Assembly (NCBI GenBank): GCA_963754875.1
Contig: CAVWHO010000008.1
Location: 352,001 to 416,000, forward strand
Source of the DNA: Nitrospirota bacterium
GTDB lineage: Bacteria > Nitrospirota > UBA9217
Direction of reading: 5' to 3'
DNA length: 64,000 nt
Under the pieces are notes generated by a model. It had not been told where the DNA came from. It searched no databases and saw only the letters and a program-made list of their open reading frames with translations. Both the position numbers and the translations under genes were made by a program. Positions 1 to 64,000 of the stretch are shown here, piece by piece; the first letter of the stretch is position 1; each line of letters begins with the position of its first letter.

Positions 1-2255
1 ATTGTCGTCGCCCCTGAGCCCACCCCAAGGCTGCCGCCGGCCGAACTCGGTCCGAAGTTGTTATTTGACGGGTCCGGCTGGTACGGATACGTTGCGCTCA
101 AGGTATGAGTGCCCACGCTCGGTGTGGTGATCGAGAAGGTTGCAACTCCGGAACTGATAAGCCCCCCTATCATCGGTGTTGCGGCGTTGCCGTCCACAAT
201 CAGTGCTACGTTGCCGACGGGGAGGAGAACCCCCGACGTCACCGTGACAGTCACGATGCCAGGCTGCCCAAACGCGATTGCGGGCGCGCTCACTGTCATG
301 TGCGTCGGCGCCTGATTCACCGTCAGGTTGCCCGATGCCGTGCTGTCGAGGAAGCTGCCCTGCGCCGTATAGGTTGCTGTTAGCGGATGGACGCCCGCAA
401 ACGGACTGGTGATCGTAAAGGTTGCGGATCCGCTTCCATTCAATGTCTGCGTTGCCGTCCCGGTGTCCCAGCTCAGCGATACGTTTCCGGTGGGCGTTCC
501 CGAGGGCGAGCTGACAGTAACCATCACAATGCCGTTTGCGCCGTAGTTCACGGTAGGAGCGGAGATTAACGTCGTCGTCGCCCCCTGGCCCACCGCCAGA
601 GAACCGTCAGCCGTGCTCCCCAGGAAATTGCCCTGGCCCACGTAGGTCGCCGTCAGGGTATGGCTGCCCACAGCCGGTTTGACGATCGTGAAGACCGTAG
701 AGCCGTTGGAGAGCGCCTGGGTCGTTGTCGGGCCGCTATCTACACTCAGTGACACGCTTCCGATTGGTACCCCCGACACCGAGCTGATGGTTACCGTTAC
801 AATGCCGTTTAATCCGTACGTTACCGAAGGCGCAGAGATTATTGTCGTCGTGCTCCCCTGGCCCACCGTCTGCGTAACTGACGCCGTTGATGTCGCAAAA
901 ATCGCGTCGCCGCTATAGGTCGCTGTTATGATATGCGTTCCCAGGGTCAGCGTAGATATGGTGAACGTTGCGGTGTTGCCGGCGAGTGGCACGGTCCCAT
1001 TCGGGAGGGCAGCACCGTTGTCAGTGAACGTTACCGTGCCGGTCGGCACGCCTGCCGAACTCGAAGGATCGCTGGAGACCGTGGTTGTGAACGTGATGGG
1101 ACTCCCATATTGTGTATTATTGTCGGATGCATAGATGCTCAGGGACGTATCTGCCTTCCCGGTGGTAAACGACCAGGTCATATCCGGCATCACATTTCCT
1201 GAAAGGTCCACAATGCCGCTCACCCGGGCCGTGTACAACATGTTGTATCCCAAAGTAAGCGAATTTGACGGCTTGTAGGAGAGCATATTCGTGGTGTTGT
1301 CATAACCGTCCAAGACATACGGGACGAGGACGGGTGTCCCGGTGGCGGTGCTGAACAGCGTGATATTGGCGGTCGCCTCATTCACGGGTTCATTGAATGT
1401 AACCTGGAGGTAGGTGGTTGCAGATACACCCGAAGCCCCCGCCGTCGGTGTCGTTGCAGTCACAACGGGAGGTGTCGTATCGAACCCTGCGCCCGTGCTG
1501 AACGTCCAGGTATAATCGCTGACCATTTTGTTCCCTACCAGGTCCTTTAGCCCGGCCTTCACGGCGGCCTTATACACTGTGTTCCCGTCCAGACTGATTG
1601 CCGGCGGCGTAAACAGGGGCGTAAAAGTGGCGGTGGTCGCTCCATTATAATTCATGGTGCACGTGACGGCGGACATGGTGCTCTGATTGATGAGCTGAAA
1701 TGTCAGCGTACTTGCAGTCACAGGCTCGGTGAACTCTACGTTGATGCTGCTGTTCACGGCCACACCCGTGCTCGTCGCCGACGGCGATGAGTAGAGAATA
1801 CTCGGCGGCGTTGTGTCCGGCAGCGGTTGCGTGCTGAAAAAGAAGACGAAGGGGGTCCCCATCGAGATCCCGTAAGTATCCTGCACGCTGCCGTCTATCG
1901 TTACCGTATAGGTGGTGCCGGGGGTCAATTGTTGCGCCGGCGTGAAGGTGGCAGAACCGTTCGCGTAACCGACCGATCCTACGATCGGGCTCGTTCCGGT
2001 GCTAACGCTAACGACCTGAATCGTTTGGCCATTAATGGTAGACGGAGTCATTTCTTTGGTGAACGTGATCACGATCGAACCGTCGAGCGCGAACCCCAAC
2101 GTCCCGTTGTTCCCGGTCCCGTCGGCAGGGATCGTGGATTTGATGGTGGGCGGCGTTTTATCGGCAGGAGGCATCGGGCCTTCACGGCCGCAGGTCATTA
2201 ACACCAATGCCGCCGCCTGGATCAAAAATAGCAGCATAACGGGCAGCTTTTTCAT
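1..2255 (-). CDS. Ig-like repeat surface lipoprotein (3 Big_5/SbsA-type domains followed by at least 4 group-3 Ig-like domains); 3' end lies beyond the left edge
   Basis: Manual translation of the minus strand from ATG 2255 (SD GAAGGAG upstream) gives MKKLPVMLLFLIQAAALVLMTC with a lipoprotein-like Cys. Three DxTPP-initiated domains end in FFFST, WTFST and WSFTT, followed by about 90-aa units with GxHxLTATY. The frame is open to base 3. The ORF track misses it because its stop is outside the window. Confidence 0.85.
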   Translation of the reverse strand, partial: MKKLPVMLLFLIQAAALVLMTCGREGPMPPADKTPPTIKSTIPADGTGNNGTLGFALDGSIVITFTKEMTPSTINGQTIQVVSVSTGTSPIVGSVGYANGSATFTPAQQLTPGTTYTVTIDGSVQDTYGISMGTPFVFFFSTQPLPDTTPPSILYSSPSATSTGVAVNSSINVEFTEPVTASTLTFQLINQSTMSAVTCTMNYNGATTATFTPLFTPPAISLDGNTVYKAAVKAGLKDLVGNKMVSDYTWTFSTGAGFDTTPPVVTATTPTAGASGVSATTYLQVTFNEPVNEATANITLFSTATGTPVLVPYVLDGYDNTTNMLSYKPSNSLTLGYNMLYTARVSGIVDLSGNVMPDMTWSFTTGKADTSLSIYASDNNTQYGSPITFTTTVSSDPSSSAGVPTGTVTFTDNGAALPNGTVPLAGNTATFTISTLTLGTHIITATYSGDAIFATSTASVTQTVGQGSTTTIISAPSVTYGLNGIVTVTISSVSGVPIGSVSLSVDSGPTTTQALSNGSTVFTIVKPAVGSHTLTATYVGQGNFLGSTADGSLAVGQGATTTLISAPTVNYGANGIVMVTVSSPSGTPTGNVSLSWDTGTATQTLNGSGSATFTITSPFAGVHPLTATYTAQGSFLDSTASGNLTVNQAPTHMTVSAPAIAFGQPGIVTVTVTSGVLLPVGNVALIVDGNAATPMIGGLISSGVATFSITTPSVGTHTLSATYPYQPDPSNNNFGPSSAGGSLGVGSGATT

Positions 2256-2333
2256 ATGTATTCTCCTTCACCTGTACCGGGCGGCAACTGATACCCCTAC
2301 CTTCAGTCACGACGGGAAAGTAGCCGCGTCATA

Positions 2334-3629
2334 TCAAAAACGCTTGGATAGATCCACGGAAACTCTGTTATCCCTGCTGTTTTGAGAGTAGATATCCGGC
2401 GAGTAGGCATAAGTGTAAGCGTAGTTCACTGCAAAAGTGAGGTCCTGCAGCATATTGCGTTCGAACCTCGTCGCGATTTGATAGACATACGTATCCGCGT
2501 CCAGCAAATAGTCATGAAGAACCGTATTGCTTATTTCGCCCGACACCGTCGAGCGGGGGGTGAGTACGTGTCGCATCCTGCCGGAAATTGCGTATGCGGT
2601 CGTCATGAGGTAGTCGGTCGGCGAATCTCGGTACTCGTACCAGCCCGCTACACCGCTGAGGGAAGTCCTCGTTGTTGCTTCCCTCGTAAGAGTGGCCTCA
2701 AGCTGGTCCACCCTTCTCAGAACATAAAAGGGATCAGGAACATAGTCCGTCTTGGTCTCAACCCTAAGCGTCATGGTGGAGTAACGATGGTTGAAACCGA
2801 GGTCCCAAAGAAGATGGTGTATATTCTCGTAGCCCGCGAACCGCACCCACGTTTCCCCGAGCGTGCAAAAAATGGAAGAGCCTGGTGCATAGGTATAGAC
2901 GGGCCCGGTGACGATGTCCGTCTTAAAATAGCCGTTTAAGCTGTTGAGACCCCGCGTGTAACGCATGCCTCCCGTGATCGACAGATTCGATGAAAGAGAC
3001 GAACTCATAACGAGATAACCCGTATGGTCAATAGTGTCGAAGGCTGTAGGGTCCTTATACCAGGAGCTCCCATACTGGTACCCGATCTGTACCGTATGTG
3101 AAGGCCCGGAGACCAGATTCAGATAAGGGTTCACTGTGAAGATATTCTGGTCGGACTGATTCAAGGACAGGCTTTCCTGGGAATAATTTCGCGTAATATC
3201 GAGTGAGACCCTCTGATAGACATCTGTCATATCCATAAAAAATAAATTGTTAATCAGGTTGGTATGTTCAAGGACATTGGCGCGGTATGTCGTGTCTCTT
3301 GGCACCGTATCTTTGGCGTAGTATCGATAATCATAGGCATAGTCTATGTTCCAGGTCCAAAACGACGTACTGTGGGCAAGAGTAAAGGCCGGTACTATTC
3401 TTGTTATAAAATCTCCTTGTAAGCCGGTCGGCGTCAGAAAAATATTATCGTCGTACTCCTCGCTCACCATGATGGATGGACGGATATCGAACTGTGCGGC
3501 CGCCGCATCATCAGGGCAAAGCGCGAACAGTGAAGCCAGTCCCGTGAGGAAGCAGAAGAGCGCGAAGTGTGCGGCAATGACGATTCCGGGGCTACGCATT
3601 CTCAGGGATCGGGCCATTATTTTCGTCAT
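2334..3629 (-). CDS. Outer-membrane beta-barrel of PEP-CTERM/XrtA EPS loci (TIGR03016-like)
   Basis: Signal peptide, IRPSIMVSEEYDDNIFL N-terminal motif, alternating Tyr-rich beta-strands, C-terminal Phe, and position in the EPS export operon. The start may be at 3617 or 3599. Confidence 0.8.
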   Translation of the reverse strand: MTKIMARSLRMRSPGIVIAAHFALFCFLTGLASLFALCPDDAAAAQFDIRPSIMVSEEYDDNIFLTPTGLQGDFITRIVPAFTLAHSTSFWTWNIDYAYDYRYYAKDTVPRDTTYRANVLEHTNLINNLFFMDMTDVYQRVSLDITRNYSQESLSLNQSDQNIFTVNPYLNLVSGPSHTVQIGYQYGSSWYKDPTAFDTIDHTGYLVMSSSLSSNLSITGGMRYTRGLNSLNGYFKTDIVTGPVYTYAPGSSIFCTLGETWVRFAGYENIHHLLWDLGFNHRYSTMTLRVETKTDYVPDPFYVLRRVDQLEATLTREATTRTSLSGVAGWYEYRDSPTDYLMTTAYAISGRMRHVLTPRSTVSGEISNTVLHDYLLDADTYVYQIATRFERNMLQDLTFAVNYAYTYAYSPDIYSQNSRDNRVSVDLSKRF

Positions 3630-4707
3630 CTCTCCTGGCTGATTTATTTTCCGCGACGTCTGCGCTGTTGTCGGCGGCGCCCGCCGTGTCCACGGTCACG
3701 GTGCAGCCGGACCCATCAGCAGTGCCGGCTGATTTATTTCCCGCTGCCTCCGCGCCGCTTTCTGCGGCGTCCGCTCTGTTCACGGTCTCGGCAAAGCCAA
3801 CTCCGTCGTCCATGCCGACTGGTCTTTTTCCCGTATCGTCCGAACCGTTCCCGCCAGCATCGCCTGTTTTCTCGGTCTCGGTGTACTTAGAGTTGTAATA
3901 GTAGGGATAAAGATTTTTTGCGAGGTGTTTCGGCACATCGTTGAATACCGTGCCGAGTACGTTATGCCCTTTTAAAAGAGAAGCGGCCTGCGTCGCCGCT
4001 TTCATGGACGTGCGGTCCGCCTGGACGACGAAGATAATGCCGTCCGTATATTCGCAGAGCGACAGGGCGTCTGCGGTCAGGAGCAGAGGCGATGAATCGA
4101 TGATGATGTAGCGGTCACGGTACCGGAACTTGAGTTCCCGGATCAGGATTCTCATGCGCTCCGAGGAAATGAGTTCCGACGGGTTCTTCGGCGGATTTCC
4201 CGCGGGCAAGAGGACAAGCTTTCCGATCCCGGTCTTGATCATGACATCGGACAGCTCTGCGCGGGATTCCAGAAAATCGCTCAGTCCCGCCTCCGGTTTT
4301 ATGCCGAGATAGGTGTGGATGCTCGATCTTCTGAGGTCGGCATCAACAAGAAGCACGGTATGATCGATCTCCTGGGCGATGGTGACGGCGAGATTGATCG
4401 CGGTCATGCTCTTCCCCTCGCCGGCCTGGCTGCTGGTCACCATGATCGTGTTCAGATAATTCGCCTCCGTGGCACGCATAATCTTTGCGCGGAGTTTCCG
4501 GTATTCTTCGGCGGCGGTGGAGTAGGGGTCTGTTATGCTGACCAGATGCCGGTTCACACCAGCGGGATCTATCCCCGCCTCGCCGACTTCGAAGACTGAC
4601 GGATCGCACTTGCTATAGGTGGTGTGTCCGATGGTGGAGCGCCCGGGATCCATCGTGGGCCGCCTCATATTTAACGCCTTTTCAAGTGCTCGCTCTATTC
4701 TGCTCAT
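3592..4707 (-). CDS. Exopolysaccharide tyrosine autokinase (CpsD/CapB, XrtA-associated) with an acidic repeat tail
   Basis: MSRIERALEKA N-terminus, EEYRKLR, Walker A SSQAGEGKS, LLVDADLR, IIIDSSP and a Tyr cluster YPYYYNSKY. Confidence 0.92.
   Translation of the reverse strand: MSRIERALEKALNMRRPTMDPGRSTIGHTTYSKCDPSVFEVGEAGIDPAGVNRHLVSITDPYSTAAEEYRKLRAKIMRATEANYLNTIMVTSSQAGEGKSMTAINLAVTIAQEIDHTVLLVDADLRRSSIHTYLGIKPEAGLSDFLESRAELSDVMIKTGIGKLVLLPAGNPPKNPSELISSERMRILIRELKFRYRDRYIIIDSSPLLLTADALSLCEYTDGIIFVVQADRTSMKAATQAASLLKGHNVLGTVFNDVPKHLAKNLYPYYYNSKYTETEKTGDAGGNGSDDTGKRPVGMDDGVGFAETVNRADAAESGAEAAGNKSAGTADGSGCTVTVDTAGAADNSADVAENKSARRDDENNGPIPENA
3613..3882 (-). repeat. Three degenerate 90-nt (30-aa) tandem units in the kinase C-terminal tail
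   Basis: ggctgatttattt(t/c)ccgc at 3637 and 3727 and gactggtctttttcccgt at 3817; cacggtcacg, cacggtctcg and ctcggtctcg at 3691, 3781 and 3871. The period is exactly 90 nt. Confidence 0.75.
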
Positions 4708-4723
4708 GTAATCTCCCCGTGGA

Positions 4724-6295
4724 TCAATGATTGCCTAGTATTCCCATCCGATAGAGTATCTCGGCGATAAGCACCACGCCGATAAGGGAAAGATAGGCTG
4801 CCGCTGCCTTAAACACTTTTTTGTCCATCAGTTTCTCGTTCTGGACGTCGGCGTCGATGACGATAGCGGGAACGGCCGCCAGGACCGGAAGATTCAATGC
4901 TCTCCGGAGAGAATCCTCATCCTTGAACGAATTGTTGAAATAATCGAAACCGATGGCGGTGCCCACGCCTGACGCTATCCCGACGAAAAGTCCGGCAAAG
5001 ATCAGGAGGATCCTGTTCGGCTGGACGGGAATGCGCGGAACGAGCGGGGGATCTACCACATGATATTGTGTGCTTTTATCTGCGAGTTCCAGGTTCTTCG
5101 ACAGCCGTGCATTTTCAAGCTTCTGCAGGAGATCATCGTATACTTTCTGGGTGACATTTCTGTCCCGCTGAAGTTTTGACCACTCTTCCTGTTCCTTCGG
5201 CATCCGTCCGAGAACCCGGCGACTTGAATTCTGCTGTGAAGAAAGTTCTTCCAGCCTCGCCTTCAGGGATTCAAGCTCCGTATCGGTCTTCTGCAGCTCT
5301 TCCTTGATTTGCCGGTATACGGGGTTCATTGCCTTCATCTCTCCGCGCGTAACATTGCCTTTTTCCGCGTTTGCCGGCTGCGCCATCTGCTTTTGCAGCT
5401 CGTCTATTTCGCTTTTTACCTTGACGACTTCGGGATAGTTTTCCGTATACTTGGACATCAGGACCATGAGTTGGCTGTTGAGGTAATTCAACCGCGCCTC
5501 CGGCGAATTCTCATTCGATACAAATGCAACGGTAAGTTCTTTTTCTCCGGAGAGCTGCTTCTGCAGACTTTCCCGTTTCCTGAGGAGCTCCTTCTTCCTG
5601 ATTTCTCCGTCGCTTATGGCCGATTGAAAATTCTCCAATCTCCCGACGATGGTGTTTTCATTCTGCGGGATCATCTGAGGGTTCCTCTCCCGAAAATCCC
5701 GGATCGCCTTATCGGAAGCCTCCAGTTTTTCCTTATACTCCGTGATCTGGTCCTGAATGAACTCATATGCGCCTACGGCGTCGGAACGCTGGAATTCAAC
5801 GCTGTTTTCGATGAATTCCTTTACGAGCGTATCGACCATCTTTTGCACCTTCTTGGGATCGCCTCCCCGGTACGCGACCGTAAACAGATCGCTTTCGCGC
5901 TCCCCGAAACTTTGCATCGTCACGGTGATGCTCTTCTGTATGGATGTCGCCAGCTCATCGTCCTGGCTGGGATATTTGAAGCCGGCGTCCAGGCCAAGTT
6001 TCTTAATGACCTGTTCTATAAGGCTCCTGCTGGTGATCCTGTTGCGGATATTCCGCTGCCGTTCTACTGTGGAAACGGAAACCCCCGTTCCTTGTATGAG
6101 CGGTTTGACGATGCCGGCGTTTTCAATGGCTACGGTGCAGCTTGCCTCAAAGGTCTTGGGTATCAGAAAGCTTCCCCACGTAAAGAGCGAAAGTACACCA
6201 ATCGCTACCGCCAGGACTATATATCTTCTCCTGTGGATCAATCCGAGGTACCGCTTAATTTCGAAGTTGACGTTGGCTTGACTGTTTTCCTGCAT
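4724..6295 (-). CDS. Polysaccharide chain-length determinant / co-polymerase (Wzc N-terminal, GumC-like, XrtA system)
   Basis: N-terminal TM, long coiled coil, KYTENYPEVVKVK motif, VVDPPLVPRIPVQPNR followed by a Gly-rich TM. Confidence 0.92.
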   Translation of the reverse strand: MQENSQANVNFEIKRYLGLIHRRRYIVLAVAIGVLSLFTWGSFLIPKTFEASCTVAIENAGIVKPLIQGTGVSVSTVERQRNIRNRITSRSLIEQVIKKLGLDAGFKYPSQDDELATSIQKSITVTMQSFGERESDLFTVAYRGGDPKKVQKMVDTLVKEFIENSVEFQRSDAVGAYEFIQDQITEYKEKLEASDKAIRDFRERNPQMIPQNENTIVGRLENFQSAISDGEIRKKELLRKRESLQKQLSGEKELTVAFVSNENSPEARLNYLNSQLMVLMSKYTENYPEVVKVKSEIDELQKQMAQPANAEKGNVTRGEMKAMNPVYRQIKEELQKTDTELESLKARLEELSSQQNSSRRVLGRMPKEQEEWSKLQRDRNVTQKVYDDLLQKLENARLSKNLELADKSTQYHVVDPPLVPRIPVQPNRILLIFAGLFVGIASGVGTAIGFDYFNNSFKDEDSLRRALNLPVLAAVPAIVIDADVQNEKLMDKKVFKAAAAYLSLIGVVLIAEILYRMGILGNH

Positions 6296-6305
6296 GATGA
6301 TCTCC

Positions 6306-7181
6306 CTAGAAAAATCCGGTTTGTACCATAACGATGTCGCCGGGCTTCAGAAGTACGTTTTTTGAATTTTTGCCGTTCATGACGTCCTTCAGCCTGACGT
6401 TGATTTTCGTGGCCTCTTTTCCCTCTTTTCTTACGACAAGCACGTCATTCTGACTCGCGAATTCCGTAAACCCTCCTGCGCTCAGTACGGCATCGAGCGC
6501 AGTCATGCCCTCGGCATAAGGAATCGAGCCCGGCGTTCTGACCGCGCCGGTGACCCGAATACGGTTCGTGTAGCCGCCTGGCAGGTAAATGACATCATTC
6601 GCTTGAAGTGCAACGTCCTGGGAATAATCGCCGCTTTTCATCAGTTGTTCAAAATTGACGGGAAGTTTCGTCCCGTCTCTCAGCAAATAGGCATTGCCGA
6701 GATCGATCTCACTGAGAGATCCGAGCTGTGCAAGGAGTTGAAGGAGCGTCGTATGTCTTCGCAGGGTGATTTGCCCTGATGACGATGTACCACCGGACGG
6801 GGCGGCGCCTCCCGGGGCACTCGCGGCGGGCAGGAGGACTTTCGATGCGCCGTCGCCAAAGATATAGACCTTGAAGCTGTTAATTGCCGTCACGATAACG
6901 CTGACAACCGGAGCTTTCACATAGCGACCAAGTTCTTTTTCCAGGCTCTTTTTTAGTTCCAGGGGAGTCAGGCCGGACGCTTTTATATCACCCACGAGGG
7001 GCATCGACAGCATACCGTCGGGCCTCACCGGGACCGTAACGCTGAGGTCAGCGTTTCCCCAGACAGAAATTTGGATCATGTCCTCTTCACCGATGACGTA
7101 TCCTTCTGCCGAAGCCTTGGAGATCATCGTGATCGATAACAACAGCGCTCCGAAATACCACAGTATCTTTATCTTTCCCAT
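6306..7181 (-). CDS. Polysaccharide export protein (Wza/Poly_export plus SLBB)
   Basis: YVIGEEDMIQISVW, VRPDGMLSMPLVGDI, AVLSAGGFTEFA and LKPGDIVMV motifs. Confidence 0.92.
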   Translation of the reverse strand: MGKIKILWYFGALLLSITMISKASAEGYVIGEEDMIQISVWGNADLSVTVPVRPDGMLSMPLVGDIKASGLTPLELKKSLEKELGRYVKAPVVSVIVTAINSFKVYIFGDGASKVLLPAASAPGGAAPSGGTSSSGQITLRRHTTLLQLLAQLGSLSEIDLGNAYLLRDGTKLPVNFEQLMKSGDYSQDVALQANDVIYLPGGYTNRIRVTGAVRTPGSIPYAEGMTALDAVLSAGGFTEFASQNDVLVVRKEGKEATKINVRLKDVMNGKNSKNVLLKPGDIVMVQTGFF

Positions 7182-7189
7182 AGCTCCTC

Positions 7190-8539
7190 CTACCGTGCCC
7201 CTCTGCCGAACAGCATGACCTTCATCGTTTCAAGCATGACAAGCATGTCGAGAAAGAGCGAAAGGTGTTTTATGTAATAGAGATCATACCGCAACTTTTC
7301 GACAGAGTCCTCTGTCGAGGCCCCGTAGGCGTATCTGATCTGGGCCCAGCCGGTCAGCCCGGGCTTCACGATATGCCGCTCCGAATAGTAGGGGATGATT
7401 TCCTTCAGCTTGCATACAAATTCCGGCCGCTCCGGCCGAGGACCGATGAAGCTCATATCTCCCCGGAGGATGTTGTAAAATTGCGGCAGCTCATCGAGCC
7501 TCGTTTTCCTCAGGAACCTGCCGATGGTTGTGACCCGGGGATCGTTCTTTTCCGCCCACACTGCGCCGGTGCTTTCTTCCGCGTCCTGACGCATGGTCCT
7601 GAATTTGTAGAGCATAAATTCCTTCTCCATCCCGCCGACCCGTTTCTGGCGGAAGAAAACGGGGCCGCGGGAACCCAGCTTGATCAGGACCGCGATGGGG
7701 GGTAAGAGGGGGATGGTGATCAGCATCCCGGCCAGCGAGCACAGAATGTCGAATATCCTTTTGAAAATCCGCTTAGTTTCGGTAATCCTGAAACCATCCG
7801 AAAAAAAGAACGAGCTGGGAGTGATATTTTCGATGAGGAGCTTTCCCGTCAATTCTTCGTAGAACGATGTGGCGTCAACCACTTCGATGCCGCTCATTTT
7901 GCATTTCAAGACAACCTGCAGCGGCAAAACGCCTCTCCGCTCGGACAGCGATATGACGAGCTTGTGCGCCTTTTGAAAGCGGATTGTCTCAAAAAGGCTG
8001 CTCCCCTTCCCCACGATGGCATACTCGGGGACGGTGACCGGTTCACCCGTCAGGTCCACGTACCCTTTGAGGACATGCTTATGATTTGTGGATTCTATAA
8101 GATCCCCAACCTTTTTTGCCAAAGGACCGGTCCCCAGTACCAGAACCCTTCGTGCGAGCTGTGAAGAATTCTGCAATGCCGAAAAGCACAGATGCCACAG
8201 AAACTGGAATGCCCATAAAAAAGCGAGAGAAATAGCAAATATACCGCGGCCGAACTTGACCGCAGGCATCATGTAATAAACAGATGTGAGCGTCATGAAA
8301 GACACTCCGATCGCGGCCAGAGATCTGAGCAGGACTTCCCGCTTTTTCATCTGTTTGTCGGGGTTATAGAGCTCAAAGAGATAGGAGAAAAACAGAGGCA
8401 CCCCGATAAATGCAGCCATATGCGGCAGATCCATTAGTGAAGCAGGATCTCCCTCTCCGAATCGCAGGAGGAAGCCTATGTAGACTCCCGCGACGGCGAG
8501 AAGCCCATCCCCTATCAGTAAAACAAAGAAACTAAGCAT
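7190..8539 (-). CDS. Priming polyprenyl-phosphate glycosylphosphotransferase (TIGR03013-like sugar transferase)
   Basis: N-terminal TMs, KRIFDI, KFRTM, DPRVT, RLDELPQ, GPRPERP and KPGLTGWAQ. Start moved from 8686 to ATG 8539, which has an AAGGA SD. Confidence 0.93.
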   Translation of the reverse strand: MLSFFVLLIGDGLLAVAGVYIGFLLRFGEGDPASLMDLPHMAAFIGVPLFFSYLFELYNPDKQMKKREVLLRSLAAIGVSFMTLTSVYYMMPAVKFGRGIFAISLAFLWAFQFLWHLCFSALQNSSQLARRVLVLGTGPLAKKVGDLIESTNHKHVLKGYVDLTGEPVTVPEYAIVGKGSSLFETIRFQKAHKLVISLSERRGVLPLQVVLKCKMSGIEVVDATSFYEELTGKLLIENITPSSFFFSDGFRITETKRIFKRIFDILCSLAGMLITIPLLPPIAVLIKLGSRGPVFFRQKRVGGMEKEFMLYKFRTMRQDAEESTGAVWAEKNDPRVTTIGRFLRKTRLDELPQFYNILRGDMSFIGPRPERPEFVCKLKEIIPYYSERHIVKPGLTGWAQIRYAYGASTEDSVEKLRYDLYYIKHLSLFLDMLVMLETMKVMLFGRGAR

Positions 8540-8666
8540 GAGTGTCTGTCCTTTTGTGATGTTTTGCCTGCTGCATATTCCCCGATCCCCGCTCCTCTGC
8601 AATGCCTTCGGCTCAGAGCTGCCGGCTCCGGCTGTTGAATTTTCTGCGATCTCGTGTTTTTTGCGA

Positions 8667-8726
8667 CTCAATGCTCTTTTCAGCATCGCCGCTTGGTCCG
8701 TACGCTTCTCTCAATGCTCCGCCCCT
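8667..8726 (-). promoter_or_regulatory. Candidate ops/JUMPstart-like antitermination element in the leader downstream of the NusG paralog
   Basis: Minus strand reads AGGGGCGGAGCATTGAG, similar to ops GGGGCGGTAGCGTG with one base missing. GAGCATTGAG occurs twice (8710-8719 and 8667-8676). Confidence 0.35.
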
Positions 8727-8833
8727 CCGGTTACAGACACATAACCAACAAAGGTCTCTCCGAGGCTTCGCGGACGCTTTGATGTCCCTGCACGTCGCAA
8801 GCGCCAGTGAATGGCACCGGGCAAGGATGGATG

Positions 8834-9406
8834 CTATGCCGATTCAATATCCTGAGCACAGATTTTTACCGTGATGCTCCTGCCGAGCAGTTCCACATTG
8901 ACCGAGAAAAGATAATCGTTTCCCTTCTTGCTCAGGACGCCCTCCGCATTCAGGAGAGGCCCGTTCTTTACGCGCACCCGCGTCCCTTCCTTCAAATGGG
9001 GGTAAATTTCGACGTTTTCACTGCTTCCGATCAAAAGCCTGAGCGATGCGATTTCTTCGGGATCCACGGGCGTCGGCGTGGACGACTCCAGGGAGACGAA
9101 CGCCACAACCCCCTGCGTCTTGAGCACATAAAGAAACGCGCCGGGATATGCCGGCACCTTGACAAAAACATATCCCGGGAACAAGGGATGTTCGATCATC
9201 TTTATCCGGTCTTTCCATTGGCTGCTCTTCCTGACGGACGGCAAAAAAGTCTCAATGCCCTTCCGTAGCAGTTCGTTATATACGACAAATTCATGGCGCG
9301 ACTTTACGTAGACGACATACCACGGACAAGCAGAGGCCGTAGCTTCCTGCGCCCGCATTGCCGGTTCGTATTCTGCAATCGCATTATCGAGAACCTGGTA
9401 TTCCAC
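8834..9406 (-). CDS. NusG-paralog transcription antiterminator (UpxY/RfaH/LoaP-like)
   Basis: NGN motifs WYVVYVKSRHE and PLFPGYVFV, KOW motif VRVKNGPLLNAEG. GTG start at 9406 has GGAGG 8 nt upstream. Confidence 0.9.
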   Translation of the reverse strand: MEYQVLDNAIAEYEPAMRAQEATASACPWYVVYVKSRHEFVVYNELLRKGIETFLPSVRKSSQWKDRIKMIEHPLFPGYVFVKVPAYPGAFLYVLKTQGVVAFVSLESSTPTPVDPEEIASLRLLIGSSENVEIYPHLKEGTRVRVKNGPLLNAEGVLSKKGNDYLFSVNVELLGRSITVKICAQDIESA

Positions 9407-9500
9407 GTTTCCATCCTCCCCGTGGTCTTCGTCCGGCTGTTTCCGGCCTGGACTTGTCCGGCCCTGGGGTCTAAAGTGCTCCACCGCCTGCAATTGCGCT

Positions 9501-10394
9501 CTATGGTTCCGGCGTGTCCAGCGCATCCATGAGGGCGGCTGGGGAGATCTTATTCTTGAGCATCGACTTTTCGGAGCCCCAGTAGAGCCTGTTAAAATCG
9601 AGGTCCTTGGCGATCTCGTTGAGCATGGTGGTATCCACGGAGGTCGTTTCCTCGATAAAGGCCGTCAACAAAACGAAATCGCAAAGGATATTCACCAATC
9701 GGGGAATCCCCCTGCAATGCCGGAAAATACTATCCATGCAGCCGTCGGAGAACGTCACCGCATTGCGGTTGCCGGCGACCTCGAGGCGGTGAAAGATATA
9801 CTCTTCGGTCTCTGCCCTCGTGAGGGGCTGGAGTCGGCAGCTGACGCTGATGCGCTGCCGCAGCTGTCTCATTTCAGGCGTTGCGAGGATATGCCGGAGT
9901 TCGGGCTGTCCGACCAGTACGATTTGCATCAATTTTGACGTATCGGTTTCCAGGTTCGACAGCATCCGGATTTCCTCAAGCAGTTCGGGTTTGAGGTTCT
10001 GCGCTTCATCTATGATCAGCACGGTATTGTATCCCCTGATGTGCTGGTCTATCAGAAAATCATTGAGCTCCTTCATCAGGATAATCTCATCCTTGCCCTT
10101 TACGTCCAAACCGAAGTCGTCATTGATCATCGCAAGCAGCTGATGGAACGTGACCTTGGTATTGAAAAGCCGCGCAAGCGTTACATTCGGATCGACCTGC
10201 TTAATGAGATCACTGACAATGGTCGTTTTCCCGGAACCAACCTCTCCGGTAAGCAAAATGAAGCCCGCCTTTTCCCTGATCCCGTAATAGAGATAATGCA
10301 TCGCCTTTTTATGGCTCTTGCTCATATAGATAAAAGCCGGGTTGGGCACGAGTTCAAAAGGCTTTACCTTCAGATTGAAAAATGCTTCGTACAT
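9501..10394 (-). CDS. ExeA/GspA-family AAA ATPase associated with XrtA/PEP-CTERM loci
   Basis: MYEAFFNLKVKPF, Walker A GEVGSGKT, Walker B LIIDEAQNL, LVGQPEL, QLRQRI and GIPRLVNILCD. Confidence 0.93.
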   Translation of the reverse strand: MYEAFFNLKVKPFELVPNPAFIYMSKSHKKAMHYLYYGIREKAGFILLTGEVGSGKTTIVSDLIKQVDPNVTLARLFNTKVTFHQLLAMINDDFGLDVKGKDEIILMKELNDFLIDQHIRGYNTVLIIDEAQNLKPELLEEIRMLSNLETDTSKLMQIVLVGQPELRHILATPEMRQLRQRISVSCRLQPLTRAETEEYIFHRLEVAGNRNAVTFSDGCMDSIFRHCRGIPRLVNILCDFVLLTAFIEETTSVDTTMLNEIAKDLDFNRLYWGSEKSMLKNKISPAALMDALDTPEP

Positions 10395-10515
10395 AATATC
10401 CTTGTTCTCTCCCGAGGTGGTTCTGCACGGGGCCCGCCGGACCGCCTGGTTCCGGATCCCCCTTTAATTCCAACTTCATGCCTACGGAAAGTAGGGGAAC
10501 GTCGGCAATGCGGTG

Positions 10516-10890
10516 TTACTTCCCGATTGACTGTTCGACATCTCCGTACATGGTCTGGTTCACGAGTAATCTGAACTTGTCGTAATCAAGGGGCTTTATC
10601 ATGCAGTGCGACAGCTTTTTGTCGAGATCGTCCAGCGTCAGCGATAGTTCCCTGCTCATTTGATCCAGCAGGATGATGGCGGGAATATTCCTGTTCTTCA
10701 GTTTTTTCAGGAGACCGGCGCCATAGGGGTAGCTCGTAATGACCAGTCCCAGATCATCACCGACCAGTCCCCGCTCAAACTGACGGACATCGGCGACTGT
10801 GATCGTCCGGTATCCTTCCTGTTCGAGGATCGCAGCGCAGATCCGGCAGAAGCCCGCTTCATCGGCGATTAGTATCTTTTTGTTGTTCAT
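10516..10890 (-). CDS. Atypical stand-alone receiver domain (phosphoacceptor Asp replaced by Ser)
   Basis: KKILIADE...LVITSYP...PAIIL...MIKPLD is a CheY-like pattern. Start set at MNNKK (10890) rather than the ORF-track start at 11103. Confidence 0.75.
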   Translation of the reverse strand: MNNKKILIADEAGFCRICAAILEQEGYRTITVADVRQFERGLVGDDLGLVITSYPYGAGLLKKLKNRNIPAIILLDQMSRELSLTLDDLDKKLSHCMIKPLDYDKFRLLVNQTMYGDVEQSIGK

Positions 10891-10902
10891 AGGTATTGTA
10901 TT

Positions 10903-10920
10903 AAGCAATTTACATGCCTG
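10903..10920 (-). promoter_or_regulatory. Sigma-54 (-24/-12) promoter of the EPS operon
   Basis: CAGGCATGTAAATTGCTT is GG-N10-GC with GGCA and TTGC cores, directly upstream of the first minus-strand gene. Confidence 0.7.
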
Positions 10921-11774
10921 CGAAATTTTGCCCGTTTTTATGGCTTTTGTGATGGAGAACAACGTTTTTCCAGAGTACGGTGTATCAGAAGTACACAACC
11001 TGCGTAATCTGCCGTTGTCCGCCCTGTATCCACAGGAAACAGTGTTCTCAACACCTTCAAAAATAAAGCTTATCAATAGGATGAATGTTTCTTTTAGAGT
11101 CAATTTTCTCCGCGTCCCCCCGTTCGGACAATGGAGTGAACTCCGAACGCCCTGTCTCCGGCTGTGCGGTACCGTCCGGCCACTGATTTTAGATGATGAA
11201 CAATTTGGTTCAAAGGCGACAACTGCAGCAGCATTATCAAGCGGTTCTACGCTTTGACCATTTTTTCGCTGAATGTCCCGCGCATTATCTTCCCCAAAAA
11301 CGGACTGACCGGGACTGCCGATGTATGAAGGTATAATTCTTGCTTATCCACTCAGTGTAAGATAAAAGGCGTACGCATGATTTGTCCCCGTTTCACACGG
11401 AATTGCAAAACAGGGCAAGCAAATGCTTCAGCGTATGGGCCGTTTGAGCCCGGCTATAAGTACTTCTGTATGCTCCAGTCGTTGTGGCGCACCCGTCATC
11501 GCGATCGTGATATATCCGCGATGAGCGGACAAGCGGTTCTGATATAGTCGTTATGCACAGGGTAGAGAACATTTGTAGACAATTTTATTCTTTACTTCGT
11601 AAAGACTCATCAGATTTGCCCCATCTGCTCCAGCGCAGAGTGCGACGTGCTCGCCAGCAGATCCGGGGAAATGCAATTGATTGAGGAAGCGGCATGTGCG
11701 CCACCTGTGCGTGTATCCATAAGTTTATAATTTAGAAAAGAAAGTCGAAAAGAAAAAAGCCAAGAGGTGCAAGC

Positions 11775-13103
11775 ATGAAACATGAGTCAATCAGATCTCT
11801 CTGCCGGTTCTTTGCCGCCGCGTGCATCCTTGCGATATGCCTGCCGTTGACTGCGTTCGCCATGTCAACGGTGACGATCTCATCGGACGGTACCGGGGTT
11901 TTTTTGCTTCAAGGAATGGGGATCGAGGATGCGGCAGCGCTTGAGATCAACATTCTGTACGATGCGAATACACTCGCCAATCCCCGGGTCGTTGAAGGAC
12001 CGCTCATTTCCGGAGCCATGACTGCAATCAACCAAAGCCTCCCGGGCATGGTGCGTATGGTCATTATCCGACTTTCGCCAATCAAAGGCAGCGGTGTCAT
12101 TGCGACATTGTCCTTTGATCGGAAAGGCTCGTCTCCCGGGATCATCACTTCGATGAACGTCAGGCTGGCAGACATCAAAGGGTCACCTCTTTCGGCGGCG
12201 GCTCAGGTCAGCAATTCGCCGGACGCTGCAAATAATGCTGCAGCTTCGTCGCAGGACCAAAACATGGCCACAGGAACAACGACGTCCGTATTAACAGGAA
12301 TGCCGGGGACCACGTCGAATCCGTACAGCATTCCTTCAACGATTGTCGTTGTCGGGCAGCCGTCCGGAACCGATGCAAGCAACAAAACGGCGGATACAAC
12401 CCTTACGAGGGAACTGGACAACGGACAGCCCTCCGCACCGGACAGTGCCGGTTCCGTTGTGCACGAACCTGCTGCACGGGTGCAGAAAACCGATCCTGCC
12501 GCCGCTGCAGACGACTCGAAAATTCCCAAGGTCGTCAAGAAAACGATCTACACGCAAAAAAGCGTCCTCGATCGCTTCAAGGAATATCAAGGAGAGCGGA
12601 CCATCGCTAGTCTGGTTTCCCTTTTCGAGAACGAAAGCATGATCGGCTGCCGCCAAGAGCCGCCCGTCTCGATCTCTGACGGCAAATCCATCACACGCGT
12701 TGTATTCGTGAGCACACCGGGGGCGGACCCTGCTTCCGACATAGCGGTCATGGGGGCCCGATTGATCGCCCTGAAACGAGATGCTGACAATACGAACACC
12801 TGGATCGCGGAGCTCGTGCCGGAAAAAGGCACGTTCCGGGCGAGTCTCGCCGTTTCGCAGGGCGGGCTGAAGATGATATTCCCCTTGACCGTTGCGCCGG
12901 AGATCAAGGTGGATCATATCCGTTCCAGATCATGGACGGATGCCGATTTTGCGTATTATCTCAAAAAACAACGTGCGGACCTGAACAGCGACGGCAAGCG
13001 CGATTACATCGATGATTACGTCTTTACGGCCAATTACCTTTACGCTGTCGGGAAAACACAGGGGCCAACGCAGAAACCCGTTGCCACCGTGGCCGGTCAG
13101 TAA
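11775..13103 (+). CDS. Secreted protein with N-terminal cohesin-like domain, Ser/Thr/Pro-rich linker and C-terminal dockerin/EF-hand-like loop
   Basis: Signal peptide ending AFA, cohesin pattern AALEINILYDANTL...GSGVIATLSF, and Ca-loop pattern DLNSDGKRDYIDD. Confidence 0.7.
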   Translation: MKHESIRSLCRFFAAACILAICLPLTAFAMSTVTISSDGTGVFLLQGMGIEDAAALEINILYDANTLANPRVVEGPLISGAMTAINQSLPGMVRMVIIRLSPIKGSGVIATLSFDRKGSSPGIITSMNVRLADIKGSPLSAAAQVSNSPDAANNAAASSQDQNMATGTTTSVLTGMPGTTSNPYSIPSTIVVVGQPSGTDASNKTADTTLTRELDNGQPSAPDSAGSVVHEPAARVQKTDPAAAADDSKIPKVVKKTIYTQKSVLDRFKEYQGERTIASLVSLFENESMIGCRQEPPVSISDGKSITRVVFVSTPGADPASDIAVMGARLIALKRDADNTNTWIAELVPEKGTFRASLAVSQGGLKMIFPLTVAPEIKVDHIRSRSWTDADFAYYLKKQRADLNSDGKRDYIDDYVFTANYLYAVGKTQGPTQKPVATVAGQ

Positions 13104-13189
13104 GGTTTGCCGAGCATCGCGTCCTAAGTATTCCACGGCGGCGTGCTGTGCCGGAAAAAGATAGTCTGTTGAAAGGGAGGTCATTCACC

Positions 13190-15019
13190 ATGTGCGGCAT
13201 CGTCGGCTATATAGGGAAAAAAGGATCCGTCCAGATGATCATTGACGGTCTGAAAAGGCTGGAGTACCGGGGATACGATTCGGCAGGGATCGCAATCCGC
13301 AACGGCGGAGGGATTCAAGTTTACAAAACTGCAGGCAAACTCAAGGACCTGCAGCGGATACTCCCCGATACCGCATCCACGATACATGTGGGTCTCGGAC
13401 ATACCCGCTGGGCAACCCACGGCGGCCCGTCCTCGATAAATGCGCATCCGCACCAAGCAGAGGGCATAGCCGTCGTACACAACGGCATCATCGAAAATTA
13501 TCGGGAGCTGAGATCGCACCTCGAAAAGGAAGGTCATACGTTTCTTTCAGAGACTGACACGGAGGTTGTGCCTCACCTTATATCACAATTTCTGAAGCAG
13601 GGTTTGCCCATCAGAAAGGCGATCCGTGCGGCCGTCAAACAACTACGAGGCACCTATGCTCTGGGGATCATGAGCGACAGCAGTCCAAACGCTCTCTTTG
13701 CCGTCAGGAAAGGCAGCCCGCTTGTTCTCGGGATCGGCGGGGATGAACTTTATTTTGCCTCGGACATTCCCGCAATCCTTCCCTACACACAAGATTTTAT
13801 CTTTATTGAGGACGATCAGATCTGTACGCTTGCCGAAGGCAAAATGGAAATCCGCGATCTCGAATCAGACGCGGTGATCTCCTATCAGGGGAAAGTGGCC
13901 AAAGTCGACTGGACGCCCGACATGGCCGAAAAAGGCGGGCATGACCACTTCATGCATAAAGAGATCTATGAACAGCCTGAGGCAATCAGGGCGACCATCG
14001 GCGATCGTATCGACCATCCTCTCGGATGCCTCATGGATCTTGGCATTCACCTTAAGAGAAAGTCGGATGTGCAGAAGCTGCACATAGTCTCCTGCGGAAC
14101 GTCCTATCATGCCGCACTGGTCGGCAAGTATATAATCGAAAGCATTGCACGGATACCGGTCAATGTTGAAATCGCCTCGGAATACCGGTATCGGAACCCT
14201 ATCATAGAAAACAATACGCTCTTTGTTTCCATTACGCAGTCAGGTGAAACGGCCGATACGCTTGCGGCTCAGCGCGAAGCAAAGCGCAGGGGGGCGCGGA
14301 CACTAACCATTTGCAATGTCAAAGGAAGCACGTCGACACGGGAGGCGGACATGGTTCTGCATACCCGTTCCGGCCCTGAAATAGGCGTGGCGTCTACAAA
14401 GACTTTTTCGGCGCAGTTGGCTGCGCTGTACCTCCTTGCACTCGGCATGGGGATAAGCCGCAATAGTCTGACTCAGAAGGAAGCCGAAACCCTGAAAGCA
14501 AACTTACAGGAAATCCCCTCCTTGATGGAAAAGACATTGAAGAAAGATGCGGAGATCAGGTCGCTTGCCGGGACGCTGACTCATGCGAAGGACTTTCTCT
14601 ATCTGGCAAGGGGAATCAATTATCCCCTCGCCCTCGAAGGCGCGCTCAAATTAAAGGAAATTTCCTACATCCACGCGGAAGGATATCCTGCCGGTGAGAT
14701 GAAACACGGGCCGATCGCCCTCATTGACAAGAAACTGCCAGTTGTAGTACTGGCGCCTTCGAATGATCTCTTTGAAAAGGTCTTTTCCAATATTGAAGAG
14801 GTAAAAGCGCGAGGAGGCAGGGTCATCGCAGTAACCGATTCTCCCGAGGCTCTGAGAGGCAAGGCCGATGATGTCATCGAAGTGCCAACCGTGCATCCGC
14901 TGCTTACGCCCTTTGTCAACATCATTCCCCTGCAGCTGCTTGCATACCATGCAGGCGTGCTCAGGAATTGCGATGTCGACCAGCCGCGGAACCTGGCAAA
15001 AAGCGTGACAGTCGAGTAA
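13190..15019 (+). CDS. glmS: Glutamine--fructose-6-phosphate transaminase (isomerizing)
   Basis: MCGIVG start (catalytic Cys), LEYRGYDSAG, GHTRWATHG, HNGIIEN, QSGETADT, GEMKHGP and DQPRNLAKSVTVE. SD GGGAGG precedes ATG 13190. Confidence 0.98.
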   Translation: MCGIVGYIGKKGSVQMIIDGLKRLEYRGYDSAGIAIRNGGGIQVYKTAGKLKDLQRILPDTASTIHVGLGHTRWATHGGPSSINAHPHQAEGIAVVHNGIIENYRELRSHLEKEGHTFLSETDTEVVPHLISQFLKQGLPIRKAIRAAVKQLRGTYALGIMSDSSPNALFAVRKGSPLVLGIGGDELYFASDIPAILPYTQDFIFIEDDQICTLAEGKMEIRDLESDAVISYQGKVAKVDWTPDMAEKGGHDHFMHKEIYEQPEAIRATIGDRIDHPLGCLMDLGIHLKRKSDVQKLHIVSCGTSYHAALVGKYIIESIARIPVNVEIASEYRYRNPIIENNTLFVSITQSGETADTLAAQREAKRRGARTLTICNVKGSTSTREADMVLHTRSGPEIGVASTKTFSAQLAALYLLALGMGISRNSLTQKEAETLKANLQEIPSLMEKTLKKDAEIRSLAGTLTHAKDFLYLARGINYPLALEGALKLKEISYIHAEGYPAGEMKHGPIALIDKKLPVVVLAPSNDLFEKVFSNIEEVKARGGRVIAVTDSPEALRGKADDVIEVPTVHPLLTPFVNIIPLQLLAYHAGVLRNCDVDQPRNLAKSVTVE

Positions 15020-15041
15020 AACGGCTCCAAAGGGAGGACGC

Positions 15042-15227
15042 GTGGACGGCGTCTGGTATAAATTATGTCCTCAGTGCAGGAATTACATCAAGAAGACGGA
15101 GCCGCAAGACTCCGGCATATGCTGCACCTGCGGATGGAAAGAGTATCCTGTCATGTATTTTTGTGAGATCTTCGGCAAGTACTGTGTGTTCTATCCCTCG
15201 GACCTTAAGGACAAGCTGGCCGCGTAA
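15042..15227 (+). CDS. Small Cys-rich, probably metal-binding (zinc-ribbon-like) protein
   Basis: Strong SD GGGAGG before GTG. 61 aa with CPQC, CCTC and a further C-x6-C. Confidence 0.6.
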   Translation: MDGVWYKLCPQCRNYIKKTEPQDSGICCTCGWKEYPVMYFCEIFGKYCVFYPSDLKDKLAA

Positions 15228-15483
15228 GGACGGAAACCGTTATGTCAGCTTCCTCTTGATCCGGTCTTCGTACCCTCCTCGTGCCGCTGCTATTTTCTTG
15301 AGAGAGGTTCTGCAACCGTATCTGAACGACGACCAGGAAACCGGATAATAAGTAAAGGTTCGAGCGTCCAGCCTGTTCTTGTGGCTGCCTGAACGGCCTG
15401 CTCGCGCGCTGTAAATCTGATCAACCATGATAAGGACTAAGGAACAGTTTTTGCGGATGAGCATGCAGTACTTTGGAGGCAAG

Positions 15484-17523
15484 GTGCCGGATACGGATAC
15501 AAAAGACAATTTGCAGAACCTCTTCAAGGACGAATCATGGTGGGATCATTTCGCATCCCTTTCTGAGAGTTTCGGATTCTCCCTGAGTATCTTTTCACAT
15601 TCCGGAAAACCCATCTTCGTTCCGACCGGGACAATCCCTCCGTGCCAGGAATTTTGCTCATCTTCAGCAGAATTTAACTCGAAACACGAAGCATATTGTC
15701 ATCCCCTCATCATGAACACCCTTGCAACGGGAAAACCAGATATCTTCAAATGCTATGCGAAAATCATGTGTTTCTCTCTGCCCATCAGATACATGGACGA
15801 AAAGGCAGTGATCCTGGGGCAGGGATCGTTTTCGTCGTACGAAGATTTTCGGGAATGTGTGAACCTCGTTCAAGCCGCCGGTAACGACAAAATTTCCGTT
15901 ACCGTGCCGCTCTCCTTTACGAACTACCAGCAAGCCTGGAAGGTTTGCGGCTTCGTTGCAATCTCGGTGAACAAACTTTTGCAAAACACTCAGGAAAACA
16001 CGTCGCTAAGAAGAAAGATCGAAAGCCTGAAAATGATCATCGGGATGTGGGGCGCCACCGCCGAGGAGCGGCCGGAATCGATGTATAGAACGATGATCGG
16101 AAAGCTGTCCTCGCTGCTCGATATCGATTGCATTACCATTCTTGCTTTTGATCATACGCAGAGAAAATATACGAGCCTCTACAGCCTTTTGAGGAGCAGC
16201 GGGACTCCTGAGGTCTACAGCATCAATGAGGATGATGCGGTGGCTCAGGACCTTGCGGCAGGGAAGGAGTTTCTCCTTTCGGCAGAGCCGATTGCAGACC
16301 CCCGGGCTGATTTCCTGCGCGGAATGGGTGCTCTCTATTTTTTCCCTGTCATGGTCAACAAAAAACTCGCTGCGATCCTCCGGATTGACGACAGGGGCCT
16401 CACTGAAGCCGACCGGCAGGTCATAACTGCATTCTGTCGGAATACCGCTCTTTCGATCGAAAACTACCAACTGCAACAGGAACTGTATAAAAAATTTGAC
16501 CAGTTCGCAGCTATTTCTGAGCTGACGAAGTCGATAATACCCATCCATGATTATGAAAAGCTCCTTCAGGCGATCCTTGACATGTCGGCTGAACTGCTCA
16601 AGGCGGAACAGGGTTCACTGATGCTGATCGACTATGAAACTGATGCCTTGCTCCTGGAAGCAAAAAAAGGTATAATCGACGGCGTAGCCGGAAAACTCAG
16701 GATCAACCGGGGTGAAGGGATCGCCGGCAAAGTGGCCCAATCCGGCGAACCTATCCTCGTCGAGAACCTGGAAAACGATCCGAGAATACGCCAAATGAAC
16801 AGACGACACTATAAAACGCGCTCGTTTGTCAGCATACCGCTTAAGATCGATGGCCGCACCATAGGTGTGCTCAACCTGTCGGACAAGTCCTCCGGCGAGG
16901 TGTTTAATAAAGAAGACTTGAAACTCATTCAATCCTTCGCCACCCATGCCGCTGTCATCATGGAGCGAAATGTATTTATTAATAAAACGGAAGAACTAAA
17001 AAAACTGACCATCACGGACTCTCTTACCGGTCTCCTGAACCGGAGGTACCTGCATGAACGGCTGAAGGACGAATTGGCCCGGTCCGCGCGTCATGGCCAC
17101 ACTTTCGGCCTTCTCATGCTGGACATCGACGGGTTCAAACATTGTAATGACACGCTGGGCCATCCTTTCGGCGACAAGGTCCTGAAAGCCATGGCAGACA
17201 CCTTACTGAATGTTGTGCGGTCCATAGACATAGTGGCACGATACGGCGGCGATGAGTTCATGATAATTCTGCCCGAGACCGTTAAGTCAGTTGCCATAGA
17301 AATAGCGGAGCGGATATTGAGCAGTGTGTCAGAGAAAGTGGTTCGCGTTAACGATGACCCCGCTTCCCGATCGTATACCATGACGACCAGTATCGGTATT
17401 GCCTGCTATCCCGAACACGGGAAATCGGCTGAAGTGCTGCTTGAGAACGTTGACAAGGCACTGTACCGCGCTAAACACGAAGGGAAAAACCGCGTAGAGG
17501 TATTCACGAAACATGCCATTTAG
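15484..17523 (+). CDS. Diguanylate cyclase with PocR-like and two GAF sensor domains
   Basis: TDSLTGLLNRR, DIDGFKHCNDTLGHPFGD, I-site RSID, RYGGDEF and GAF motif GVLNLSDK. GTG 15484 follows GGAGG. Confidence 0.92.
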   Translation: MPDTDTKDNLQNLFKDESWWDHFASLSESFGFSLSIFSHSGKPIFVPTGTIPPCQEFCSSSAEFNSKHEAYCHPLIMNTLATGKPDIFKCYAKIMCFSLPIRYMDEKAVILGQGSFSSYEDFRECVNLVQAAGNDKISVTVPLSFTNYQQAWKVCGFVAISVNKLLQNTQENTSLRRKIESLKMIIGMWGATAEERPESMYRTMIGKLSSLLDIDCITILAFDHTQRKYTSLYSLLRSSGTPEVYSINEDDAVAQDLAAGKEFLLSAEPIADPRADFLRGMGALYFFPVMVNKKLAAILRIDDRGLTEADRQVITAFCRNTALSIENYQLQQELYKKFDQFAAISELTKSIIPIHDYEKLLQAILDMSAELLKAEQGSLMLIDYETDALLLEAKKGIIDGVAGKLRINRGEGIAGKVAQSGEPILVENLENDPRIRQMNRRHYKTRSFVSIPLKIDGRTIGVLNLSDKSSGEVFNKEDLKLIQSFATHAAVIMERNVFINKTEELKKLTITDSLTGLLNRRYLHERLKDELARSARHGHTFGLLMLDIDGFKHCNDTLGHPFGDKVLKAMADTLLNVVRSIDIVARYGGDEFMIILPETVKSVAIEIAERILSSVSEKVVRVNDDPASRSYTMTTSIGIACYPEHGKSAEVLLENVDKALYRAKHEGKNRVEVFTKHAI

Positions 17524-19183
17524 CTCACTCAAGGACAGCGAATTTATTAATCGTCAGGAGGAGTTGTCCACCCTTTACAGAAGGGTTCTCAGGGCGGAGT
17601 GGGGCCATGCGCAAAGCGCAGTCCTGTCCGGTCATCGGGGCATCGGCAAGTCAGAGCTTCTCAAACAACTCTTCGGCCACCTGTTCTGGAAGCAGGATCG
17701 GGTAGTTCCCTTCTTATATACGGTCAACCCCGCACTCCTGTCTGTTGCGGCCTTTTCAAAGACCTATCTGACGGGGTTTCTTCGGCAACGACTTGCATTC
17801 TCGAAAAAAGAACAAGCATTGCTGTATCATGACGGGATATCAATTGATGATCTGTCCTTACTCATAGAAGAGTTGGAAGCCGGCTGGGCAAAGGAGATCC
17901 TTGACCAGTACGTCCAGTCAGCCCGTGATCCGCTCGATGCACTTCTCAACGCTCTTGCGGCCCCGCACCGTTCAGCGCTTGCCACAGGGATGCCTGTCGC
18001 CGTTCTGCTCGATGATTTTCATTGGACGAAGGGGCTCCATATCGATGACGTTCCCGATGCCCGGTTAGCTTCACTTTTTCAAGAGTCGATGTCGCATAAA
18101 AAAACGCCGCATATCATCACCGGGAACGCATCGGAACTCCAGGAGATGCCTGTCGTGAGCGGCCTTGAGCGCATACCGGTACAACCCTTGGGACCCGAGG
18201 CTGCCTCGTCGAGAGTGAGCGCACTTTTGAGCGCGAATGATGCTGCAGGAAATGTCCCTCCCCTTCTCCTGCGCCATCTCGGCGGGAACCCCTTTTACCT
18301 GGGTTGCGTCGTCACGAAAGCGAGCTCGCAGAACAATCTCGACGAAAAAGACTTCTGGAACGCATACATCCAAGAGATCATGGAAGGACAGCTTGCGTTT
18401 TCCTGGTCTACAGTCTTTAAGAGTTTATTCCCGGACTTGGGGATGAGGAGGGCGGCACTTGCAATAGCCTATAAGATCCATCACACCGCCGAACCTTTTT
18501 CCTGCCAGCGGATTGCAAAGTCCTTTGCGCTGTCGGACGAGCGTGCGCACGATATTGCGTATAACCTGTGTTTGGAGGGTATCATTCGGGGAGAGTTCGG
18601 CGTATTCAGGGCCACGGACGACCGGGTATTAAAGGACGTAATCGATTGCCTCTATCTGAGGGAGGTTCTGGCGAAGTCCACCCATGATCTGACAGACCAC
18701 TTCCTTGCAGCGTTAGTCCCGCAAAAAGGCCATGTTGCCCGGTTTGACATGGCCCTGCCGATGGTCAAGGAGGCCGAACTGATTGCTGCGCAGGGACTCG
18801 AGCAAATAGGCAAGAACCTGAACCTGAACCCTGAGGCCATCGGACAGCTGCAGATAGCCGTTATCGAGGCTTGCATCAACGCTATTGAACACGGCAGGGG
18901 GAGTGGGGACAACATCTATATCAGCGTCATTGTGGATGAGGACCAACTGGAGGTTTCGGTAGAAAGTGCCGGGAAGGAGTTCATCATTCAGGAAACAGGT
19001 GAACCTTTTCGCGATCAGGAGGCTGTAAAAGCACCCGGGAGAGGATGGGGCATAAAATTAATAAGACGCTTTGTGGACGATGTAAAGTTCGAAAAAACTG
19101 CTCTTGGCACAAAAATAGTGCTCGTAAAAAAAATCGGAAAATCTGTGGGCAAACAAAAGGAGAATACGATAAACCATGAGTAA
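17513..19183 (+). CDS. P-loop ATPase (ATPase_2/STAND-like) fused to an RsbW-type anti-sigma kinase domain
   Basis: FINRQEEL, Walker A GHRGIGKS, Walker B VLLDDFH, LGGNPFYL; C-terminal AVIEACINAIEHG and GRGWGIKLI. Confidence 0.82.
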   Translation: MPFSSLKDSEFINRQEELSTLYRRVLRAEWGHAQSAVLSGHRGIGKSELLKQLFGHLFWKQDRVVPFLYTVNPALLSVAAFSKTYLTGFLRQRLAFSKKEQALLYHDGISIDDLSLLIEELEAGWAKEILDQYVQSARDPLDALLNALAAPHRSALATGMPVAVLLDDFHWTKGLHIDDVPDARLASLFQESMSHKKTPHIITGNASELQEMPVVSGLERIPVQPLGPEAASSRVSALLSANDAAGNVPPLLLRHLGGNPFYLGCVVTKASSQNNLDEKDFWNAYIQEIMEGQLAFSWSTVFKSLFPDLGMRRAALAIAYKIHHTAEPFSCQRIAKSFALSDERAHDIAYNLCLEGIIRGEFGVFRATDDRVLKDVIDCLYLREVLAKSTHDLTDHFLAALVPQKGHVARFDMALPMVKEAELIAAQGLEQIGKNLNLNPEAIGQLQIAVIEACINAIEHGRGSGDNIYISVIVDEDQLEVSVESAGKEFIIQETGEPFRDQEAVKAPGRGWGIKLIRRFVDDVKFEKTALGTKIVLVKKIGKSVGKQKENTINHE

Positions 19184-19535
19184 TTTTTCTTTATCGTCAA
19201 AATCGGCCGGGGACATAGCCGTCATGATGCCCAAAGGCTATATTAATGACATCGCGGCGGAGAGCCTCGAACAGGAAAATGAGCAGTTTCTCGGACACGG
19301 TCTGAAAAAGCTCGTCGTTAATTTTTCCGATGTGCAATTTATCAATACCATCGGGCTCTCGGTTTTCTTGGGCATGATGCAGAAGACATTGGAGCACAAC
19401 AGCATCCTCTGCTTCACGAATATGAAAAAAGACCACCAGGCTATTTTCGAGATCGCGGGCTTGATTAAACATGTAAAGGTCTTTAAAGATGAAAAGGACG
19501 CCTTCAATTATTTGGACGGCAGACATAAAGTATGA
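19176..19535 (+). CDS. STAS anti-sigma factor antagonist
   Basis: 119 aa with PKGYIND, LVVNFSDVQFINTIGL and IFEIAGL. Overlaps both neighbours. Confidence 0.88.
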   Translation: MSNFSLSSKSAGDIAVMMPKGYINDIAAESLEQENEQFLGHGLKKLVVNFSDVQFINTIGLSVFLGMMQKTLEHNSILCFTNMKKDHQAIFEIAGLIKHVKVFKDEKDAFNYLDGRHKV

Positions 19536-20755
19536 AAGATAAAAAACTACATCTTAAACGTCTGATGTTCAGCATTGCATCGTTGGTAGACCTGGGACAG
19601 GAGGCAACCTCCTCTAAAGATTTGTCGTCAAAAATGAAGGCGGCTCTCTATGTCATTACCGGGACGTTGTCCGTGCCGATGGCAGCCTTGTTTGTCTACC
19701 ACCCGAAGCGCAAAGAACTAGATCTTATTGTTGCAAAGGGGCAGCGGGACATCGACGCGAAGGTTATCCGTCTGAGTGTTTCCGCAAAACAGGTCAAGCG
19801 TTTCAGCATGAATAACCCCCATACATCCCGTGACATGTCGGCGAACGCTTTTTTCAAGCAGAATAAAAACGTTTTGACGAAACTTGAAACAAGAATTTTT
19901 CTCCCGCTCTTTGCAAAAGGAGCATTTGTGGGCGCAATCACGCTTGGCAAAAAGATCGGCGGTGCACCTTACCGTCAGGGAGAAAAAGATGTTCTCAGGG
20001 TCATAGCGCATCAAATGGCGATCACGCTGCATAATGCGCAGTTGTTCCTGGAGCTTTCCAAAAAAGCCACGGAAAACCGGCGGCTCTACAAGAATATGCA
20101 GCGAATCTACCATGACACCATTCAGGCATTTGCGGCCGCGATCGACGCCAAGGACGGCTACACCAAAGACCATTCCTACCGCGTGGCAAGCTATGCTGTG
20201 GCGATCGCAAAAGAGCTGGGATGGAAGAAAAAAGACATTGAAGGGATCTATGTCGCCGGGCTGCTCCATGATATCGGGAAGATTATTATTGACACGGGCC
20301 TCATCAGAAAAGGGGAAAAACTGACTGCTGTTGAGATAAACGAAATACGAAAGCATCCCCAGATTTCCTACGACATCCTCTCCAAAGTCAAGTTCCCTTG
20401 GAAGAATATCGACTTTTTCGTCCGTCACCATCATGAGCGGATGGACGGTAAGGGATATCCCGATGCGCTCATGTCGCCGGAGTTGAGCGAAGGGGTCAAA
20501 ATCCTCGCCCTTGCGGATGCCTTTGACGCGATGACAACCGACCGCCCTTACCGGCATAAACTGGGTCTCGATGAAACATTCCAGGAAGTCATCAGGTGCT
20601 GCGGCACGCAGTTTGACGAGAAAATCACCGGGACGTTTTTTAACCTGCTCCTCAGAGAATTAAGCGGAGAGGTCATGGACCTCCAGATACTCCCCCTTTT
20701 GAAACAAGGGGAGGCAGGCGACGTTGCAGTCACCGGATCGGTCACTGGGATGTAA
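19532..20755 (+). CDS. GAF plus HD-GYP cyclic-dinucleotide phosphodiesterase
   Basis: AIDAKDGYTKDHSYRV, LLHDIGK, HHERMDGKGYP and ADAFDAMTTDRPYR. Confidence 0.92.
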   Translation: MKDKKLHLKRLMFSIASLVDLGQEATSSKDLSSKMKAALYVITGTLSVPMAALFVYHPKRKELDLIVAKGQRDIDAKVIRLSVSAKQVKRFSMNNPHTSRDMSANAFFKQNKNVLTKLETRIFLPLFAKGAFVGAITLGKKIGGAPYRQGEKDVLRVIAHQMAITLHNAQLFLELSKKATENRRLYKNMQRIYHDTIQAFAAAIDAKDGYTKDHSYRVASYAVAIAKELGWKKKDIEGIYVAGLLHDIGKIIIDTGLIRKGEKLTAVEINEIRKHPQISYDILSKVKFPWKNIDFFVRHHHERMDGKGYPDALMSPELSEGVKILALADAFDAMTTDRPYRHKLGLDETFQEVIRCCGTQFDEKITGTFFNLLLRELSGEVMDLQILPLLKQGEAGDVAVTGSVTGM

Positions 20756-20987
20756 CTTCGGCCACCCATCCCAGGCAGTCTTCCTCAACTATCGCATTTA
20801 CTACGACTGTTGCTGCACAACGTGCTAAAAATTTTTTTGCTCTTCCCGACGACAGAAGAATAAGGAGACAGGGATTCCGCCTTGCAATCACTGAATTTTA
20901 TCCACCGCAGGGGTAAAATCACTTGCGATCCCCTCATCAGAGAGATGCGGTAGTGATGGCTGGCAGTGTAACTAGGAGAACTTTTTT

Positions 20988-22079
20988 ATGAAGAACGTAA
21001 TGACGTTTTTATTTTTGCTGGGGAGTTTACTCGGGATGACTTCATGTGCCGCGAATATACTAACAGCAGCGGACAGCGGAAACATGGGAGCGGTAGACAA
21101 GGCGATTTCACGCGGCGACGATGTCAACAAAAGAGACGGCAATGGCAACACACCCCTCATTTTAGCTTCTAAACATGGGGACTTTGCCATTGTGAAAAAA
21201 TTAGTCATAAGGGGCGCCAATATAAAAACAAAAAATAATGACGGCTATAATGCGCTTTTAGCATTGTCAAATTATACAATGAAATATTCTCCTGTAGCGG
21301 AAAAAGGAAAGCAGAAGAGCGAACCAATTCCGATTGCCACGGAAGGCCACTTGAGGACGGCAGAGTATTTAATTCAAAACGGTGCGAACGTCAATGAAAT
21401 GACGAATGATGGAAACACGGCATTGATTCTTGCGGCTGATTTAAACAAAGTAAAACTCGTCGAACTTTTGCTGAGTAAAGGCGCAGATGTGAATGCCAGA
21501 AATCAACAAGGAGACTCCGCTTTGATAGTTGCGTCTACCAAAGGATATAGAGAACTTGTTTGTCCCTTGATAAGAAAAGGCGCCAATACGGATATGCAAG
21601 ACAATCAGGGCAAAACGGCTCTGCTGTACGCAAAACAGTATGACCGGCAGGAAATCATACAACTGCTGAGCACCCCCTGCCCGCCAGAGACCCCTGATAA
21701 CGCCATCGCGCCGGTTGCGGAAAACAAGGTCGATGATCGGTTGGTAGATAAGTTTATTGAAGCTTTGACGGACAGGGAACCGTCTGTTCGATGGGAAGCT
21801 GCCAAGAGACTAGGTGATTTGAAGGATACTCGTGCAGTAGTCCCCTTGATCGGCGCACTGTCAGATGGCCATGCCTACGTAAGAAGGAGGGCGGCATTTG
21901 CGCTCGGCGAACTGCATGACCCCAGAGCGATAGATTCTTTAATAAAGGAACTGCAGGATGATGATGCATTCGCACGTAAATTTGCATCAGAAGCGCTTGA
22001 AAAAATAACAGGGCAGCAATTCGGAAGCGACTCAAAAAAATGGGCCGAGTGGTGGGCCTTGAAAATAAGGCAATATTAG
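20988..22079 (+). CDS. Lipoprotein with ankyrin repeats and C-terminal HEAT/PBS-lyase repeats
   Basis: Lipobox GMTSC; ankyrin units GNTPLILA, GNTALILA and GDSALIVA; HEAT units VRWEAAKRLG and VRRRAAFALG; SD AGGAG. Confidence 0.88.
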   Translation: MKNVMTFLFLLGSLLGMTSCAANILTAADSGNMGAVDKAISRGDDVNKRDGNGNTPLILASKHGDFAIVKKLVIRGANIKTKNNDGYNALLALSNYTMKYSPVAEKGKQKSEPIPIATEGHLRTAEYLIQNGANVNEMTNDGNTALILAADLNKVKLVELLLSKGADVNARNQQGDSALIVASTKGYRELVCPLIRKGANTDMQDNQGKTALLYAKQYDRQEIIQLLSTPCPPETPDNAIAPVAENKVDDRLVDKFIEALTDREPSVRWEAAKRLGDLKDTRAVVPLIGALSDGHAYVRRRAAFALGELHDPRAIDSLIKELQDDDAFARKFASEALEKITGQQFGSDSKKWAEWWALKIRQY

Positions 22080-22786
22080 GATTACCGCAACGCCGCTTTC
22101 AATCGCACAGCTCAAGCTGGATGATAAAAGGACCCGCTAGAGCATGCTTCAAGCGTTAATGATTTTCCCCTTTACGTGAACATGTGTTCCGATGTTCGAG
22201 GGAGGGAAAACCCTAAAATGACTTTCGTAAACGGAGTATGGATCAAAACCCCTCACAAGTCTAATTCCACTCATTTTAAATGATTCTCTCACCTTCCGCA
22301 TGGTTTCGTAAGGGTGTTAAACCCCGGGTATCATAATGCAGACACGTCCAAGGTAGAATCCGGTAATTCTACATCACTAAGGAAGTTATACCAAAACATC
22401 GAGAAACTGAGGACGGCGATTTCGGCTTTTATCAAACTCCTCCACAAATACCGGCTGGTTAAAAAAACCGGATGCAAAAGCCTGCAGCAGACAGCAGGCA
22501 CACAGTGAGCATCAGTTAAAAGCGCCCGCAAAACTTCTATCTTTTGTCCGGGATACCGGGTGCGCTACCATAATAAATGCCTACGATAAGTAGAGGGGCA
22601 AACAATATGTTGCCGACAAGTCTTTTCCAATTCCTACTCAATCTTCTGCTGAACAATCTTAATAATTTTAATTTACTTATATTAATTGCAGGCAATCAGA
22701 AGGGGCAAGCCATACTGAAGATAAACACAAGTATTTCGCTTTATCCAATTAACCGCACTTATCAGCGGGGCGGATAAACCATTCGG

Positions 22787-24649
22787 TTAAGAGTGGTCAG
22801 AGTAATGTATGTTTTTTTTCAGTTTAATTAGTGGTTTGGAATTTTTAAGGATCTTATCAGCGAATGCCGATAGGACATCCTTTTTTGCATGATTTGCCGG
22901 CTCCGCATCAAACATGCCGCCTAGCGATGCAACGAATCGTTTAAAATCTTTCTCGCTGAAAGTTTCAGATTGAAGTAATTCTATGAAGTGCGATATCTTG
23001 TTGCTCATTTGTAATGCAATAGTGTAGTCCTCTTCAGAAAAGGTCTCCGCAGTCTTCTTATTGTTCAGATTGAGCACTCCAACGACCTTGTTTCCGATTT
23101 TAAGGGGGAGCGTCATGAGCGATTTCGTGGTGTATTGCGAAACATTGGTTTTCGCGAAACGCGTGTCGGTTTCAATATCTTCTATGAATAACGGTTTTCC
23201 TTCCAGCGCAACCCAACCCGCGATTTTATCGCCGAGCTTGATCCTCGTCCTCTTAACGATATCTTCATCTAGGCCGACCGCGCTTTTGACGGTCAGTTCG
23301 TTCGTGAGTTCATCGCTGAGCATGACGGAGCAGATATCGATATCCAGTAAATCTGATATTAATTCCACAAATGAATCCATGCTTTGGTCCACGTAGACAT
23401 CAATTGTCTGTTTAATACTTTTGGGGACCGTAAGAGTAATACAACAGCTCGTGTCGGTATTTGTGGCAGAAAGTTTCCAACGGTGCGTATCAAGAATGCT
23501 TCTGACAATGTGGAGTTTTAGCCGGTCTTCAGGTTGATCAATCTGAAATACATATCGTGTATCATGAAGGATGTCAACGGCAGAGGTCGGCAGCGGCCGT
23601 GGCAAAACGATACTGAAAGTCACGTACCGTGTTTCGGCAGCACTGATTTCAATCGTATCGCCCCGCTGAAGATAATGGCATAGCCCATCAATCAAGTTTG
23701 AAAAGAGCTGAAGGACTTTTATTTTGTCGCCGACAATATCGAAACGGTTATCTTGTGTAAGTACCGTGAGGCCGATGCCTTTACGCGACAGAACTGCCAT
23801 AAGTGACTTGGATTCCTGAAGTTCTCGAAAGATAGACCCCACGTTAAGGACAGTCTTTTTGATAATCCTCGTCTCATCTTCCAGCCTGAGAAAGTCAAGC
23901 AGGTTCTCTACAATGGATACGAGCTTATCTATCTCACCCGAGATAATGCCCTCGAATTCCTGCCGTTCTTGTATTTCTATTTTTTCGGTCTTTTGTAAAT
24001 AAAATATTGCTCCTTTGAGCGAATTCAACGGGGTCCGAAGCTCGTGGGAAACACGGGTAAGAAATTCGGTTTTCAGGATGTCTGTTTCCAGCAGCTTTTT
24101 ATTAATTGCTTCGAGTTCTCCTGCTTTCGATTTCAGTTGGCCGATGAGGCTAGCATTTTCAAGAGCGATTGCCGCATGGTTCACAAGGGTCTTTAGCAAT
24201 TCGAATTCGTCGTCATTAAACGGTGTCCCGTCCTTTTTATCATTGATATTCAGGAGGCCGAGCAACTTGTTGTTATTAATTATAATGGGACATGATATGA
24301 ATGAATTGGTTTTGTAGCGGTCCCGCCGAACACGCCGAAAAGTTTCATCCGTTTCAATGTCATTGACACGAACTGGCAGCAGGCCCTTAGCCACGGTGCC
24401 GGCTATCCCCTCACCAATTTTAATCTTATGGTTCCTGTCGTATTGTGAATCAAGCCCCCTTGATGCAAGGATGGAAAGCTCATCTTCGTCGGTAACTAGC
24501 ATCAGGGAGCCCATTTCAGCATTCGCATAGCTGATGGCATAGTCGAGCAACAGGTTGGCTATCGTATTGATGTTGTCGGAAATGACAATAGCGCTGGAAA
24601 GATCCTGGAGGATGGCGAATTTCTTTTTAAAGAGATCTACTTTGTCCAT
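22787..24649 (-). CDS. GAF-HisKA-degenerate HATPase-GAF sensor protein
   Basis: Two GAF domains (GLLNINDK, GVLNLNNK) and H-box VSHELRTPL. The ATPase-like region lacks the N-box Asn and the G boxes. Confidence 0.85.
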   Translation of the reverse strand: MDKVDLFKKKFAILQDLSSAIVISDNINTIANLLLDYAISYANAEMGSLMLVTDEDELSILASRGLDSQYDRNHKIKIGEGIAGTVAKGLLPVRVNDIETDETFRRVRRDRYKTNSFISCPIIINNNKLLGLLNINDKKDGTPFNDDEFELLKTLVNHAAIALENASLIGQLKSKAGELEAINKKLLETDILKTEFLTRVSHELRTPLNSLKGAIFYLQKTEKIEIQERQEFEGIISGEIDKLVSIVENLLDFLRLEDETRIIKKTVLNVGSIFRELQESKSLMAVLSRKGIGLTVLTQDNRFDIVGDKIKVLQLFSNLIDGLCHYLQRGDTIEISAAETRYVTFSIVLPRPLPTSAVDILHDTRYVFQIDQPEDRLKLHIVRSILDTHRWKLSATNTDTSCCITLTVPKSIKQTIDVYVDQSMDSFVELISDLLDIDICSVMLSDELTNELTVKSAVGLDEDIVKRTRIKLGDKIAGWVALEGKPLFIEDIETDTRFAKTNVSQYTTKSLMTLPLKIGNKVVGVLNLNNKKTAETFSEEDYTIALQMSNKISHFIELLQSETFSEKDFKRFVASLGGMFDAEPANHAKKDVLSAFADKILKNSKPLIKLKKNIHYSDHS

Positions 24650-24716
24650 TCGTCTTCATTTTTGACGTGATGCGTCCTGCAGCTGAAATTGGGAGAGGAG
24701 TGTGGCAACAATGCTC

Positions 24717-26090
24717 TCACTTCGGCAAACTGCAATATTCATCAGATTCTTTCAGTCTTTTGTAGAACGTCTTTCGTGAGATGCCGAGTTCCCTTGCTGC
24801 TTTCGATATATTTCCGCCGTACAAATGGAGTGCATCACTGATGGCCTGGCGCTCCAAAACCTTGAGGGGTTTTACCGTTTCTTTATCACTACTTTTCAAC
24901 TTCTGCAATCGTGAACGGAATTCTTCGGGAAGTTCACTTATGGTAATCCGACCGTCTTTGGCCAAAACAACGATGCTCTCGATCACATTTTTCAGCTGTC
25001 TTACATTTCCCGGCCACTCATAACGAATGAGGGATTCCAGAACATCATCGGATAGCGAAAATGGTCTGTTTTCCCGTATTGAAAAACTGTTTAAGAATTC
25101 TGCTACAAATAGAGGAATATCCTCTTTTCTCTCACGGAGAGGCGGAACTTCGATCTTGATTACATTAAGTCGGTAATAGAGATCCTCGCGGAACCTGCCC
25201 TCCTCCACTTCTCTTTTGAGGTCCCTGTTTGTCGACGACACAAGCCTGAAATTGACCTTGAACTTTTTGTTCGTTCCGAGCCGCTCGATCTCCCGTTCCT
25301 GCAAAACCCGGAGCAGCTTTGCCTGGACGGAAATATCGAGTTCACCGATCTCATCGAGAAATATCGTGCCATCCGTGGCCTCTTCGAATTTTCCCGTCCG
25401 AGAAGTTGCAGCTCCGGTAAAAGCGCCTTTTTCGTAGCCGAAGAGCTCCGCTTCGATGAGCTCTCGGGGTATCGCGGCGCAGTTTATGGCGACGAAAGGC
25501 TTGTTGAAGCGTTTACTACGGTAATGCAGGTTGGATGCGATTACCTCTTTCCCCGTACCGGTTTCCCCCTGGATGAGAACGCTGCTTTCCGAGTCTTTGA
25601 CCGTTTCGATGGTTTTCATAATGCCGACCATCGTCAGGGCCTGTCCGACAAAGCGGTGCGAGCTGCACTGTTGGGACGATTTCTTTTTCAGGTCCTCAAG
25701 TTTCTTTAGAGCGGCATTATCTTCTATGGCCGTCGCGAGGACGTTCTTGAGCTTTGGATAATCCGGCGGCTTGATGAAGTAATAATAGGCGCCGCTGGTC
25801 ATGGCATTGACCGCAGACTCAACGGAACCATAGGCGGTCAGAAAAAGGACCGGCGTATGGGGATGATACTGAGAAACGTAGTTGAAAAGCTGGAACCCGT
25901 CTTTGTCGGGCATTTTCAGATCGGTGATAACGGCATCGATATCTTCGCTGTGCATAAGCCCCAAGGCGTGGTCAACGCCCATTGATTCGCGAACGTGATA
26001 GCCTTCTTGCTGTAGTATTGCCGAAAGCACCCTAAGCGCATTAGGTTCATCATCAACAATGAGTACTTTCTTTCCCTCTGCCATAGTCAT
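24717..26090 (-). CDS. Sigma-54-dependent response regulator (REC-AAA+-Fis HTH, NtrC family)
   Basis: VLIVDDE, ITDLKMP, GETGTGKE, ELFGYEKGAFTGA, FLDEIGE, WPGNVRQL and AARELGISRKT. Confidence 0.96.
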   Translation of the reverse strand: MTMAEGKKVLIVDDEPNALRVLSAILQQEGYHVRESMGVDHALGLMHSEDIDAVITDLKMPDKDGFQLFNYVSQYHPHTPVLFLTAYGSVESAVNAMTSGAYYYFIKPPDYPKLKNVLATAIEDNAALKKLEDLKKKSSQQCSSHRFVGQALTMVGIMKTIETVKDSESSVLIQGETGTGKEVIASNLHYRSKRFNKPFVAINCAAIPRELIEAELFGYEKGAFTGAATSRTGKFEEATDGTIFLDEIGELDISVQAKLLRVLQEREIERLGTNKKFKVNFRLVSSTNRDLKREVEEGRFREDLYYRLNVIKIEVPPLRERKEDIPLFVAEFLNSFSIRENRPFSLSDDVLESLIRYEWPGNVRQLKNVIESIVVLAKDGRITISELPEEFRSRLQKLKSSDKETVKPLKVLERQAISDALHLYGGNISKAARELGISRKTFYKRLKESDEYCSLPK

Positions 26091-26101
26091 GGTGGTATCC
26101 C

Positions 26102-27106
26102 TCATGCCGTGTTCCGAGATGGAATGAAAAGCTTAATCGTTGTGCCGCAATTCATTTTGCTGTCTATCTCCAAGTGACCATGGTAATGCTTTAAAATTTC
26201 GTAGGTGATGAAAAGGCCAAAACCTTTTCCGTTGTTCCCTCCGTCTGCAGAAAGCTCACCGATGCGTTTATGCGCCATCCCCTGACCGGTATCGGCAATA
26301 GAAACGACGACATAAATCTTGCCGTCGCGTTCCTCGGCAGATGTGCCGATTTTCAACTGGCCGCCGTCGTCCATGGCATCTATAGCGTTATTTATGACAT
26401 TGAGAACCGCCTGCTCCAGGTGAAACGAATTAATGACCACGGGAGGTATGTTCCCGAACTCAAACAGAGATTGGATATTCCGTGTATAAATTTGCAGTGA
26501 AATGAAGACCTCAATCTTTTTCAGCAAGGAATTGATGTCCGTTTCCTTGTCTTCTGTATCCGAAACAGATGAACTGAGAAATTTCGAGATAAAATTCTCA
26601 AGACGCGAGATTTCATCCTCCATGATCTTGGTAAATTCGACAAGTGGCGCTTCATGACTGTATTTTTCACTGAGATAGACGACAGCACCTTTTATAGCGT
26701 TCAATGGATTCCTGACGCCATGAGCCAGTGTGGATGCTATTTTCCCGATATCAATCAGTTTCTGCGATTGCTGCAGTCTCTTGGCCATCTCACATGTTGA
26801 AAAAGGGTAAATGGCAACTTCTACCGAATCGATGGAATCGGTAGAGGATTTCCTCGGCTTTATTTTTATGTCCGCTTGAAAACTGCCGGCAATACACGGG
26901 AACGAATACTTTTTCAATGTCACAGTCCTTTGCGTCTCTATGGCTTTGGCAATCGCGTCCTTCTCGTTCGTAATAATTCGTGGGAAAATCTCGTAATATT
27001 TATTCCCCATCGTTCGAGACGCAGGTCGGCCCGTAAATTCTGCAATCTCTTTTTCCCACGAACAAACGCGTAATTTTTTATCTGTTCTAAATGAAAGTTC
27101 TTTCAT
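26102..27106 (-). CDS. Cytoplasmic PAS-like sensor histidine kinase (NtrB-like)
   Basis: LAHGVRNPLNAI, NVINNAIDAM, DTGQGM and GFGL. Adjacent to the NtrC-type regulator. Confidence 0.9.
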   Translation of the reverse strand: MKELSFRTDKKLRVCSWEKEIAEFTGRPASRTMGNKYYEIFPRIITNEKDAIAKAIETQRTVTLKKYSFPCIAGSFQADIKIKPRKSSTDSIDSVEVAIYPFSTCEMAKRLQQSQKLIDIGKIASTLAHGVRNPLNAIKGAVVYLSEKYSHEAPLVEFTKIMEDEISRLENFISKFLSSSVSDTEDKETDINSLLKKIEVFISLQIYTRNIQSLFEFGNIPPVVINSFHLEQAVLNVINNAIDAMDDGGQLKIGTSAEERDGKIYVVVSIADTGQGMAHKRIGELSADGGNNGKGFGLFITYEILKHYHGHLEIDSKMNCGTTIKLFIPSRNTA

Positions 27107-28383
27107 CGTGCGAATATCCCGCCAGGGTTGTATGATATCGTGAAGCATCCTTGCACAATATGATAACCACGAACGTCATCATATTGTATCCCGTTGTATC
27201 CAGGAACGCAAGTTGAGCAAGAACAAAACATATATCCCCCGGAACATATGCAACCAAGTCCTGCTTAGAAAGATGCTTGTAAAGCGATGTAATGTAATTA
27301 CAGATTAGAATTAACGTCCCTACAATTTCAAATATCAGGATGACGAATATGCCCCTCCCTACAAAATACTCAATACCCAAGAGGAGCTCGTTACCAGAAT
27401 ATTCAAATATTGCTCAATTCTTCACCATAAACGTTATGATTTAAGGTGCCACATACTAGTAGGTTGCATATCCATTATCAATACCCCGCATGGGGTATTT
27501 TAAGGGTACTTCGACACGAATATGCATAGGAGGTACATAATGTTAAAATCATCAAAATACCATCCAATAGCTCAACGGGCACTACAATAATGCGTCATAT
27601 ACATTTACTAATAACGTTGTTTCGTTCCAAGATTGCAATATAAAGTTCTTATCCTCGTTTGACTTTCCAACGACATGTGTAATGAAAAAGAATTAATAAT
27701 CAGATATAGTTTATCTCCGTCCGCCTCTTCTTGTCAAGGCAGCCTTCGCAATGTATATAAACTGGTTTATTCTGCTATATAGCAAAGAAATTGCAACAAG
27801 AAATTGTCTGCTATGGTCAACTTTTTTTCAACAATATCGAACTTCAGTTTCTAAGCTACCTATATCTATATGGAAAGATGAAGATCATGTCTAATAATAA
27901 AGGCTTTTCCAAAGTTTTTTTGTTGAGTTATCTTATGTTATTTAGAAAGAAAAGTCAACAACTCTAAAAGGGTATTTTTAGGGTATACATATAAAATTCT
28001 AATTTTAAATGTAATTATATATATATTGCAACTATTTAAAATATATAGACAAACTCGTAAAAGGCTGGATGATTATGAGGGAAATGCTACTATTCGTAGC
28101 GCATATTATTTTTCCACATTAGCAGCCTTGTTCAATCTGCTATGTTATAAGTGTCATGAGACAAAAATTCCTTAGTCTCTTTTTAAAGGGTTACAGTCAA
28201 TTTGCTACAGGGCATACGAAGTTCGAGACCTGGAATACATTCTCAGGCGGTTTCCACACTTTATGGAGCAAGTGTATAATTAAATGACTGCATTCATGAC
28301 TGGATTACGTTCCCCCCTGCTGAATTCGAGGCAATGCTGATAAAACAAAACCAAAAAAAACTCTGTCCGGTTAGCTAAGCTAA

Positions 28384-28409
28384 CTGTCCAAACTCAGGGG
28401 TGCAGTTCA
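28384..28409. mobile_element. Possible isolated IS3-family terminal inverted-repeat remnant
   Basis: ctgtccaaactcaggggtgcagttca resembles IS3/IS150-type ends terminating in CA. No transposase or partner end was found. Confidence 0.25.
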
Positions 28410-28481
28410 ACAAGCGCCCCCCCCACAAACACATATTTAGTCGGTGGCGTCCAGATATTATTTATTGCCATAATATATCTC

Positions 28482-29168
28482 TCAACGAAATAGATTGTAT
28501 TTCATTATGCAATAAATGGCTCTGAATCCGTCTTTCCAGCCGATTTTTTTCCCTTCACCATAAGTCCTGCCGTAGTACGATATTCCTACTTCGTAAATAC
28601 GACAACCTCTCTTCGCAATCTTTGCCGTTATCTCGGGCTCAAACCCAAATCGGTCTTCCTCGATTTTAATTGACTGAATAATCTCACGCTTGAATGCTTT
28701 ATAGCACGTTTCCATATCGGTGAGGTTGATGTTTGTAAACATGTTTGACAGGAGCGTAAGAAGCCAGTTTCCTACAGAGTGCCAATAATATACAACGCGA
28801 TGCGGCCGGCCCCCCATGAATCGCGAGCCGTACACCACATCCGCATTGTTCTGGATAAGAGGCTCCAACAGCAGTGGGTATTCCTGCGGATCGTACTCAA
28901 GATCGGAGTCTTGGATAATGACAAAATCACCGGTTGCTGCGGCAATCCCGGTGCGCAAGGCCGCCCCTTTGCCCCGATTGCGTTCATGCATCATAACACG
29001 GACATCATCACCACGAGCAAGTTTGCGAATGATATCACGGGTGCCGTCCCTGGAGCAGTCATCAACGACAATGATCTCTTTATCCAGGTTAACATTCTTG
29101 ACGCGGGTGATAAGCTGTTCGATGGTCGCCTTTTCGTTATAAACTGGAATAATGACTGACAATTTCAT
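28482..29168 (-). CDS. GT2 glycosyltransferase, DPM1-like (polyprenol-phosphate sugar synthase type)
   Basis: [51 protein letters not shown] and FGFEPE. Confidence 0.93.
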
Positions 29169-29807
29169 AGCCGCATCCTTTCCTTAATACGAATGAATCT
29201 CGCGCAGAGCACTGCGCATTCGTCCAGATCCGCTGCTAGACACAGGAACAGCTGATCACTGTCGAGGGTGACGTTACTCGCATAATCACCGCCGGCAATC
29301 CGCGCGGTATATGTTTTTTTGAGAGGCAAATAAATGCCCATTCCAAGGACATAAAGGTGTAGGCCAGAAGGCAAACGAAAATAATCATAGAGACGATATG
29401 AGCGCAAGTTTTAATATGCCGAAACAAATCGCCCTTGTGGCTGTTCGCGATGCTCAAGACTGTTTGTTTTAAAGAGTCACTGCTTTTGTTCTGCTAAAAG
29501 AAGACACTCAGAGTTTTTGACATCGTTACAGCAATAATAATAGTAAAAACATTAATTTTCGGTGTCTATAGATCCCATCACACCTCTTTTTTATGTACCG
29601 CGGCGGTTCTCTCTGAAGCACATTAACAAAAGTAAGACAATAGTGCAAGGGTAACGAAAAGAAGATGGAAAGCGGCGCTCCTCCCCATGGTCGAGATGCG
29701 TTTACGATAAATCATCAAGACAATAAGCTGTTTTCTCTTGCAAAAAATTAAAAAACTGCTATACATAAATGGGTATTTTTTAAAATAAATTGGGGATTGT
29801 TACGAAT

Positions 29808-32800
29808 ATGAGTCTCTTCGTCTTTGCCTTATTTTTTATTTCTGGGGCCTGTGGCCTCATCTATGAAGTTGTTTGGTCTCGAATGATGACGCTTATATTC
29901 GGGAGAAGCGTCCTGGCAGTGGGTACCGTCCTCGCTGCATTCATGTGGGGTCTCGCGATCGGGAGCTACCTGCTCGGAAAGTATGCCGACCGGAGCCGCA
30001 ATCCGCTTCGTCTCTATGCCATCTACGAGATTGGAGTCGGGATTAGCGCATTTATTGCCTCGTTCCTCTTGATGCGCATAACCCCCATCTACGTATGGGT
30101 TCATGCAACCTTCGGGGACTATCCCGTGATGTTCATCGTGGTACGCTTTTTCATCGCCTTTGCGCTCCTTACACTGCCCACAGCCTTGATGGGAGCCACC
30201 CTCCCCCTCCTCTCCCGCGTCGTCGTTAAGCAGCTGTCGCGCGTCAGCCACGAGTTGGGCAGCCTCTACGCCATCAACACCGTGGGAGCGGTGGCCGGCA
30301 GTCTTCTCGCAGGCTTTTATCTTATCGGGCGCCTTGGTTTGCACGACACCGTAGCCGTAGCCGTTGTGGGTAACCTGGCTGTAGGCATAGTGGCGTGGTT
30401 TGCCTCATTTCGCACCGGCCCCGCAGGCGATAAAGTCGCGCAATCTTCGCCGGATACGTCGCCTGTGATACATATCGACATTGGTCGGTCCCGGAGCACC
30501 TTCCGGTTGGTTCTCCTTTCATTCGCCTTGTCGGGAGTGACGTCCTTTGCCTATGAAATTTTCTGGACGCGTTCGCTTGTCTTTTTGCTCGGCAACACGA
30601 CCTATGCCTTTACGCTGATGCTCACGGCTTTTCTGCTGGGGATTGCGCTCGGAGGATACGGGATACGGTTCCTTGCAGACATGGTGAAAGCCCCTCTACG
30701 GCTGTTCGCTGTAATCGAGATCCTTATCGGAGTCTTTTCAGCCATTGCCTTGCCCCTGCTTTTTCTTATCGTCAAGTCGGATGCCATACACGCCTTAATC
30801 CTTCGCTACTCCGCTCAACTCGATTTGCTAGCTGCATCTAACTTCTTGCTCTCCCTATCCCTCATGCTCTTTCCAGCTACCCTGATCGGAGCGACGCTGC
30901 CCCTCATGGGCCGTATCTTCCTGTCTGATCTACAGCGTACCGGAACGACGGTTGGCAAGCTCTACGCCGTCAACACGATCGGCAACGTCATTGGTGCGCT
31001 CCTGCCAGGGCTTGTTATCATGCCGATCATGGGAATTCAGAAAGGCATCCTCCTAATGGCAGCCCTCAACGTGGGTCTGGGCATCGCACTTTTCTTTTCC
31101 CAAGGGAAGCGCGCCATGATCTTCCTGTCCGCAACGGCTGTGGCCTTCGTTTTTTTTGCGCTCTTCCTTGTGCGGCTCCCCATAGCATTCCAGTTCCCGT
31201 CAGAGTATCAAAGACCGCGGGATGAGGTGCTCTATTATAAGGAAGGCGGCCTCGTGACCACGAAGGTCTGGACCAGTGCCGACTCGGGCTATAAAGTTAT
31301 CAGCGTCGACGGGATCAACATCGGCGGGACCAGCGATTCCGATTACAAGCAGCAGCTCCTTGCCCACTTGCCGAAGCTGCTCCTGAAATCCTACCGTTCG
31401 GAGCTGTCAATCGGACTCGGCTCCGGGATACTCGCTGGCGAAAGTGCCCGTCACTCCGCGTTGCGGAAAATTGTAAGCGTGGAAATATCGCAGGGTGTTG
31501 CTTCCGGAGCGGCATATTTCTCCGAAGCAAATTACAGCATTCTCCACGATCCTCGCGCGGTCATCGTCGTGGATGATGTGGTTGATTTTCTCGAAACGAC
31601 GCCGGATCACTTCGACATCATATCGGCTGACGAAAAAACAACGGGGAAATACGCCACAAACTCTTTCTCGTACTCGAAGGAATACTATGCGATGCTGCAG
31701 AAACGGCTCGCCCCCGGAGGGCTTGTAATTCAATGGATGCCGACCGATCTTCCGCCGACGCAGTATGCCCTCGCTCTAAGGACGTTCCTGGATTCGTTCC
31801 CACATGTTCAACTCTGGTATTTCCCTCCTATTGGACGGTTCACCATGTCGAATACGATCCTTGTCGGCTCGAACGATCCCGTGGACATGGATCCGTTATG
31901 GATGCGCCAAGCAATGGAACGGGAACCAGAAGCGTTCATGGGGATACGCAAATACGGTCTGACAACCGCAGAGGCCGTCTTGGCACATTTCGTCGGGACC
32001 GAGGAAACGCTGCGCCGCGCACTCCCGCCCGGACCGGTGAATTCTTTTGATAAGCCTTATTACGAATTTTACTCTCCCCGCGACTATGCCGTCCCCCCCA
32101 ATGAGAGAACGCTCGTAAATCATTCCATGCTGACAGCGGTTCGCGGACCAGACTTCAACCGAATTGTGATGAAAGGAATCATCGGCCCGGAGGCGGGACG
32201 TCTGCAAGCGGCCTTCCAGGCCGAGGGGACCTTTCTCGACGGACACACCGCCCAGCTCCGGGGAAATCCCTTTCCGGCGGTTATGGGACGCTATGACCAG
32301 GCCATCGGCCTTGCACCGTGGGACAGGAACCTGCGTAACGAAGTCGTCTCCTACCTCAATAGGGAATACCTCAGCTTATATTTAAACGGCGATTATCCAG
32401 ATGCCGCGGGCATTCTCCGTCAGGCCGCCGACTTATTCCCTGAGAGCTCAGATGTTCACGAAGATTATGGATGGATACTCTGGAGGATAAACCAGTCCGA
32501 TCTTGCGATGACGGAGCTTCAACGAGCCCTGGCGATGAACACGAAACTCATACCTCCGCGAAGAATTCTAGCCTCGATATATGCATCACGAGGACAATCG
32601 GAACAGGCTATTGCTCAGTGGAAGACCGCACTCGCCCTTGACCCGAATAATGTCCCGACGCTCGTCGGTTACGGAATCTATCTTGCTGATCTGCGATCGA
32701 GCTCGGATGCCCTTGACTATGTCCGGAAGGCATATCGACTCGACTCTGAAGATCCCGAGGTGATCAATGCGTACGCCATCGTCACCTACGCGACCGGCAA

Positions 32801-32900
32801 TATCAGCGAGGCGAGGCACATTGTTTTGAAGGGCGGCAACTACTACCATGGCAATCGGGATTTCGAAAAGATCCGGGCCGCGATCCTGAGCGGATCATAG
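29808..32900 (+). CDS. Fused multi-TM / spermidine-synthase-like SAM-fold protein with C-terminal TPRs
   Basis: SGACGLIYEVVWSR and LYAINTVGA duplicated membrane halves, IGLGSG SAM motif, LAPGGLVIQW, and TPR tail. Confidence 0.88.
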   Translation: MSLFVFALFFISGACGLIYEVVWSRMMTLIFGRSVLAVGTVLAAFMWGLAIGSYLLGKYADRSRNPLRLYAIYEIGVGISAFIASFLLMRITPIYVWVHATFGDYPVMFIVVRFFIAFALLTLPTALMGATLPLLSRVVVKQLSRVSHELGSLYAINTVGAVAGSLLAGFYLIGRLGLHDTVAVAVVGNLAVGIVAWFASFRTGPAGDKVAQSSPDTSPVIHIDIGRSRSTFRLVLLSFALSGVTSFAYEIFWTRSLVFLLGNTTYAFTLMLTAFLLGIALGGYGIRFLADMVKAPLRLFAVIEILIGVFSAIALPLLFLIVKSDAIHALILRYSAQLDLLAASNFLLSLSLMLFPATLIGATLPLMGRIFLSDLQRTGTTVGKLYAVNTIGNVIGALLPGLVIMPIMGIQKGILLMAALNVGLGIALFFSQGKRAMIFLSATAVAFVFFALFLVRLPIAFQFPSEYQRPRDEVLYYKEGGLVTTKVWTSADSGYKVISVDGINIGGTSDSDYKQQLLAHLPKLLLKSYRSELSIGLGSGILAGESARHSALRKIVSVEISQGVASGAAYFSEANYSILHDPRAVIVVDDVVDFLETTPDHFDIISADEKTTGKYATNSFSYSKEYYAMLQKRLAPGGLVIQWMPTDLPPTQYALALRTFLDSFPHVQLWYFPPIGRFTMSNTILVGSNDPVDMDPLWMRQAMEREPEAFMGIRKYGLTTAEAVLAHFVGTEETLRRALPPGPVNSFDKPYYEFYSPRDYAVPPNERTLVNHSMLTAVRGPDFNRIVMKGIIGPEAGRLQAAFQAEGTFLDGHTAQLRGNPFPAVMGRYDQAIGLAPWDRNLRNEVVSYLNREYLSLYLNGDYPDAAGILRQAADLFPESSDVHEDYGWILWRINQSDLAMTELQRALAMNTKLIPPRRILASIYASRGQSEQAIAQWKTALALDPNNVPTLVGYGIYLADLRSSSDALDYVRKAYRLDSEDPEVINAYAIVTYATGNISEARHIVLKGGNYYHGNRDFEKIRAAILSGS

Positions 32901-33016
32901 GTTGCAATGAGAAAACTGAACATCATCGACGAACTGAAACCTATTTGCCAGATCTTGTGATGTTCTTCCCTGCATAAGTTGCCGTGATCCGCATGTCTTC
33001 CTGGTGATATAAACTC

Positions 33017-34831
33017 ATGAGATTATTGAGGTTGATCATGAACCGAAAGCAACATGTCAAATATTATATTGCAGCTATCATTGCATTTATAACATTCATC
33101 GTATACCTGTCATCGCTTCAGAATAACTTCATTAACTGGGATGATGACCTGTATGTCTTAAATAACGTTCACATACGTTCATTTGATCTTCATTTCCTTA
33201 AATGGCTGTTTTTTGATTTTTATGCATCCTACTGGGCACCCCTTACATGGACATCCCATGCTATGGATTATGCCATCTGGGGCCTGAATCCCTGGGGTCA
33301 TCATCTCATGAACAATTTTTTCCATGCAGTAAATACCTTTTTTGTGGTAATTGTCGTAATAAAACTTCTCGAGGCATGGAATGAAAAAGGGATGACAAAA
33401 ATCTTTTCCGAGCGGGAAATGCTGACAGCGGCAGGGACCGTCGGTGTTTTATTCGGTCTTCATCCCCTGCATGTAGAATCGGCTGTCTGGGTCGCAGAGC
33501 GCAAGGACCTCTTGTGCGCCCTGTTCTTCCTTCTCAGCATTATTTCTTACATAGCTTATGTCCGTGGTGAAGACAACAGCGCTACGCGCAAAGCGCTGTT
33601 CTCTCGGTTTTCTTTTAACAAATACTATCTCATCACAATCGGTTTTTTCATTCTTGCCCTCCTCAGTAAACCAATGGCGGTTTCCCTGCCAGCGGTGCTT
33701 CTGATCCTTGACTGGTATCCTTTCCAAAAAATAAAATCTTCCGCCTCATTTTGGAAAGCAGTTATCGAGAAAATTCCCTTTATTGCATTAAGTCTGGGGA
33801 TGTCAGTCATCATCATACTCGCCCATAAAGCGGGAGGCGCCATCGCCCCCATAACCATGGTGCCCTTATCGACGCGGGCCATCGTCTCCGCCCATTCTCT
33901 CATCGCTTATATCGGAATGATGATATGGCCGCTGAATTTGCTCCCTGTGTATACATATCCGCCGGCATCAACTGTACTATCGTTGAAGTATCTTTCTTCA
34001 ATCATATTCGTAATAGGAATTACCATCGCCTTTGTTGTTAAAGCGAAAAAAAATAGATTATGGCTGGCGGCCTGGTCATATTACACTATCACGCTCATTC
34101 CCGTACTCGGTATCGTGCAAGTAGGGCCACAAGCAATGGCAGACCGGTTTACGTATTTACCAAGCCTGGGTCCGTTTTTCCTCATCGGTTTGGCGGCAGC
34201 ATGGATTGCAAAGCATGTATTTGCCGGTGCAGGGATGAACACTTTTGTCAAGGCTGTCATCATCGCGGCCGCATTTGTGATTTGTGCGGCTCTGTCATAT
34301 GTAACCTACCAGCAGATCGGTATCTGGAAAAACGGAATTGAACTATGGACGTATGTTATTGACAGAGATCCGACAAGGGCATTCTTTGCATATAACAACC
34401 GCGGCGTTTGTTATGAAAATGCGGGCCAGATTGATAAGGCGGTCGAGGACTACCAGAAAACAATTGCTTTGAACCCAGGTGACGATCAGGCCTATTTCAA
34501 TTTGGGAGTCATCTACCAAAAGGCCGGCGCACAGGATAAAGCGACAGAGTACTACAGTGATTCTCTCGCCATAAACCCGAATAGAGCGGAAGCTCTCCAC
34601 AATCGAGGAGTAATCTATTCCCAAAACGGCCAACCTGATAAGGCTCTGGACGATTTCAATAGAGCCATCGCTTTGAATCCGGATATGGGCATTGCCTATT
34701 ATAATCGTGCGACTCTTTATCTCAGGACAAACAGGCAGAATCTTGCCCTGTTGGACTTTCGAAAAGCCTGCGATTTGGGGAACAAAGATGCCTGTAGCAC
34801 GCTGGCATCGGGAGAGTCTTCTTTCAAGTAG
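33017..34831 (+). CDS. TMTC-like GT-C protein O-glycosyl(mannosyl)transferase with TPR repeats
   Basis: NWDDDLYV acidic loop after TM1, LHPLHVESAVWVAERKD, ALLSKP, MADRFTYLP and AYNNRG TPRs. Confidence 0.85.
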   Translation: MRLLRLIMNRKQHVKYYIAAIIAFITFIVYLSSLQNNFINWDDDLYVLNNVHIRSFDLHFLKWLFFDFYASYWAPLTWTSHAMDYAIWGLNPWGHHLMNNFFHAVNTFFVVIVVIKLLEAWNEKGMTKIFSEREMLTAAGTVGVLFGLHPLHVESAVWVAERKDLLCALFFLLSIISYIAYVRGEDNSATRKALFSRFSFNKYYLITIGFFILALLSKPMAVSLPAVLLILDWYPFQKIKSSASFWKAVIEKIPFIALSLGMSVIIILAHKAGGAIAPITMVPLSTRAIVSAHSLIAYIGMMIWPLNLLPVYTYPPASTVLSLKYLSSIIFVIGITIAFVVKAKKNRLWLAAWSYYTITLIPVLGIVQVGPQAMADRFTYLPSLGPFFLIGLAAAWIAKHVFAGAGMNTFVKAVIIAAAFVICAALSYVTYQQIGIWKNGIELWTYVIDRDPTRAFFAYNNRGVCYENAGQIDKAVEDYQKTIALNPGDDQAYFNLGVIYQKAGAQDKATEYYSDSLAINPNRAEALHNRGVIYSQNGQPDKALDDFNRAIALNPDMGIAYYNRATLYLRTNRQNLALLDFRKACDLGNKDACSTLASGESSFK

Positions 34832-34954
34832 GGAGTTAGCTCGTAAGAAGCCCCATCATCGCAGGGGTCCCACTACGTATTATCCCGAGAGCCTTTTTCA
34901 GATCATTTTTTGTTGAAATAAACGTCATACTGTTTTACATTGGAACAGGAGAAA

Positions 34955-35989
34955 ATGCAAAAGATTGACTTTCCCGCCAGGATCAGATTACTGGCATTAA
35001 CAGCTCTCATGGTTTTTATCTGGATCGTTTTGGGCATGGTGTATCTGGAGCGGTTCCTGCCGCCTTTTGATCGCCTTGAGCTGCAGCTGATGCCGTGGAA
35101 ATCCGCAACCCCGTCCAGGGCAACCATTGATATGCGCCTTGCCATCATGCAGGATCAGTTGGACGCATCCAACAAAATTTCGAATTACGCTCTAGTAACC
35201 ATGATCATCTCCTTTACCGCATTCAGCATTTATCTGTCGGTCATATACCAGCAAAAACAGCGGAGGGCGCGGGAAAACATGGTCCTCCTGCTCAAGAATC
35301 AGGAAATAGCCCGGCGTAACGAATTTATTCGCTATATTTCAGCCACAATCGGTCATGAATTCAAAAATAATCTCGGAAGAATCAAGCGAAGGATCGATCT
35401 TCTCTCCAACTTTCCCCAGGAAGCTAAAGAACGAATTGACGGCAATTTGGACAAATTATTTGCTGATATCGACATCTTCAAAAAAATATCGGACGAGCGC
35501 GAGGCTGGCCTGGTTAATTTTCAAAAAACTGATCTCAAAGCCCTTCTGAACGATCTCACTGCTCAATACAGCGATCTGGCCGAAATAGCGATCAACGACA
35601 CCGTCTCGCTGCCAATGATCTACGCCGCTCCGCCCCTCTTAAAGACAGTATTCGAAAACATTTTGGATAACGCAGTCAAGTACAGAAAACCAGGCACACT
35701 CCGGGCCCGCGTGTTCGTGTCCTGTTCCATGGATAAGGACGGCAGTAGGAGATATGCTACGGTTTCGATCCGGGACGAAGGGATGGGGATGGACGAACAG
35801 CAGGCGGATCAATGTTTTTACAAGGGAAAAGGATCGGGTGAGAGCTGGGGACAAGGCCTGTATTTTACAAAATATGTCATTGGCCTGCATGCCGGAAGGA
35901 TCAGAATCGGCAAGGAATATACCACGCCGGGCAAAGGCACGGAAATCATTATAAATCTGCCCTACGTCGAGGAGGCGCTTGATGTTTAA
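34955..35989 (+). CDS. Membrane sensor histidine kinase (2 TM)
   Basis: H-box IGHEFKNNL, ENILDNAVKY, DEGMGM and GQGLY. Confidence 0.9.
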   Translation: MQKIDFPARIRLLALTALMVFIWIVLGMVYLERFLPPFDRLELQLMPWKSATPSRATIDMRLAIMQDQLDASNKISNYALVTMIISFTAFSIYLSVIYQQKQRRARENMVLLLKNQEIARRNEFIRYISATIGHEFKNNLGRIKRRIDLLSNFPQEAKERIDGNLDKLFADIDIFKKISDEREAGLVNFQKTDLKALLNDLTAQYSDLAEIAINDTVSLPMIYAAPPLLKTVFENILDNAVKYRKPGTLRARVFVSCSMDKDGSRRYATVSIRDEGMGMDEQQADQCFYKGKGSGESWGQGLYFTKYVIGLHAGRIRIGKEYTTPGKGTEIIINLPYVEEALDV

Positions 35990-36872
35990 AGTGCTGGTCG
36001 CCGACGATGATTTCGAAGACCGCGAGCTCGTTAAGCTCGAAATTCAACGCACGCTCAGAAAAGACGAGCCCGATCTCAGGTTTCATGAGGCAGTCAGCGT
36101 CCGGGACGCGGTCAACGCGCTGACGACCCAAATGTTCGACCTCATGACGCTCGACATTGAATTTGACCGCATGACCGAAGGCATTGATGCCTTGCCGGAG
36201 CTGTTTGAAACCCATCCATCGCTGAATATCATCGTCATCAGCGGTAAGCTTGACAAAAGCGAGGTTTCGGAGCGTCTTTTTCGTTTCACGAAAGACAACG
36301 TTCTGAAAGGAAAACGCTGGGCCCGGCATTTCGACGTTCTCGACAAGAAAGACGACAAAACCGAGGCAATCCAGCGCGCGTACACATTCGCCTTGCAACA
36401 GCGGGAAGGCAGGAACAACATCCGGGAACTCTTTCTCCTGGCCGAATCCTATCTTGAAAAGAATATGCTCGATAAATGCCTGGAGGTCTATCAAAAAATA
36501 CAACTGCTTGCTCCCGGCGAGCGGGAGTCGCGGGAAAATATCGGCATTGTCAAGGGCGACGTGTCCGTCGAACAGGCATTGGATTATTTCCGGAACGGGG
36601 AAAAAGTCGTTGCCTCGCTTCTGCTCGGCTACCATATTGAAAACCGTCTGAGAGCTTTCACTACGCAGATACTCGGCCGGACGCTCCCAATCCTGTCCGA
36701 TTGTCTGAAAGAGATGGAGCAGCAGCGCCGCATCAGTCACTTCAGGAAAGAGCTGTTCAGCGACCTGCTGGGGCTGCGTAACAGGGCCATTCATCAGCCG
36801 GCAAATATCTCCGAAGCGGAATTCAGGACCGCCTCGAAAAAACTGGGTCTCCTGGAGGAAGCCTCGGCATGA
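35982..36872 (+). CDS. Response regulator: REC, TPR-like helices and a C-terminal HEPN/DUF4145-like domain
   Basis: REC residues are intact (VLVADDD, MTLDIEF, VISG, DKK). The helical C-terminus has IENRLR and LRNRAIH (R-x4-H). SD GGAGG. Confidence 0.75.
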   Translation: MFKVLVADDDFEDRELVKLEIQRTLRKDEPDLRFHEAVSVRDAVNALTTQMFDLMTLDIEFDRMTEGIDALPELFETHPSLNIIVISGKLDKSEVSERLFRFTKDNVLKGKRWARHFDVLDKKDDKTEAIQRAYTFALQQREGRNNIRELFLLAESYLEKNMLDKCLEVYQKIQLLAPGERESRENIGIVKGDVSVEQALDYFRNGEKVVASLLLGYHIENRLRAFTTQILGRTLPILSDCLKEMEQQRRISHFRKELFSDLLGLRNRAIHQPANISEAEFRTASKKLGLLEEASA

Positions 36873-37513
36873 GTGGAAAATTTTTTTGGAAATATATGCC
36901 GCCGCTTGGCCCGATCCTTAGCCTGTTGCTTATCGGCTTGGTCCTCTTGAGCGCTATTCTCTACTACCGCGCAGTCAAGATACAGAGGTTTCTCGAGCCT
37001 GCACTGGCCCTTTCCCAGCCGCGGAATGATTTCGCGAAAAACATCAACGCCCTCTTTCAGAAAGAATTCGGGAAGGCCGGTGTAAGCGGCATCAACGTTC
37101 GGTCAAGTTCCATATTTATGGAAACGTCCGTGCTGTTTTCCCCGAATGGTGCTCCAAGAGCATCGGCTGAGGATTCCCTCAGGAAAATCGCCCGCATTTT
37201 TCATTCGCTGATGACAGACGAGCATGCACGGTCCGAGATCAATTTCATAATGATCATTGGCCACTACCCTTCTAATGGGGTCACGACGGCAACCGCAATG
37301 GATAGGCTGAAAGTTCAGCATCTGACCGGGATCATCGAGGACACGCTGTTTCATGTCGAGCCCGATCTTGCAAGGCCATATGCCTCATACTTTGCAGTTT
37401 CTGCACTGCCGGCAACATCAGCGGCTCAGGTTACTGCTGTGGAGTTTCGAATAGTACCTTCCGATTACCTCCACATAGAGGTTTTGGAGAAACTGGAAAA
37501 ATATTCTTATTAA
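36869..37513 (+). CDS. Membrane-anchored protein with a degenerate OmpA/MotB-like periplasmic domain
   Basis: Single N-terminal TM, then SVLFSPNG...LRKIA...IMIIGH...VEFRI. ATGA-coupled to the regulator. Confidence 0.55.
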   Translation: MSGKFFWKYMPPLGPILSLLLIGLVLLSAILYYRAVKIQRFLEPALALSQPRNDFAKNINALFQKEFGKAGVSGINVRSSSIFMETSVLFSPNGAPRASAEDSLRKIARIFHSLMTDEHARSEINFIMIIGHYPSNGVTTATAMDRLKVQHLTGIIEDTLFHVEPDLARPYASYFAVSALPATSAAQVTAVEFRIVPSDYLHIEVLEKLEKYSY

Positions 37514-37614
37514 TCACATCGCAGCGGTATATCGGCCCCGGAGAGCAGGCATTCCTCTGTGATCGAAGATGTTATAGCTCTCGAGATGAGCTATGTTTTA
37601 ATGAGTGAGAAATT

Positions 37615-38826
37615 ATGTTACGCATATTCAAAAACCATATCCTCCGCTTGAATAAAATACTTATATTTATTGTTGGATTCATAGCCGTTCTCGTCATCGC
37701 GATTATAACGATGGTACGGTTCAACATTACCGGAAATTATGAAGGCATTTTCCTGCTCAAGGCCGAGAACGGCGCCCTTTTCGAGGTGCAGGATGACCTT
37801 TATCTTGGTGAAGAACAGCGTTATATCTGGGGCATTGATTTGGATGATTGGAAACAGTCGTTCAATGATTCGGCCAGCGCTTTGGCGGCTGACAAGCCAT
37901 CTCTCTACTATGAATGGAATGATAAAAAAGGAAATGGCTTCGTAAGAAATCACCTGCCCGGGGGAAAGCAGATACTTACCTGTTTCAGCAGGTTTGTTGA
38001 CGACGGCGACGCGGAAGTCTCCGGCCTTTTCGTGGGAGGAGGGCTGCCTGAAGAGGTGCGGGAAAACGATATAGTAAAGAAGAACGCAACAGGGATGGCA
38101 TATTACGATGGTGGGAGGTGGTATCATATCTGGTGCAATGTCAACGAGGCGTTATCGAATTCCCGCCTTACTGCAATACCCCCGTCTTCATGGAAGTTCC
38201 TCGGAAGCAGGGTGCTCCATCACAATGCCGAGGACTTGATATTAGAGAGTTCCCATGAAGTCATCATTGATGAAGTTCCTTTGCGTGTTAAAAGAATCGC
38301 GTATTTCAAGGCAGGAGAGCCTTATTTCATCCTTTCGATCAGGATTGAGAATGCTGGAGATCGACCTGCAATATATTACTATAATTACGGAGATGAACCA
38401 TGGTTGGGAAACTACGGGACGTCGGGCGGCAATGTCGGCTGGGCCTCGGACGGTGTTTCAAGATATATATATAACTATAAGGGCCGACTCAATACAAAAT
38501 TATTTCATACAGCTGGGTTATTCGATCTTGGAAATGATGCAATCGGCGAAGGACATGACTTCACATTCACTGCCAATTTTATAACCTGGTATAGTGATGT
38601 AGAGCCGTTTGTATACTTTTCTAACGGCCCCTATGATTTCCCGCAGATAAACGAAAATAAAATACCCCTTTCCAGCAATTCCAGATTTATAGGACTTCAG
38701 TGGGGGCCCCGAAAATTGCAACCAGGCCTGGCGGAAACATACACTCTTGCGATAGGGATGGCCGAACTTGATCCCAAAAGCGGTTTCCCCGTCGAACCAA
38801 AGATGGACTTGAAACATTTCCCCTAG
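37615..38826 (+). CDS. Hypothetical membrane-anchored beta-rich protein
   Basis: 403-aa ORF with an N-terminal TM and an aromatic/Gly-rich body. No motif recognised. Confidence 0.7.
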   Translation: MLRIFKNHILRLNKILIFIVGFIAVLVIAIITMVRFNITGNYEGIFLLKAENGALFEVQDDLYLGEEQRYIWGIDLDDWKQSFNDSASALAADKPSLYYEWNDKKGNGFVRNHLPGGKQILTCFSRFVDDGDAEVSGLFVGGGLPEEVRENDIVKKNATGMAYYDGGRWYHIWCNVNEALSNSRLTAIPPSSWKFLGSRVLHHNAEDLILESSHEVIIDEVPLRVKRIAYFKAGEPYFILSIRIENAGDRPAIYYYNYGDEPWLGNYGTSGGNVGWASDGVSRYIYNYKGRLNTKLFHTAGLFDLGNDAIGEGHDFTFTANFITWYSDVEPFVYFSNGPYDFPQINENKIPLSSNSRFIGLQWGPRKLQPGLAETYTLAIGMAELDPKSGFPVEPKMDLKHFP

Positions 38827-39343
38827 CGTTTTTCATTTTCATTTAGAGCACACTGCTTTTTTTTGAGACCCGTTATCCCGCGGCAATTTTGGCACGAATA
38901 TCCTTATTCGCGTTTGGCTGGCTCGTGAGAAAGAGTTTACAATCCGTTACGTATCCTCCGGCTCGTTTTGTTTTTCCTTAATACCGCTAAATCAGAGTGA
39001 GGCTGCATGATCCGGATTTGACTTTCTTTCTCGCTGGTAATAGCATTCGTCGCGATTAATAGCTCCTGGCATCAAAATGCTTCCCCCGAGACACCCAAAA
39101 ACGAGAACCATAGCGGATCGATTGTGCCGCCTTTTCGCTTTCCTCCCGTTTTTCTAGCTTTGTTTCTCAGTAATTATGCCATCACGCTAGTCAGCGTTAT
39201 CATTGGTACCTCTGGATGGCTATGCTTAAAAAAACTGTTAAAACAACCGTCATGAGCGAACAATCAGACCACGGACCGCCTCTACGCAAGTCTTACTGCC
39301 GCGGTTCTGAGTCTACCCCTGAATGCGTTCCTTCCTTTAGTAG

Positions 39344-40249
39344 TTATTTACTTTCCACTTCCCTCATGAAGATCTGGACGCGATTGTTGCCGCGATCGGC
39401 GATGAAAACATGACCCTTTCCATCAATACAAATATCAGCTGGATAGAAAAGTTCTCCTTCTTTCCATCCCATCTTCAGCTTATTTCCTTGAAAAGAGCCA
39501 TCTCTGCCAAAAACGACGACCCCTCCACCGTTCTGATCAACAAGATAGATGTTTTTCCGATCTACGGCAAGAGCGGTTGGAAAGTTGACGTACGACTTCA
39601 ATCCCGATACGAGCGGAGAAAAAACACCGGCATCGGGCGCTGCAGTATATAGCGAACCCGTCACGCTATTCAGAAGAAAAACCGTACCCTGTGGATCAAC
39701 GGCCACGTCGGAGAAAAAGCCTCCAACCTGAGGATACTCTATCTGTTTCTGGAACTTCCCCTCCGGGCTCAGAATCAGTACCCGTGAGGATGCGATATCC
39801 AGAATATACAGATTATCTTTCGCATCGATTGCAAGACTTTTAGGAATCCACGATGGCCCGGGTCCAGGCAGGCCGAGCGCTTCGACATAACCCACGAACT
39901 CCCCTGTGGGTTTCAGGTGTACAATTCTATGCTGTCTTCCATCCAGCACGAAGATGTCCCCTTGGGTGTTTACTCGAATGCGCTGAGGATAGATGATTTG
40001 CGGAATTTTTATTTCCGTCCCCGCAACCATGACCTCGTCCTGCATGGTATATTGCTGGAGACGCCCGTGACCCGTATCGGCAACAGTGAGAACGGATTTA
40101 TCGCTGCAGCCCACGCCCTCCGGCATGCTGATTCCCCCATCCTTTGCGTCTTTATAGAGGGACACTTCATGTCTTAATGTCATCAGCTCAACGGCCTGCG
40201 CAGTAAAAGGAATCAGGAAGAGTATTATCATTGTTAAGATTTTCATCAT
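39344..40249 (-). CDS. Secreted NHL-repeat beta-propeller protein (last gene of the nanowire locus)
   Basis: Signal peptide ending AQA; NHL units VADTGHGRL, PTALAVD and FIADRGNNRVQIF. Confidence 0.88.
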   Translation of the reverse strand: MMKILTMIILFLIPFTAQAVELMTLRHEVSLYKDAKDGGISMPEGVGCSDKSVLTVADTGHGRLQQYTMQDEVMVAGTEIKIPQIIYPQRIRVNTQGDIFVLDGRQHRIVHLKPTGEFVGYVEALGLPGPGPSWIPKSLAIDAKDNLYILDIASSRVLILSPEGKFQKQIEYPQVGGFFSDVAVDPQGTVFLLNSVTGSLYTAAPDAGVFSPLVSGLKSYVNFPTALAVDRKNIYLVDQNGGGVVVFGRDGSFQGNKLKMGWKEGELFYPADICIDGKGHVFIADRGNNRVQIFMREVESK

Positions 40250-40253
40250 GGCA

Positions 40254-41522
40254 TCACCTCTCATGTGATGTGTGGCATTGCACACACATTTCCGTAGCTG
40301 TTGGATAGAGGAGCATATGTTGATTCGTTGTGCCGTGGGGGTCGTGGCAGCTTCCGCACTGGACGTAGGAGTTCGGATTCCGCGGGTCAATGACGCTTGC
40401 TCCTACAGGATGCGTAGAATGTTTTTTGAAATCATGACACGTTCCGCACAGCTCGAGCATGGTTGGTTGCACGAAGAGAAATACATTGTCGGAAGCATGC
40501 GGCGAATGACATGCGGTGCAGTCGCCGTCATTAACCGGCTGATGTTTTGTCGGAGATCGCTTCTGGCGCTCGATTGAATCTGCGTGACATTCACCGCAGA
40601 GGTCGGCCAGTTTTTTTCTCAGAAGCGGTTTTTCTTTTGATGCATGCGGGTTATGACAATGGAGACATCCCGTCTTGTCCACGACAGGCCAATGGATCCG
40701 GTTCTTGTTGAGAACATCGTTGACCATATTGCTGTGGCACCCTTTGCACAACTCGATTCCGGCTTTTTTGGTTGCGAACGGTGTCGGCGAAGTTGGAGAC
40801 TCATGGCACTGGCCGCACATCTTGCTGGCTACGGGCGGGTGAACGTTTGCATAGAGCACGCCCGCCCTGTCGGAACCGTGAGGATCATGGCAAGTCGTGC
40901 AACGTGCTTTTGCCACCGGATAGTTCATGTGCTGTCTTTTGAACGTCGGCACATCTGCCTTATGGCACGTAAGACAGAGCACCGGGACGGCTTTCTTCAA
41001 CAAAGATACGGACTCTGCAGAGCCATGCGGGTTATGACAGTTAAGGCATCCTTTCTCGACAGGGCTATGCTTGAATTTTACGCTTTTTACCCTTTCAGCC
41101 ATGTCCTTGTGGCACCCGAAACAGAGATCGTTCCCCGACGCCAAGAGGTTAAACCTGTATTTCGAAGCATGGGGATCGTGACACTTTACGCAATTCCCCT
41201 CCGACACGACTTTATGGGCACTAATAATTTTCTTGGGAATCACATTTTTATGGCACTTGAAACATATCTTGTTCGTGTCCGCTTCCAGCATCTTACCATA
41301 GGCAGACGCGTGGGGATTATGGCAGCCTGTGCATTCACCGGCCTTCACGGGCGTATGAACAAAAGGCTGCTTGAGCTTATCCTGAAAATCAACATGGCAA
41401 GTCAGGCAATTCTTACCTTGTGCCCCCGGCTTGAGCCGAAATTTATTTTGCTCGGCGCCCGCCGTCGCAGTGGCGCCAAAAACACATATTGCGATAAGCG
41501 CAAATAACTGCCAGTATCGCAT
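40254..41522 (-). CDS. Periplasmic 16-heme cytochrome c (paired CxxCH repeat family)
   Basis: 16 CxxCH motifs counted, with HxPV...CxxCHxPH...LCxxCH repeats and a signal peptide. Confidence 0.95.
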   Translation of the reverse strand: MRYWQLFALIAICVFGATATAGAEQNKFRLKPGAQGKNCLTCHVDFQDKLKQPFVHTPVKAGECTGCHNPHASAYGKMLEADTNKICFKCHKNVIPKKIISAHKVVSEGNCVKCHDPHASKYRFNLLASGNDLCFGCHKDMAERVKSVKFKHSPVEKGCLNCHNPHGSAESVSLLKKAVPVLCLTCHKADVPTFKRQHMNYPVAKARCTTCHDPHGSDRAGVLYANVHPPVASKMCGQCHESPTSPTPFATKKAGIELCKGCHSNMVNDVLNKNRIHWPVVDKTGCLHCHNPHASKEKPLLRKKLADLCGECHADSIERQKRSPTKHQPVNDGDCTACHSPHASDNVFLFVQPTMLELCGTCHDFKKHSTHPVGASVIDPRNPNSYVQCGSCHDPHGTTNQHMLLYPTATEMCVQCHTSHER

Positions 41523-41539
41523 CTTCACACCTTCTTTTT

Positions 41540-43510
41540 TCATCGTTTTTCTCCTATATGACAATCCTCACACGACCGTGCAGCAAAAGGAGGATGGATA
41601 TTTTCTTTGAACAGATTTGGGTCCTTCGAGCCATGCGGATCATGACAGGTCCGGCAATCTATGACGGAAGCTTTGATGCCGATGTGGGCCTTCGCAAATG
41701 CACTGTCGTTCAGGTCATGGCAATCGCCGCATAATGCCGGGACCGGCTCGGTATTCAGTGCAGTTTCCTTTGAAAAATGCGGCAAATGGCATTGCAAACA
41801 ATCGCCTGTTGCCGGGGGATGGGCCCGGCCGGCCTCAAGCTTTGACTTGATTTCTTTATGACAGACCAAGCACAGATCGGGGCTTTGTGCCAGGAGAAGT
41901 TTGGACAGCTTCGACTTATGGGGGTTGTGGCACTTCGTGCACTGACCCGCCATCACCGGAGCATGCTTGCTAATCCCGGACTGGAGTCCTGTGTTTAACT
42001 TATCATGACACTGCATGCAGAGTCTATCCTGCTTGTCCACGATCATTCCGTCGATATCACTTGCGTGGGGATCATGGCAGATAAGACACTCTTTACTGGC
42101 GAATGGGGGATGGTTGGAGCCACCGACGGCTTCCTTCATGAAATCCCCGTGACACTGCAAACACACCTCAGAACCCGGTGCTTTCAGAAGTTTTTCCTCA
42201 GACGACCCGTGAGGGTTGTGGCATTTGTTGCAGGCAGCCTGTTCAACGGGCTTATGGGTATTGGATTTAGCGAATTTCCGTTCCTCATCAGTATGGCATG
42301 AATAGCATATCTTGTCCATCCTGTCGTTCAGCATGCCGACGAAGTTCGTACCATGAGGGTTATGGCAAGACAAGCACATGTCCTGAGCAAACGGCGGATG
42401 GACATCTTTAGCCTTGGTCAGTTCCTTCGTTTTTACATGGCAGGTGAAGCAGAGCTCCGAGCCTGTGACATTCAGGAGGTTCTTATTCTTTGCTGCATGG
42501 GGTGCATGGCATGACAAACATCCTTTCCCCTCGTTGAGTGCGGGATGTTGAAAGATCGGTTTCCCTTCCTGATGGCAGCTGTAACAAAGCTTGTTGCCTT
42601 TCTCCAAGAGTAGTTTTGGATTCTCCGAGGTATGCGCGCTATGACAGGAAAGGCACATGCCGCTTTTGAAGGGCATATGTTCCTCACTGCCGCCGCCCTT
42701 GAGTGTCGTTGCATCATGGCACTGCATGCAGAGATCTCCGCCGCTCTGGGTCGTTCCGAACGGCGTCTGTGACGTTGCTGGGTTATGACATGCATCGCAA
42801 CTCATGGATACAAGGGGGTTGTGAACACTCGTTTTCAGGAGCTTCGGCTCAGACGATGAATGAGGGCTGTGACAGATCGAACAGCGTTTGCTGTCTACAG
42901 GGTATCCGCCATGCGCTTTTTTAAATGATGAGGCGCCGCTGTTATGGCAATCCAGGCAGAGAGCCGGGTCAGCCTTGACGAGAAGGTTATCCTGGTCAGA
43001 ACTGTGGGGCACATGGCAGGCTGTACAACCGTCGGTCTTCAATACTTTATGGATGACTTTACCCTCGTAATTCTCCTTAGCGTGGCACTGGGTACAGACC
43101 GCCGTACCTTCCTCTTTGAGAAGATGTTTCCACGGGGAGGCATGGGGGTTGTGGCAATTTGTACACAGCCCCTTCTGCACCGCTGTATGCACCTTTGCCT
43201 TGTCCAACCCTATTTTCCCTTTGTCGTGACATGTATAACAGAGAGCATTCCCGCGTTTCTTCAGGATCAACGCGGGTACTCTGCCGTGCCGAAGGTGACA
43301 AGCTTCGCATTTTTTTTCTTTCACGACAGTGTGGATCTCTTTCATGCCGAAGTATTTGTCAGAAAATTTTTTGTGGCAATCAAGACAGTCTTTCTGCGCA
43401 AATTTGAACTGAGCGGCCGCCGTACCAGCTAGAGCGATCGTGGCCAGCAGCAAAAATATGCCAAATAGAGAAATTTTCATCTTTGAATGTATGGTAGACA
43501 TGGTCCTCAA
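41540..43510 (-). CDS. Periplasmic 26-heme cytochrome c (paired CxxCH repeat family)
   Basis: 26 CxxCH motifs counted; signal peptide ending AAAQ. Confidence 0.95.
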   Translation of the reverse strand: MRTMSTIHSKMKISLFGIFLLLATIALAGTAAAQFKFAQKDCLDCHKKFSDKYFGMKEIHTVVKEKKCEACHLRHGRVPALILKKRGNALCYTCHDKGKIGLDKAKVHTAVQKGLCTNCHNPHASPWKHLLKEEGTAVCTQCHAKENYEGKVIHKVLKTDGCTACHVPHSSDQDNLLVKADPALCLDCHNSGASSFKKAHGGYPVDSKRCSICHSPHSSSEPKLLKTSVHNPLVSMSCDACHNPATSQTPFGTTQSGGDLCMQCHDATTLKGGGSEEHMPFKSGMCLSCHSAHTSENPKLLLEKGNKLCYSCHQEGKPIFQHPALNEGKGCLSCHAPHAAKNKNLLNVTGSELCFTCHVKTKELTKAKDVHPPFAQDMCLSCHNPHGTNFVGMLNDRMDKICYSCHTDEERKFAKSNTHKPVEQAACNKCHNPHGSSEEKLLKAPGSEVCLQCHGDFMKEAVGGSNHPPFASKECLICHDPHASDIDGMIVDKQDRLCMQCHDKLNTGLQSGISKHAPVMAGQCTKCHNPHKSKLSKLLLAQSPDLCLVCHKEIKSKLEAGRAHPPATGDCLQCHLPHFSKETALNTEPVPALCGDCHDLNDSAFAKAHIGIKASVIDCRTCHDPHGSKDPNLFKENIHPPFAARSCEDCHIGEKR

Positions 43511-43521
43511 AATGGTCCTCC

Positions 43522-45300
43522 CTATTGATTATTTTCAGAACCTGCAATATAAATCTTGATATCAGCAGATTTCCTCAATTTTTGTATCCACTCTTCCAGA
43601 GACTTGCTCAGTGCGGATTTGAATACAATCGCCCGAATGTCCGCCTGAACCTGCTCGAAGGGTCTCTGCGTTGGCGGGATCACTTGCTGAACATGCAAAA
43701 CATAATAGTCGCCTTGCGGACTTTCAAAGAGCCGGAAGTCGTCAGATCGAGCATCTGAAACGGCCGCCCTGACACCCTCTTCCAGTGAATCGATCGGCAC
43801 TGGATTTTCATCAAAAGTAAGTAAGTCCTCGGTATTTGCAGACAGCTGGCCTTCGGCATTGGTCTTGATCCAGGCAAAGTCTGCGCCCTTTTTCAGCCTA
43901 TCCAAAGCGGAAACAGCATCGTCCTTCTTACCGAACACCAAGCTGCGTATCTTCAGCGATTTCGCGGTCATGTACTCTCCGGCATGGTCCCGATAGTAGG
44001 TCCTCATTTCGTCCTCAGTCACATTAACATTGGGGACAAGAACATTCCCGATGAAAGCCCCGAACAGGACGGATCGTTCATACTCCGTCATGATACTTTT
44101 ATAGGCAGCCGTCTTGTCGAGCCCGCGTTTCAATGCCTCCGTATAAAACAGCTTTTTCTGCACGAGCTCCTCCAGCGTCTGCTGCTTAAGCGGGGCGAAC
44201 TTATTGCGATCATAGTCCTTCACTCCATGGAACAGTTTATTCTCCAATGATTCGGACAGCTGCGCTACCAGGATCGGCTCCTCTCCCTTTATTTCAGCCA
44301 CAATCCTTTGGTCTTTCATGAGTTTTTCGATACCGGGACCTTGTGGTCCGTAGTCCAGGCTCGTAAAAAGCTTTCCGTTCACTTTCGTATATTTTTTATA
44401 CAATGCATTGTGATACTGTCTTAAGGCTTCTATCTTTTTATTTTCGAGTACCGACTGCCGGGCCTGCTCTTTCGCTTCGGAGCTTTCTTTAGTCTGTTTT
44501 TCCTCCAGCCGGAAGAAACCGAAGGCCGTTTTGCCACCCTTCGTAATCCTTCTGACAGAACTTACCTCACCGGCTTTTATCGTGGACATTTCATTTACGA
44601 GTGCAGGCTCAAGATCGATCAATTTTAAGAACGTTCCTCCCTCCGTCCCTGTCGCCGTCTTGGCCTTAAGTGCTCCCGCAACGACATTGTCAAAGCTCTC
44701 GCCTCTTCGAATCGCATCTGAGGCTCTTTTCGCTTCCTTTTCACTCTTGAACAGCACATAGGTGAATTTCACCTCCTGCACGGACGCTTGGTAAACCTTC
44801 TCTACTTCTTCGTCACTTGCTGTTACCGTTTTCGTAATCTCGTCCCGTAAGAGGCGTCTTAACGTAACATGTGAAAAATTATCAAGGTTGCTTTTTATTT
44901 CGGGAAGGTCGTGAAGACCGACAGCATTCGCCTCCTGAAGGATGAGCCTCGCATTGACCAGGTTCCCCAACAATTTCACCATATCCATTTTGGTTTTGGA
45001 TGTGGCCGAGAGATCATCCTTCGATTCCACCATGTCTTTTTGATGGGTATCGGCAATGGCGTTTCTGAGATCTTCCAGGGTAATCGGCTCATTATTCACA
45101 ACCGCGACCGCCACATCCGATCCAACAGAAGACAACAGAGGAATTTTCACCGAAACAAGGATTTTGCCTTCCTTTGTAACCGGCTTCAGTTCACTTCCTT
45201 TTTCTTCCCTGGGGGCCGTCTTCTGATCTGATGCAAAGCATGGCACAGCGGTCAGCAAAATGGCCAGCATGCTTGTTGATACGAGCAATCTCTTCTTCAT
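43522..45300 (-). CDS. SurA/PpiC-like periplasmic chaperone / prolyl isomerase, duplicated (OscH-like by position)
   Basis: Signal peptide, two SurA_N/parvulin-like halves (VAVVNNEPIT, VAEIKGEEPI, VTEDEMRTYY, LKKGADF) and C-terminal LRKSADIKIY. Confidence 0.85.
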   Translation of the reverse strand: MKKRLLVSTSMLAILLTAVPCFASDQKTAPREEKGSELKPVTKEGKILVSVKIPLLSSVGSDVAVAVVNNEPITLEDLRNAIADTHQKDMVESKDDLSATSKTKMDMVKLLGNLVNARLILQEANAVGLHDLPEIKSNLDNFSHVTLRRLLRDEITKTVTASDEEVEKVYQASVQEVKFTYVLFKSEKEAKRASDAIRRGESFDNVVAGALKAKTATGTEGGTFLKLIDLEPALVNEMSTIKAGEVSSVRRITKGGKTAFGFFRLEEKQTKESSEAKEQARQSVLENKKIEALRQYHNALYKKYTKVNGKLFTSLDYGPQGPGIEKLMKDQRIVAEIKGEEPILVAQLSESLENKLFHGVKDYDRNKFAPLKQQTLEELVQKKLFYTEALKRGLDKTAAYKSIMTEYERSVLFGAFIGNVLVPNVNVTEDEMRTYYRDHAGEYMTAKSLKIRSLVFGKKDDAVSALDRLKKGADFAWIKTNAEGQLSANTEDLLTFDENPVPIDSLEEGVRAAVSDARSDDFRLFESPQGDYYVLHVQQVIPPTQRPFEQVQADIRAIVFKSALSKSLEEWIQKLRKSADIKIYIAGSENNQ

Positions 45301-45345
45301 TATTTCTCCTCACTTTTCATGCTCCCCGCAACTGAGCAAAGTAAA

Positions 45346-48300
45346 TTATCTCGAACAAACCGGCTGTGCACAGGGATGTCCGGTCCGCCAATCACTCCTT
45401 ACCAGGTAGTCATCATCTTGACCGTACTGCGTACCATCTCCGCAACCATCGCGCTTGCCGTCTTGATATTCCCCAATCCGAACAGGGTGACCCCATCGTC
45501 TCCTAGGCTTCGAGCTCTCTGAGGACCAGATGATCCTTTTACTGGTTTTTTCAATCAGCATCACGGAAAAAGTAACTTTCGGGCTCCTCCATTGTTCATC
45601 CCGATAGTCCAGGACTTTCCCCGTTAGGAATAGATCGGCATTGATATTTTCGATGAGGATATCGATATCGGAAAGTGAAGCTCCTTCCTCCATGATGGTC
45701 CTTACGCTGAGAAGTTCCTGCCTCACTATAGCCGGATCGATTACGACAAAATCCTTCCGTTGCGCCAATTCTTTCACGAATTGCAGCATGACGACCTCTC
45801 CGGCGCCAGGTGTCTTACTTTGGTTGAAAAAAGGTATGGCCGCTATGGTGCGCCGTTTATCTCTGTTGATTATGCTCAGACTGTGTACTTTGTAGCGCCC
45901 GAGGGAGGCATTGGCAGGGCTCGACAGTTTCACATCCATCGCCTCAGCGGCCTCGACACCGTCATCTCCTGGCATGAGAACAGTAATGATTGCACTTCGA
46001 CTGCCCGCCTTGATTATAGCGGGATTCGGCGTGGCCGAGTAATCTAACGGTTTCTTCGTTGTACTACTGATCGTAAACGGAATAATCACATCCTTGCCCG
46101 ACAATGCCGACGATTCAATAGCAATAATTGCCGTTTTCGCTTCCCTGATGACGCGCTGATTTTCGGAAAGAAAGGATATTGTGGGCATGGGCGTGGTATT
46201 CACGATGGTATAGGTATGTGTTGTGACGCTTCCCAACACACTGTCGGCAGACTTCAACAGGCTTACTTCGATGGTCTTGTTGTCATCGTAGATGCCGTGA
46301 TTTACAATCTCAAGCTCGATGGTCTTTTCAGTCTCGCCCGGGGCGAAGGTCAGGCTGCTTCCCGCCATCGCGTAATCCTTCCCCTTGATTGCCGTCCCCC
46401 CGGTCACCGCGTACTCCACCGTCACCGGCTTGCCGCTCGCTGCGCCGAGCGCCACCTCGAACCGGGACTGCCCTACCTTGTCATCGCCCCGGGATTCCTT
46501 TCGGCTAAAGGACACCGTCGGCGCCGGATCGCTGTCGACGATGGTCACCGTGCTCTCTGTGCTCTTTCCCTGCGTCGCGTTCGTGGGGGCTCCCATGCTC
46601 ACCACGACCGTCTTGTCGTCTTCGTTGATGCCGTTGTCCGTGACATCCACGGCAATCGTTGCGCTCTTTGTTCCCGCCTTGATCACGACCGGGCTCGCCG
46701 TAATCGTATAGTTGCCGGGAGTTTTCGCCGTTCCACTCACCTTGAACGGCACCGTCACGTCCTTGCCCGACAGGGCCGACAATTCGACAGCGATGGTCGC
46801 CGGTCCTCCGTTCTCCTTCGCCTGCTGGCTCGTTGACGTAAACGTCACTGCGGGCGCCGGGTCCGCATCAATGATGGCATAACTATGCATGGTCGTGCTT
46901 CCGAGAACGGCCCCTTTCGGATTTTTGAGGCCGACCTCAATGGTCCTGTTATCCGCATTCAGCCCGTCATCCCTGATCCCAAGCTCGATGGTCTTTACCG
47001 TTTCCCCCGGGGCAAAGGTCAGGGTCTGGGCACCGTCCTTCAGCGTGTAGTTCGTCTCGCGGACGGCGGTGCCACCCGTGACGGCATATTCTACCGTCGT
47101 CAACTTGCCGCTCGCTGCGCTTAGAGTCACCTCAAGCCGGGCGGGACTTACCTTCTCGTCCCCGTACGAACTGGGGAGCGTGAATGACACCGTGGGCATG
47201 GGCGTGGTATTCACGATGGTATAGGTATGTGTTGTGACGTTTCCCAACACACTGTCGGCAGACTTCAACAGGCTTACTTCGACGGTCTTGTTGTCATCGT
47301 AGATGCCGTGATTTACAATCTCAAGCTCGACGGTCTTTTCAGTCTCGCCCGGGGCGAAGGTCAGGCTGCTTCCCGCCACCGCGTAATCCTTCCCCTTGAT
47401 TGCCGTCCCCCCGGTCACCGCGTACTCCACCGTCACCGGCTTGCCGCTCGCTGCGCCGAGCGCCACCTCGAACCGGGCCTGCCCTACCTTGTCATCGCCC
47501 CGGGATTCCTTTCGGCTAAAGGACACCGTCGGCGCCGGATCGCTGTCGACGATGGTCACCGTGCTCTCTGTGCTCTTTCCCTGCGTCGCGTTCGTGGGGG
47601 CTCCCATGCTCACCACGACCGTCTTGTCGTCTTCGTTGATGCCGTTGTCCGTGACATCCACGGCAATCGTTGCGCTCTTTGTTCCCGCCTTGATCACGAC
47701 CGGGCTCGCCGTAATCGTATAGTTGCCGGGAGTTTTCGCCGTTCCACTCACCTTGAACGGCACCGTCACGTCCTTGCCCGACAGGGCCGACAATTCAACT
47801 GCGATGGTCGCCGCTCCTCCGTTCTCCTTCGTCTGCTGGCTCGTTGACGTAAACGTCACTGCGGGCACCGGATCGCTGTCGACGATGGTCACCGTGCTCT
47901 CTGTGCTCTTTCCCCGCGTCGCGTTCGTGGGGACTCCCATGGCCATCACTACCGTCCGGGCCTCTTCGTTGATCTTATTGTCGACCGGGCTTACCATAAT
48001 CGCCGCGCTTTTCGTTCCCGCCTTGATCATGACCGGGCTCGCCGTAATCGTATAGTTTCCGGGAGTTTTCGCCGTCCCGCTTACCGTGAACGGCACCGTC
48101 ACGTCCTTGCCCGACGGGGCCGACAATTCGACAGCGATGGTCGCCGGTCCACCGTTCTCCTTTGCCTGCTGGCTCGCTGCAGTGAAAGCCACAGAAGGCA
48201 TGGGTGTCGTATTCATGATAGTATAGCTATGCGTGGTTATCGCGCCTATCACGGCATTCTTTGCACGTTTCAAGCTCACGACGACTATTTTATCGTCATT

Positions 48301-51219
48301 ATTGATGCCATGATTAACAATACCCAGTTCTATGAATTTGTTCGTTTCGCCGGGGGCGAACGTCAGCGAATCTGTCTTGGCTGTATAATCTTTTCCGCTA
48401 ATAGCCGTGCCACCTGTGAACGCGTACTCCACTGTTACCGGTTTTCCGCTCACTGCCCCGAGCGACACCTCCAGCCGGGCCGGGTTCGTCTTCTCATCCC
48501 CGCTCGAAACCGCGTGCATGAACGCCACCGCGGGCATGGGCGTGGTGTTCACGATAGTATGGCTGTGCGTCGTAGCTCCCCCCAGTATGGCGTTTTTTGC
48601 GCTCTTCAGGCTCACGTCCACCGTCTTATTGTCGTCGTAGATCCCATCGTTCTTGATGTCGAGCTCAATCTCCTGTTTTGTCTCGCCCGGGGCGAAGGTC
48701 AGGCTGCTTCCCGCCATCGCGTAATCCTTCCCCTTGATTGCCGTCCCCCCGGTCACCGCGTACTCCACCGTCACCGGCTTGCCGCTCGCTGCGCCGAGCG
48801 CCACCTCGAACCGGGCCTGCCCTACCTTGTCATCGCCCCGGGATTCCTTTCGGCTAAAGGACACCGTCGGCGCCGGATCGCTGTCGACGATGGTCACCGT
48901 GCTCTCTGTGCTCTTTCCCTGCGTCGCGTTCGTGGGGGCTCCCATGCTCACCACGACCGTCTTGTCGTCTTCGTTGATGCCGTTGTCCGTGACATCCACG
49001 GCAATCGTTGCGCTCTTTGTTCCCGCCTTGATCACGACCGGGCTCGCCGTAATCGTATAGTTGCCGGGAGTTTTCGCCGTTCCACTCACCTTGAACGGCA
49101 CCGTCACGTCCTTGCCCGACAGGGCCGACAATTCGACAGCGATGGTCGCCGGTCCTCCGTTCTCCTTCGCCTGCTGGCTCGTTGACGTAAACGTCACTGC
49201 GGGCGCCGGGTCCGCATCAATGATGGCATAACTATGCATGGTCGTGCTTCCGAGAACGGCCCCTTTCGGATTTTTGAGGCCGACCTCAATGGTCCTGTTA
49301 TCCGCATTCAGCCCGTCATCCCTGATCCCAAGCTCGATGGTCTTTACCGTTTCCCCCGGGGCAAAGGTCAGGGTCTGGGCACCGTCCTTCAGCGTGTAGT
49401 TCGTCTCGCGGACGGCGGTGCCACCCGTGACGGCATATTCTACCGTCGTCAACTTGCCGCTCGCTGCGCTTAGAGTCACCTCAAGCCGGGCGGGACTTAC
49501 CTTCTCGTCCCCGTACGAACTGGGGAGCGTGAATGACACCGTGGGCATGGGCGTGGTATTCACGATGGTATAGGTATGTGTTGTGACGTTTCCCAACACA
49601 CTGTCGGCAGACTTCAACAGGCTTACTTCGACGGTCTTGTTGTCATCGTAGATGCCGTGATTTACAATCTCAAGCTCGACGGTCTTTTCAGTCTCGCCCG
49701 GGGCGAAGGTCAGGCTGCTTCCCGCCATCGCGTAATCCTTCCCCTTGATTGCCGTCCCCCCGGTCACCGCGTACTCCACCGTCACCGGCTTGCCGCTCGC
49801 TGCGCCGAGCGCCACCTCGAACCGGGCCTGCCCTACCTTGTCATCGCCCTGGGATTCCTTTCGGCTAAAGGACACCGTCGGCGCCGGATCGCTGTCGACG
49901 ATGGTCACCGTGCTCTCTGTGCTCTTTCCCTGCGTCGCGTTCGTGGGGGCTCCCATGCTCACCACGACCGTCTTGTCGTCTTCGTTGATGCCGTTGTCCG
50001 TGACATCCACGGCAATCGTTGCGCTCTTTGTTCCCGCCTTGATCACGACCGGACTCGCCGTAATCGTATAGTTGCCGGGAGTTTTCGCCGTTCCACTCAC
50101 CTTGAACGGCACCGTCACGTCCTTGCCCGACAGGGCCGACAATTCAACTGCGATGGTCGCCGCTCCTCCGTTCTCCTTCGCCTGCTGGCTCGTTGACGTA
50201 AACGTCACTGCGGGCACCGGATTCGTATTAATAATGGTATAAGTATGCACCGCGGTACGCCCTAATAGCGCATTCGTCGGGTTCTTGAGGCTTACCTCGA
50301 TAGTCTTGCTGTCCGCATTCAGACCGTCATTAAGGATGTCTATATTTATGTCCTTGACAGTCTCGCTGGGTGCAAATGTCAATGTCCCGTCCTGCAATTT
50401 ATACTTGATGCCGCGGACGGCGGTACCGCCCGTTACAGCATACTCCACGGTCACTGGCCGAGCATTAACCGAACTGAGCGCTACCTCGAGTCTCGCAGGG
50501 CTTGTCTTATCAGTGCCGCTGGAACGCTTCAGAACAAAATTTACGATATTCTCACGAAAGTCCGTTCCCAGGCTCGGGGAGCGGTACACGGACCGCGGTT
50601 TGAAATCGATCCTTCCGCCCTCGCCATCGGCCGTTTTTCCCGCCGCAAACGTTTCCAGGGACCCTGAAAGCTGACGGACTGCTTTCTGCAACAGTACTTT
50701 GGGGTCATGAATCACGCCGAGTCCAAGAATCCCGGGAGAATCGTCACCTGCCAGGCCCACGCTATCGGCCCACAATACACGAGGATTATCTGTTGCGGCC
50801 AGGAGCCTGACTGCCATGGAAATCCGGGGAACGCCGTCTGCATTGTAGGACTCCACCGTGGCAAGGAGAATGGCGTCGGCCCCAACCTCTCTTTTGAATG
50901 CCTCAGCAGTAGCTGCATCCACCCCCATTGAAGGGCGAAAACGATGATTCGACAGGATCGATTTAATCGGCGCTTCATCGAGGACGTCGACCCGCTGCGA
51001 TTTCAATTGTTGCGTCAGTGCTTGCCGGATATCTTCTTCAGGAATGGCCGAATTACTCCTGTTTTCAATAGGAAGGACGACGATGCGAAGTCTGGTTGCG
51101 TCGTCTGGCACGATCTTCCCTGCCGGTCCTTTCACCATCGAACACCCGGTCAGTAACACCAAACCGGTAAAAAAAACGGCTGCAATCGTTCTATTTAAAA
51201 AGCTTTTTGATAAGATCAT
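45346..51219 (-). CDS. Giant lipoprotein: CsgG/TolB-N-like domain, 14 Calx-beta domains, second CsgG-like domain (OscG-like by position); probable +1 frameshift near 45508 with true stop at 45399-45401
   Basis: Lipobox LLTGC. Paired domains IVVLPIENRS...LWADSVGLAGDD and IAAIPFFNQS...IWSSES. Fourteen units of about 110 aa with VTVEYAVTGGTA/LTFAPGET or VTVPFxVSGTA. Confidence 0.85.
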   Translation of the reverse strand: MILSKSFLNRTIAAVFFTGLVLLTGCSMVKGPAGKIVPDDATRLRIVVLPIENRSNSAIPEEDIRQALTQQLKSQRVDVLDEAPIKSILSNHRFRPSMGVDAATAEAFKREVGADAILLATVESYNADGVPRISMAVRLLAATDNPRVLWADSVGLAGDDSPGILGLGVIHDPKVLLQKAVRQLSGSLETFAAGKTADGEGGRIDFKPRSVYRSPSLGTDFRENIVNFVLKRSSGTDKTSPARLEVALSSVNARPVTVEYAVTGGTAVRGIKYKLQDGTLTFAPSETVKDINIDILNDGLNADSKTIEVSLKNPTNALLGRTAVHTYTIINTNPVPAVTFTSTSQQAKENGGAATIAVELSALSGKDVTVPFKVSGTAKTPGNYTITASPVVIKAGTKSATIAVDVTDNGINEDDKTVVVSMGAPTNATQGKSTESTVTIVDSDPAPTVSFSRKESQGDDKVGQARFEVALGAASGKPVTVEYAVTGGTAIKGKDYAMAGSSLTFAPGETEKTVELEIVNHGIYDDNKTVEVSLLKSADSVLGNVTTHTYTIVNTTPMPTVSFTLPSSYGDEKVSPARLEVTLSAASGKLTTVEYAVTGGTAVRETNYTLKDGAQTLTFAPGETVKTIELGIRDDGLNADNRTIEVGLKNPKGAVLGSTTMHSYAIIDADPAPAVTFTSTSQQAKENGGPATIAVELSALSGKDVTVPFKVSGTAKTPGNYTITASPVVIKAGTKSATIAVDVTDNGINEDDKTVVVSMGAPTNATQGKSTESTVTIVDSDPAPTVSFSRKESRGDDKVGQARFEVALGAASGKPVTVEYAVTGGTAIKGKDYAMAGSSLTFAPGETKQEIELDIKNDGIYDDNKTVDVSLKSAKNAILGGATTHSHTIVNTTPMPAVAFMHAVSSGDEKTNPARLEVSLGAVSGKPVTVEYAFTGGTAISGKDYTAKTDSLTFAPGETNKFIELGIVNHGINNDDKIVVVSLKRAKNAVIGAITTHSYTIMNTTPMPSVAFTAASQQAKENGGPATIAVELSAPSGKDVTVPFTVSGTAKTPGNYTITASPVMIKAGTKSAAIMVSPVDNKINEEARTVVMAMGVPTNATRGKSTESTVTIVDSDPVPAVTFTSTSQQTKENGGAATIAVELSALSGKDVTVPFKVSGTAKTPGNYTITASPVVIKAGTKSATIAVDVTDNGINEDDKTVVVSMGAPTNATQGKSTESTVTIVDSDPAPTVSFSRKESRGDDKVGQARFEVALGAASGKPVTVEYAVTGGTAIKGKDYAVAGSSLTFAPGETEKTVELEIVNHGIYDDNKTVEVSLLKSADSVLGNVTTHTYTIVNTTPMPTVSFTLPSSYGDEKVSPARLEVTLSAASGKLTTVEYAVTGGTAVRETNYTLKDGAQTLTFAPGETVKTIELGIRDDGLNADNRTIEVGLKNPKGAVLGSTTMHSYAIIDADPAPAVTFTSTSQQAKENGGPATIAVELSALSGKDVTVPFKVSGTAKTPGNYTITASPVVIKAGTKSATIAVDVTDNGINEDDKTVVVSMGAPTNATQGKSTESTVTIVDSDPAPTVSFSRKESRGDDKVGQSRFEVALGAASGKPVTVEYAVTGGTAIKGKDYAMAGSSLTFAPGETEKTIELEIVNHGIYDDNKTIEVSLLKSADSVLGSVTTHTYTIVNTTPMPTISFLSENQRVIREAKTAIIAIESSALSGKDVIIPFTISSTTKKPLDYSATPNPAIIKAGSRSAIITVLMPGDDGVEAAEAMDVKLSSPANASLGRYKVHSLSIINRDKRRTIAAIPFFNQSKTPGAGEVVMLQFVKELAQRKDFVVIDPAIVRQELLSVRTIMEEGASLSDIDILIENINADLFLTGKVLDYRDEQWRSPKVTFSVMLIEKTSKRIIWSSESSKPRRRWGHPVRIGEYQDGKRDGCGDGTQYGQDDDYLVRSDWRTGHPCAQPVCSR
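46181..50222. repeat. Nested near-identical intragenic duplications (offsets 1011 nt and 2349 nt)
   Basis: 46331-47873 matches 48680-50222 (offset 2349). The segment starting at 46181 matches that starting at 47192 (offset 1011). Shadow ORFs in the track recur at the same offsets. Confidence 0.95.
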
Positions 51220-51760
51220 CGACAGCCTTTTCCGTTATATCGTTCATAAGCGTTCCTCCTCCGCCGAAAAGCCGGTCCGTGACGCCTATGCCGCCCTGAG
51301 TTGAGGAAGCAGACCATATAATTCTGCCCGTCTGCGTTTCAATCATCTGCAGGTTCAAGGAAATAGCGTTCGAAGCGGCGGAGCCGGATCTCACTTCGCC
51401 ATACTCTTTCACGACGCCCGTTATCACTGCATCCACCTTAACAACGCTTGAGAACTTTATTGCCTCATCGGTGGAGGGTGCCGTCGGATCGGCCAATCCC
51501 AGTCGCGTGATACCCCGCTTCACTTCACCGACAGGGATTACGTAGAAAGCGCCGGTAGCCAAAAGCCTGGTCATTAAAACTTCCCTCACCCGGTCACTAG
51601 CGCTCTGCTCCTTCGACTGGTTAGCAAGGGGCATAACCGCAACATTCTGGATCACCCCAAAGTCCATGTTCGGATCCCGAAAGACGCCGGCACTTTTGTG
51701 AGCGCATGCAGTCAGCGAAATAGCCATTAATAGCAGCACAATAGTTCTCTTGACATTCAT
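51191..51760 (-). CDS. CsgG/GNA1162-like lipoprotein (OscF-like by position)
   Basis: Lipobox LTAC, VAVMPLAN, VDAVITGVVKEY and MIETQTGRIIWSAS. Confidence 0.82.
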   Translation of the reverse strand: MNVKRTIVLLLMAISLTACAHKSAGVFRDPNMDFGVIQNVAVMPLANQSKEQSASDRVREVLMTRLLATGAFYVIPVGEVKRGITRLGLADPTAPSTDEAIKFSSVVKVDAVITGVVKEYGEVRSGSAASNAISLNLQMIETQTGRIIWSASSTQGGIGVTDRLFGGGGTLMNDITEKAVDDLIKKLFK

Positions 51761-51780
51761 TACTCCCCCCCCCTCTTCAG

Positions 51781-54051
51781 TTAAAAAAATAGCATCAACG
51801 AAGCGGTCGTGATCCTCGTCGTAGACTGCTGCACATCGGTGATGTCATCCTCCGTTACATAGGCAACTTGTGCATAGGACCGCCCTGCCATAAGCCATCG
51901 GATACTCGATGTCAGCACCCTGGTGGTAGAATTGCTTTCTGTCATCAGTCCCTCGTTGTAGGAGATGCCTAACTGGAGTTTCCCCCCTTGGAAAGGTGAC
52001 CAACTCACCCCGTAACTCTTTGTCCTGTTGCGTCGGTATGCCGATGAAGTTGTCCCCATGGACCCGGCGAGGTACAGGGTATTGAACGGGGAATACGCCA
52101 GACTCATATCCTCCTGATCGACCGGCGTTGTCGAATCCGGTAATCCGCCGCCCGACTGTTCAATTACCGAATGGGAGGTCGAATAGGTAATCGTCATTGT
52201 TTTTAGAGGTGCCAAACTGGCTCCGAAAGTATAGAGCGAAGTGGTACTCTTCCTTTTGTCCTCAGGGACCTGAACACTAACCCCCCCGTTTAGATAGATA
52301 GAAAAATTCCGGTACAGATCCGCATTATTGTTCAGAAATACAGAATTTGTACTAGTACGACCGACAAATGATTCGTGGGTCGAGCCGCTGTATATAAGAC
52401 TGTCTCTCAATGTGCTCAGAGGAACTGCTTGGAGTGATGTATTATATGCATAGGTGACCGCGTTCCCCTCCGTTGGATCGAAGGTATCCGACCGTTCAGC
52501 ATGCGCCAGACCGGAGAAAATATTGTTGAATCGATGGGAGACTGACAGGCCATTCGTAATTGATGAATTCCTTGCCGTTGAATTCCCGTTATTTGTGCTT
52601 TGATTCAAATAGGTAAAATCGTAAAACAAGGCAGGACTGCTCAAAAGCATGACCCGGGTGCCTACGGCGGAATTCTCGATGGTCCCCGCACTCGTTCTTG
52701 TCATGCCTGTTGCGGTAGACTGATTCAGGAATGCCTTGAGTTCGGTCACATATATGCCCGGATAGAGCAACGCTTCTCCGACTGGAGAAAGAGGACTCAC
52801 GACGACCTTTATGTATTGCGTCGTCACGTCCGGGATGGCCAGCTCAAATCGGCCGACTCCCAGCAGTGGGGCATAGGGCTCGTAGGTGGCCGGCATGACC
52901 GAAGTATACAAAACCCAGGTCTGGTTATCCGAGCTCGTGTAGATATCCATCTTAAAGGAGTTGGGCACTGTCGGATTATCGCTCAGATAGGCCGGGGAGC
53001 CGGTATTATTGACGGAATATACCCACAGCTCAAGATTGTTCAGCTCCGATGCAGTCCCGAACCTGATTCCGATATTGCGTGGTGCGGTGTCCAGCGGCCA
53101 TGCTGAAGACCCGATATTGATTGCATTGTTCATGGTTCCTTGCACATCGTTGTCTATCAACCCCGGAAGCGAATGGAGCGAAATATTTTCGGGGACCGTG
53201 TTGCTGACAAAAAGGCCGTCAAAGGCGAACACAGGCGTAAGTATTTGTCCGGATGCCCCCGTTGTCATGAAGTCGGTCGAGACAAGGGAAGCATAATAGC
53301 TTGCCGAAAATGAAACCCGGCCGTCAAAAAAAGCATCACCATAAGCGACCCGCCCGCTGTTCGTTACCGTCTTCGTCTCCGTATCGTTGACCTTGTCCCG
53401 GGCATCAACGTAGTGCCCGTCATATGTCGTGGAGAGGTTTTTCCAGTCATACCGCAAACGCAGCCACCCGTCATCGGTTACTGTATTCTGACTCATATGC
53501 TCCTTATCGTAGGAAAGAGTTTGGATCGCTCTTAGGTCCAACGTCGGCAGAGATTCAGGCATCCATCGAAGGTAGCCGCTATAGCTCTCATTTATGGTCG
53601 TCGTTTTCGGCGAGCCTGCTACTCCCGTTTCGGTAATCATCGAATTATAGTTCCCTGATGCGGTGTACAAAGGGGTTTTCATCGTAAGATCGACATACGG
53701 TCTTTCTAGTGTAGTAGTGGATGAGATCTTTGACGCATCAGTTTTATCGGTGATATCGGTTCTGGTCCTCTGGAGAAGGCCGGAAGCATACAACCGGAGG
53801 TTTGGAGACAATAATTTATCAAGGATGAGATTGTATTCGTCAACGAATGAATTAATATCGGAGTTGGAAGCAGTGCCTGTGGAATCCTTGGAAGCGGTAT
53901 CAAGATGAGTGTACGTCAACCCCACATGACCACTCAGTTCATCAGCCAGGGCCGGCCGAAGCACAATCCCCGGAAAAAGTACCGTCCATAAGCACCCTAG
54001 AAAACAACAGGCCATCCATCCGTTTTGGTTATGTTGTCCCGAGAACCCCAT
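51781..54051 (-). CDS. Large outer-membrane beta-barrel with an inserted beta-sandwich domain (OscE-like by position)
   Basis: Signal peptide, Ser/Thr/Tyr-rich amphipathic strands, central domain with IYTSSDNQTW and TTQYIKVV, C-terminal FF. Confidence 0.78.
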   Translation of the reverse strand: MGFSGQHNQNGWMACCFLGCLWTVLFPGIVLRPALADELSGHVGLTYTHLDTASKDSTGTASNSDINSFVDEYNLILDKLLSPNLRLYASGLLQRTRTDITDKTDASKISSTTTLERPYVDLTMKTPLYTASGNYNSMITETGVAGSPKTTTINESYSGYLRWMPESLPTLDLRAIQTLSYDKEHMSQNTVTDDGWLRLRYDWKNLSTTYDGHYVDARDKVNDTETKTVTNSGRVAYGDAFFDGRVSFSASYYASLVSTDFMTTGASGQILTPVFAFDGLFVSNTVPENISLHSLPGLIDNDVQGTMNNAINIGSSAWPLDTAPRNIGIRFGTASELNNLELWVYSVNNTGSPAYLSDNPTVPNSFKMDIYTSSDNQTWVLYTSVMPATYEPYAPLLGVGRFELAIPDVTTQYIKVVVSPLSPVGEALLYPGIYVTELKAFLNQSTATGMTRTSAGTIENSAVGTRVMLLSSPALFYDFTYLNQSTNNGNSTARNSSITNGLSVSHRFNNIFSGLAHAERSDTFDPTEGNAVTYAYNTSLQAVPLSTLRDSLIYSGSTHESFVGRTSTNSVFLNNNADLYRNFSIYLNGGVSVQVPEDKRKSTTSLYTFGASLAPLKTMTITYSTSHSVIEQSGGGLPDSTTPVDQEDMSLAYSPFNTLYLAGSMGTTSSAYRRNRTKSYGVSWSPFQGGKLQLGISYNEGLMTESNSTTRVLTSSIRWLMAGRSYAQVAYVTEDDITDVQQSTTRITTASLMLFF

Positions 54052-54065
54052 TCTCCTGTTCTATC

Positions 54066-55478
54066 CTATCGTTCACCCATCATGGCCACCCATGAAGGAG
54101 AACCACTGACATCAATATCGGAAATGCTTTTTCCGCTGATCAGATTGACGACCGTGAGGACCTTCCGGTCGGGAATAAGCATATAGAGATTATCATTATC
54201 GTTATCGATCGTCATGAAATTTACCCATCCCTTCGTCGGGATGTATTCTACAGGAGTAACCGCAAGTGGGTCATACACCGTGACCACTGAGTCATATTTT
54301 TTACCCACGTAAATGCGATCAGTCCGGGTATCCACCTTGATAGAGCTCACTCCCAGTCCTATAAAATCCCGACGCACCAGAGAGAAGGACTCGGGGTTGA
54401 TCGTATAAAGGTACGGATAAGATGCGTGGATTACATAGAGCCGGTCCCCGTTGCGATTGAACTGTCCTCTCAAAGGTTCGGGCCCTGTCGCAATCGTTCC
54501 CATGACTGCCCTGCCGGCGATATCGATAACCGATATATTGTCGGAATGGTTGTTAAAGACATAAGCTTTCCTGCCGGTTTTTTCGATCAGAATGGAGCAT
54601 GGCCGGTTACCTACGGGGATCCTGGTTACCTCCATCCGAAGTCCGGTGTCAATGATGCTTACCATATTGGAACCGGAATCCACCGCCAACAGTGTGCGTC
54701 CGTCCGGCGTGAGGACCAGTTCTTGGGGTTCATCTCCCCGGATCAGCACGATCCTGTCCAGGACAGTCCCGTCTGCGACGTCGATCACCTCAATTGCGTC
54801 TTCATCGCTCAATGCCGCATATGCCATCTGATGCGTTTGGTCAACAACCATGCCTCGGGGGCCGGCTCCCGTAGCGATTACCCCTATTGCCTCCATTTTC
54901 ACCTTATCGAACACCGTGATCGTATTCAAACCAACGTTCGTAACATAGCCGGTAACTCCAGGGACGGGAGTCGGAGGGGTGTATATGAAAAACGCCGGAC
55001 TGAAATGGTATCCGTCAGGTATGGATTCACTAAATTTTAATTTGAGGGAAAGCACATATGCCTTTTTCCGCTCCACCTTGAACATAAATTCCCTCTTGCT
55101 CGGCGCCTCAGGGACCAGGAGAGCGGCTTCGCCGTTCGCCGTTTCGAGCGAGGCTTTCTTGGTCTGGAAAAAGAATCCCTGGTAGGATCCCACCGGCAAC
55201 CGGCCCTGTGCAATCAACCGCTGTCTTGCCATATCGTTTTTATTAAAATCGCTCACCAGGAGCGCAAGCGGGAATGCGACGCCGTCGTCCCGCACAGCCG
55301 AGATCCCTTCAAAAGAAAATTTGAGCCGCTCATCCGGCTTCTCAAATGGCTGGACATAGAGAAACACTTCCCCTTCATCCTCAAGCGCTGGCTCAGTTTT
55401 TAGCGGGAGCGATTGACATCCTGTAACTACCAGCAAGGCAACAAAAAGAATTTTTTTTATCCAGGCAGCCGTCTTCAT
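54066..55478 (-). CDS. YVTN/YncE beta-propeller lipoprotein (OscD-like by position)
   Basis: Lipobox VTGC; repeats GYVTNVGLNTITVFD, IPVGNRP and YVFNNHSDNISVID. ATGA-coupled to the upstream cytochrome. Confidence 0.88.
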   Translation of the reverse strand: MKTAAWIKKILFVALLVVTGCQSLPLKTEPALEDEGEVFLYVQPFEKPDERLKFSFEGISAVRDDGVAFPLALLVSDFNKNDMARQRLIAQGRLPVGSYQGFFFQTKKASLETANGEAALLVPEAPSKREFMFKVERKKAYVLSLKLKFSESIPDGYHFSPAFFIYTPPTPVPGVTGYVTNVGLNTITVFDKVKMEAIGVIATGAGPRGMVVDQTHQMAYAALSDEDAIEVIDVADGTVLDRIVLIRGDEPQELVLTPDGRTLLAVDSGSNMVSIIDTGLRMEVTRIPVGNRPCSILIEKTGRKAYVFNNHSDNISVIDIAGRAVMGTIATGPEPLRGQFNRNGDRLYVIHASYPYLYTINPESFSLVRRDFIGLGVSSIKVDTRTDRIYVGKKYDSVVTVYDPLAVTPVEYIPTKGWVNFMTIDNDNDNLYMLIPDRKVLTVVNLISGKSISDIDVSGSPSWVAMMGER

Positions 55479-56764
55479 GGGAGAACTCCTGTGTGACACT
55501 TATGGCAGAGCGTATCCTGATTGAGGGCGAATCGACTTTCTGTTATTCCGTCATAGGCCATTTGTGCTTCAAGTTCGGTGCGTCCCTGCCCATAGGGTTG
55601 ATAGGGTTGGCCTTGCTGCGCATACAATCCGTTGGAAACGATGAAGTCCGTTGTCGTATTCCATCGCGTAGCCCCGTCCCAACCCGAAGCATGCGCCCGG
55701 TGGCACGTGAGACACATCACCTGGGCGTTTACGGAATCCGGTCCGACGAGATAGGAATCATCGTTCTTCGCATGGGATTTGAGCACGGCATAGCTGGCGG
55801 TTCCCTCTTCAAAGGGGACGAGGGAAAGGTACGACATGGTCGAGATCCCGGTGAGATCGCCCGTTTTAAGGTAAGCGTTATAGTTGCCGCTGTCCGTGAA
55901 ACCGAGCTTGGCAATGCTTCCTACGGGATGAATTGTCGCTGTTGTCGATGTCGGGGAGCTGAAAATCTTGTGCATCGTCGTATGGCAGTTCTGACACCAC
56001 TCGGACATTCCCGACCCATAAGCCACCCGGGTCTGCGTTACCGCCTCGGATCTGTTGTACACATCCGGCGCAACCGCAGCAGGCGGGTCGTACGTAAAAG
56101 GAATGCTGCCAGGAAGGGATTTAGGCTGATAATTTTCCCCACCCAACATCCGATAGACGCCTACGGAATAACCGATTTGCGGGTCGGGACTGCTTGCATA
56201 GGAACCCGAGCTTTGAATTGCGCTGCCGCTCGTGGTGATCGTACCATCGACATTTCTGCGATATTGGCCGTGGGGATCGTGACAGCTGATACAAGCGAGG
56301 CTCGTCGACGGATAGGTCCCCTCGGGAGCCGTTAAATTTGTCACATCGGCCATATAGGAATAATCGGCAGCCGTGATGTTGTGGCCGTGTCTTTCCCCGT
56401 GGCTGTAGAGCGGCGCCTGCGTTGCATCGGGGACCCAGAAATAGTCCTTTTTGAGCCATCCAAAATCACCGCCCGGGGTAATCTGCCGGGGCGGCAGACC
56501 GGGGAGCAAATCGGAGGAAGCGGTACTCACAAAGAAATAGGTCGGGCCGACGGCTCCCGCTCGCTCGTGGCAATTGAGGCAGACCGAACTGGCATCAGAG
56601 GCGATTAAGAGGCTTTTCGAGGACAGATCAGAACCATTATGCATGGAGTGGCAGGCATCGCAAGGACCAACGCCGCCATTGTGAAAAGCAAAGACTGCCC
56701 CTGCAAACGTAAGCATGACCGTGAGGAGCGTCAGTGCAACGAGTGCCGTTTTTCGGAACTTCAT
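55475..56764 (-). CDS. Hexaheme OmcS-family cytochrome, second paralog
   Basis: AFA/FHNGGVGPCDACHSMH, TPGGDFGWLKK, GHNI, CISCHDPHG, VAYGSGMSEWC and CLTCHRAHASG; six CxxCH. Confidence 0.92.
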   Translation of the reverse strand: MKFRKTALVALTLLTVMLTFAGAVFAFHNGGVGPCDACHSMHNGSDLSSKSLLIASDASSVCLNCHERAGAVGPTYFFVSTASSDLLPGLPPRQITPGGDFGWLKKDYFWVPDATQAPLYSHGERHGHNITAADYSYMADVTNLTAPEGTYPSTSLACISCHDPHGQYRRNVDGTITTSGSAIQSSGSYASSPDPQIGYSVGVYRMLGGENYQPKSLPGSIPFTYDPPAAVAPDVYNRSEAVTQTRVAYGSGMSEWCQNCHTTMHKIFSSPTSTTATIHPVGSIAKLGFTDSGNYNAYLKTGDLTGISTMSYLSLVPFEEGTASYAVLKSHAKNDDSYLVGPDSVNAQVMCLTCHRAHASGWDGATRWNTTTDFIVSNGLYAQQGQPYQPYGQGRTELEAQMAYDGITESRFALNQDTLCHKCHTGVLP

Positions 56765-56887
56765 CAGTAGGTAAAAATTCCTCATAACCATCTGCGTGCC
56801 GCATACCAATCGCGAGCGCATTACTATACCATTGAATTGTTCACGAGAGAATAAAAAAATGCATGAGAATATATATTATAATGGCAG

Positions 56888-56921
56888 AAAAAAGGAGGGC
56901 CGGCAATCCTGTCGGCCCTCC
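56888..56921 (-). terminator. Rho-independent terminator after omcS
   Basis: GGAGGGCCGACA-GGAT-TGCCGGCCCTCC hairpin followed by TTTTTT, about 33 nt after the stop. Confidence 0.85.
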
Positions 56922-56954
56922 CGGTTTAACATAAATCTACACACCTAGCAACCA

Positions 56955-58190
56955 TTAGTCTTTTGCATGGCACTTGTTGCAGAGAGACCGCTGGTAGCTG
57001 GAAAAGGACGCCACGGTCCTGCCATAGTAGGCAGCCTGGGCTTCCGCGGCGGTCTGGCCGCGAGATACCTGCGCGAACGCGCTGTTGGTGACCATAAATT
57101 CGCTGTCGTTAAACCATCTCGTCATGTGATCGAAACCTGAGGCATGTGCACGATGGCAGCTGAGGCACATGACCTGCGAATTTGAATCCGCACCAGTATC
57201 GGGTGCGCCCAGAGCTTTGGCCTGGGTTCTAAGCGTCACCAGTGCATTCAGCTGGCCGCCTGTGCCGCCTACTTCGAACGGGACCAGTGAGTTGTATGCC
57301 GAAGCGACAATGCCGGTCATGTTGCCCGACATCTTATAGGCATTATAATTGTTGATCTGGTCGGTCGTGAACTTACCATCAGTGCTGACCGGGTGCGAAT
57401 GCTTGGTGGAGGTGCCTGAAAGCATGTCAGGATGGCAGGTCGCGCACCACTCGGACATACCGGAGCCGTAGGCAACGCGAAGCTGCGTCGAGTCGGTTTC
57501 CGCAACGTTGTAGGTGCCCGGTGCAACGGCAACAGGCGGATTCGCCGAGAAGGTAACACCACGTGAGGCATCGCCGAGTCCGCGGAGCAGACGATACACA
57601 CCGATTGCCTGGCCGGCAGCCGGCGTGGCGCTGGTGTTGTACGAGCCGGACCCGATGATCGGCGCCCCGCCCGTAGAAAAGGTCAAATTCGACATAATAC
57701 GGTTACGGCCGTGGTTGTCATGGCAGCTGTTGCAGGCGAGATTCCCGGCTGAGAACGTGCCACCAGGCGCTGTCGTGTTGATCGTATCCGGGCCAAAACC
57801 AAAGTCGCCCGCAACGATGTTGTGACCATGTGTAGAGCCAAGGTCGCTGTTTGCGGCGTTGCGTACGACAAAGAAATAATCTTTCTTCAACCATGCGAAG
57901 TCGCCGCCGGGGGTATAGTTAAGAGGAGCGACGCCCGCGGCCGGTAAGGGCCACGTCAGTTCGTGATAGCTGCCTGTTGCCGCGTTTGCGTGGCAGGACA
58001 AGCAGGTGGAACTCGGATCCCCGCCAACCAGCAGCGCGTTCGTGGTTGCACCATCTTGGCCATCGTGAATATTGTGACAACCCGTACACTCGGCGACACC
58101 GCCGCTATGGAACGCAAAACTTACGGTGCAGAGGCCGAATATAAAGGCGACCGCAACAGCAATGACAAAGCTTAATTTAACAATCTTCAT
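56955..58190 (-). CDS. omcS: Hexaheme nanowire cytochrome OmcS homolog
   Basis: Mature N-terminus FHSGGVAECTGCHNIH, TPGGDFAWLKK, GHNIVAGD, VAYGSGMSEWC, CLSCHRAHASGFD and C-terminus YQRSLCNKCHAKD match Geobacter OmcS as recalled. Six CxxCH; SD AGGAGG. Confidence 0.92.
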   Translation of the reverse strand: MKIVKLSFVIAVAVAFIFGLCTVSFAFHSGGVAECTGCHNIHDGQDGATTNALLVGGDPSSTCLSCHANAATGSYHELTWPLPAAGVAPLNYTPGGDFAWLKKDYFFVVRNAANSDLGSTHGHNIVAGDFGFGPDTINTTAPGGTFSAGNLACNSCHDNHGRNRIMSNLTFSTGGAPIIGSGSYNTSATPAAGQAIGVYRLLRGLGDASRGVTFSANPPVAVAPGTYNVAETDSTQLRVAYGSGMSEWCATCHPDMLSGTSTKHSHPVSTDGKFTTDQINNYNAYKMSGNMTGIVASAYNSLVPFEVGGTGGQLNALVTLRTQAKALGAPDTGADSNSQVMCLSCHRAHASGFDHMTRWFNDSEFMVTNSAFAQVSRGQTAAEAQAAYYGRTVASFSSYQRSLCNKCHAKD

Positions 58191-58215
58191 GAACATCCTC
58201 CTATTAAATGATGTG

Positions 58216-58294
58216 CTCCGGCAGCCCGGCCGTCCTGAGTTCAGGACCCGTAGACTTTGTGTCCCCACCTTGCGATGGGTTTACCCGTTCGGAG
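58216..58294 (-). ncRNA. c-di-GMP-I (GEMM-I) riboswitch aptamer upstream of omcS
   Basis: CTCCG-AAC-GGGTAAACCCATC-GCAA-GGTGGGGACACAAAGTCTACGGGTCCTGAACTCAGGACGGCCGGGCTGC-CGGAG: P1 CTCCG/CGGAG, GNRA-capped P2, P3 GTCCTGA/TCAGGAC. Confidence 0.9.
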
Positions 58295-58422
58295 GATTGC
58301 ATTGCATCGGCAATGCCGACAAATTGAGAAACTAACAGCTACCTCGTGCTTCTTAACGCTTTGTACTATTCTGTATTTCCTCTATCCGACGCCACCCCCT
58401 TTCTTTTTATAAGATAGTGTTT

Positions 58423-59398
58423 TCATTCGTAGGACATTCTGAAAACACTGACACCCCGCATGCCCGCCTGGATGACATAAAGATTATTGTTGCCGTCCAT
58501 GGCCAGATCAGATGGGATCACTAAATTTTGCGGATTTTTCCCGCGATAGCCGAATTCCGTAACGAAATTTAAGTTGTTATCAAAGACGGAGACAACGCAT
58601 CTCAATTTGTCGGACACTACATAGTTCCCCCGGTTGTCCGCTATGATCCCTGAAACAATGCCGAATTTCCCAGGTCCGCTGCCCGCCGCACCGAAACTCG
58701 CCATAGTACCGTCGGGAGAGAGTCGGTAGGCGCTGAAAAAAACGGGAATCGTGAACAGGATGTTTCCGTTCTTGTCCAGAGTGAAACCATCCATCTCGAC
58801 GGATCCTTCGTCCTTCTTCTTAATTTCGAGCTTCGGTGTCAGATCGTAGTTTTTCAATACTAGACCCGTTGCATCGGCAACAATGATCTTCAGGGTCCAG
58901 AGTATCGGCAAAATAAAAACGCCCTTCCCGATAAAGCATGCGGGTCGGCAAAAAATCAGCAAAACCAGCGGGCAGGTTCTTAATCTCAAAACGCTCCAGT
59001 GGTTCCGCCCGGTAGGTAGAACGGATAATTTCATACGATTTGGAATCAACTCCGCTCTTATACGAAAGAGTCAGGATATGACCCTGTTCATCAACTGCGA
59101 CATCGGCGATCAGGCCGAGTCTCATGTCATTATTAAAACGATCTATCTCGATCCCAACACTATTGAAAACGGTTAATACATTCGAGCACAAAACGTAAAT
59201 CTCATTCCTTGTCGGGTCAGCGAATACCCGTCCGCCTTCAGACCGGATGGGACCGGTTACGTCGGCAAGGGGATAAAGGAAATGGGCAGCTATAGACGAT
59301 CCGGTTGACGCTGTTGCGGAAAATGCCTGCATCAACAGACAGAGACAAACAAGAAGAGCAACCGATAACAGGTTATTTTTAAATATTCTGGTAGCCAT
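58423..59398 (-). pseudogene. NHL-repeat beta-propeller gene split by a +1 frameshift near 58893 (real lesion or sequencing error)
   Basis: ORF 58820-59398 carries the signal peptide and first blades up to FYFADTLD. ORF 58423-59049 continues LKIIVAD...GSGPGKF...PSDLAMD. Removing one base from gac-c-ctg joins them. Confidence 0.7.
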
Positions 59399-59424
59399 AT
59401 TCAGCCTCTTGCAGAAAGTTAATT

Positions 59425-59440
59425 TGCATAAGGGATGCCA
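59425..59440 (-). promoter_or_regulatory. Sigma-54 (-24/-12) promoter of the nanowire locus
   Basis: TGGCATCCCTTATGCA is GG-N10-GC, 26 nt upstream of ATG 59398. An IHF-like site AAACAAGCCATTA lies at 59468-59480. Confidence 0.7.
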
Positions 59441-59644
59441 TTGTCGGGGCAGTTAGTAAGTTAATTAAAACAAGCCATTATGTTTGGGAGGAAATGCATG
59501 CGAGTGGGGATATTGGTGAATTTACTAAGACGGTTGGTGTTTTTTCTGATTCAAGCTGGCATCCTTTTCCCCGGGGAGAACGGAAAAAAGGATGCCACTA
59601 AACTCATATGTTAAGCCCTCACAAGAAATGACGGAAGAGCTCAG

Positions 59645-59778
59645 TAGCAGTCTTTTTAAAAACCTCTTGCACCCTTTGACAGGCTCAGGGCAAACGGGTG
59701 GAAACGTTGAAGATTGGCTTTTATCGGTTCGTAGTGAGCCTGCCGGAACACTTAAAACACTTTTTCAACAGCTTAGTA
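59645..59778. repeat. Degenerate REP/MITE-like palindromic element
   Basis: Inner arms ccctttgacaggctcagggcaaacg and cggttcgtagtgagcctgcc pair imperfectly. Outer arms are tagcagtctttttaaaaa and tttttcaacagcttagta. Confidence 0.5.
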
Positions 59779-59905
59779 GGAATGGGATGCCCGGTCGGTT
59801 GGCGGGAATGTGTTGGCAAAGGCTGCTGAGGATTTATATCGTGCCTAGTCTACGTTAGACCGTAAGATACGGCAACTATTCTACTCTACCGATAAAGTTT
59901 GAGCC

Positions 59906-60826
59906 CTAGCGAGGACTGCTACTCTTGACCTCGCCCAGCTTTTTATAGGCACCCTCGAGGTAATGGCGCGCCCCGGCGTGTCCTGGTTCAATCTGCAATG
60001 CAGTCTGGAACTCTCTGATAGCGTCGTCCATGCGTCCCTCATACTGAAAAGCCAAACCAAGGTTTTTGTGCACTTCGGCGTTTCGGGGTCCCAATGCGAG
60101 GGCCTGCTGAAAAGCGCTGATGGCGTCATCAAAGCGGCCTTGTTTCGCATAAACAATCCCCAGGTTGTTATATGCCTCGGCACCCTGGGGCTGGCTTTTT
60201 ATCGCTTCCTGGAATTCAGCAATGGCCTCCCGGAAAATCACCCTGTTCCCGTACAGGAGCCCCAGGTTGTTGTGGGCCTCGGCGTAGTCGGGCTTGGACC
60301 TGATTGCTGCCCGATATTCCCGCACTGCGTCTTCGAGCAGACCCTGCGCTTCAAAGGCGATGCCGAGATTGTAATGCGCAGCGGCATTCGCGGGGTCTGA
60401 TTGCAGAGCACGCTGAAATTCACGGAGCGCCTCACTCACCTGCCCCTGCTTGACATAGATGATCCCCAGATTGGTGTGCGCTCCGGCATCTTCCGGGTCT
60501 TCACGGAGCACGGATTGAAACTCCCCAAACGCCTCTTCGAAGCGGCCCAGCTTTCCATAGATGCTTCCGAGATTGTTTTGCGCTCTAACCGCATTGGGGT
60601 CATTAAAGCCGGCCGGCACTGCCCTGATCGCGGTCTGGTATTCCCTGATCGCCTCTTCGTAACGCCCGGAACGGTCGTAATAGTGGCCCAGATTATAATG
60701 AGGCCGGGTTTTTGTCGGACTTTTCTCCACCGTATCAGACCACAGCCGCTGTTCATCCAGCCACGTTATATTCCTCACGAATGTCGCAGTAGTCAACAAA
60801 AGGAGTATCCCGGCGACGGTGGACAT
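59906..60826 (-). CDS. Membrane-anchored TPR protein resembling the C-terminal module of TMTC-like proteins
   Basis: One TM, then RNITWLDEQRLWSDTVEKSP and about seven TPR units (AHxNLG). Start uncertain (60826-60934). Confidence 0.85.
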   Translation of the reverse strand: MSTVAGILLLLTTATFVRNITWLDEQRLWSDTVEKSPTKTRPHYNLGHYYDRSGRYEEAIREYQTAIRAVPAGFNDPNAVRAQNNLGSIYGKLGRFEEAFGEFQSVLREDPEDAGAHTNLGIIYVKQGQVSEALREFQRALQSDPANAAAHYNLGIAFEAQGLLEDAVREYRAAIRSKPDYAEAHNNLGLLYGNRVIFREAIAEFQEAIKSQPQGAEAYNNLGIVYAKQGRFDDAISAFQQALALGPRNAEVHKNLGLAFQYEGRMDDAIREFQTALQIEPGHAGARHYLEGAYKKLGEVKSSSPR

Positions 60827-60923
60827 CCTCACGAGCGTGTTGACATTTCCCCCTTTGTCCCTGGTAGACCCCGGGCCTGGCGCCTCTTTTGCGCTCCCTC
60901 CCCCTGGCGGAAAGCACTCTGCT

Positions 60924-63900
60924 CTACGACCCATGATATGCCTGCACTTTCGCCCTAATGTCGTCCTGGATCCTTTCCATCGTAATTCCCTCAGCGGGGT
61001 ACTCCTGCCCCTGACTGCGGCTCAATTCCGCTTGCCTGCGGTAGGTGGTTTGAATAACAAGGAATACGTCTTGTACGAATTTCCGTATTTGCGAGTTGAG
61101 GTCCGGACCGGAGAGATACGCCTGACCAAAAATCTTTTTCGCGGCATTGTCAACAAAGATGACGGCCGCCCTTTCTTCGCCTGCCCGCACGATCACGGCG
61201 GAAATTTCGATAACTACGTTCTCCCCGCCGGCGCTTCGCAGGGGAAACGGTATTTTTTGAAGCAGCGCCGGGACATGCGACTGCGCTTCGAGATATTCTT
61301 TATGAAGAAACCGTCCCGGCGCAAACTCCGGGTATTTTTTGTCCGATTCCGCCAGGTAAATCCTGAACTCCGGTTCGTCGTCGTGTCCCCCGATGAACAA
61401 CGCTCGCGCGCGGTCTTCAATCATGGCGGCCGACGCGTTCGAGTTCCACTTTCTCATCTGCGCTTCTCGAAATTTTCCCTGCGCTTCAGGAACGAGATAG
61501 GGAAGAATGCTCTCCCGGTATCGGGCTATGACAGAGAGATTGTATCCCATGGTATTTATGCCGACGGAAGCGGGGGTGGAGAATTCGAGATATAAATTAT
61601 CGTCGGTATTGATCACGCCGCCGGAACTGAACGCCGCCATTGCATTTGTCCCCATGACAAAGTAGCTGAGAAAGTCCGTCGCTGAACCCATGGATACCTG
61701 CTCAAGATCATTGAGAAGGGGAGGATAAGATATGCGTCGTTCCAGCTCTTTTTCATCTATGATGATCGGGGAATTGCTCCCGATGAGTTCCACATCATGC
61801 GCCGTCAGCCATGCCATCGTATATCTAAAATGCAGAGAGAACGTCCTCACAATGGATTTCAAGTCTTCTACTTTCAGCTCGTAGATCGGCAACCACTGGC
61901 ACATAATGCCATCAGGCAGGAGATGCTCGGAAGCTATCCTAAAATACTCGTCAGTATAAAGATATCCCGACCCCTGGGTCCAGGGATGAATCGGGTCCGC
62001 AGTGATCACGTCGTACTTGTTCTTCGTGGTCATCAAAAAGTTCCGGCCGTCATTGAATATAATTTTGAGTTTCGGGTTGTCGAGAACGTAGTGGTTGTAT
62101 TTGCCGAAGGTTCTGGCGCAGCCCGTAACGTTCGGTTCTATCTCCGCGAGGGTGAGGTCTTTCACGCTCGGATGGATCGAAACAGCTCCAGCGGTCATTC
62201 CGGTTCCGAGGCCGACGACAAGCACTTTTTGCGGATTTTTGTGGAGCAGCATCGGAAGATGACCAAGAGCCAACTGGCACTGCCGGTCGCCGAGTGATGC
62301 CGATGCAACGACCTTTCCGTTGACCAGTACCGCCTGGTTGCCTCCCTTTACTTTGATTGAGCTGATGGTCGAATTCACCCCTTCATGGTAATAGAGCACA
62401 TCGGTGTTCGCGATGGCATCCTGTTTCTTTTCCGGTGTGTCATAAGCTGCCGGCAAGTTGTTCTGGAAAATGGCGAAAAACTTGGCATCCCATACTCTCA
62501 AGGTGTTGTGACTGGTCATAAGAAACAGGAGAGATGCCAGCGTCAGAACTCCGCAGGCAATGCTCATGACTTTGCTGTTCTTAGTACTGAGGATGATGAG
62601 AAGTCCGGCCCCGATATTAACGACGGTCAGAAATTGAAGGGACCGTTCAAGGCCCAAGAGGTAGATCAAGACAAAACCGCTCACGGCCGACCCCAAAATC
62701 GAACCAACAGTGTTGTATGCCAGAACATTCCCGACTGCATAGCCGATTCTTTTTCTGTAATGAGCGATGACCGTGCCCGCCAGGGGAAATGCCGACCCCA
62801 TAAAAAAAGCCGGAACGAACATATAAGAAAAAGCAAGCGTCATATTTGCCCATTGACGGGCATCAAAAACGCTCATTCCCCGGGATAAATAAAATGAGTT
62901 TAACGAAAGGGCATGGACCGGAAGATCGCGGATATTAATCGTTACAAAAAGCGCTGTAACGCCTATAATGCACTGTACGATCCCGAAGCGAAGGGTCCGG
63001 CTTAATATCTCATTCTTGACCGAGGGGAATAATCTGTGGAAGAGTCCATAGGACCCGCTGCCGAAGGCGATGCCGGCCAGAAAGGCAACGAGCATGATCG
63101 TAAAACCGTACACGCTTGTGCCGATGGTCAGGGTAAGGATCCTGGTCCAAAGGACCTCATAGCCGAGGGCGCAGAAACCGCTGACACCGATACCCAAGAG
63201 AACCATTTTCACAGGATAAGCGTAAGTTAGTGTATTTTTTTCGTCCTCTTCCCTGACCACATTCTCCTCAGCATTTTTTTCGAAATTATCATTTCCCTGC
63301 ATTGAATTGTCATGAATAGCTGATGCGCGTCCCGATAAGAGTACGGCGGCAAACCCGACCAGCATATTCATCACGATTGCCGTATGCAGGGTCATGCTGA
63401 CCGAATAGAGCCGGAGCAGATAAAATCCGGCCGTCATCGTCCCTGCAACGGCCCCCAGGGTATTGAAGCCATACAGGAGGGACAGTTGCGTCCCCATTTT
63501 CACGGAGTTTCTTGAGACAAACCGCGTCAGGACCGGAAGGGTCCCGCCCATGAGTGTTGTGGGAACGAGCAATGCGAAGACGGAGAAGGCAGCTCGCACC
63601 AATGTGAGATACAAACGGTGATCCTCGTGTCCCTGGGCCAGGTAGATATAAACGGAAGGATAGATTTTCATCAAACCGCTAAATGCCAGCGCCGAAAGGG
63701 CAATGCCGATCTCAAGATACCCGTACAATCGCAGCGGTTTCTTTATCCGGTCAACGGATCTGCCGATGGCATAGCTGCCGAGTGCCAGCCCTGCCATGAA
63801 GACCGATAAGACGACGGTGACTGCCAGATGAGTGCCGCCGAAAATAAGGCTCAAAGAGCGCACCCATACGACTTCGTACATCAGCGATGCCGAGCCTGAA

Positions 63901-63947
63901 AGGAAAAAAAGAGCGTATACCAATCCTAACGTTAAATAAAAGTACAT
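60924..63947 (-). CDS. Second fused multi-TM / spermidine-synthase-like SAM-fold protein
   Basis: SGSASLMYEVVWVR, LYGFNTLGA, VVGLGTGMT, AEIEP, NDGRNFL and YDVITADPIHPW. SD GGAGG before ATG 63947. Confidence 0.9.
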   Translation of the reverse strand: MYFYLTLGLVYALFFLSGSASLMYEVVWVRSLSLIFGGTHLAVTVVLSVFMAGLALGSYAIGRSVDRIKKPLRLYGYLEIGIALSALAFSGLMKIYPSVYIYLAQGHEDHRLYLTLVRAAFSVFALLVPTTLMGGTLPVLTRFVSRNSVKMGTQLSLLYGFNTLGAVAGTMTAGFYLLRLYSVSMTLHTAIVMNMLVGFAAVLLSGRASAIHDNSMQGNDNFEKNAEENVVREEDEKNTLTYAYPVKMVLLGIGVSGFCALGYEVLWTRILTLTIGTSVYGFTIMLVAFLAGIAFGSGSYGLFHRLFPSVKNEILSRTLRFGIVQCIIGVTALFVTINIRDLPVHALSLNSFYLSRGMSVFDARQWANMTLAFSYMFVPAFFMGSAFPLAGTVIAHYRKRIGYAVGNVLAYNTVGSILGSAVSGFVLIYLLGLERSLQFLTVVNIGAGLLIILSTKNSKVMSIACGVLTLASLLFLMTSHNTLRVWDAKFFAIFQNNLPAAYDTPEKKQDAIANTDVLYYHEGVNSTISSIKVKGGNQAVLVNGKVVASASLGDRQCQLALGHLPMLLHKNPQKVLVVGLGTGMTAGAVSIHPSVKDLTLAEIEPNVTGCARTFGKYNHYVLDNPKLKIIFNDGRNFLMTTKNKYDVITADPIHPWTQGSGYLYTDEYFRIASEHLLPDGIMCQWLPIYELKVEDLKSIVRTFSLHFRYTMAWLTAHDVELIGSNSPIIIDEKELERRISYPPLLNDLEQVSMGSATDFLSYFVMGTNAMAAFSSGGVINTDDNLYLEFSTPASVGINTMGYNLSVIARYRESILPYLVPEAQGKFREAQMRKWNSNASAAMIEDRARALFIGGHDDEPEFRIYLAESDKKYPEFAPGRFLHKEYLEAQSHVPALLQKIPFPLRSAGGENVVIEISAVIVRAGEERAAVIFVDNAAKKIFGQAYLSGPDLNSQIRKFVQDVFLVIQTTYRRQAELSRSQGQEYPAEGITMERIQDDIRAKVQAYHGS

Positions 63948-64000
63948 GGTTACCCTCTCCTCCCTGATGCCATCAAGTTGAGGAAACACTCATCGGTCGG

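Follow-up and report, generated by a model that had tools for sequence, protein, structure and literature searches.

The closest described system is the osc (omcS-companion) cluster of Geobacter sulfurreducens, GSU2505–GSU2493 (Shen et al. 2025), known here through the summaries in PMC13194489, PMC13712944 and PMC12977616. The cluster is defined as an eight-gene block, GSU2500–GSU2493, downstream of a GSU2501-type hexaheme cytochrome (PMC12977616), and its products are reported to be needed in G. sulfurreducens to fold, export and shape cytochrome filaments (PMC13194489), OscH being the proposed chaperone (Shen et al. 2025 as summarised in PMC13194489). GSU2495 has 26 hemes and a mass of about 70 kDa (PMC12977616) and GSU2502 is annotated as a spermidine synthase (PMC10599522). 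OmcS has 12 histidine ligands, one of them supplied by the neighbouring subunit (PMC6584659), and is itself the sole known wire former, while sequence models are unable to identify authentic OmcS outside the genus (PMC12977616). Reduction of Fe(III) oxide by G. sulfurreducens is reported to be normal when OmcS is missing (PMC11077965), so that even in the model organism its part in electron transfer is contested. Homologs of OmcS have already been reported in Anaeromyxobacter (PMC10954620), and the available extracts of literature pairing OmcS with the phylum name reported no omcS in Nitrospirota among the matches listed. A structural parallel is offered by PelC, which forms a ring on a barrel in the periplasm (PMC12141448).

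Gene order, extent and probable intactness of the cluster

The stretch of DNA analysed here (64,000 nucleotides, hereafter the window) belongs to a sulfate-reducing Nitrospirota bacterium that carries dsrAB and lies outside Geobacterales. The original prediction, a minus-strand run between 39344 and 59398 in the order NHL, two hexahemes, YVTN propeller, beta-barrel, two lipoproteins, PPIase chaperone, 26-heme and 16-heme cytochromes and NHL, was borne out by the ORF list, and the CxxCH tally (16 + 26 + 6 + 6) gave the 54 heme motifs claimed (Table 1). Pfam and NCBIfam backed the NHL, YVTN propeller, PPIase/SurA and LpoB/GNA1162/CsgG-like assignments, and an AlphaFold2 model returned a large beta-barrel as called, though the protein had no family match in Pfam or NCBIfam. 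The claim of an osc-type cluster in Geobacter order also stood: against the omcS region of a Geobacteraceae reference, every reference protein found its best match inside the window, gene for gene, and all eight counterparts of GSU2500–GSU2493 follow, in order and at 33–59% identity, a GSU2501-type hexaheme. Since the order small lipoprotein–OscG–PPIase–26-heme protein recurs in 29 of 34 related loci (three being truncated by contig ends and two deviating), this arrangement is far beyond chance.

Only two of these 34 loci are titled Geobacteraceae; others are titled Myxococcota, Desulfobulbaceae, Desulfocapsa, Schekmanbacteria, Bdellovibrionales, Deferrimicrobiaceae or other Nitrospirota. The host is thus, as had been anticipated, outside Geobacterales, but the proposed extension of the known range is weak because the cluster is common outside Geobacter.

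The spermidine-synthase-like gene (GSU2502 position) falls outside the interval first described, displaced upstream of the cluster. It is the host genome's best match (48% over 1012 aa) to a 1035-aa gene inside the reference cluster, and homologs sit within the cluster in related loci L018 and L020. Genes for TPR proteins of 550–765 aa are likewise found upstream of the cluster in related loci L016, L028, L032, L033 and L042. The sigma-54-type motif ahead of the first NHL gene was the sole minus-strand match within 38500–64000, and among 22 related loci, 12 had this pattern close to the start of the NHL gene, where shuffled sequence would yield 0.3. Scans for sigma-70 promoters and for terminators gave counts close to shuffle levels. 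Elsewhere in the host genome, two OmcA/MtrC-like decahemes adjoining an unassigned 432-aa gene make up a second candidate electron route.

Table 1. Features of the cluster and its flank, with window coordinates; identities are to the Geobacteraceae reference.
Feature	Coordinates	Strand	Evidence
Membrane/spermidine-synthase-like fusion, 1021 aa	60924..63989	-	Pfam Spermine_synth
TPR protein, 342 aa	59906..60934	-	Pfam TPR
Sigma-54-type -24/-12 promoter motif, 5' of NHL gene	59425..59440	-	pattern scan
Upstream NHL propeller (GSU2505 position), 324 aa read-through	58423..59398	-	two overlapping ORFs
OmcS-family hexaheme, omcS position	56955..58268	-	6 CxxCH; probable start 58190
OmcS-family hexaheme, GSU2501/OscC type	55475..56821	-	6 CxxCH; YVTN-adjacent
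YVTN beta-propeller lipoprotein (OscD position), 477 aa	54066..55499	-	TIGR02276; lipobox VTGC; 41%
Large outer-membrane beta-barrel (OscE position), 756 aa	51781..54051	-	AlphaFold2 mean pLDDT 90.1; 33%
Small PelC/LpoB-like lipoprotein (OscF position), 189 aa	51191..51760	-	Pfam GNA1162-like, LpoB, CsgG; 59%
OscG-like lipoprotein, 1939 aa read-through	45399..51219 (ORF 45346-51219, 1,957 aa as assembled)	-	lipobox LTGC
Array of 14 Calx-beta domains (residues 224-1790), three domain types	45850..50550	-	Pfam Calx-beta E 6e-162
SurA/PPIase-like chaperone (OscH position), 592 aa	43522..45300	-	Pfam Rotamase_2, SurA_N; 33%
26-heme cytochrome (GSU2495/OscI position), 656 aa	41540..43510	-	26 CxxCH; 55%
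16-heme cytochrome (GSU2494/OscJ position), 436 aa	40254..41564	-	16 CxxCH; 53%
Downstream NHL propeller (GSU2493 position)	39344..40390	-	Pfam NHL; 41%

As assembled, two genes are broken: an extra base at 58899 splits the upstream NHL gene, a single ORF of 305–410 aa in most relatives, over two frames, and another at 45509 shifts the frame for roughly the final 30 codons of the large lipoprotein. Both breaks being present in the assembly, and osc genes being heavily mutated under relaxed selection in Geobacter (PMC13194489), the cluster might be decaying in this strain, with both frameshifts real and the NHL and OscG genes damaged. We regard this as very improbable. Each break consists of one extra base that is missing from near-identical contigs of two studies (58899 from those of runs X1–X3, 45509 from those of runs X1–X4), and the other ten genes have no premature stop. 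The runs come from relatives about 96–97% identical, that is, from another strain, and so do not prove the intactness of the genes in this one. The same kind of error splits rpoB on contig C11, and the hexamer with the strongest depletion, CTCGAG (O/E 0.54), is the site of both rpoB insertions and of the one at 45509. Miscalling at CCWGG was rejected as a source, as this motif shows no depletion and does not coincide with the extra bases. Both frameshifts are probably assembly errors and the cluster is therefore probably intact.

Hexaheme cytochromes, barrel and small lipoprotein

The two hexahemes carry signal peptides, share the mature N-terminus FH.GG and match OmcS (PDB 6EF8) over the whole mature chain (E 1.2e-95 for 56955–58268; E 1.7e-124 for 55475–56821), with 47% and 51% identity to the reference gene at the OmcS position. 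Twelve histidines were invariant in all 38 aligned hexahemes, both window copies included, as was (38/38) the histidine at mature position 16, which we take to be the cross-subunit ligand of OmcS. Full-length homology, six CxxCH motifs and twelve histidines place both proteins in the OmcS family, which upholds that part of their designation as OmcS and an OmcS paralog; strict OmcS orthology, in contrast, had to be rejected for either. In quick ML trees (row G442_O being left out by the trimming rule), 55475–56821 fell in a 17-row clade with the YVTN-adjacent hexahemes of Geobacteraceae (SH-aLRT 100), and 56955–58268 in a 14-row clade (SH-aLRT 99) apart from Geobacter OmcS, OmcT and OmcJ. An AU test rejected its joining the 7-row OmcS/T/J group (p 0.00016), a p value weakened by the choice of this group after the first tree. 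With OmcS alone known as a wire, and authentic OmcS unidentifiable by sequence outside the genus, the window hexahemes are putative wire formers.

The barrel model has about 28 strands (DSSP list read by eye) and an inserted beta domain at about residues 265–447. Its best Foldseek match was MtrB (E 3.6e-9, TM 0.40, 8% identity), a general large-barrel match, followed by TonB receptors and the ushers PapC and FimD. In a barrel tree built to ask whether the Calx insert arose once, the window protein groups with those of five Calx-bearing loci (SH-aLRT 100), four others being placed elsewhere on weak branches. The best PDB sequence match of the small lipoprotein was PelC (9H80, E 7.6e-7), and a PelC/GNA1162/LpoB fold together with a lipobox was found both in this protein and in OscG, the fold of the latter being taken from a 634-aa relative. 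Complex prediction for the barrel with the OscG N domain scored 0.00 and was counted neither for nor against contact.

The OscG-like lipoprotein and its Calx-beta array

The original prediction had listed two CsgG-like lipoproteins, and while the family calls stand, the expansion of the second one was overlooked. This protein consists of a PelC-like domain, 14 Calx-beta domains and another PelC-like domain, the end domains being 38% (N) and 42% (C) identical to a 392-aa reference gene. At about 1,940 aa it departs roughly fivefold from the compact two-domain OscG form (about 370–410 aa, a length criterion drawn from the relatives in this analysis and not a published one). Because the 14 domains lie between the two domains of OscG, the cluster is an osc variant; the cluster type was already known, and the Calx-beta expansion is the distinctive feature of this locus. 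Among the matches listed, the literature on the system makes no mention of Calx-beta.

The units of the array measure 110–114 aa each, and the Pfam assignment was accompanied by matches to NCX1. An internal repeat of 1616 bp, 98.2% identical, marks a recent internal duplication. No other such ORF occurs in the host genome. Contigs of run X1 bridge both array junctions and so bear on these two points; the count of 14 units is that of the assembly. The 634-aa relative, which has two repeats and served as a stand-in for the window OscG, matched Calx-beta (Z 16.9, rmsd 1.4) and, as its best non-Calx fold, PelC (Z 15.5, rmsd 2.7, 129 aligned). It also matched the folds of TraT (Z 8.8) and HpaA (Z 9.9), both of which we take to be surface-exposed, so that the fold does not fix the side of the membrane on which OscG resides. 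In 13 of the 14 window domains, K or R occupies the final acidic position of the NCX-type calcium motif, and among 128 Calx-beta domains from relatives 54% have K there, so that any stiffening by calcium may be weak; several other acidic positions are kept, one domain type being devoid of the DD and C-terminal DxD residues.

The length of OscG varies widely in the host family, where a Calx-beta insert of two to about 25 domains occupies the same linker in 13 of 20 loci, three loci have N-terminal MBG repeats on OscG and four encode a plain protein of 371–407 aa, two of them in the same genus. The Calx-beta domains of the family have diverged to 40–65% identity and are still in frame. OscG was short in all 13 other Nitrospirota matches and in all ten Geobacteraceae clusters (365–413 aa). 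Four of the 21 long homologs have internal Calx-beta domains and 17 have N-terminal extensions, made of PF00801 (presumably PKD) in 14 and of MBG repeats only in three. At least three Ig-like repeat types have been gained on OscG, and this use of unrelated repeats by the other long forms is a pointer to length rather than to calcium chemistry.

Proposed mechanism, alternatives and relation to known systems

On balance we favour, with some confidence, a reading in which this osc-type cluster exports an OmcS-family hexaheme through the barrel and assembles conductive filaments, the 14 Calx-beta repeats forming a spacer arm of variable length. The sigma-54-type promoter heads one tightly packed same-strand run that would be co-transcribed. 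Having kept 12 invariant histidines, the ligand number of OmcS, both hexahemes could bind bis-His hemes with one cross-subunit ligand. Their chaperone would be the SurA/PPIase-like protein, the role suggested for OscH, and the predicted barrel would be the exit for filament subunits. By analogy with PelBC, a ring made up of the small lipoprotein and the OscG end domains would sit on the barrel, most probably on the periplasmic side, and electrons would cross the periplasm to the filament by way of the 26- and 16-heme cytochromes. From the linker between the OscG end domains the array would loop out of the ring as a non-catalytic, bracing or spacing arm, calcium-dependent at most in part, and dispensable for the machine since most clusters do without it.

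A different reading of the whole locus, which we consider unlikely, is a porin–cytochrome conduit, or hexahemes acting as surface monomers or short oligomers and not as micrometre wires, with the barrel housing or docking the long multihemes. The best fold match of the barrel, the conduit porin MtrB, points this way, as do the matches of the 26- and 16-heme proteins to a DmsE decaheme model (E 3e-87 and 4e-56); moreover, one hexaheme is of the GSU2501 type and the other lies outside the OmcS clade, and the block may predate OmcS with a role in secretion (PMC12977616). However, the MtrB match is a general one that ushers share, the presumed cross-subunit histidine at position 16 is invariant throughout the alignment, and the osc cluster is reported in secondary summaries to be necessary for OmcS wire formation (PMC13194489). 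As for the arm, OscG may instead sit on the outer face, its array working like the extender of an adhesin and keeping the export site against a mineral, partner cell or filament; this we would entertain as a real, if doubtful, option. Being a proposal about the arm alone, it does not conflict with wire formation. Ig-like repeats are typical of surface proteins, and calcium-stiffened repeats act as extenders; the gain of several repeat types on OscG, the copy number of two to about 25 and the recent duplication are adhesin-like. At a stretched length of about 4 nm per Ig-like domain, an arm of 14–25 domains would reach about 55–100 nm, which is long for the periplasm and would suit it poorly. 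Against an extender speak the periplasmic location of PelC, the closest solved analog, the array's position between PelC-like domains at both ends with no terminal ligand-binding domain, and the K/R substitutions that may weaken calcium stiffening.

The array might also be a nearly neutral expansion, tolerated in a permissive linker and devoid of a function of its own, an explanation we hold to be quite improbable. Plain forms do persist in the same family and even the same genus, and recombination readily expands near-identical repeats; yet the array costs about 1,570 residues on an exported protein, is kept in several genera with diverged domains in frame, and has a counterpart in the unrelated repeats gained at a second site of OscG. 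More speculatively, and in our view somewhat unlikely, OscG could serve in this one Nitrospirota family as a platform for length-tunable surface Ig-like arms, gained at least three times from different repeat families, that stand beside the exit barrel and hold the wire or the cell to minerals or partner cells. If true, a single machine of a sulfate-reducing lineage would combine adhesion with extracellular electron transfer, and OscG would lie on the outer face, contrary to the PelC analogy. The natural range of OscG, from 0 to about 25 inserted domains, provides a large epitope for localisation and a ready length series. Through this cluster, dsrAB-bearing Nitrospirota become candidates for extracellular electron exchange, a significance tempered by the cluster's previous description as widespread and by the candidate status of the wire-forming subunit here.

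Compared with the G. sulfurreducens osc cluster, the window has the same genes in the same order from the first NHL to the final one, including the 26- and 16-heme proteins and the GSU2501-type hexaheme before the propeller, but it has two hexahemes, not three, no strict OmcS/OmcT ortholog, an OscG enlarged by 14 Calx-beta domains over the Geobacteraceae form, a spermidine-synthase-like gene upstream of and not inside the cluster, and a dsrAB-bearing Nitrospirota host. With OmcS (PDB 6EF8/6NEF) the window hexahemes share the full-length match, six CxxCH motifs, 12 invariant histidines and the mature N-terminus, although both lie outside the OmcS clade. The PelC fold of PelBC (PDB 9H80, 5T10) recurs in the small lipoprotein and the OscG ends, beside a barrel gene; PelBC, however, exports polysaccharide through a homo-ring of single-domain PelC and has neither multihemes nor a Calx-beta insert. 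The array has the same Ig-like fold as the Calx-beta domains of NCX1/CALX, integrin beta-4 and adhesin extenders, repeated in tandem over a long stretch, but lies inside an export lipoprotein between PelC-like domains, with its calcium ligands partly replaced. MtrAB-type conduits likewise pair a large barrel with long periplasmic multiheme proteins, whereas the window barrel has a domain inserted mid-sequence and the cluster adds a chaperone and propellers, lipoproteins of the ring type and hexahemes of the OmcS family.

Gene content and the two hexaheme cytochromes

The gene order proposed in the original prediction, running from 59398 to 39344 entirely on the minus strand, was borne out by ORF calls and Pfam/NCBIfam searches, and the CxxCH motifs counted over the cluster summed to the expected 54. 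From the second hexaheme onward, genes overlap or are separated by gaps of no more than 45 bases. A sigma-54-type motif lies at 59440–59425; of 22 related loci, 12 have this pattern close to the start of the NHL gene, compared with an expectation of 0.3. The window also encodes a candidate activator for this promoter (see the table), for which GSU2506/GSU2507 beside the Geobacter cluster offers a parallel (PMC10599522, in part).

Both hexahemes match the solved OmcS across the whole mature chain, in agreement with their predicted family membership. Mature His16 is presumably the cross-subunit ligand of OmcS. Across all 38 aligned sequences, both window copies among them, 12 histidines are conserved without exception, a number equal to that of the His ligands in OmcS, one of which is donated by the neighbouring subunit (PMC6584659, in part). 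In a quick maximum likelihood tree of 64 hexahemes, the second copy fell in a 17-row clade together with Geobacteraceae GSU2501-type genes (SH-aLRT 100), and the first in a 14-row clade (SH-aLRT 99) separate from the 11-row OmcS/OmcT/OmcJ clade (SH-aLRT 99). The proposal that the first copy is OmcS proper did not hold, its union with the OmcS/T/J group, a group picked after inspection of the first tree, being rejected on 33 of the 64 rows (AU test, p 0.00016).

Location of the cluster, its genes and related features (window coordinates unless a locus, L, or a contig, C, of the host genome G000 is named)
Feature	Location	Content
Cluster, first half (5'–3')	59398-39344 (-)	NHL propeller, two hexaheme cytochromes, YVTN propeller lipoprotein, 756-aa protein
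Cluster, second half	59398-39344 (-)	189-aa lipoprotein, 1,957-aa lipoprotein ORF, PPIase/SurA-like protein, 26-heme and 16-heme cytochromes, second NHL propeller
First hexaheme	56955-58268 (-)	
Second hexaheme	55475-56821 (-)	
Barrel	51781-54051 (-)	
Small lipoprotein	51191-51760 (-)	
OscG-like lipoprotein	45399-51219 (-)	
TPR gene	59906-60934 (-)	342 aa vs 550–765 aa for TPR genes at that position in relatives; may be a shortened form
Candidate activator	24717-27148 (-)	sigma-54 response regulator and histidine kinase
Spermidine-synthase-like/TPR pair	29790-34831 (+)	second membrane/spermidine-synthase-like fusion with TPR (1036 aa), then 604-aa TPR protein; such pairs adjoin osc clusters in several relatives
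Third membrane/spermidine-synthase-like paralog	G000:C8:161582-164575	
Genes converging on cluster end	34940-38826 (+)	histidine kinase, receiver protein, 214- and 403-aa proteins (both without Pfam or NCBIfam match)
Exopolysaccharide cluster	2334-10394 (-)	XrtA/PEP-CTERM-associated, with UpxY-type antiterminator
442-aa ORF	11775-13103	without assignment
N-terminally extended OscG, repeats between signal peptide and core	L084:8217-11510, L090:4361-9112	MBG repeats
N-terminally extended OscG, repeats between signal peptide and core	L027:7539-10232	repeat of about 96 aa, family unassigned
Second, stand-alone OscG copy of genome G054	L076:7922-10453	4 Calx-beta domains; other cluster genes absent within about 8–9 kb each side
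dsrA, dsrB, dsrC, dsrM, dsrK, dsrO, dsrP	G000:C19:100700-112782 (L136)	above curated cut-offs; small ORF after dsrB without assignment
Second multiheme cluster	G000:C8:150493-160263 (L137)	two 10-heme OmcA/MtrC-model matches (one above curated cut-off); 432-aa (no family match), 5-heme and 6-heme proteins

A Calx-beta array in the OscG-like lipoprotein

Residues 224–1790 of the OscG-like lipoprotein form an array, overlooked in the original prediction, of 14 Calx-beta domains of three types, a unit number supported by the GCA_963754875.1 assembly alone. The array contains a 1,616-base internal repeat (98.2% identity, with 23 codons differing between the duplicated blocks), and its domains were matched in no other ORF of the host genome. 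Both junctions of the array are spanned by contigs of sequencing run X1 (50230–50934 and 45605–46173), which shows that the fusion did not arise in assembly. One extra base is present in the NHL gene (58899) and another at the end of the OscG gene (45509); these bases are absent in three of four and in four of four runs respectively, the contigs coming from relatives (about 96–97% identical to the window; two studies) rather than the window strain. Reading through gives products of 324 aa (NHL) and 1,939 aa (OscG), both with normal ends. Similar one-base insertions split rpoB on contig C11 beside CTCGAG, the hexamer with the strongest depletion in the host genome, and both cluster frameshifts are likely assembly errors. 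The rpoB–tuf region of C11 recurs on contig C12 at about 96% identity, which indicates that the bin includes a second strain or species. In the Geobacteraceae reference cluster, too, one gene, that for the 16-heme protein, is broken across two frames (L125:7190-8530).

The OscG N domain was matched in 20 of 63 other host-family genomes. Among 20 loci fetched from the 23 matches outside the host genome (three matches located at the end of a contig or on a short one were left out), 13 carry Calx-beta domains in the same linker, three have N-terminal MBG repeats and four are plain (371–407 aa). The 13 loci hold from 2 to about 25 Calx-beta units, five genes being split over several ORFs whose units were added up and three being cut by contig ends. 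Outside the family, 13 of 337 sampled Nitrospirota genomes matched, all with frames of 351–442 aa. In 34 named loci, a set that may overlap the family set, OscG measures 367–486 aa in 29, has Calx-beta domains in two (both titled Nitrospirota-type) and other extensions in two, and is split in one. A search for longer homologs yielded 21 proteins of 651–2,000 aa from 8,000 scored candidates; four have internal Calx-beta domains and the other 17 repeats at the N terminus, one of these being named Desulfobacteria. Long OscG is thus not restricted to the host family; within the sets examined, the Calx-beta form was found only in the host family and in Nitrospirota-titled or unnamed records. That unrelated repeats were gained at two sites suggests selection for length.

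In the model of a two-unit family relative (634 aa, pLDDT 81.7), two Ig-like domains sit between a pair of alpha/beta domains. Fold comparison matched the Ig-like part to Calx-beta (Z 16.9) and the core to PelC (Z 15.5). The small lipoprotein, too, has PelC as its best sequence match, and PelC assembles into a periplasmic ring of 12 subunits on a barrel (PMC12141448, in part). We therefore infer that PelC-like domains would form a ring on the barrel, with the array looping out from it, the periplasmic face being slightly favoured over the surface for this arm. At the final acidic position of the NCX motif, 13 of the 14 window domains have K or R, and among 128 domains of relatives 54% have K; the calcium ligands appear partly lost.

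Host, distribution and electron transfer

The original prediction held that a host outside Geobacterales would extend the known range. The host does lie outside that order: in the 90% cluster of a window protein, two named members carry Nitrospirota labels, and the window GlmS is 91% identical to that of a Nitrospirota-titled genome (locus L026) but 55% identical to that of a genome with a Geobacter-titled locus. The host encodes DsrAB, DsrC and DsrMKOP above curated cut-offs and probably reduces sulfate or sulfite. In the literature searched, which did not include the text of Shen et al., we found no report of such an extension to Nitrospirota. The title of Shen et al. calls the machinery widespread, and only two of the 34 related loci in the genome collection are titled Geobacteraceae (eight Nitrospirota, 11 Myxococcota-type). 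As OmcS homologs beyond Geobacter are also already in print (PMC10954620, in part), the extension is therefore modest. The run small lipoprotein–OscG–PPIase–26-heme is kept in 29 of these 34 loci, three being cut by contig ends and two deviating.

The 756-aa protein has no family match in Pfam or NCBIfam and is predicted to form a large beta-barrel of some 28 strands (pLDDT 90.1; strands counted by eye from the secondary-structure list) that also holds an inserted beta domain. Its top fold matches were MtrB, TonB receptors and pilus ushers, and the modelled likeness to MtrB is as good as to anything solved, which counts against the nanowire reading. So do the dispensability of OmcS for Fe(III) oxide reduction (PMC11077965, in part) and the heavy mutational load of osc genes in strains adapted to electrodes (PMC13194489, in part). 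Expression and nanowire function of the window cluster are best termed putative, and the second multiheme cluster may offer another route for electron exchange.

Comparison with the Geobacter osc cluster

Our reference was the Geobacteraceae cluster G429 (loci L124 and L125), which has the layout published for the omcS-companion (osc) cluster of Geobacter sulfurreducens (PMC12977616, section 6): an NHL gene, two hexahemes with the N-terminal motif of the solved OmcS, a spermidine-synthase-like gene (GSU2502 is annotated as spermidine synthase; PMC10599522, in part), a third hexaheme and an eight-gene block. In a one-direction search every protein of this cluster found its top host match inside the window at 33–59% identity, as expected from the claimed osc companions, that of the spermidine-synthase-like gene lying at 60924–63989, just beyond the predicted interval. 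OscC, OscI and OscJ are GSU2501, GSU2495 and GSU2494 (PMC13194489, in part); the letters OscD to OscH were tentatively assigned from gene order. The window locus is a real osc-type cluster, belonging to a known and widespread system. OscG measures 365–413 aa in 10 of 10 Geobacteraceae clusters, whereas the window ORF spans 1,957 aa; the window cluster is a variant in which OscG is much longer, and we found no description of such a lengthening in the literature searched.
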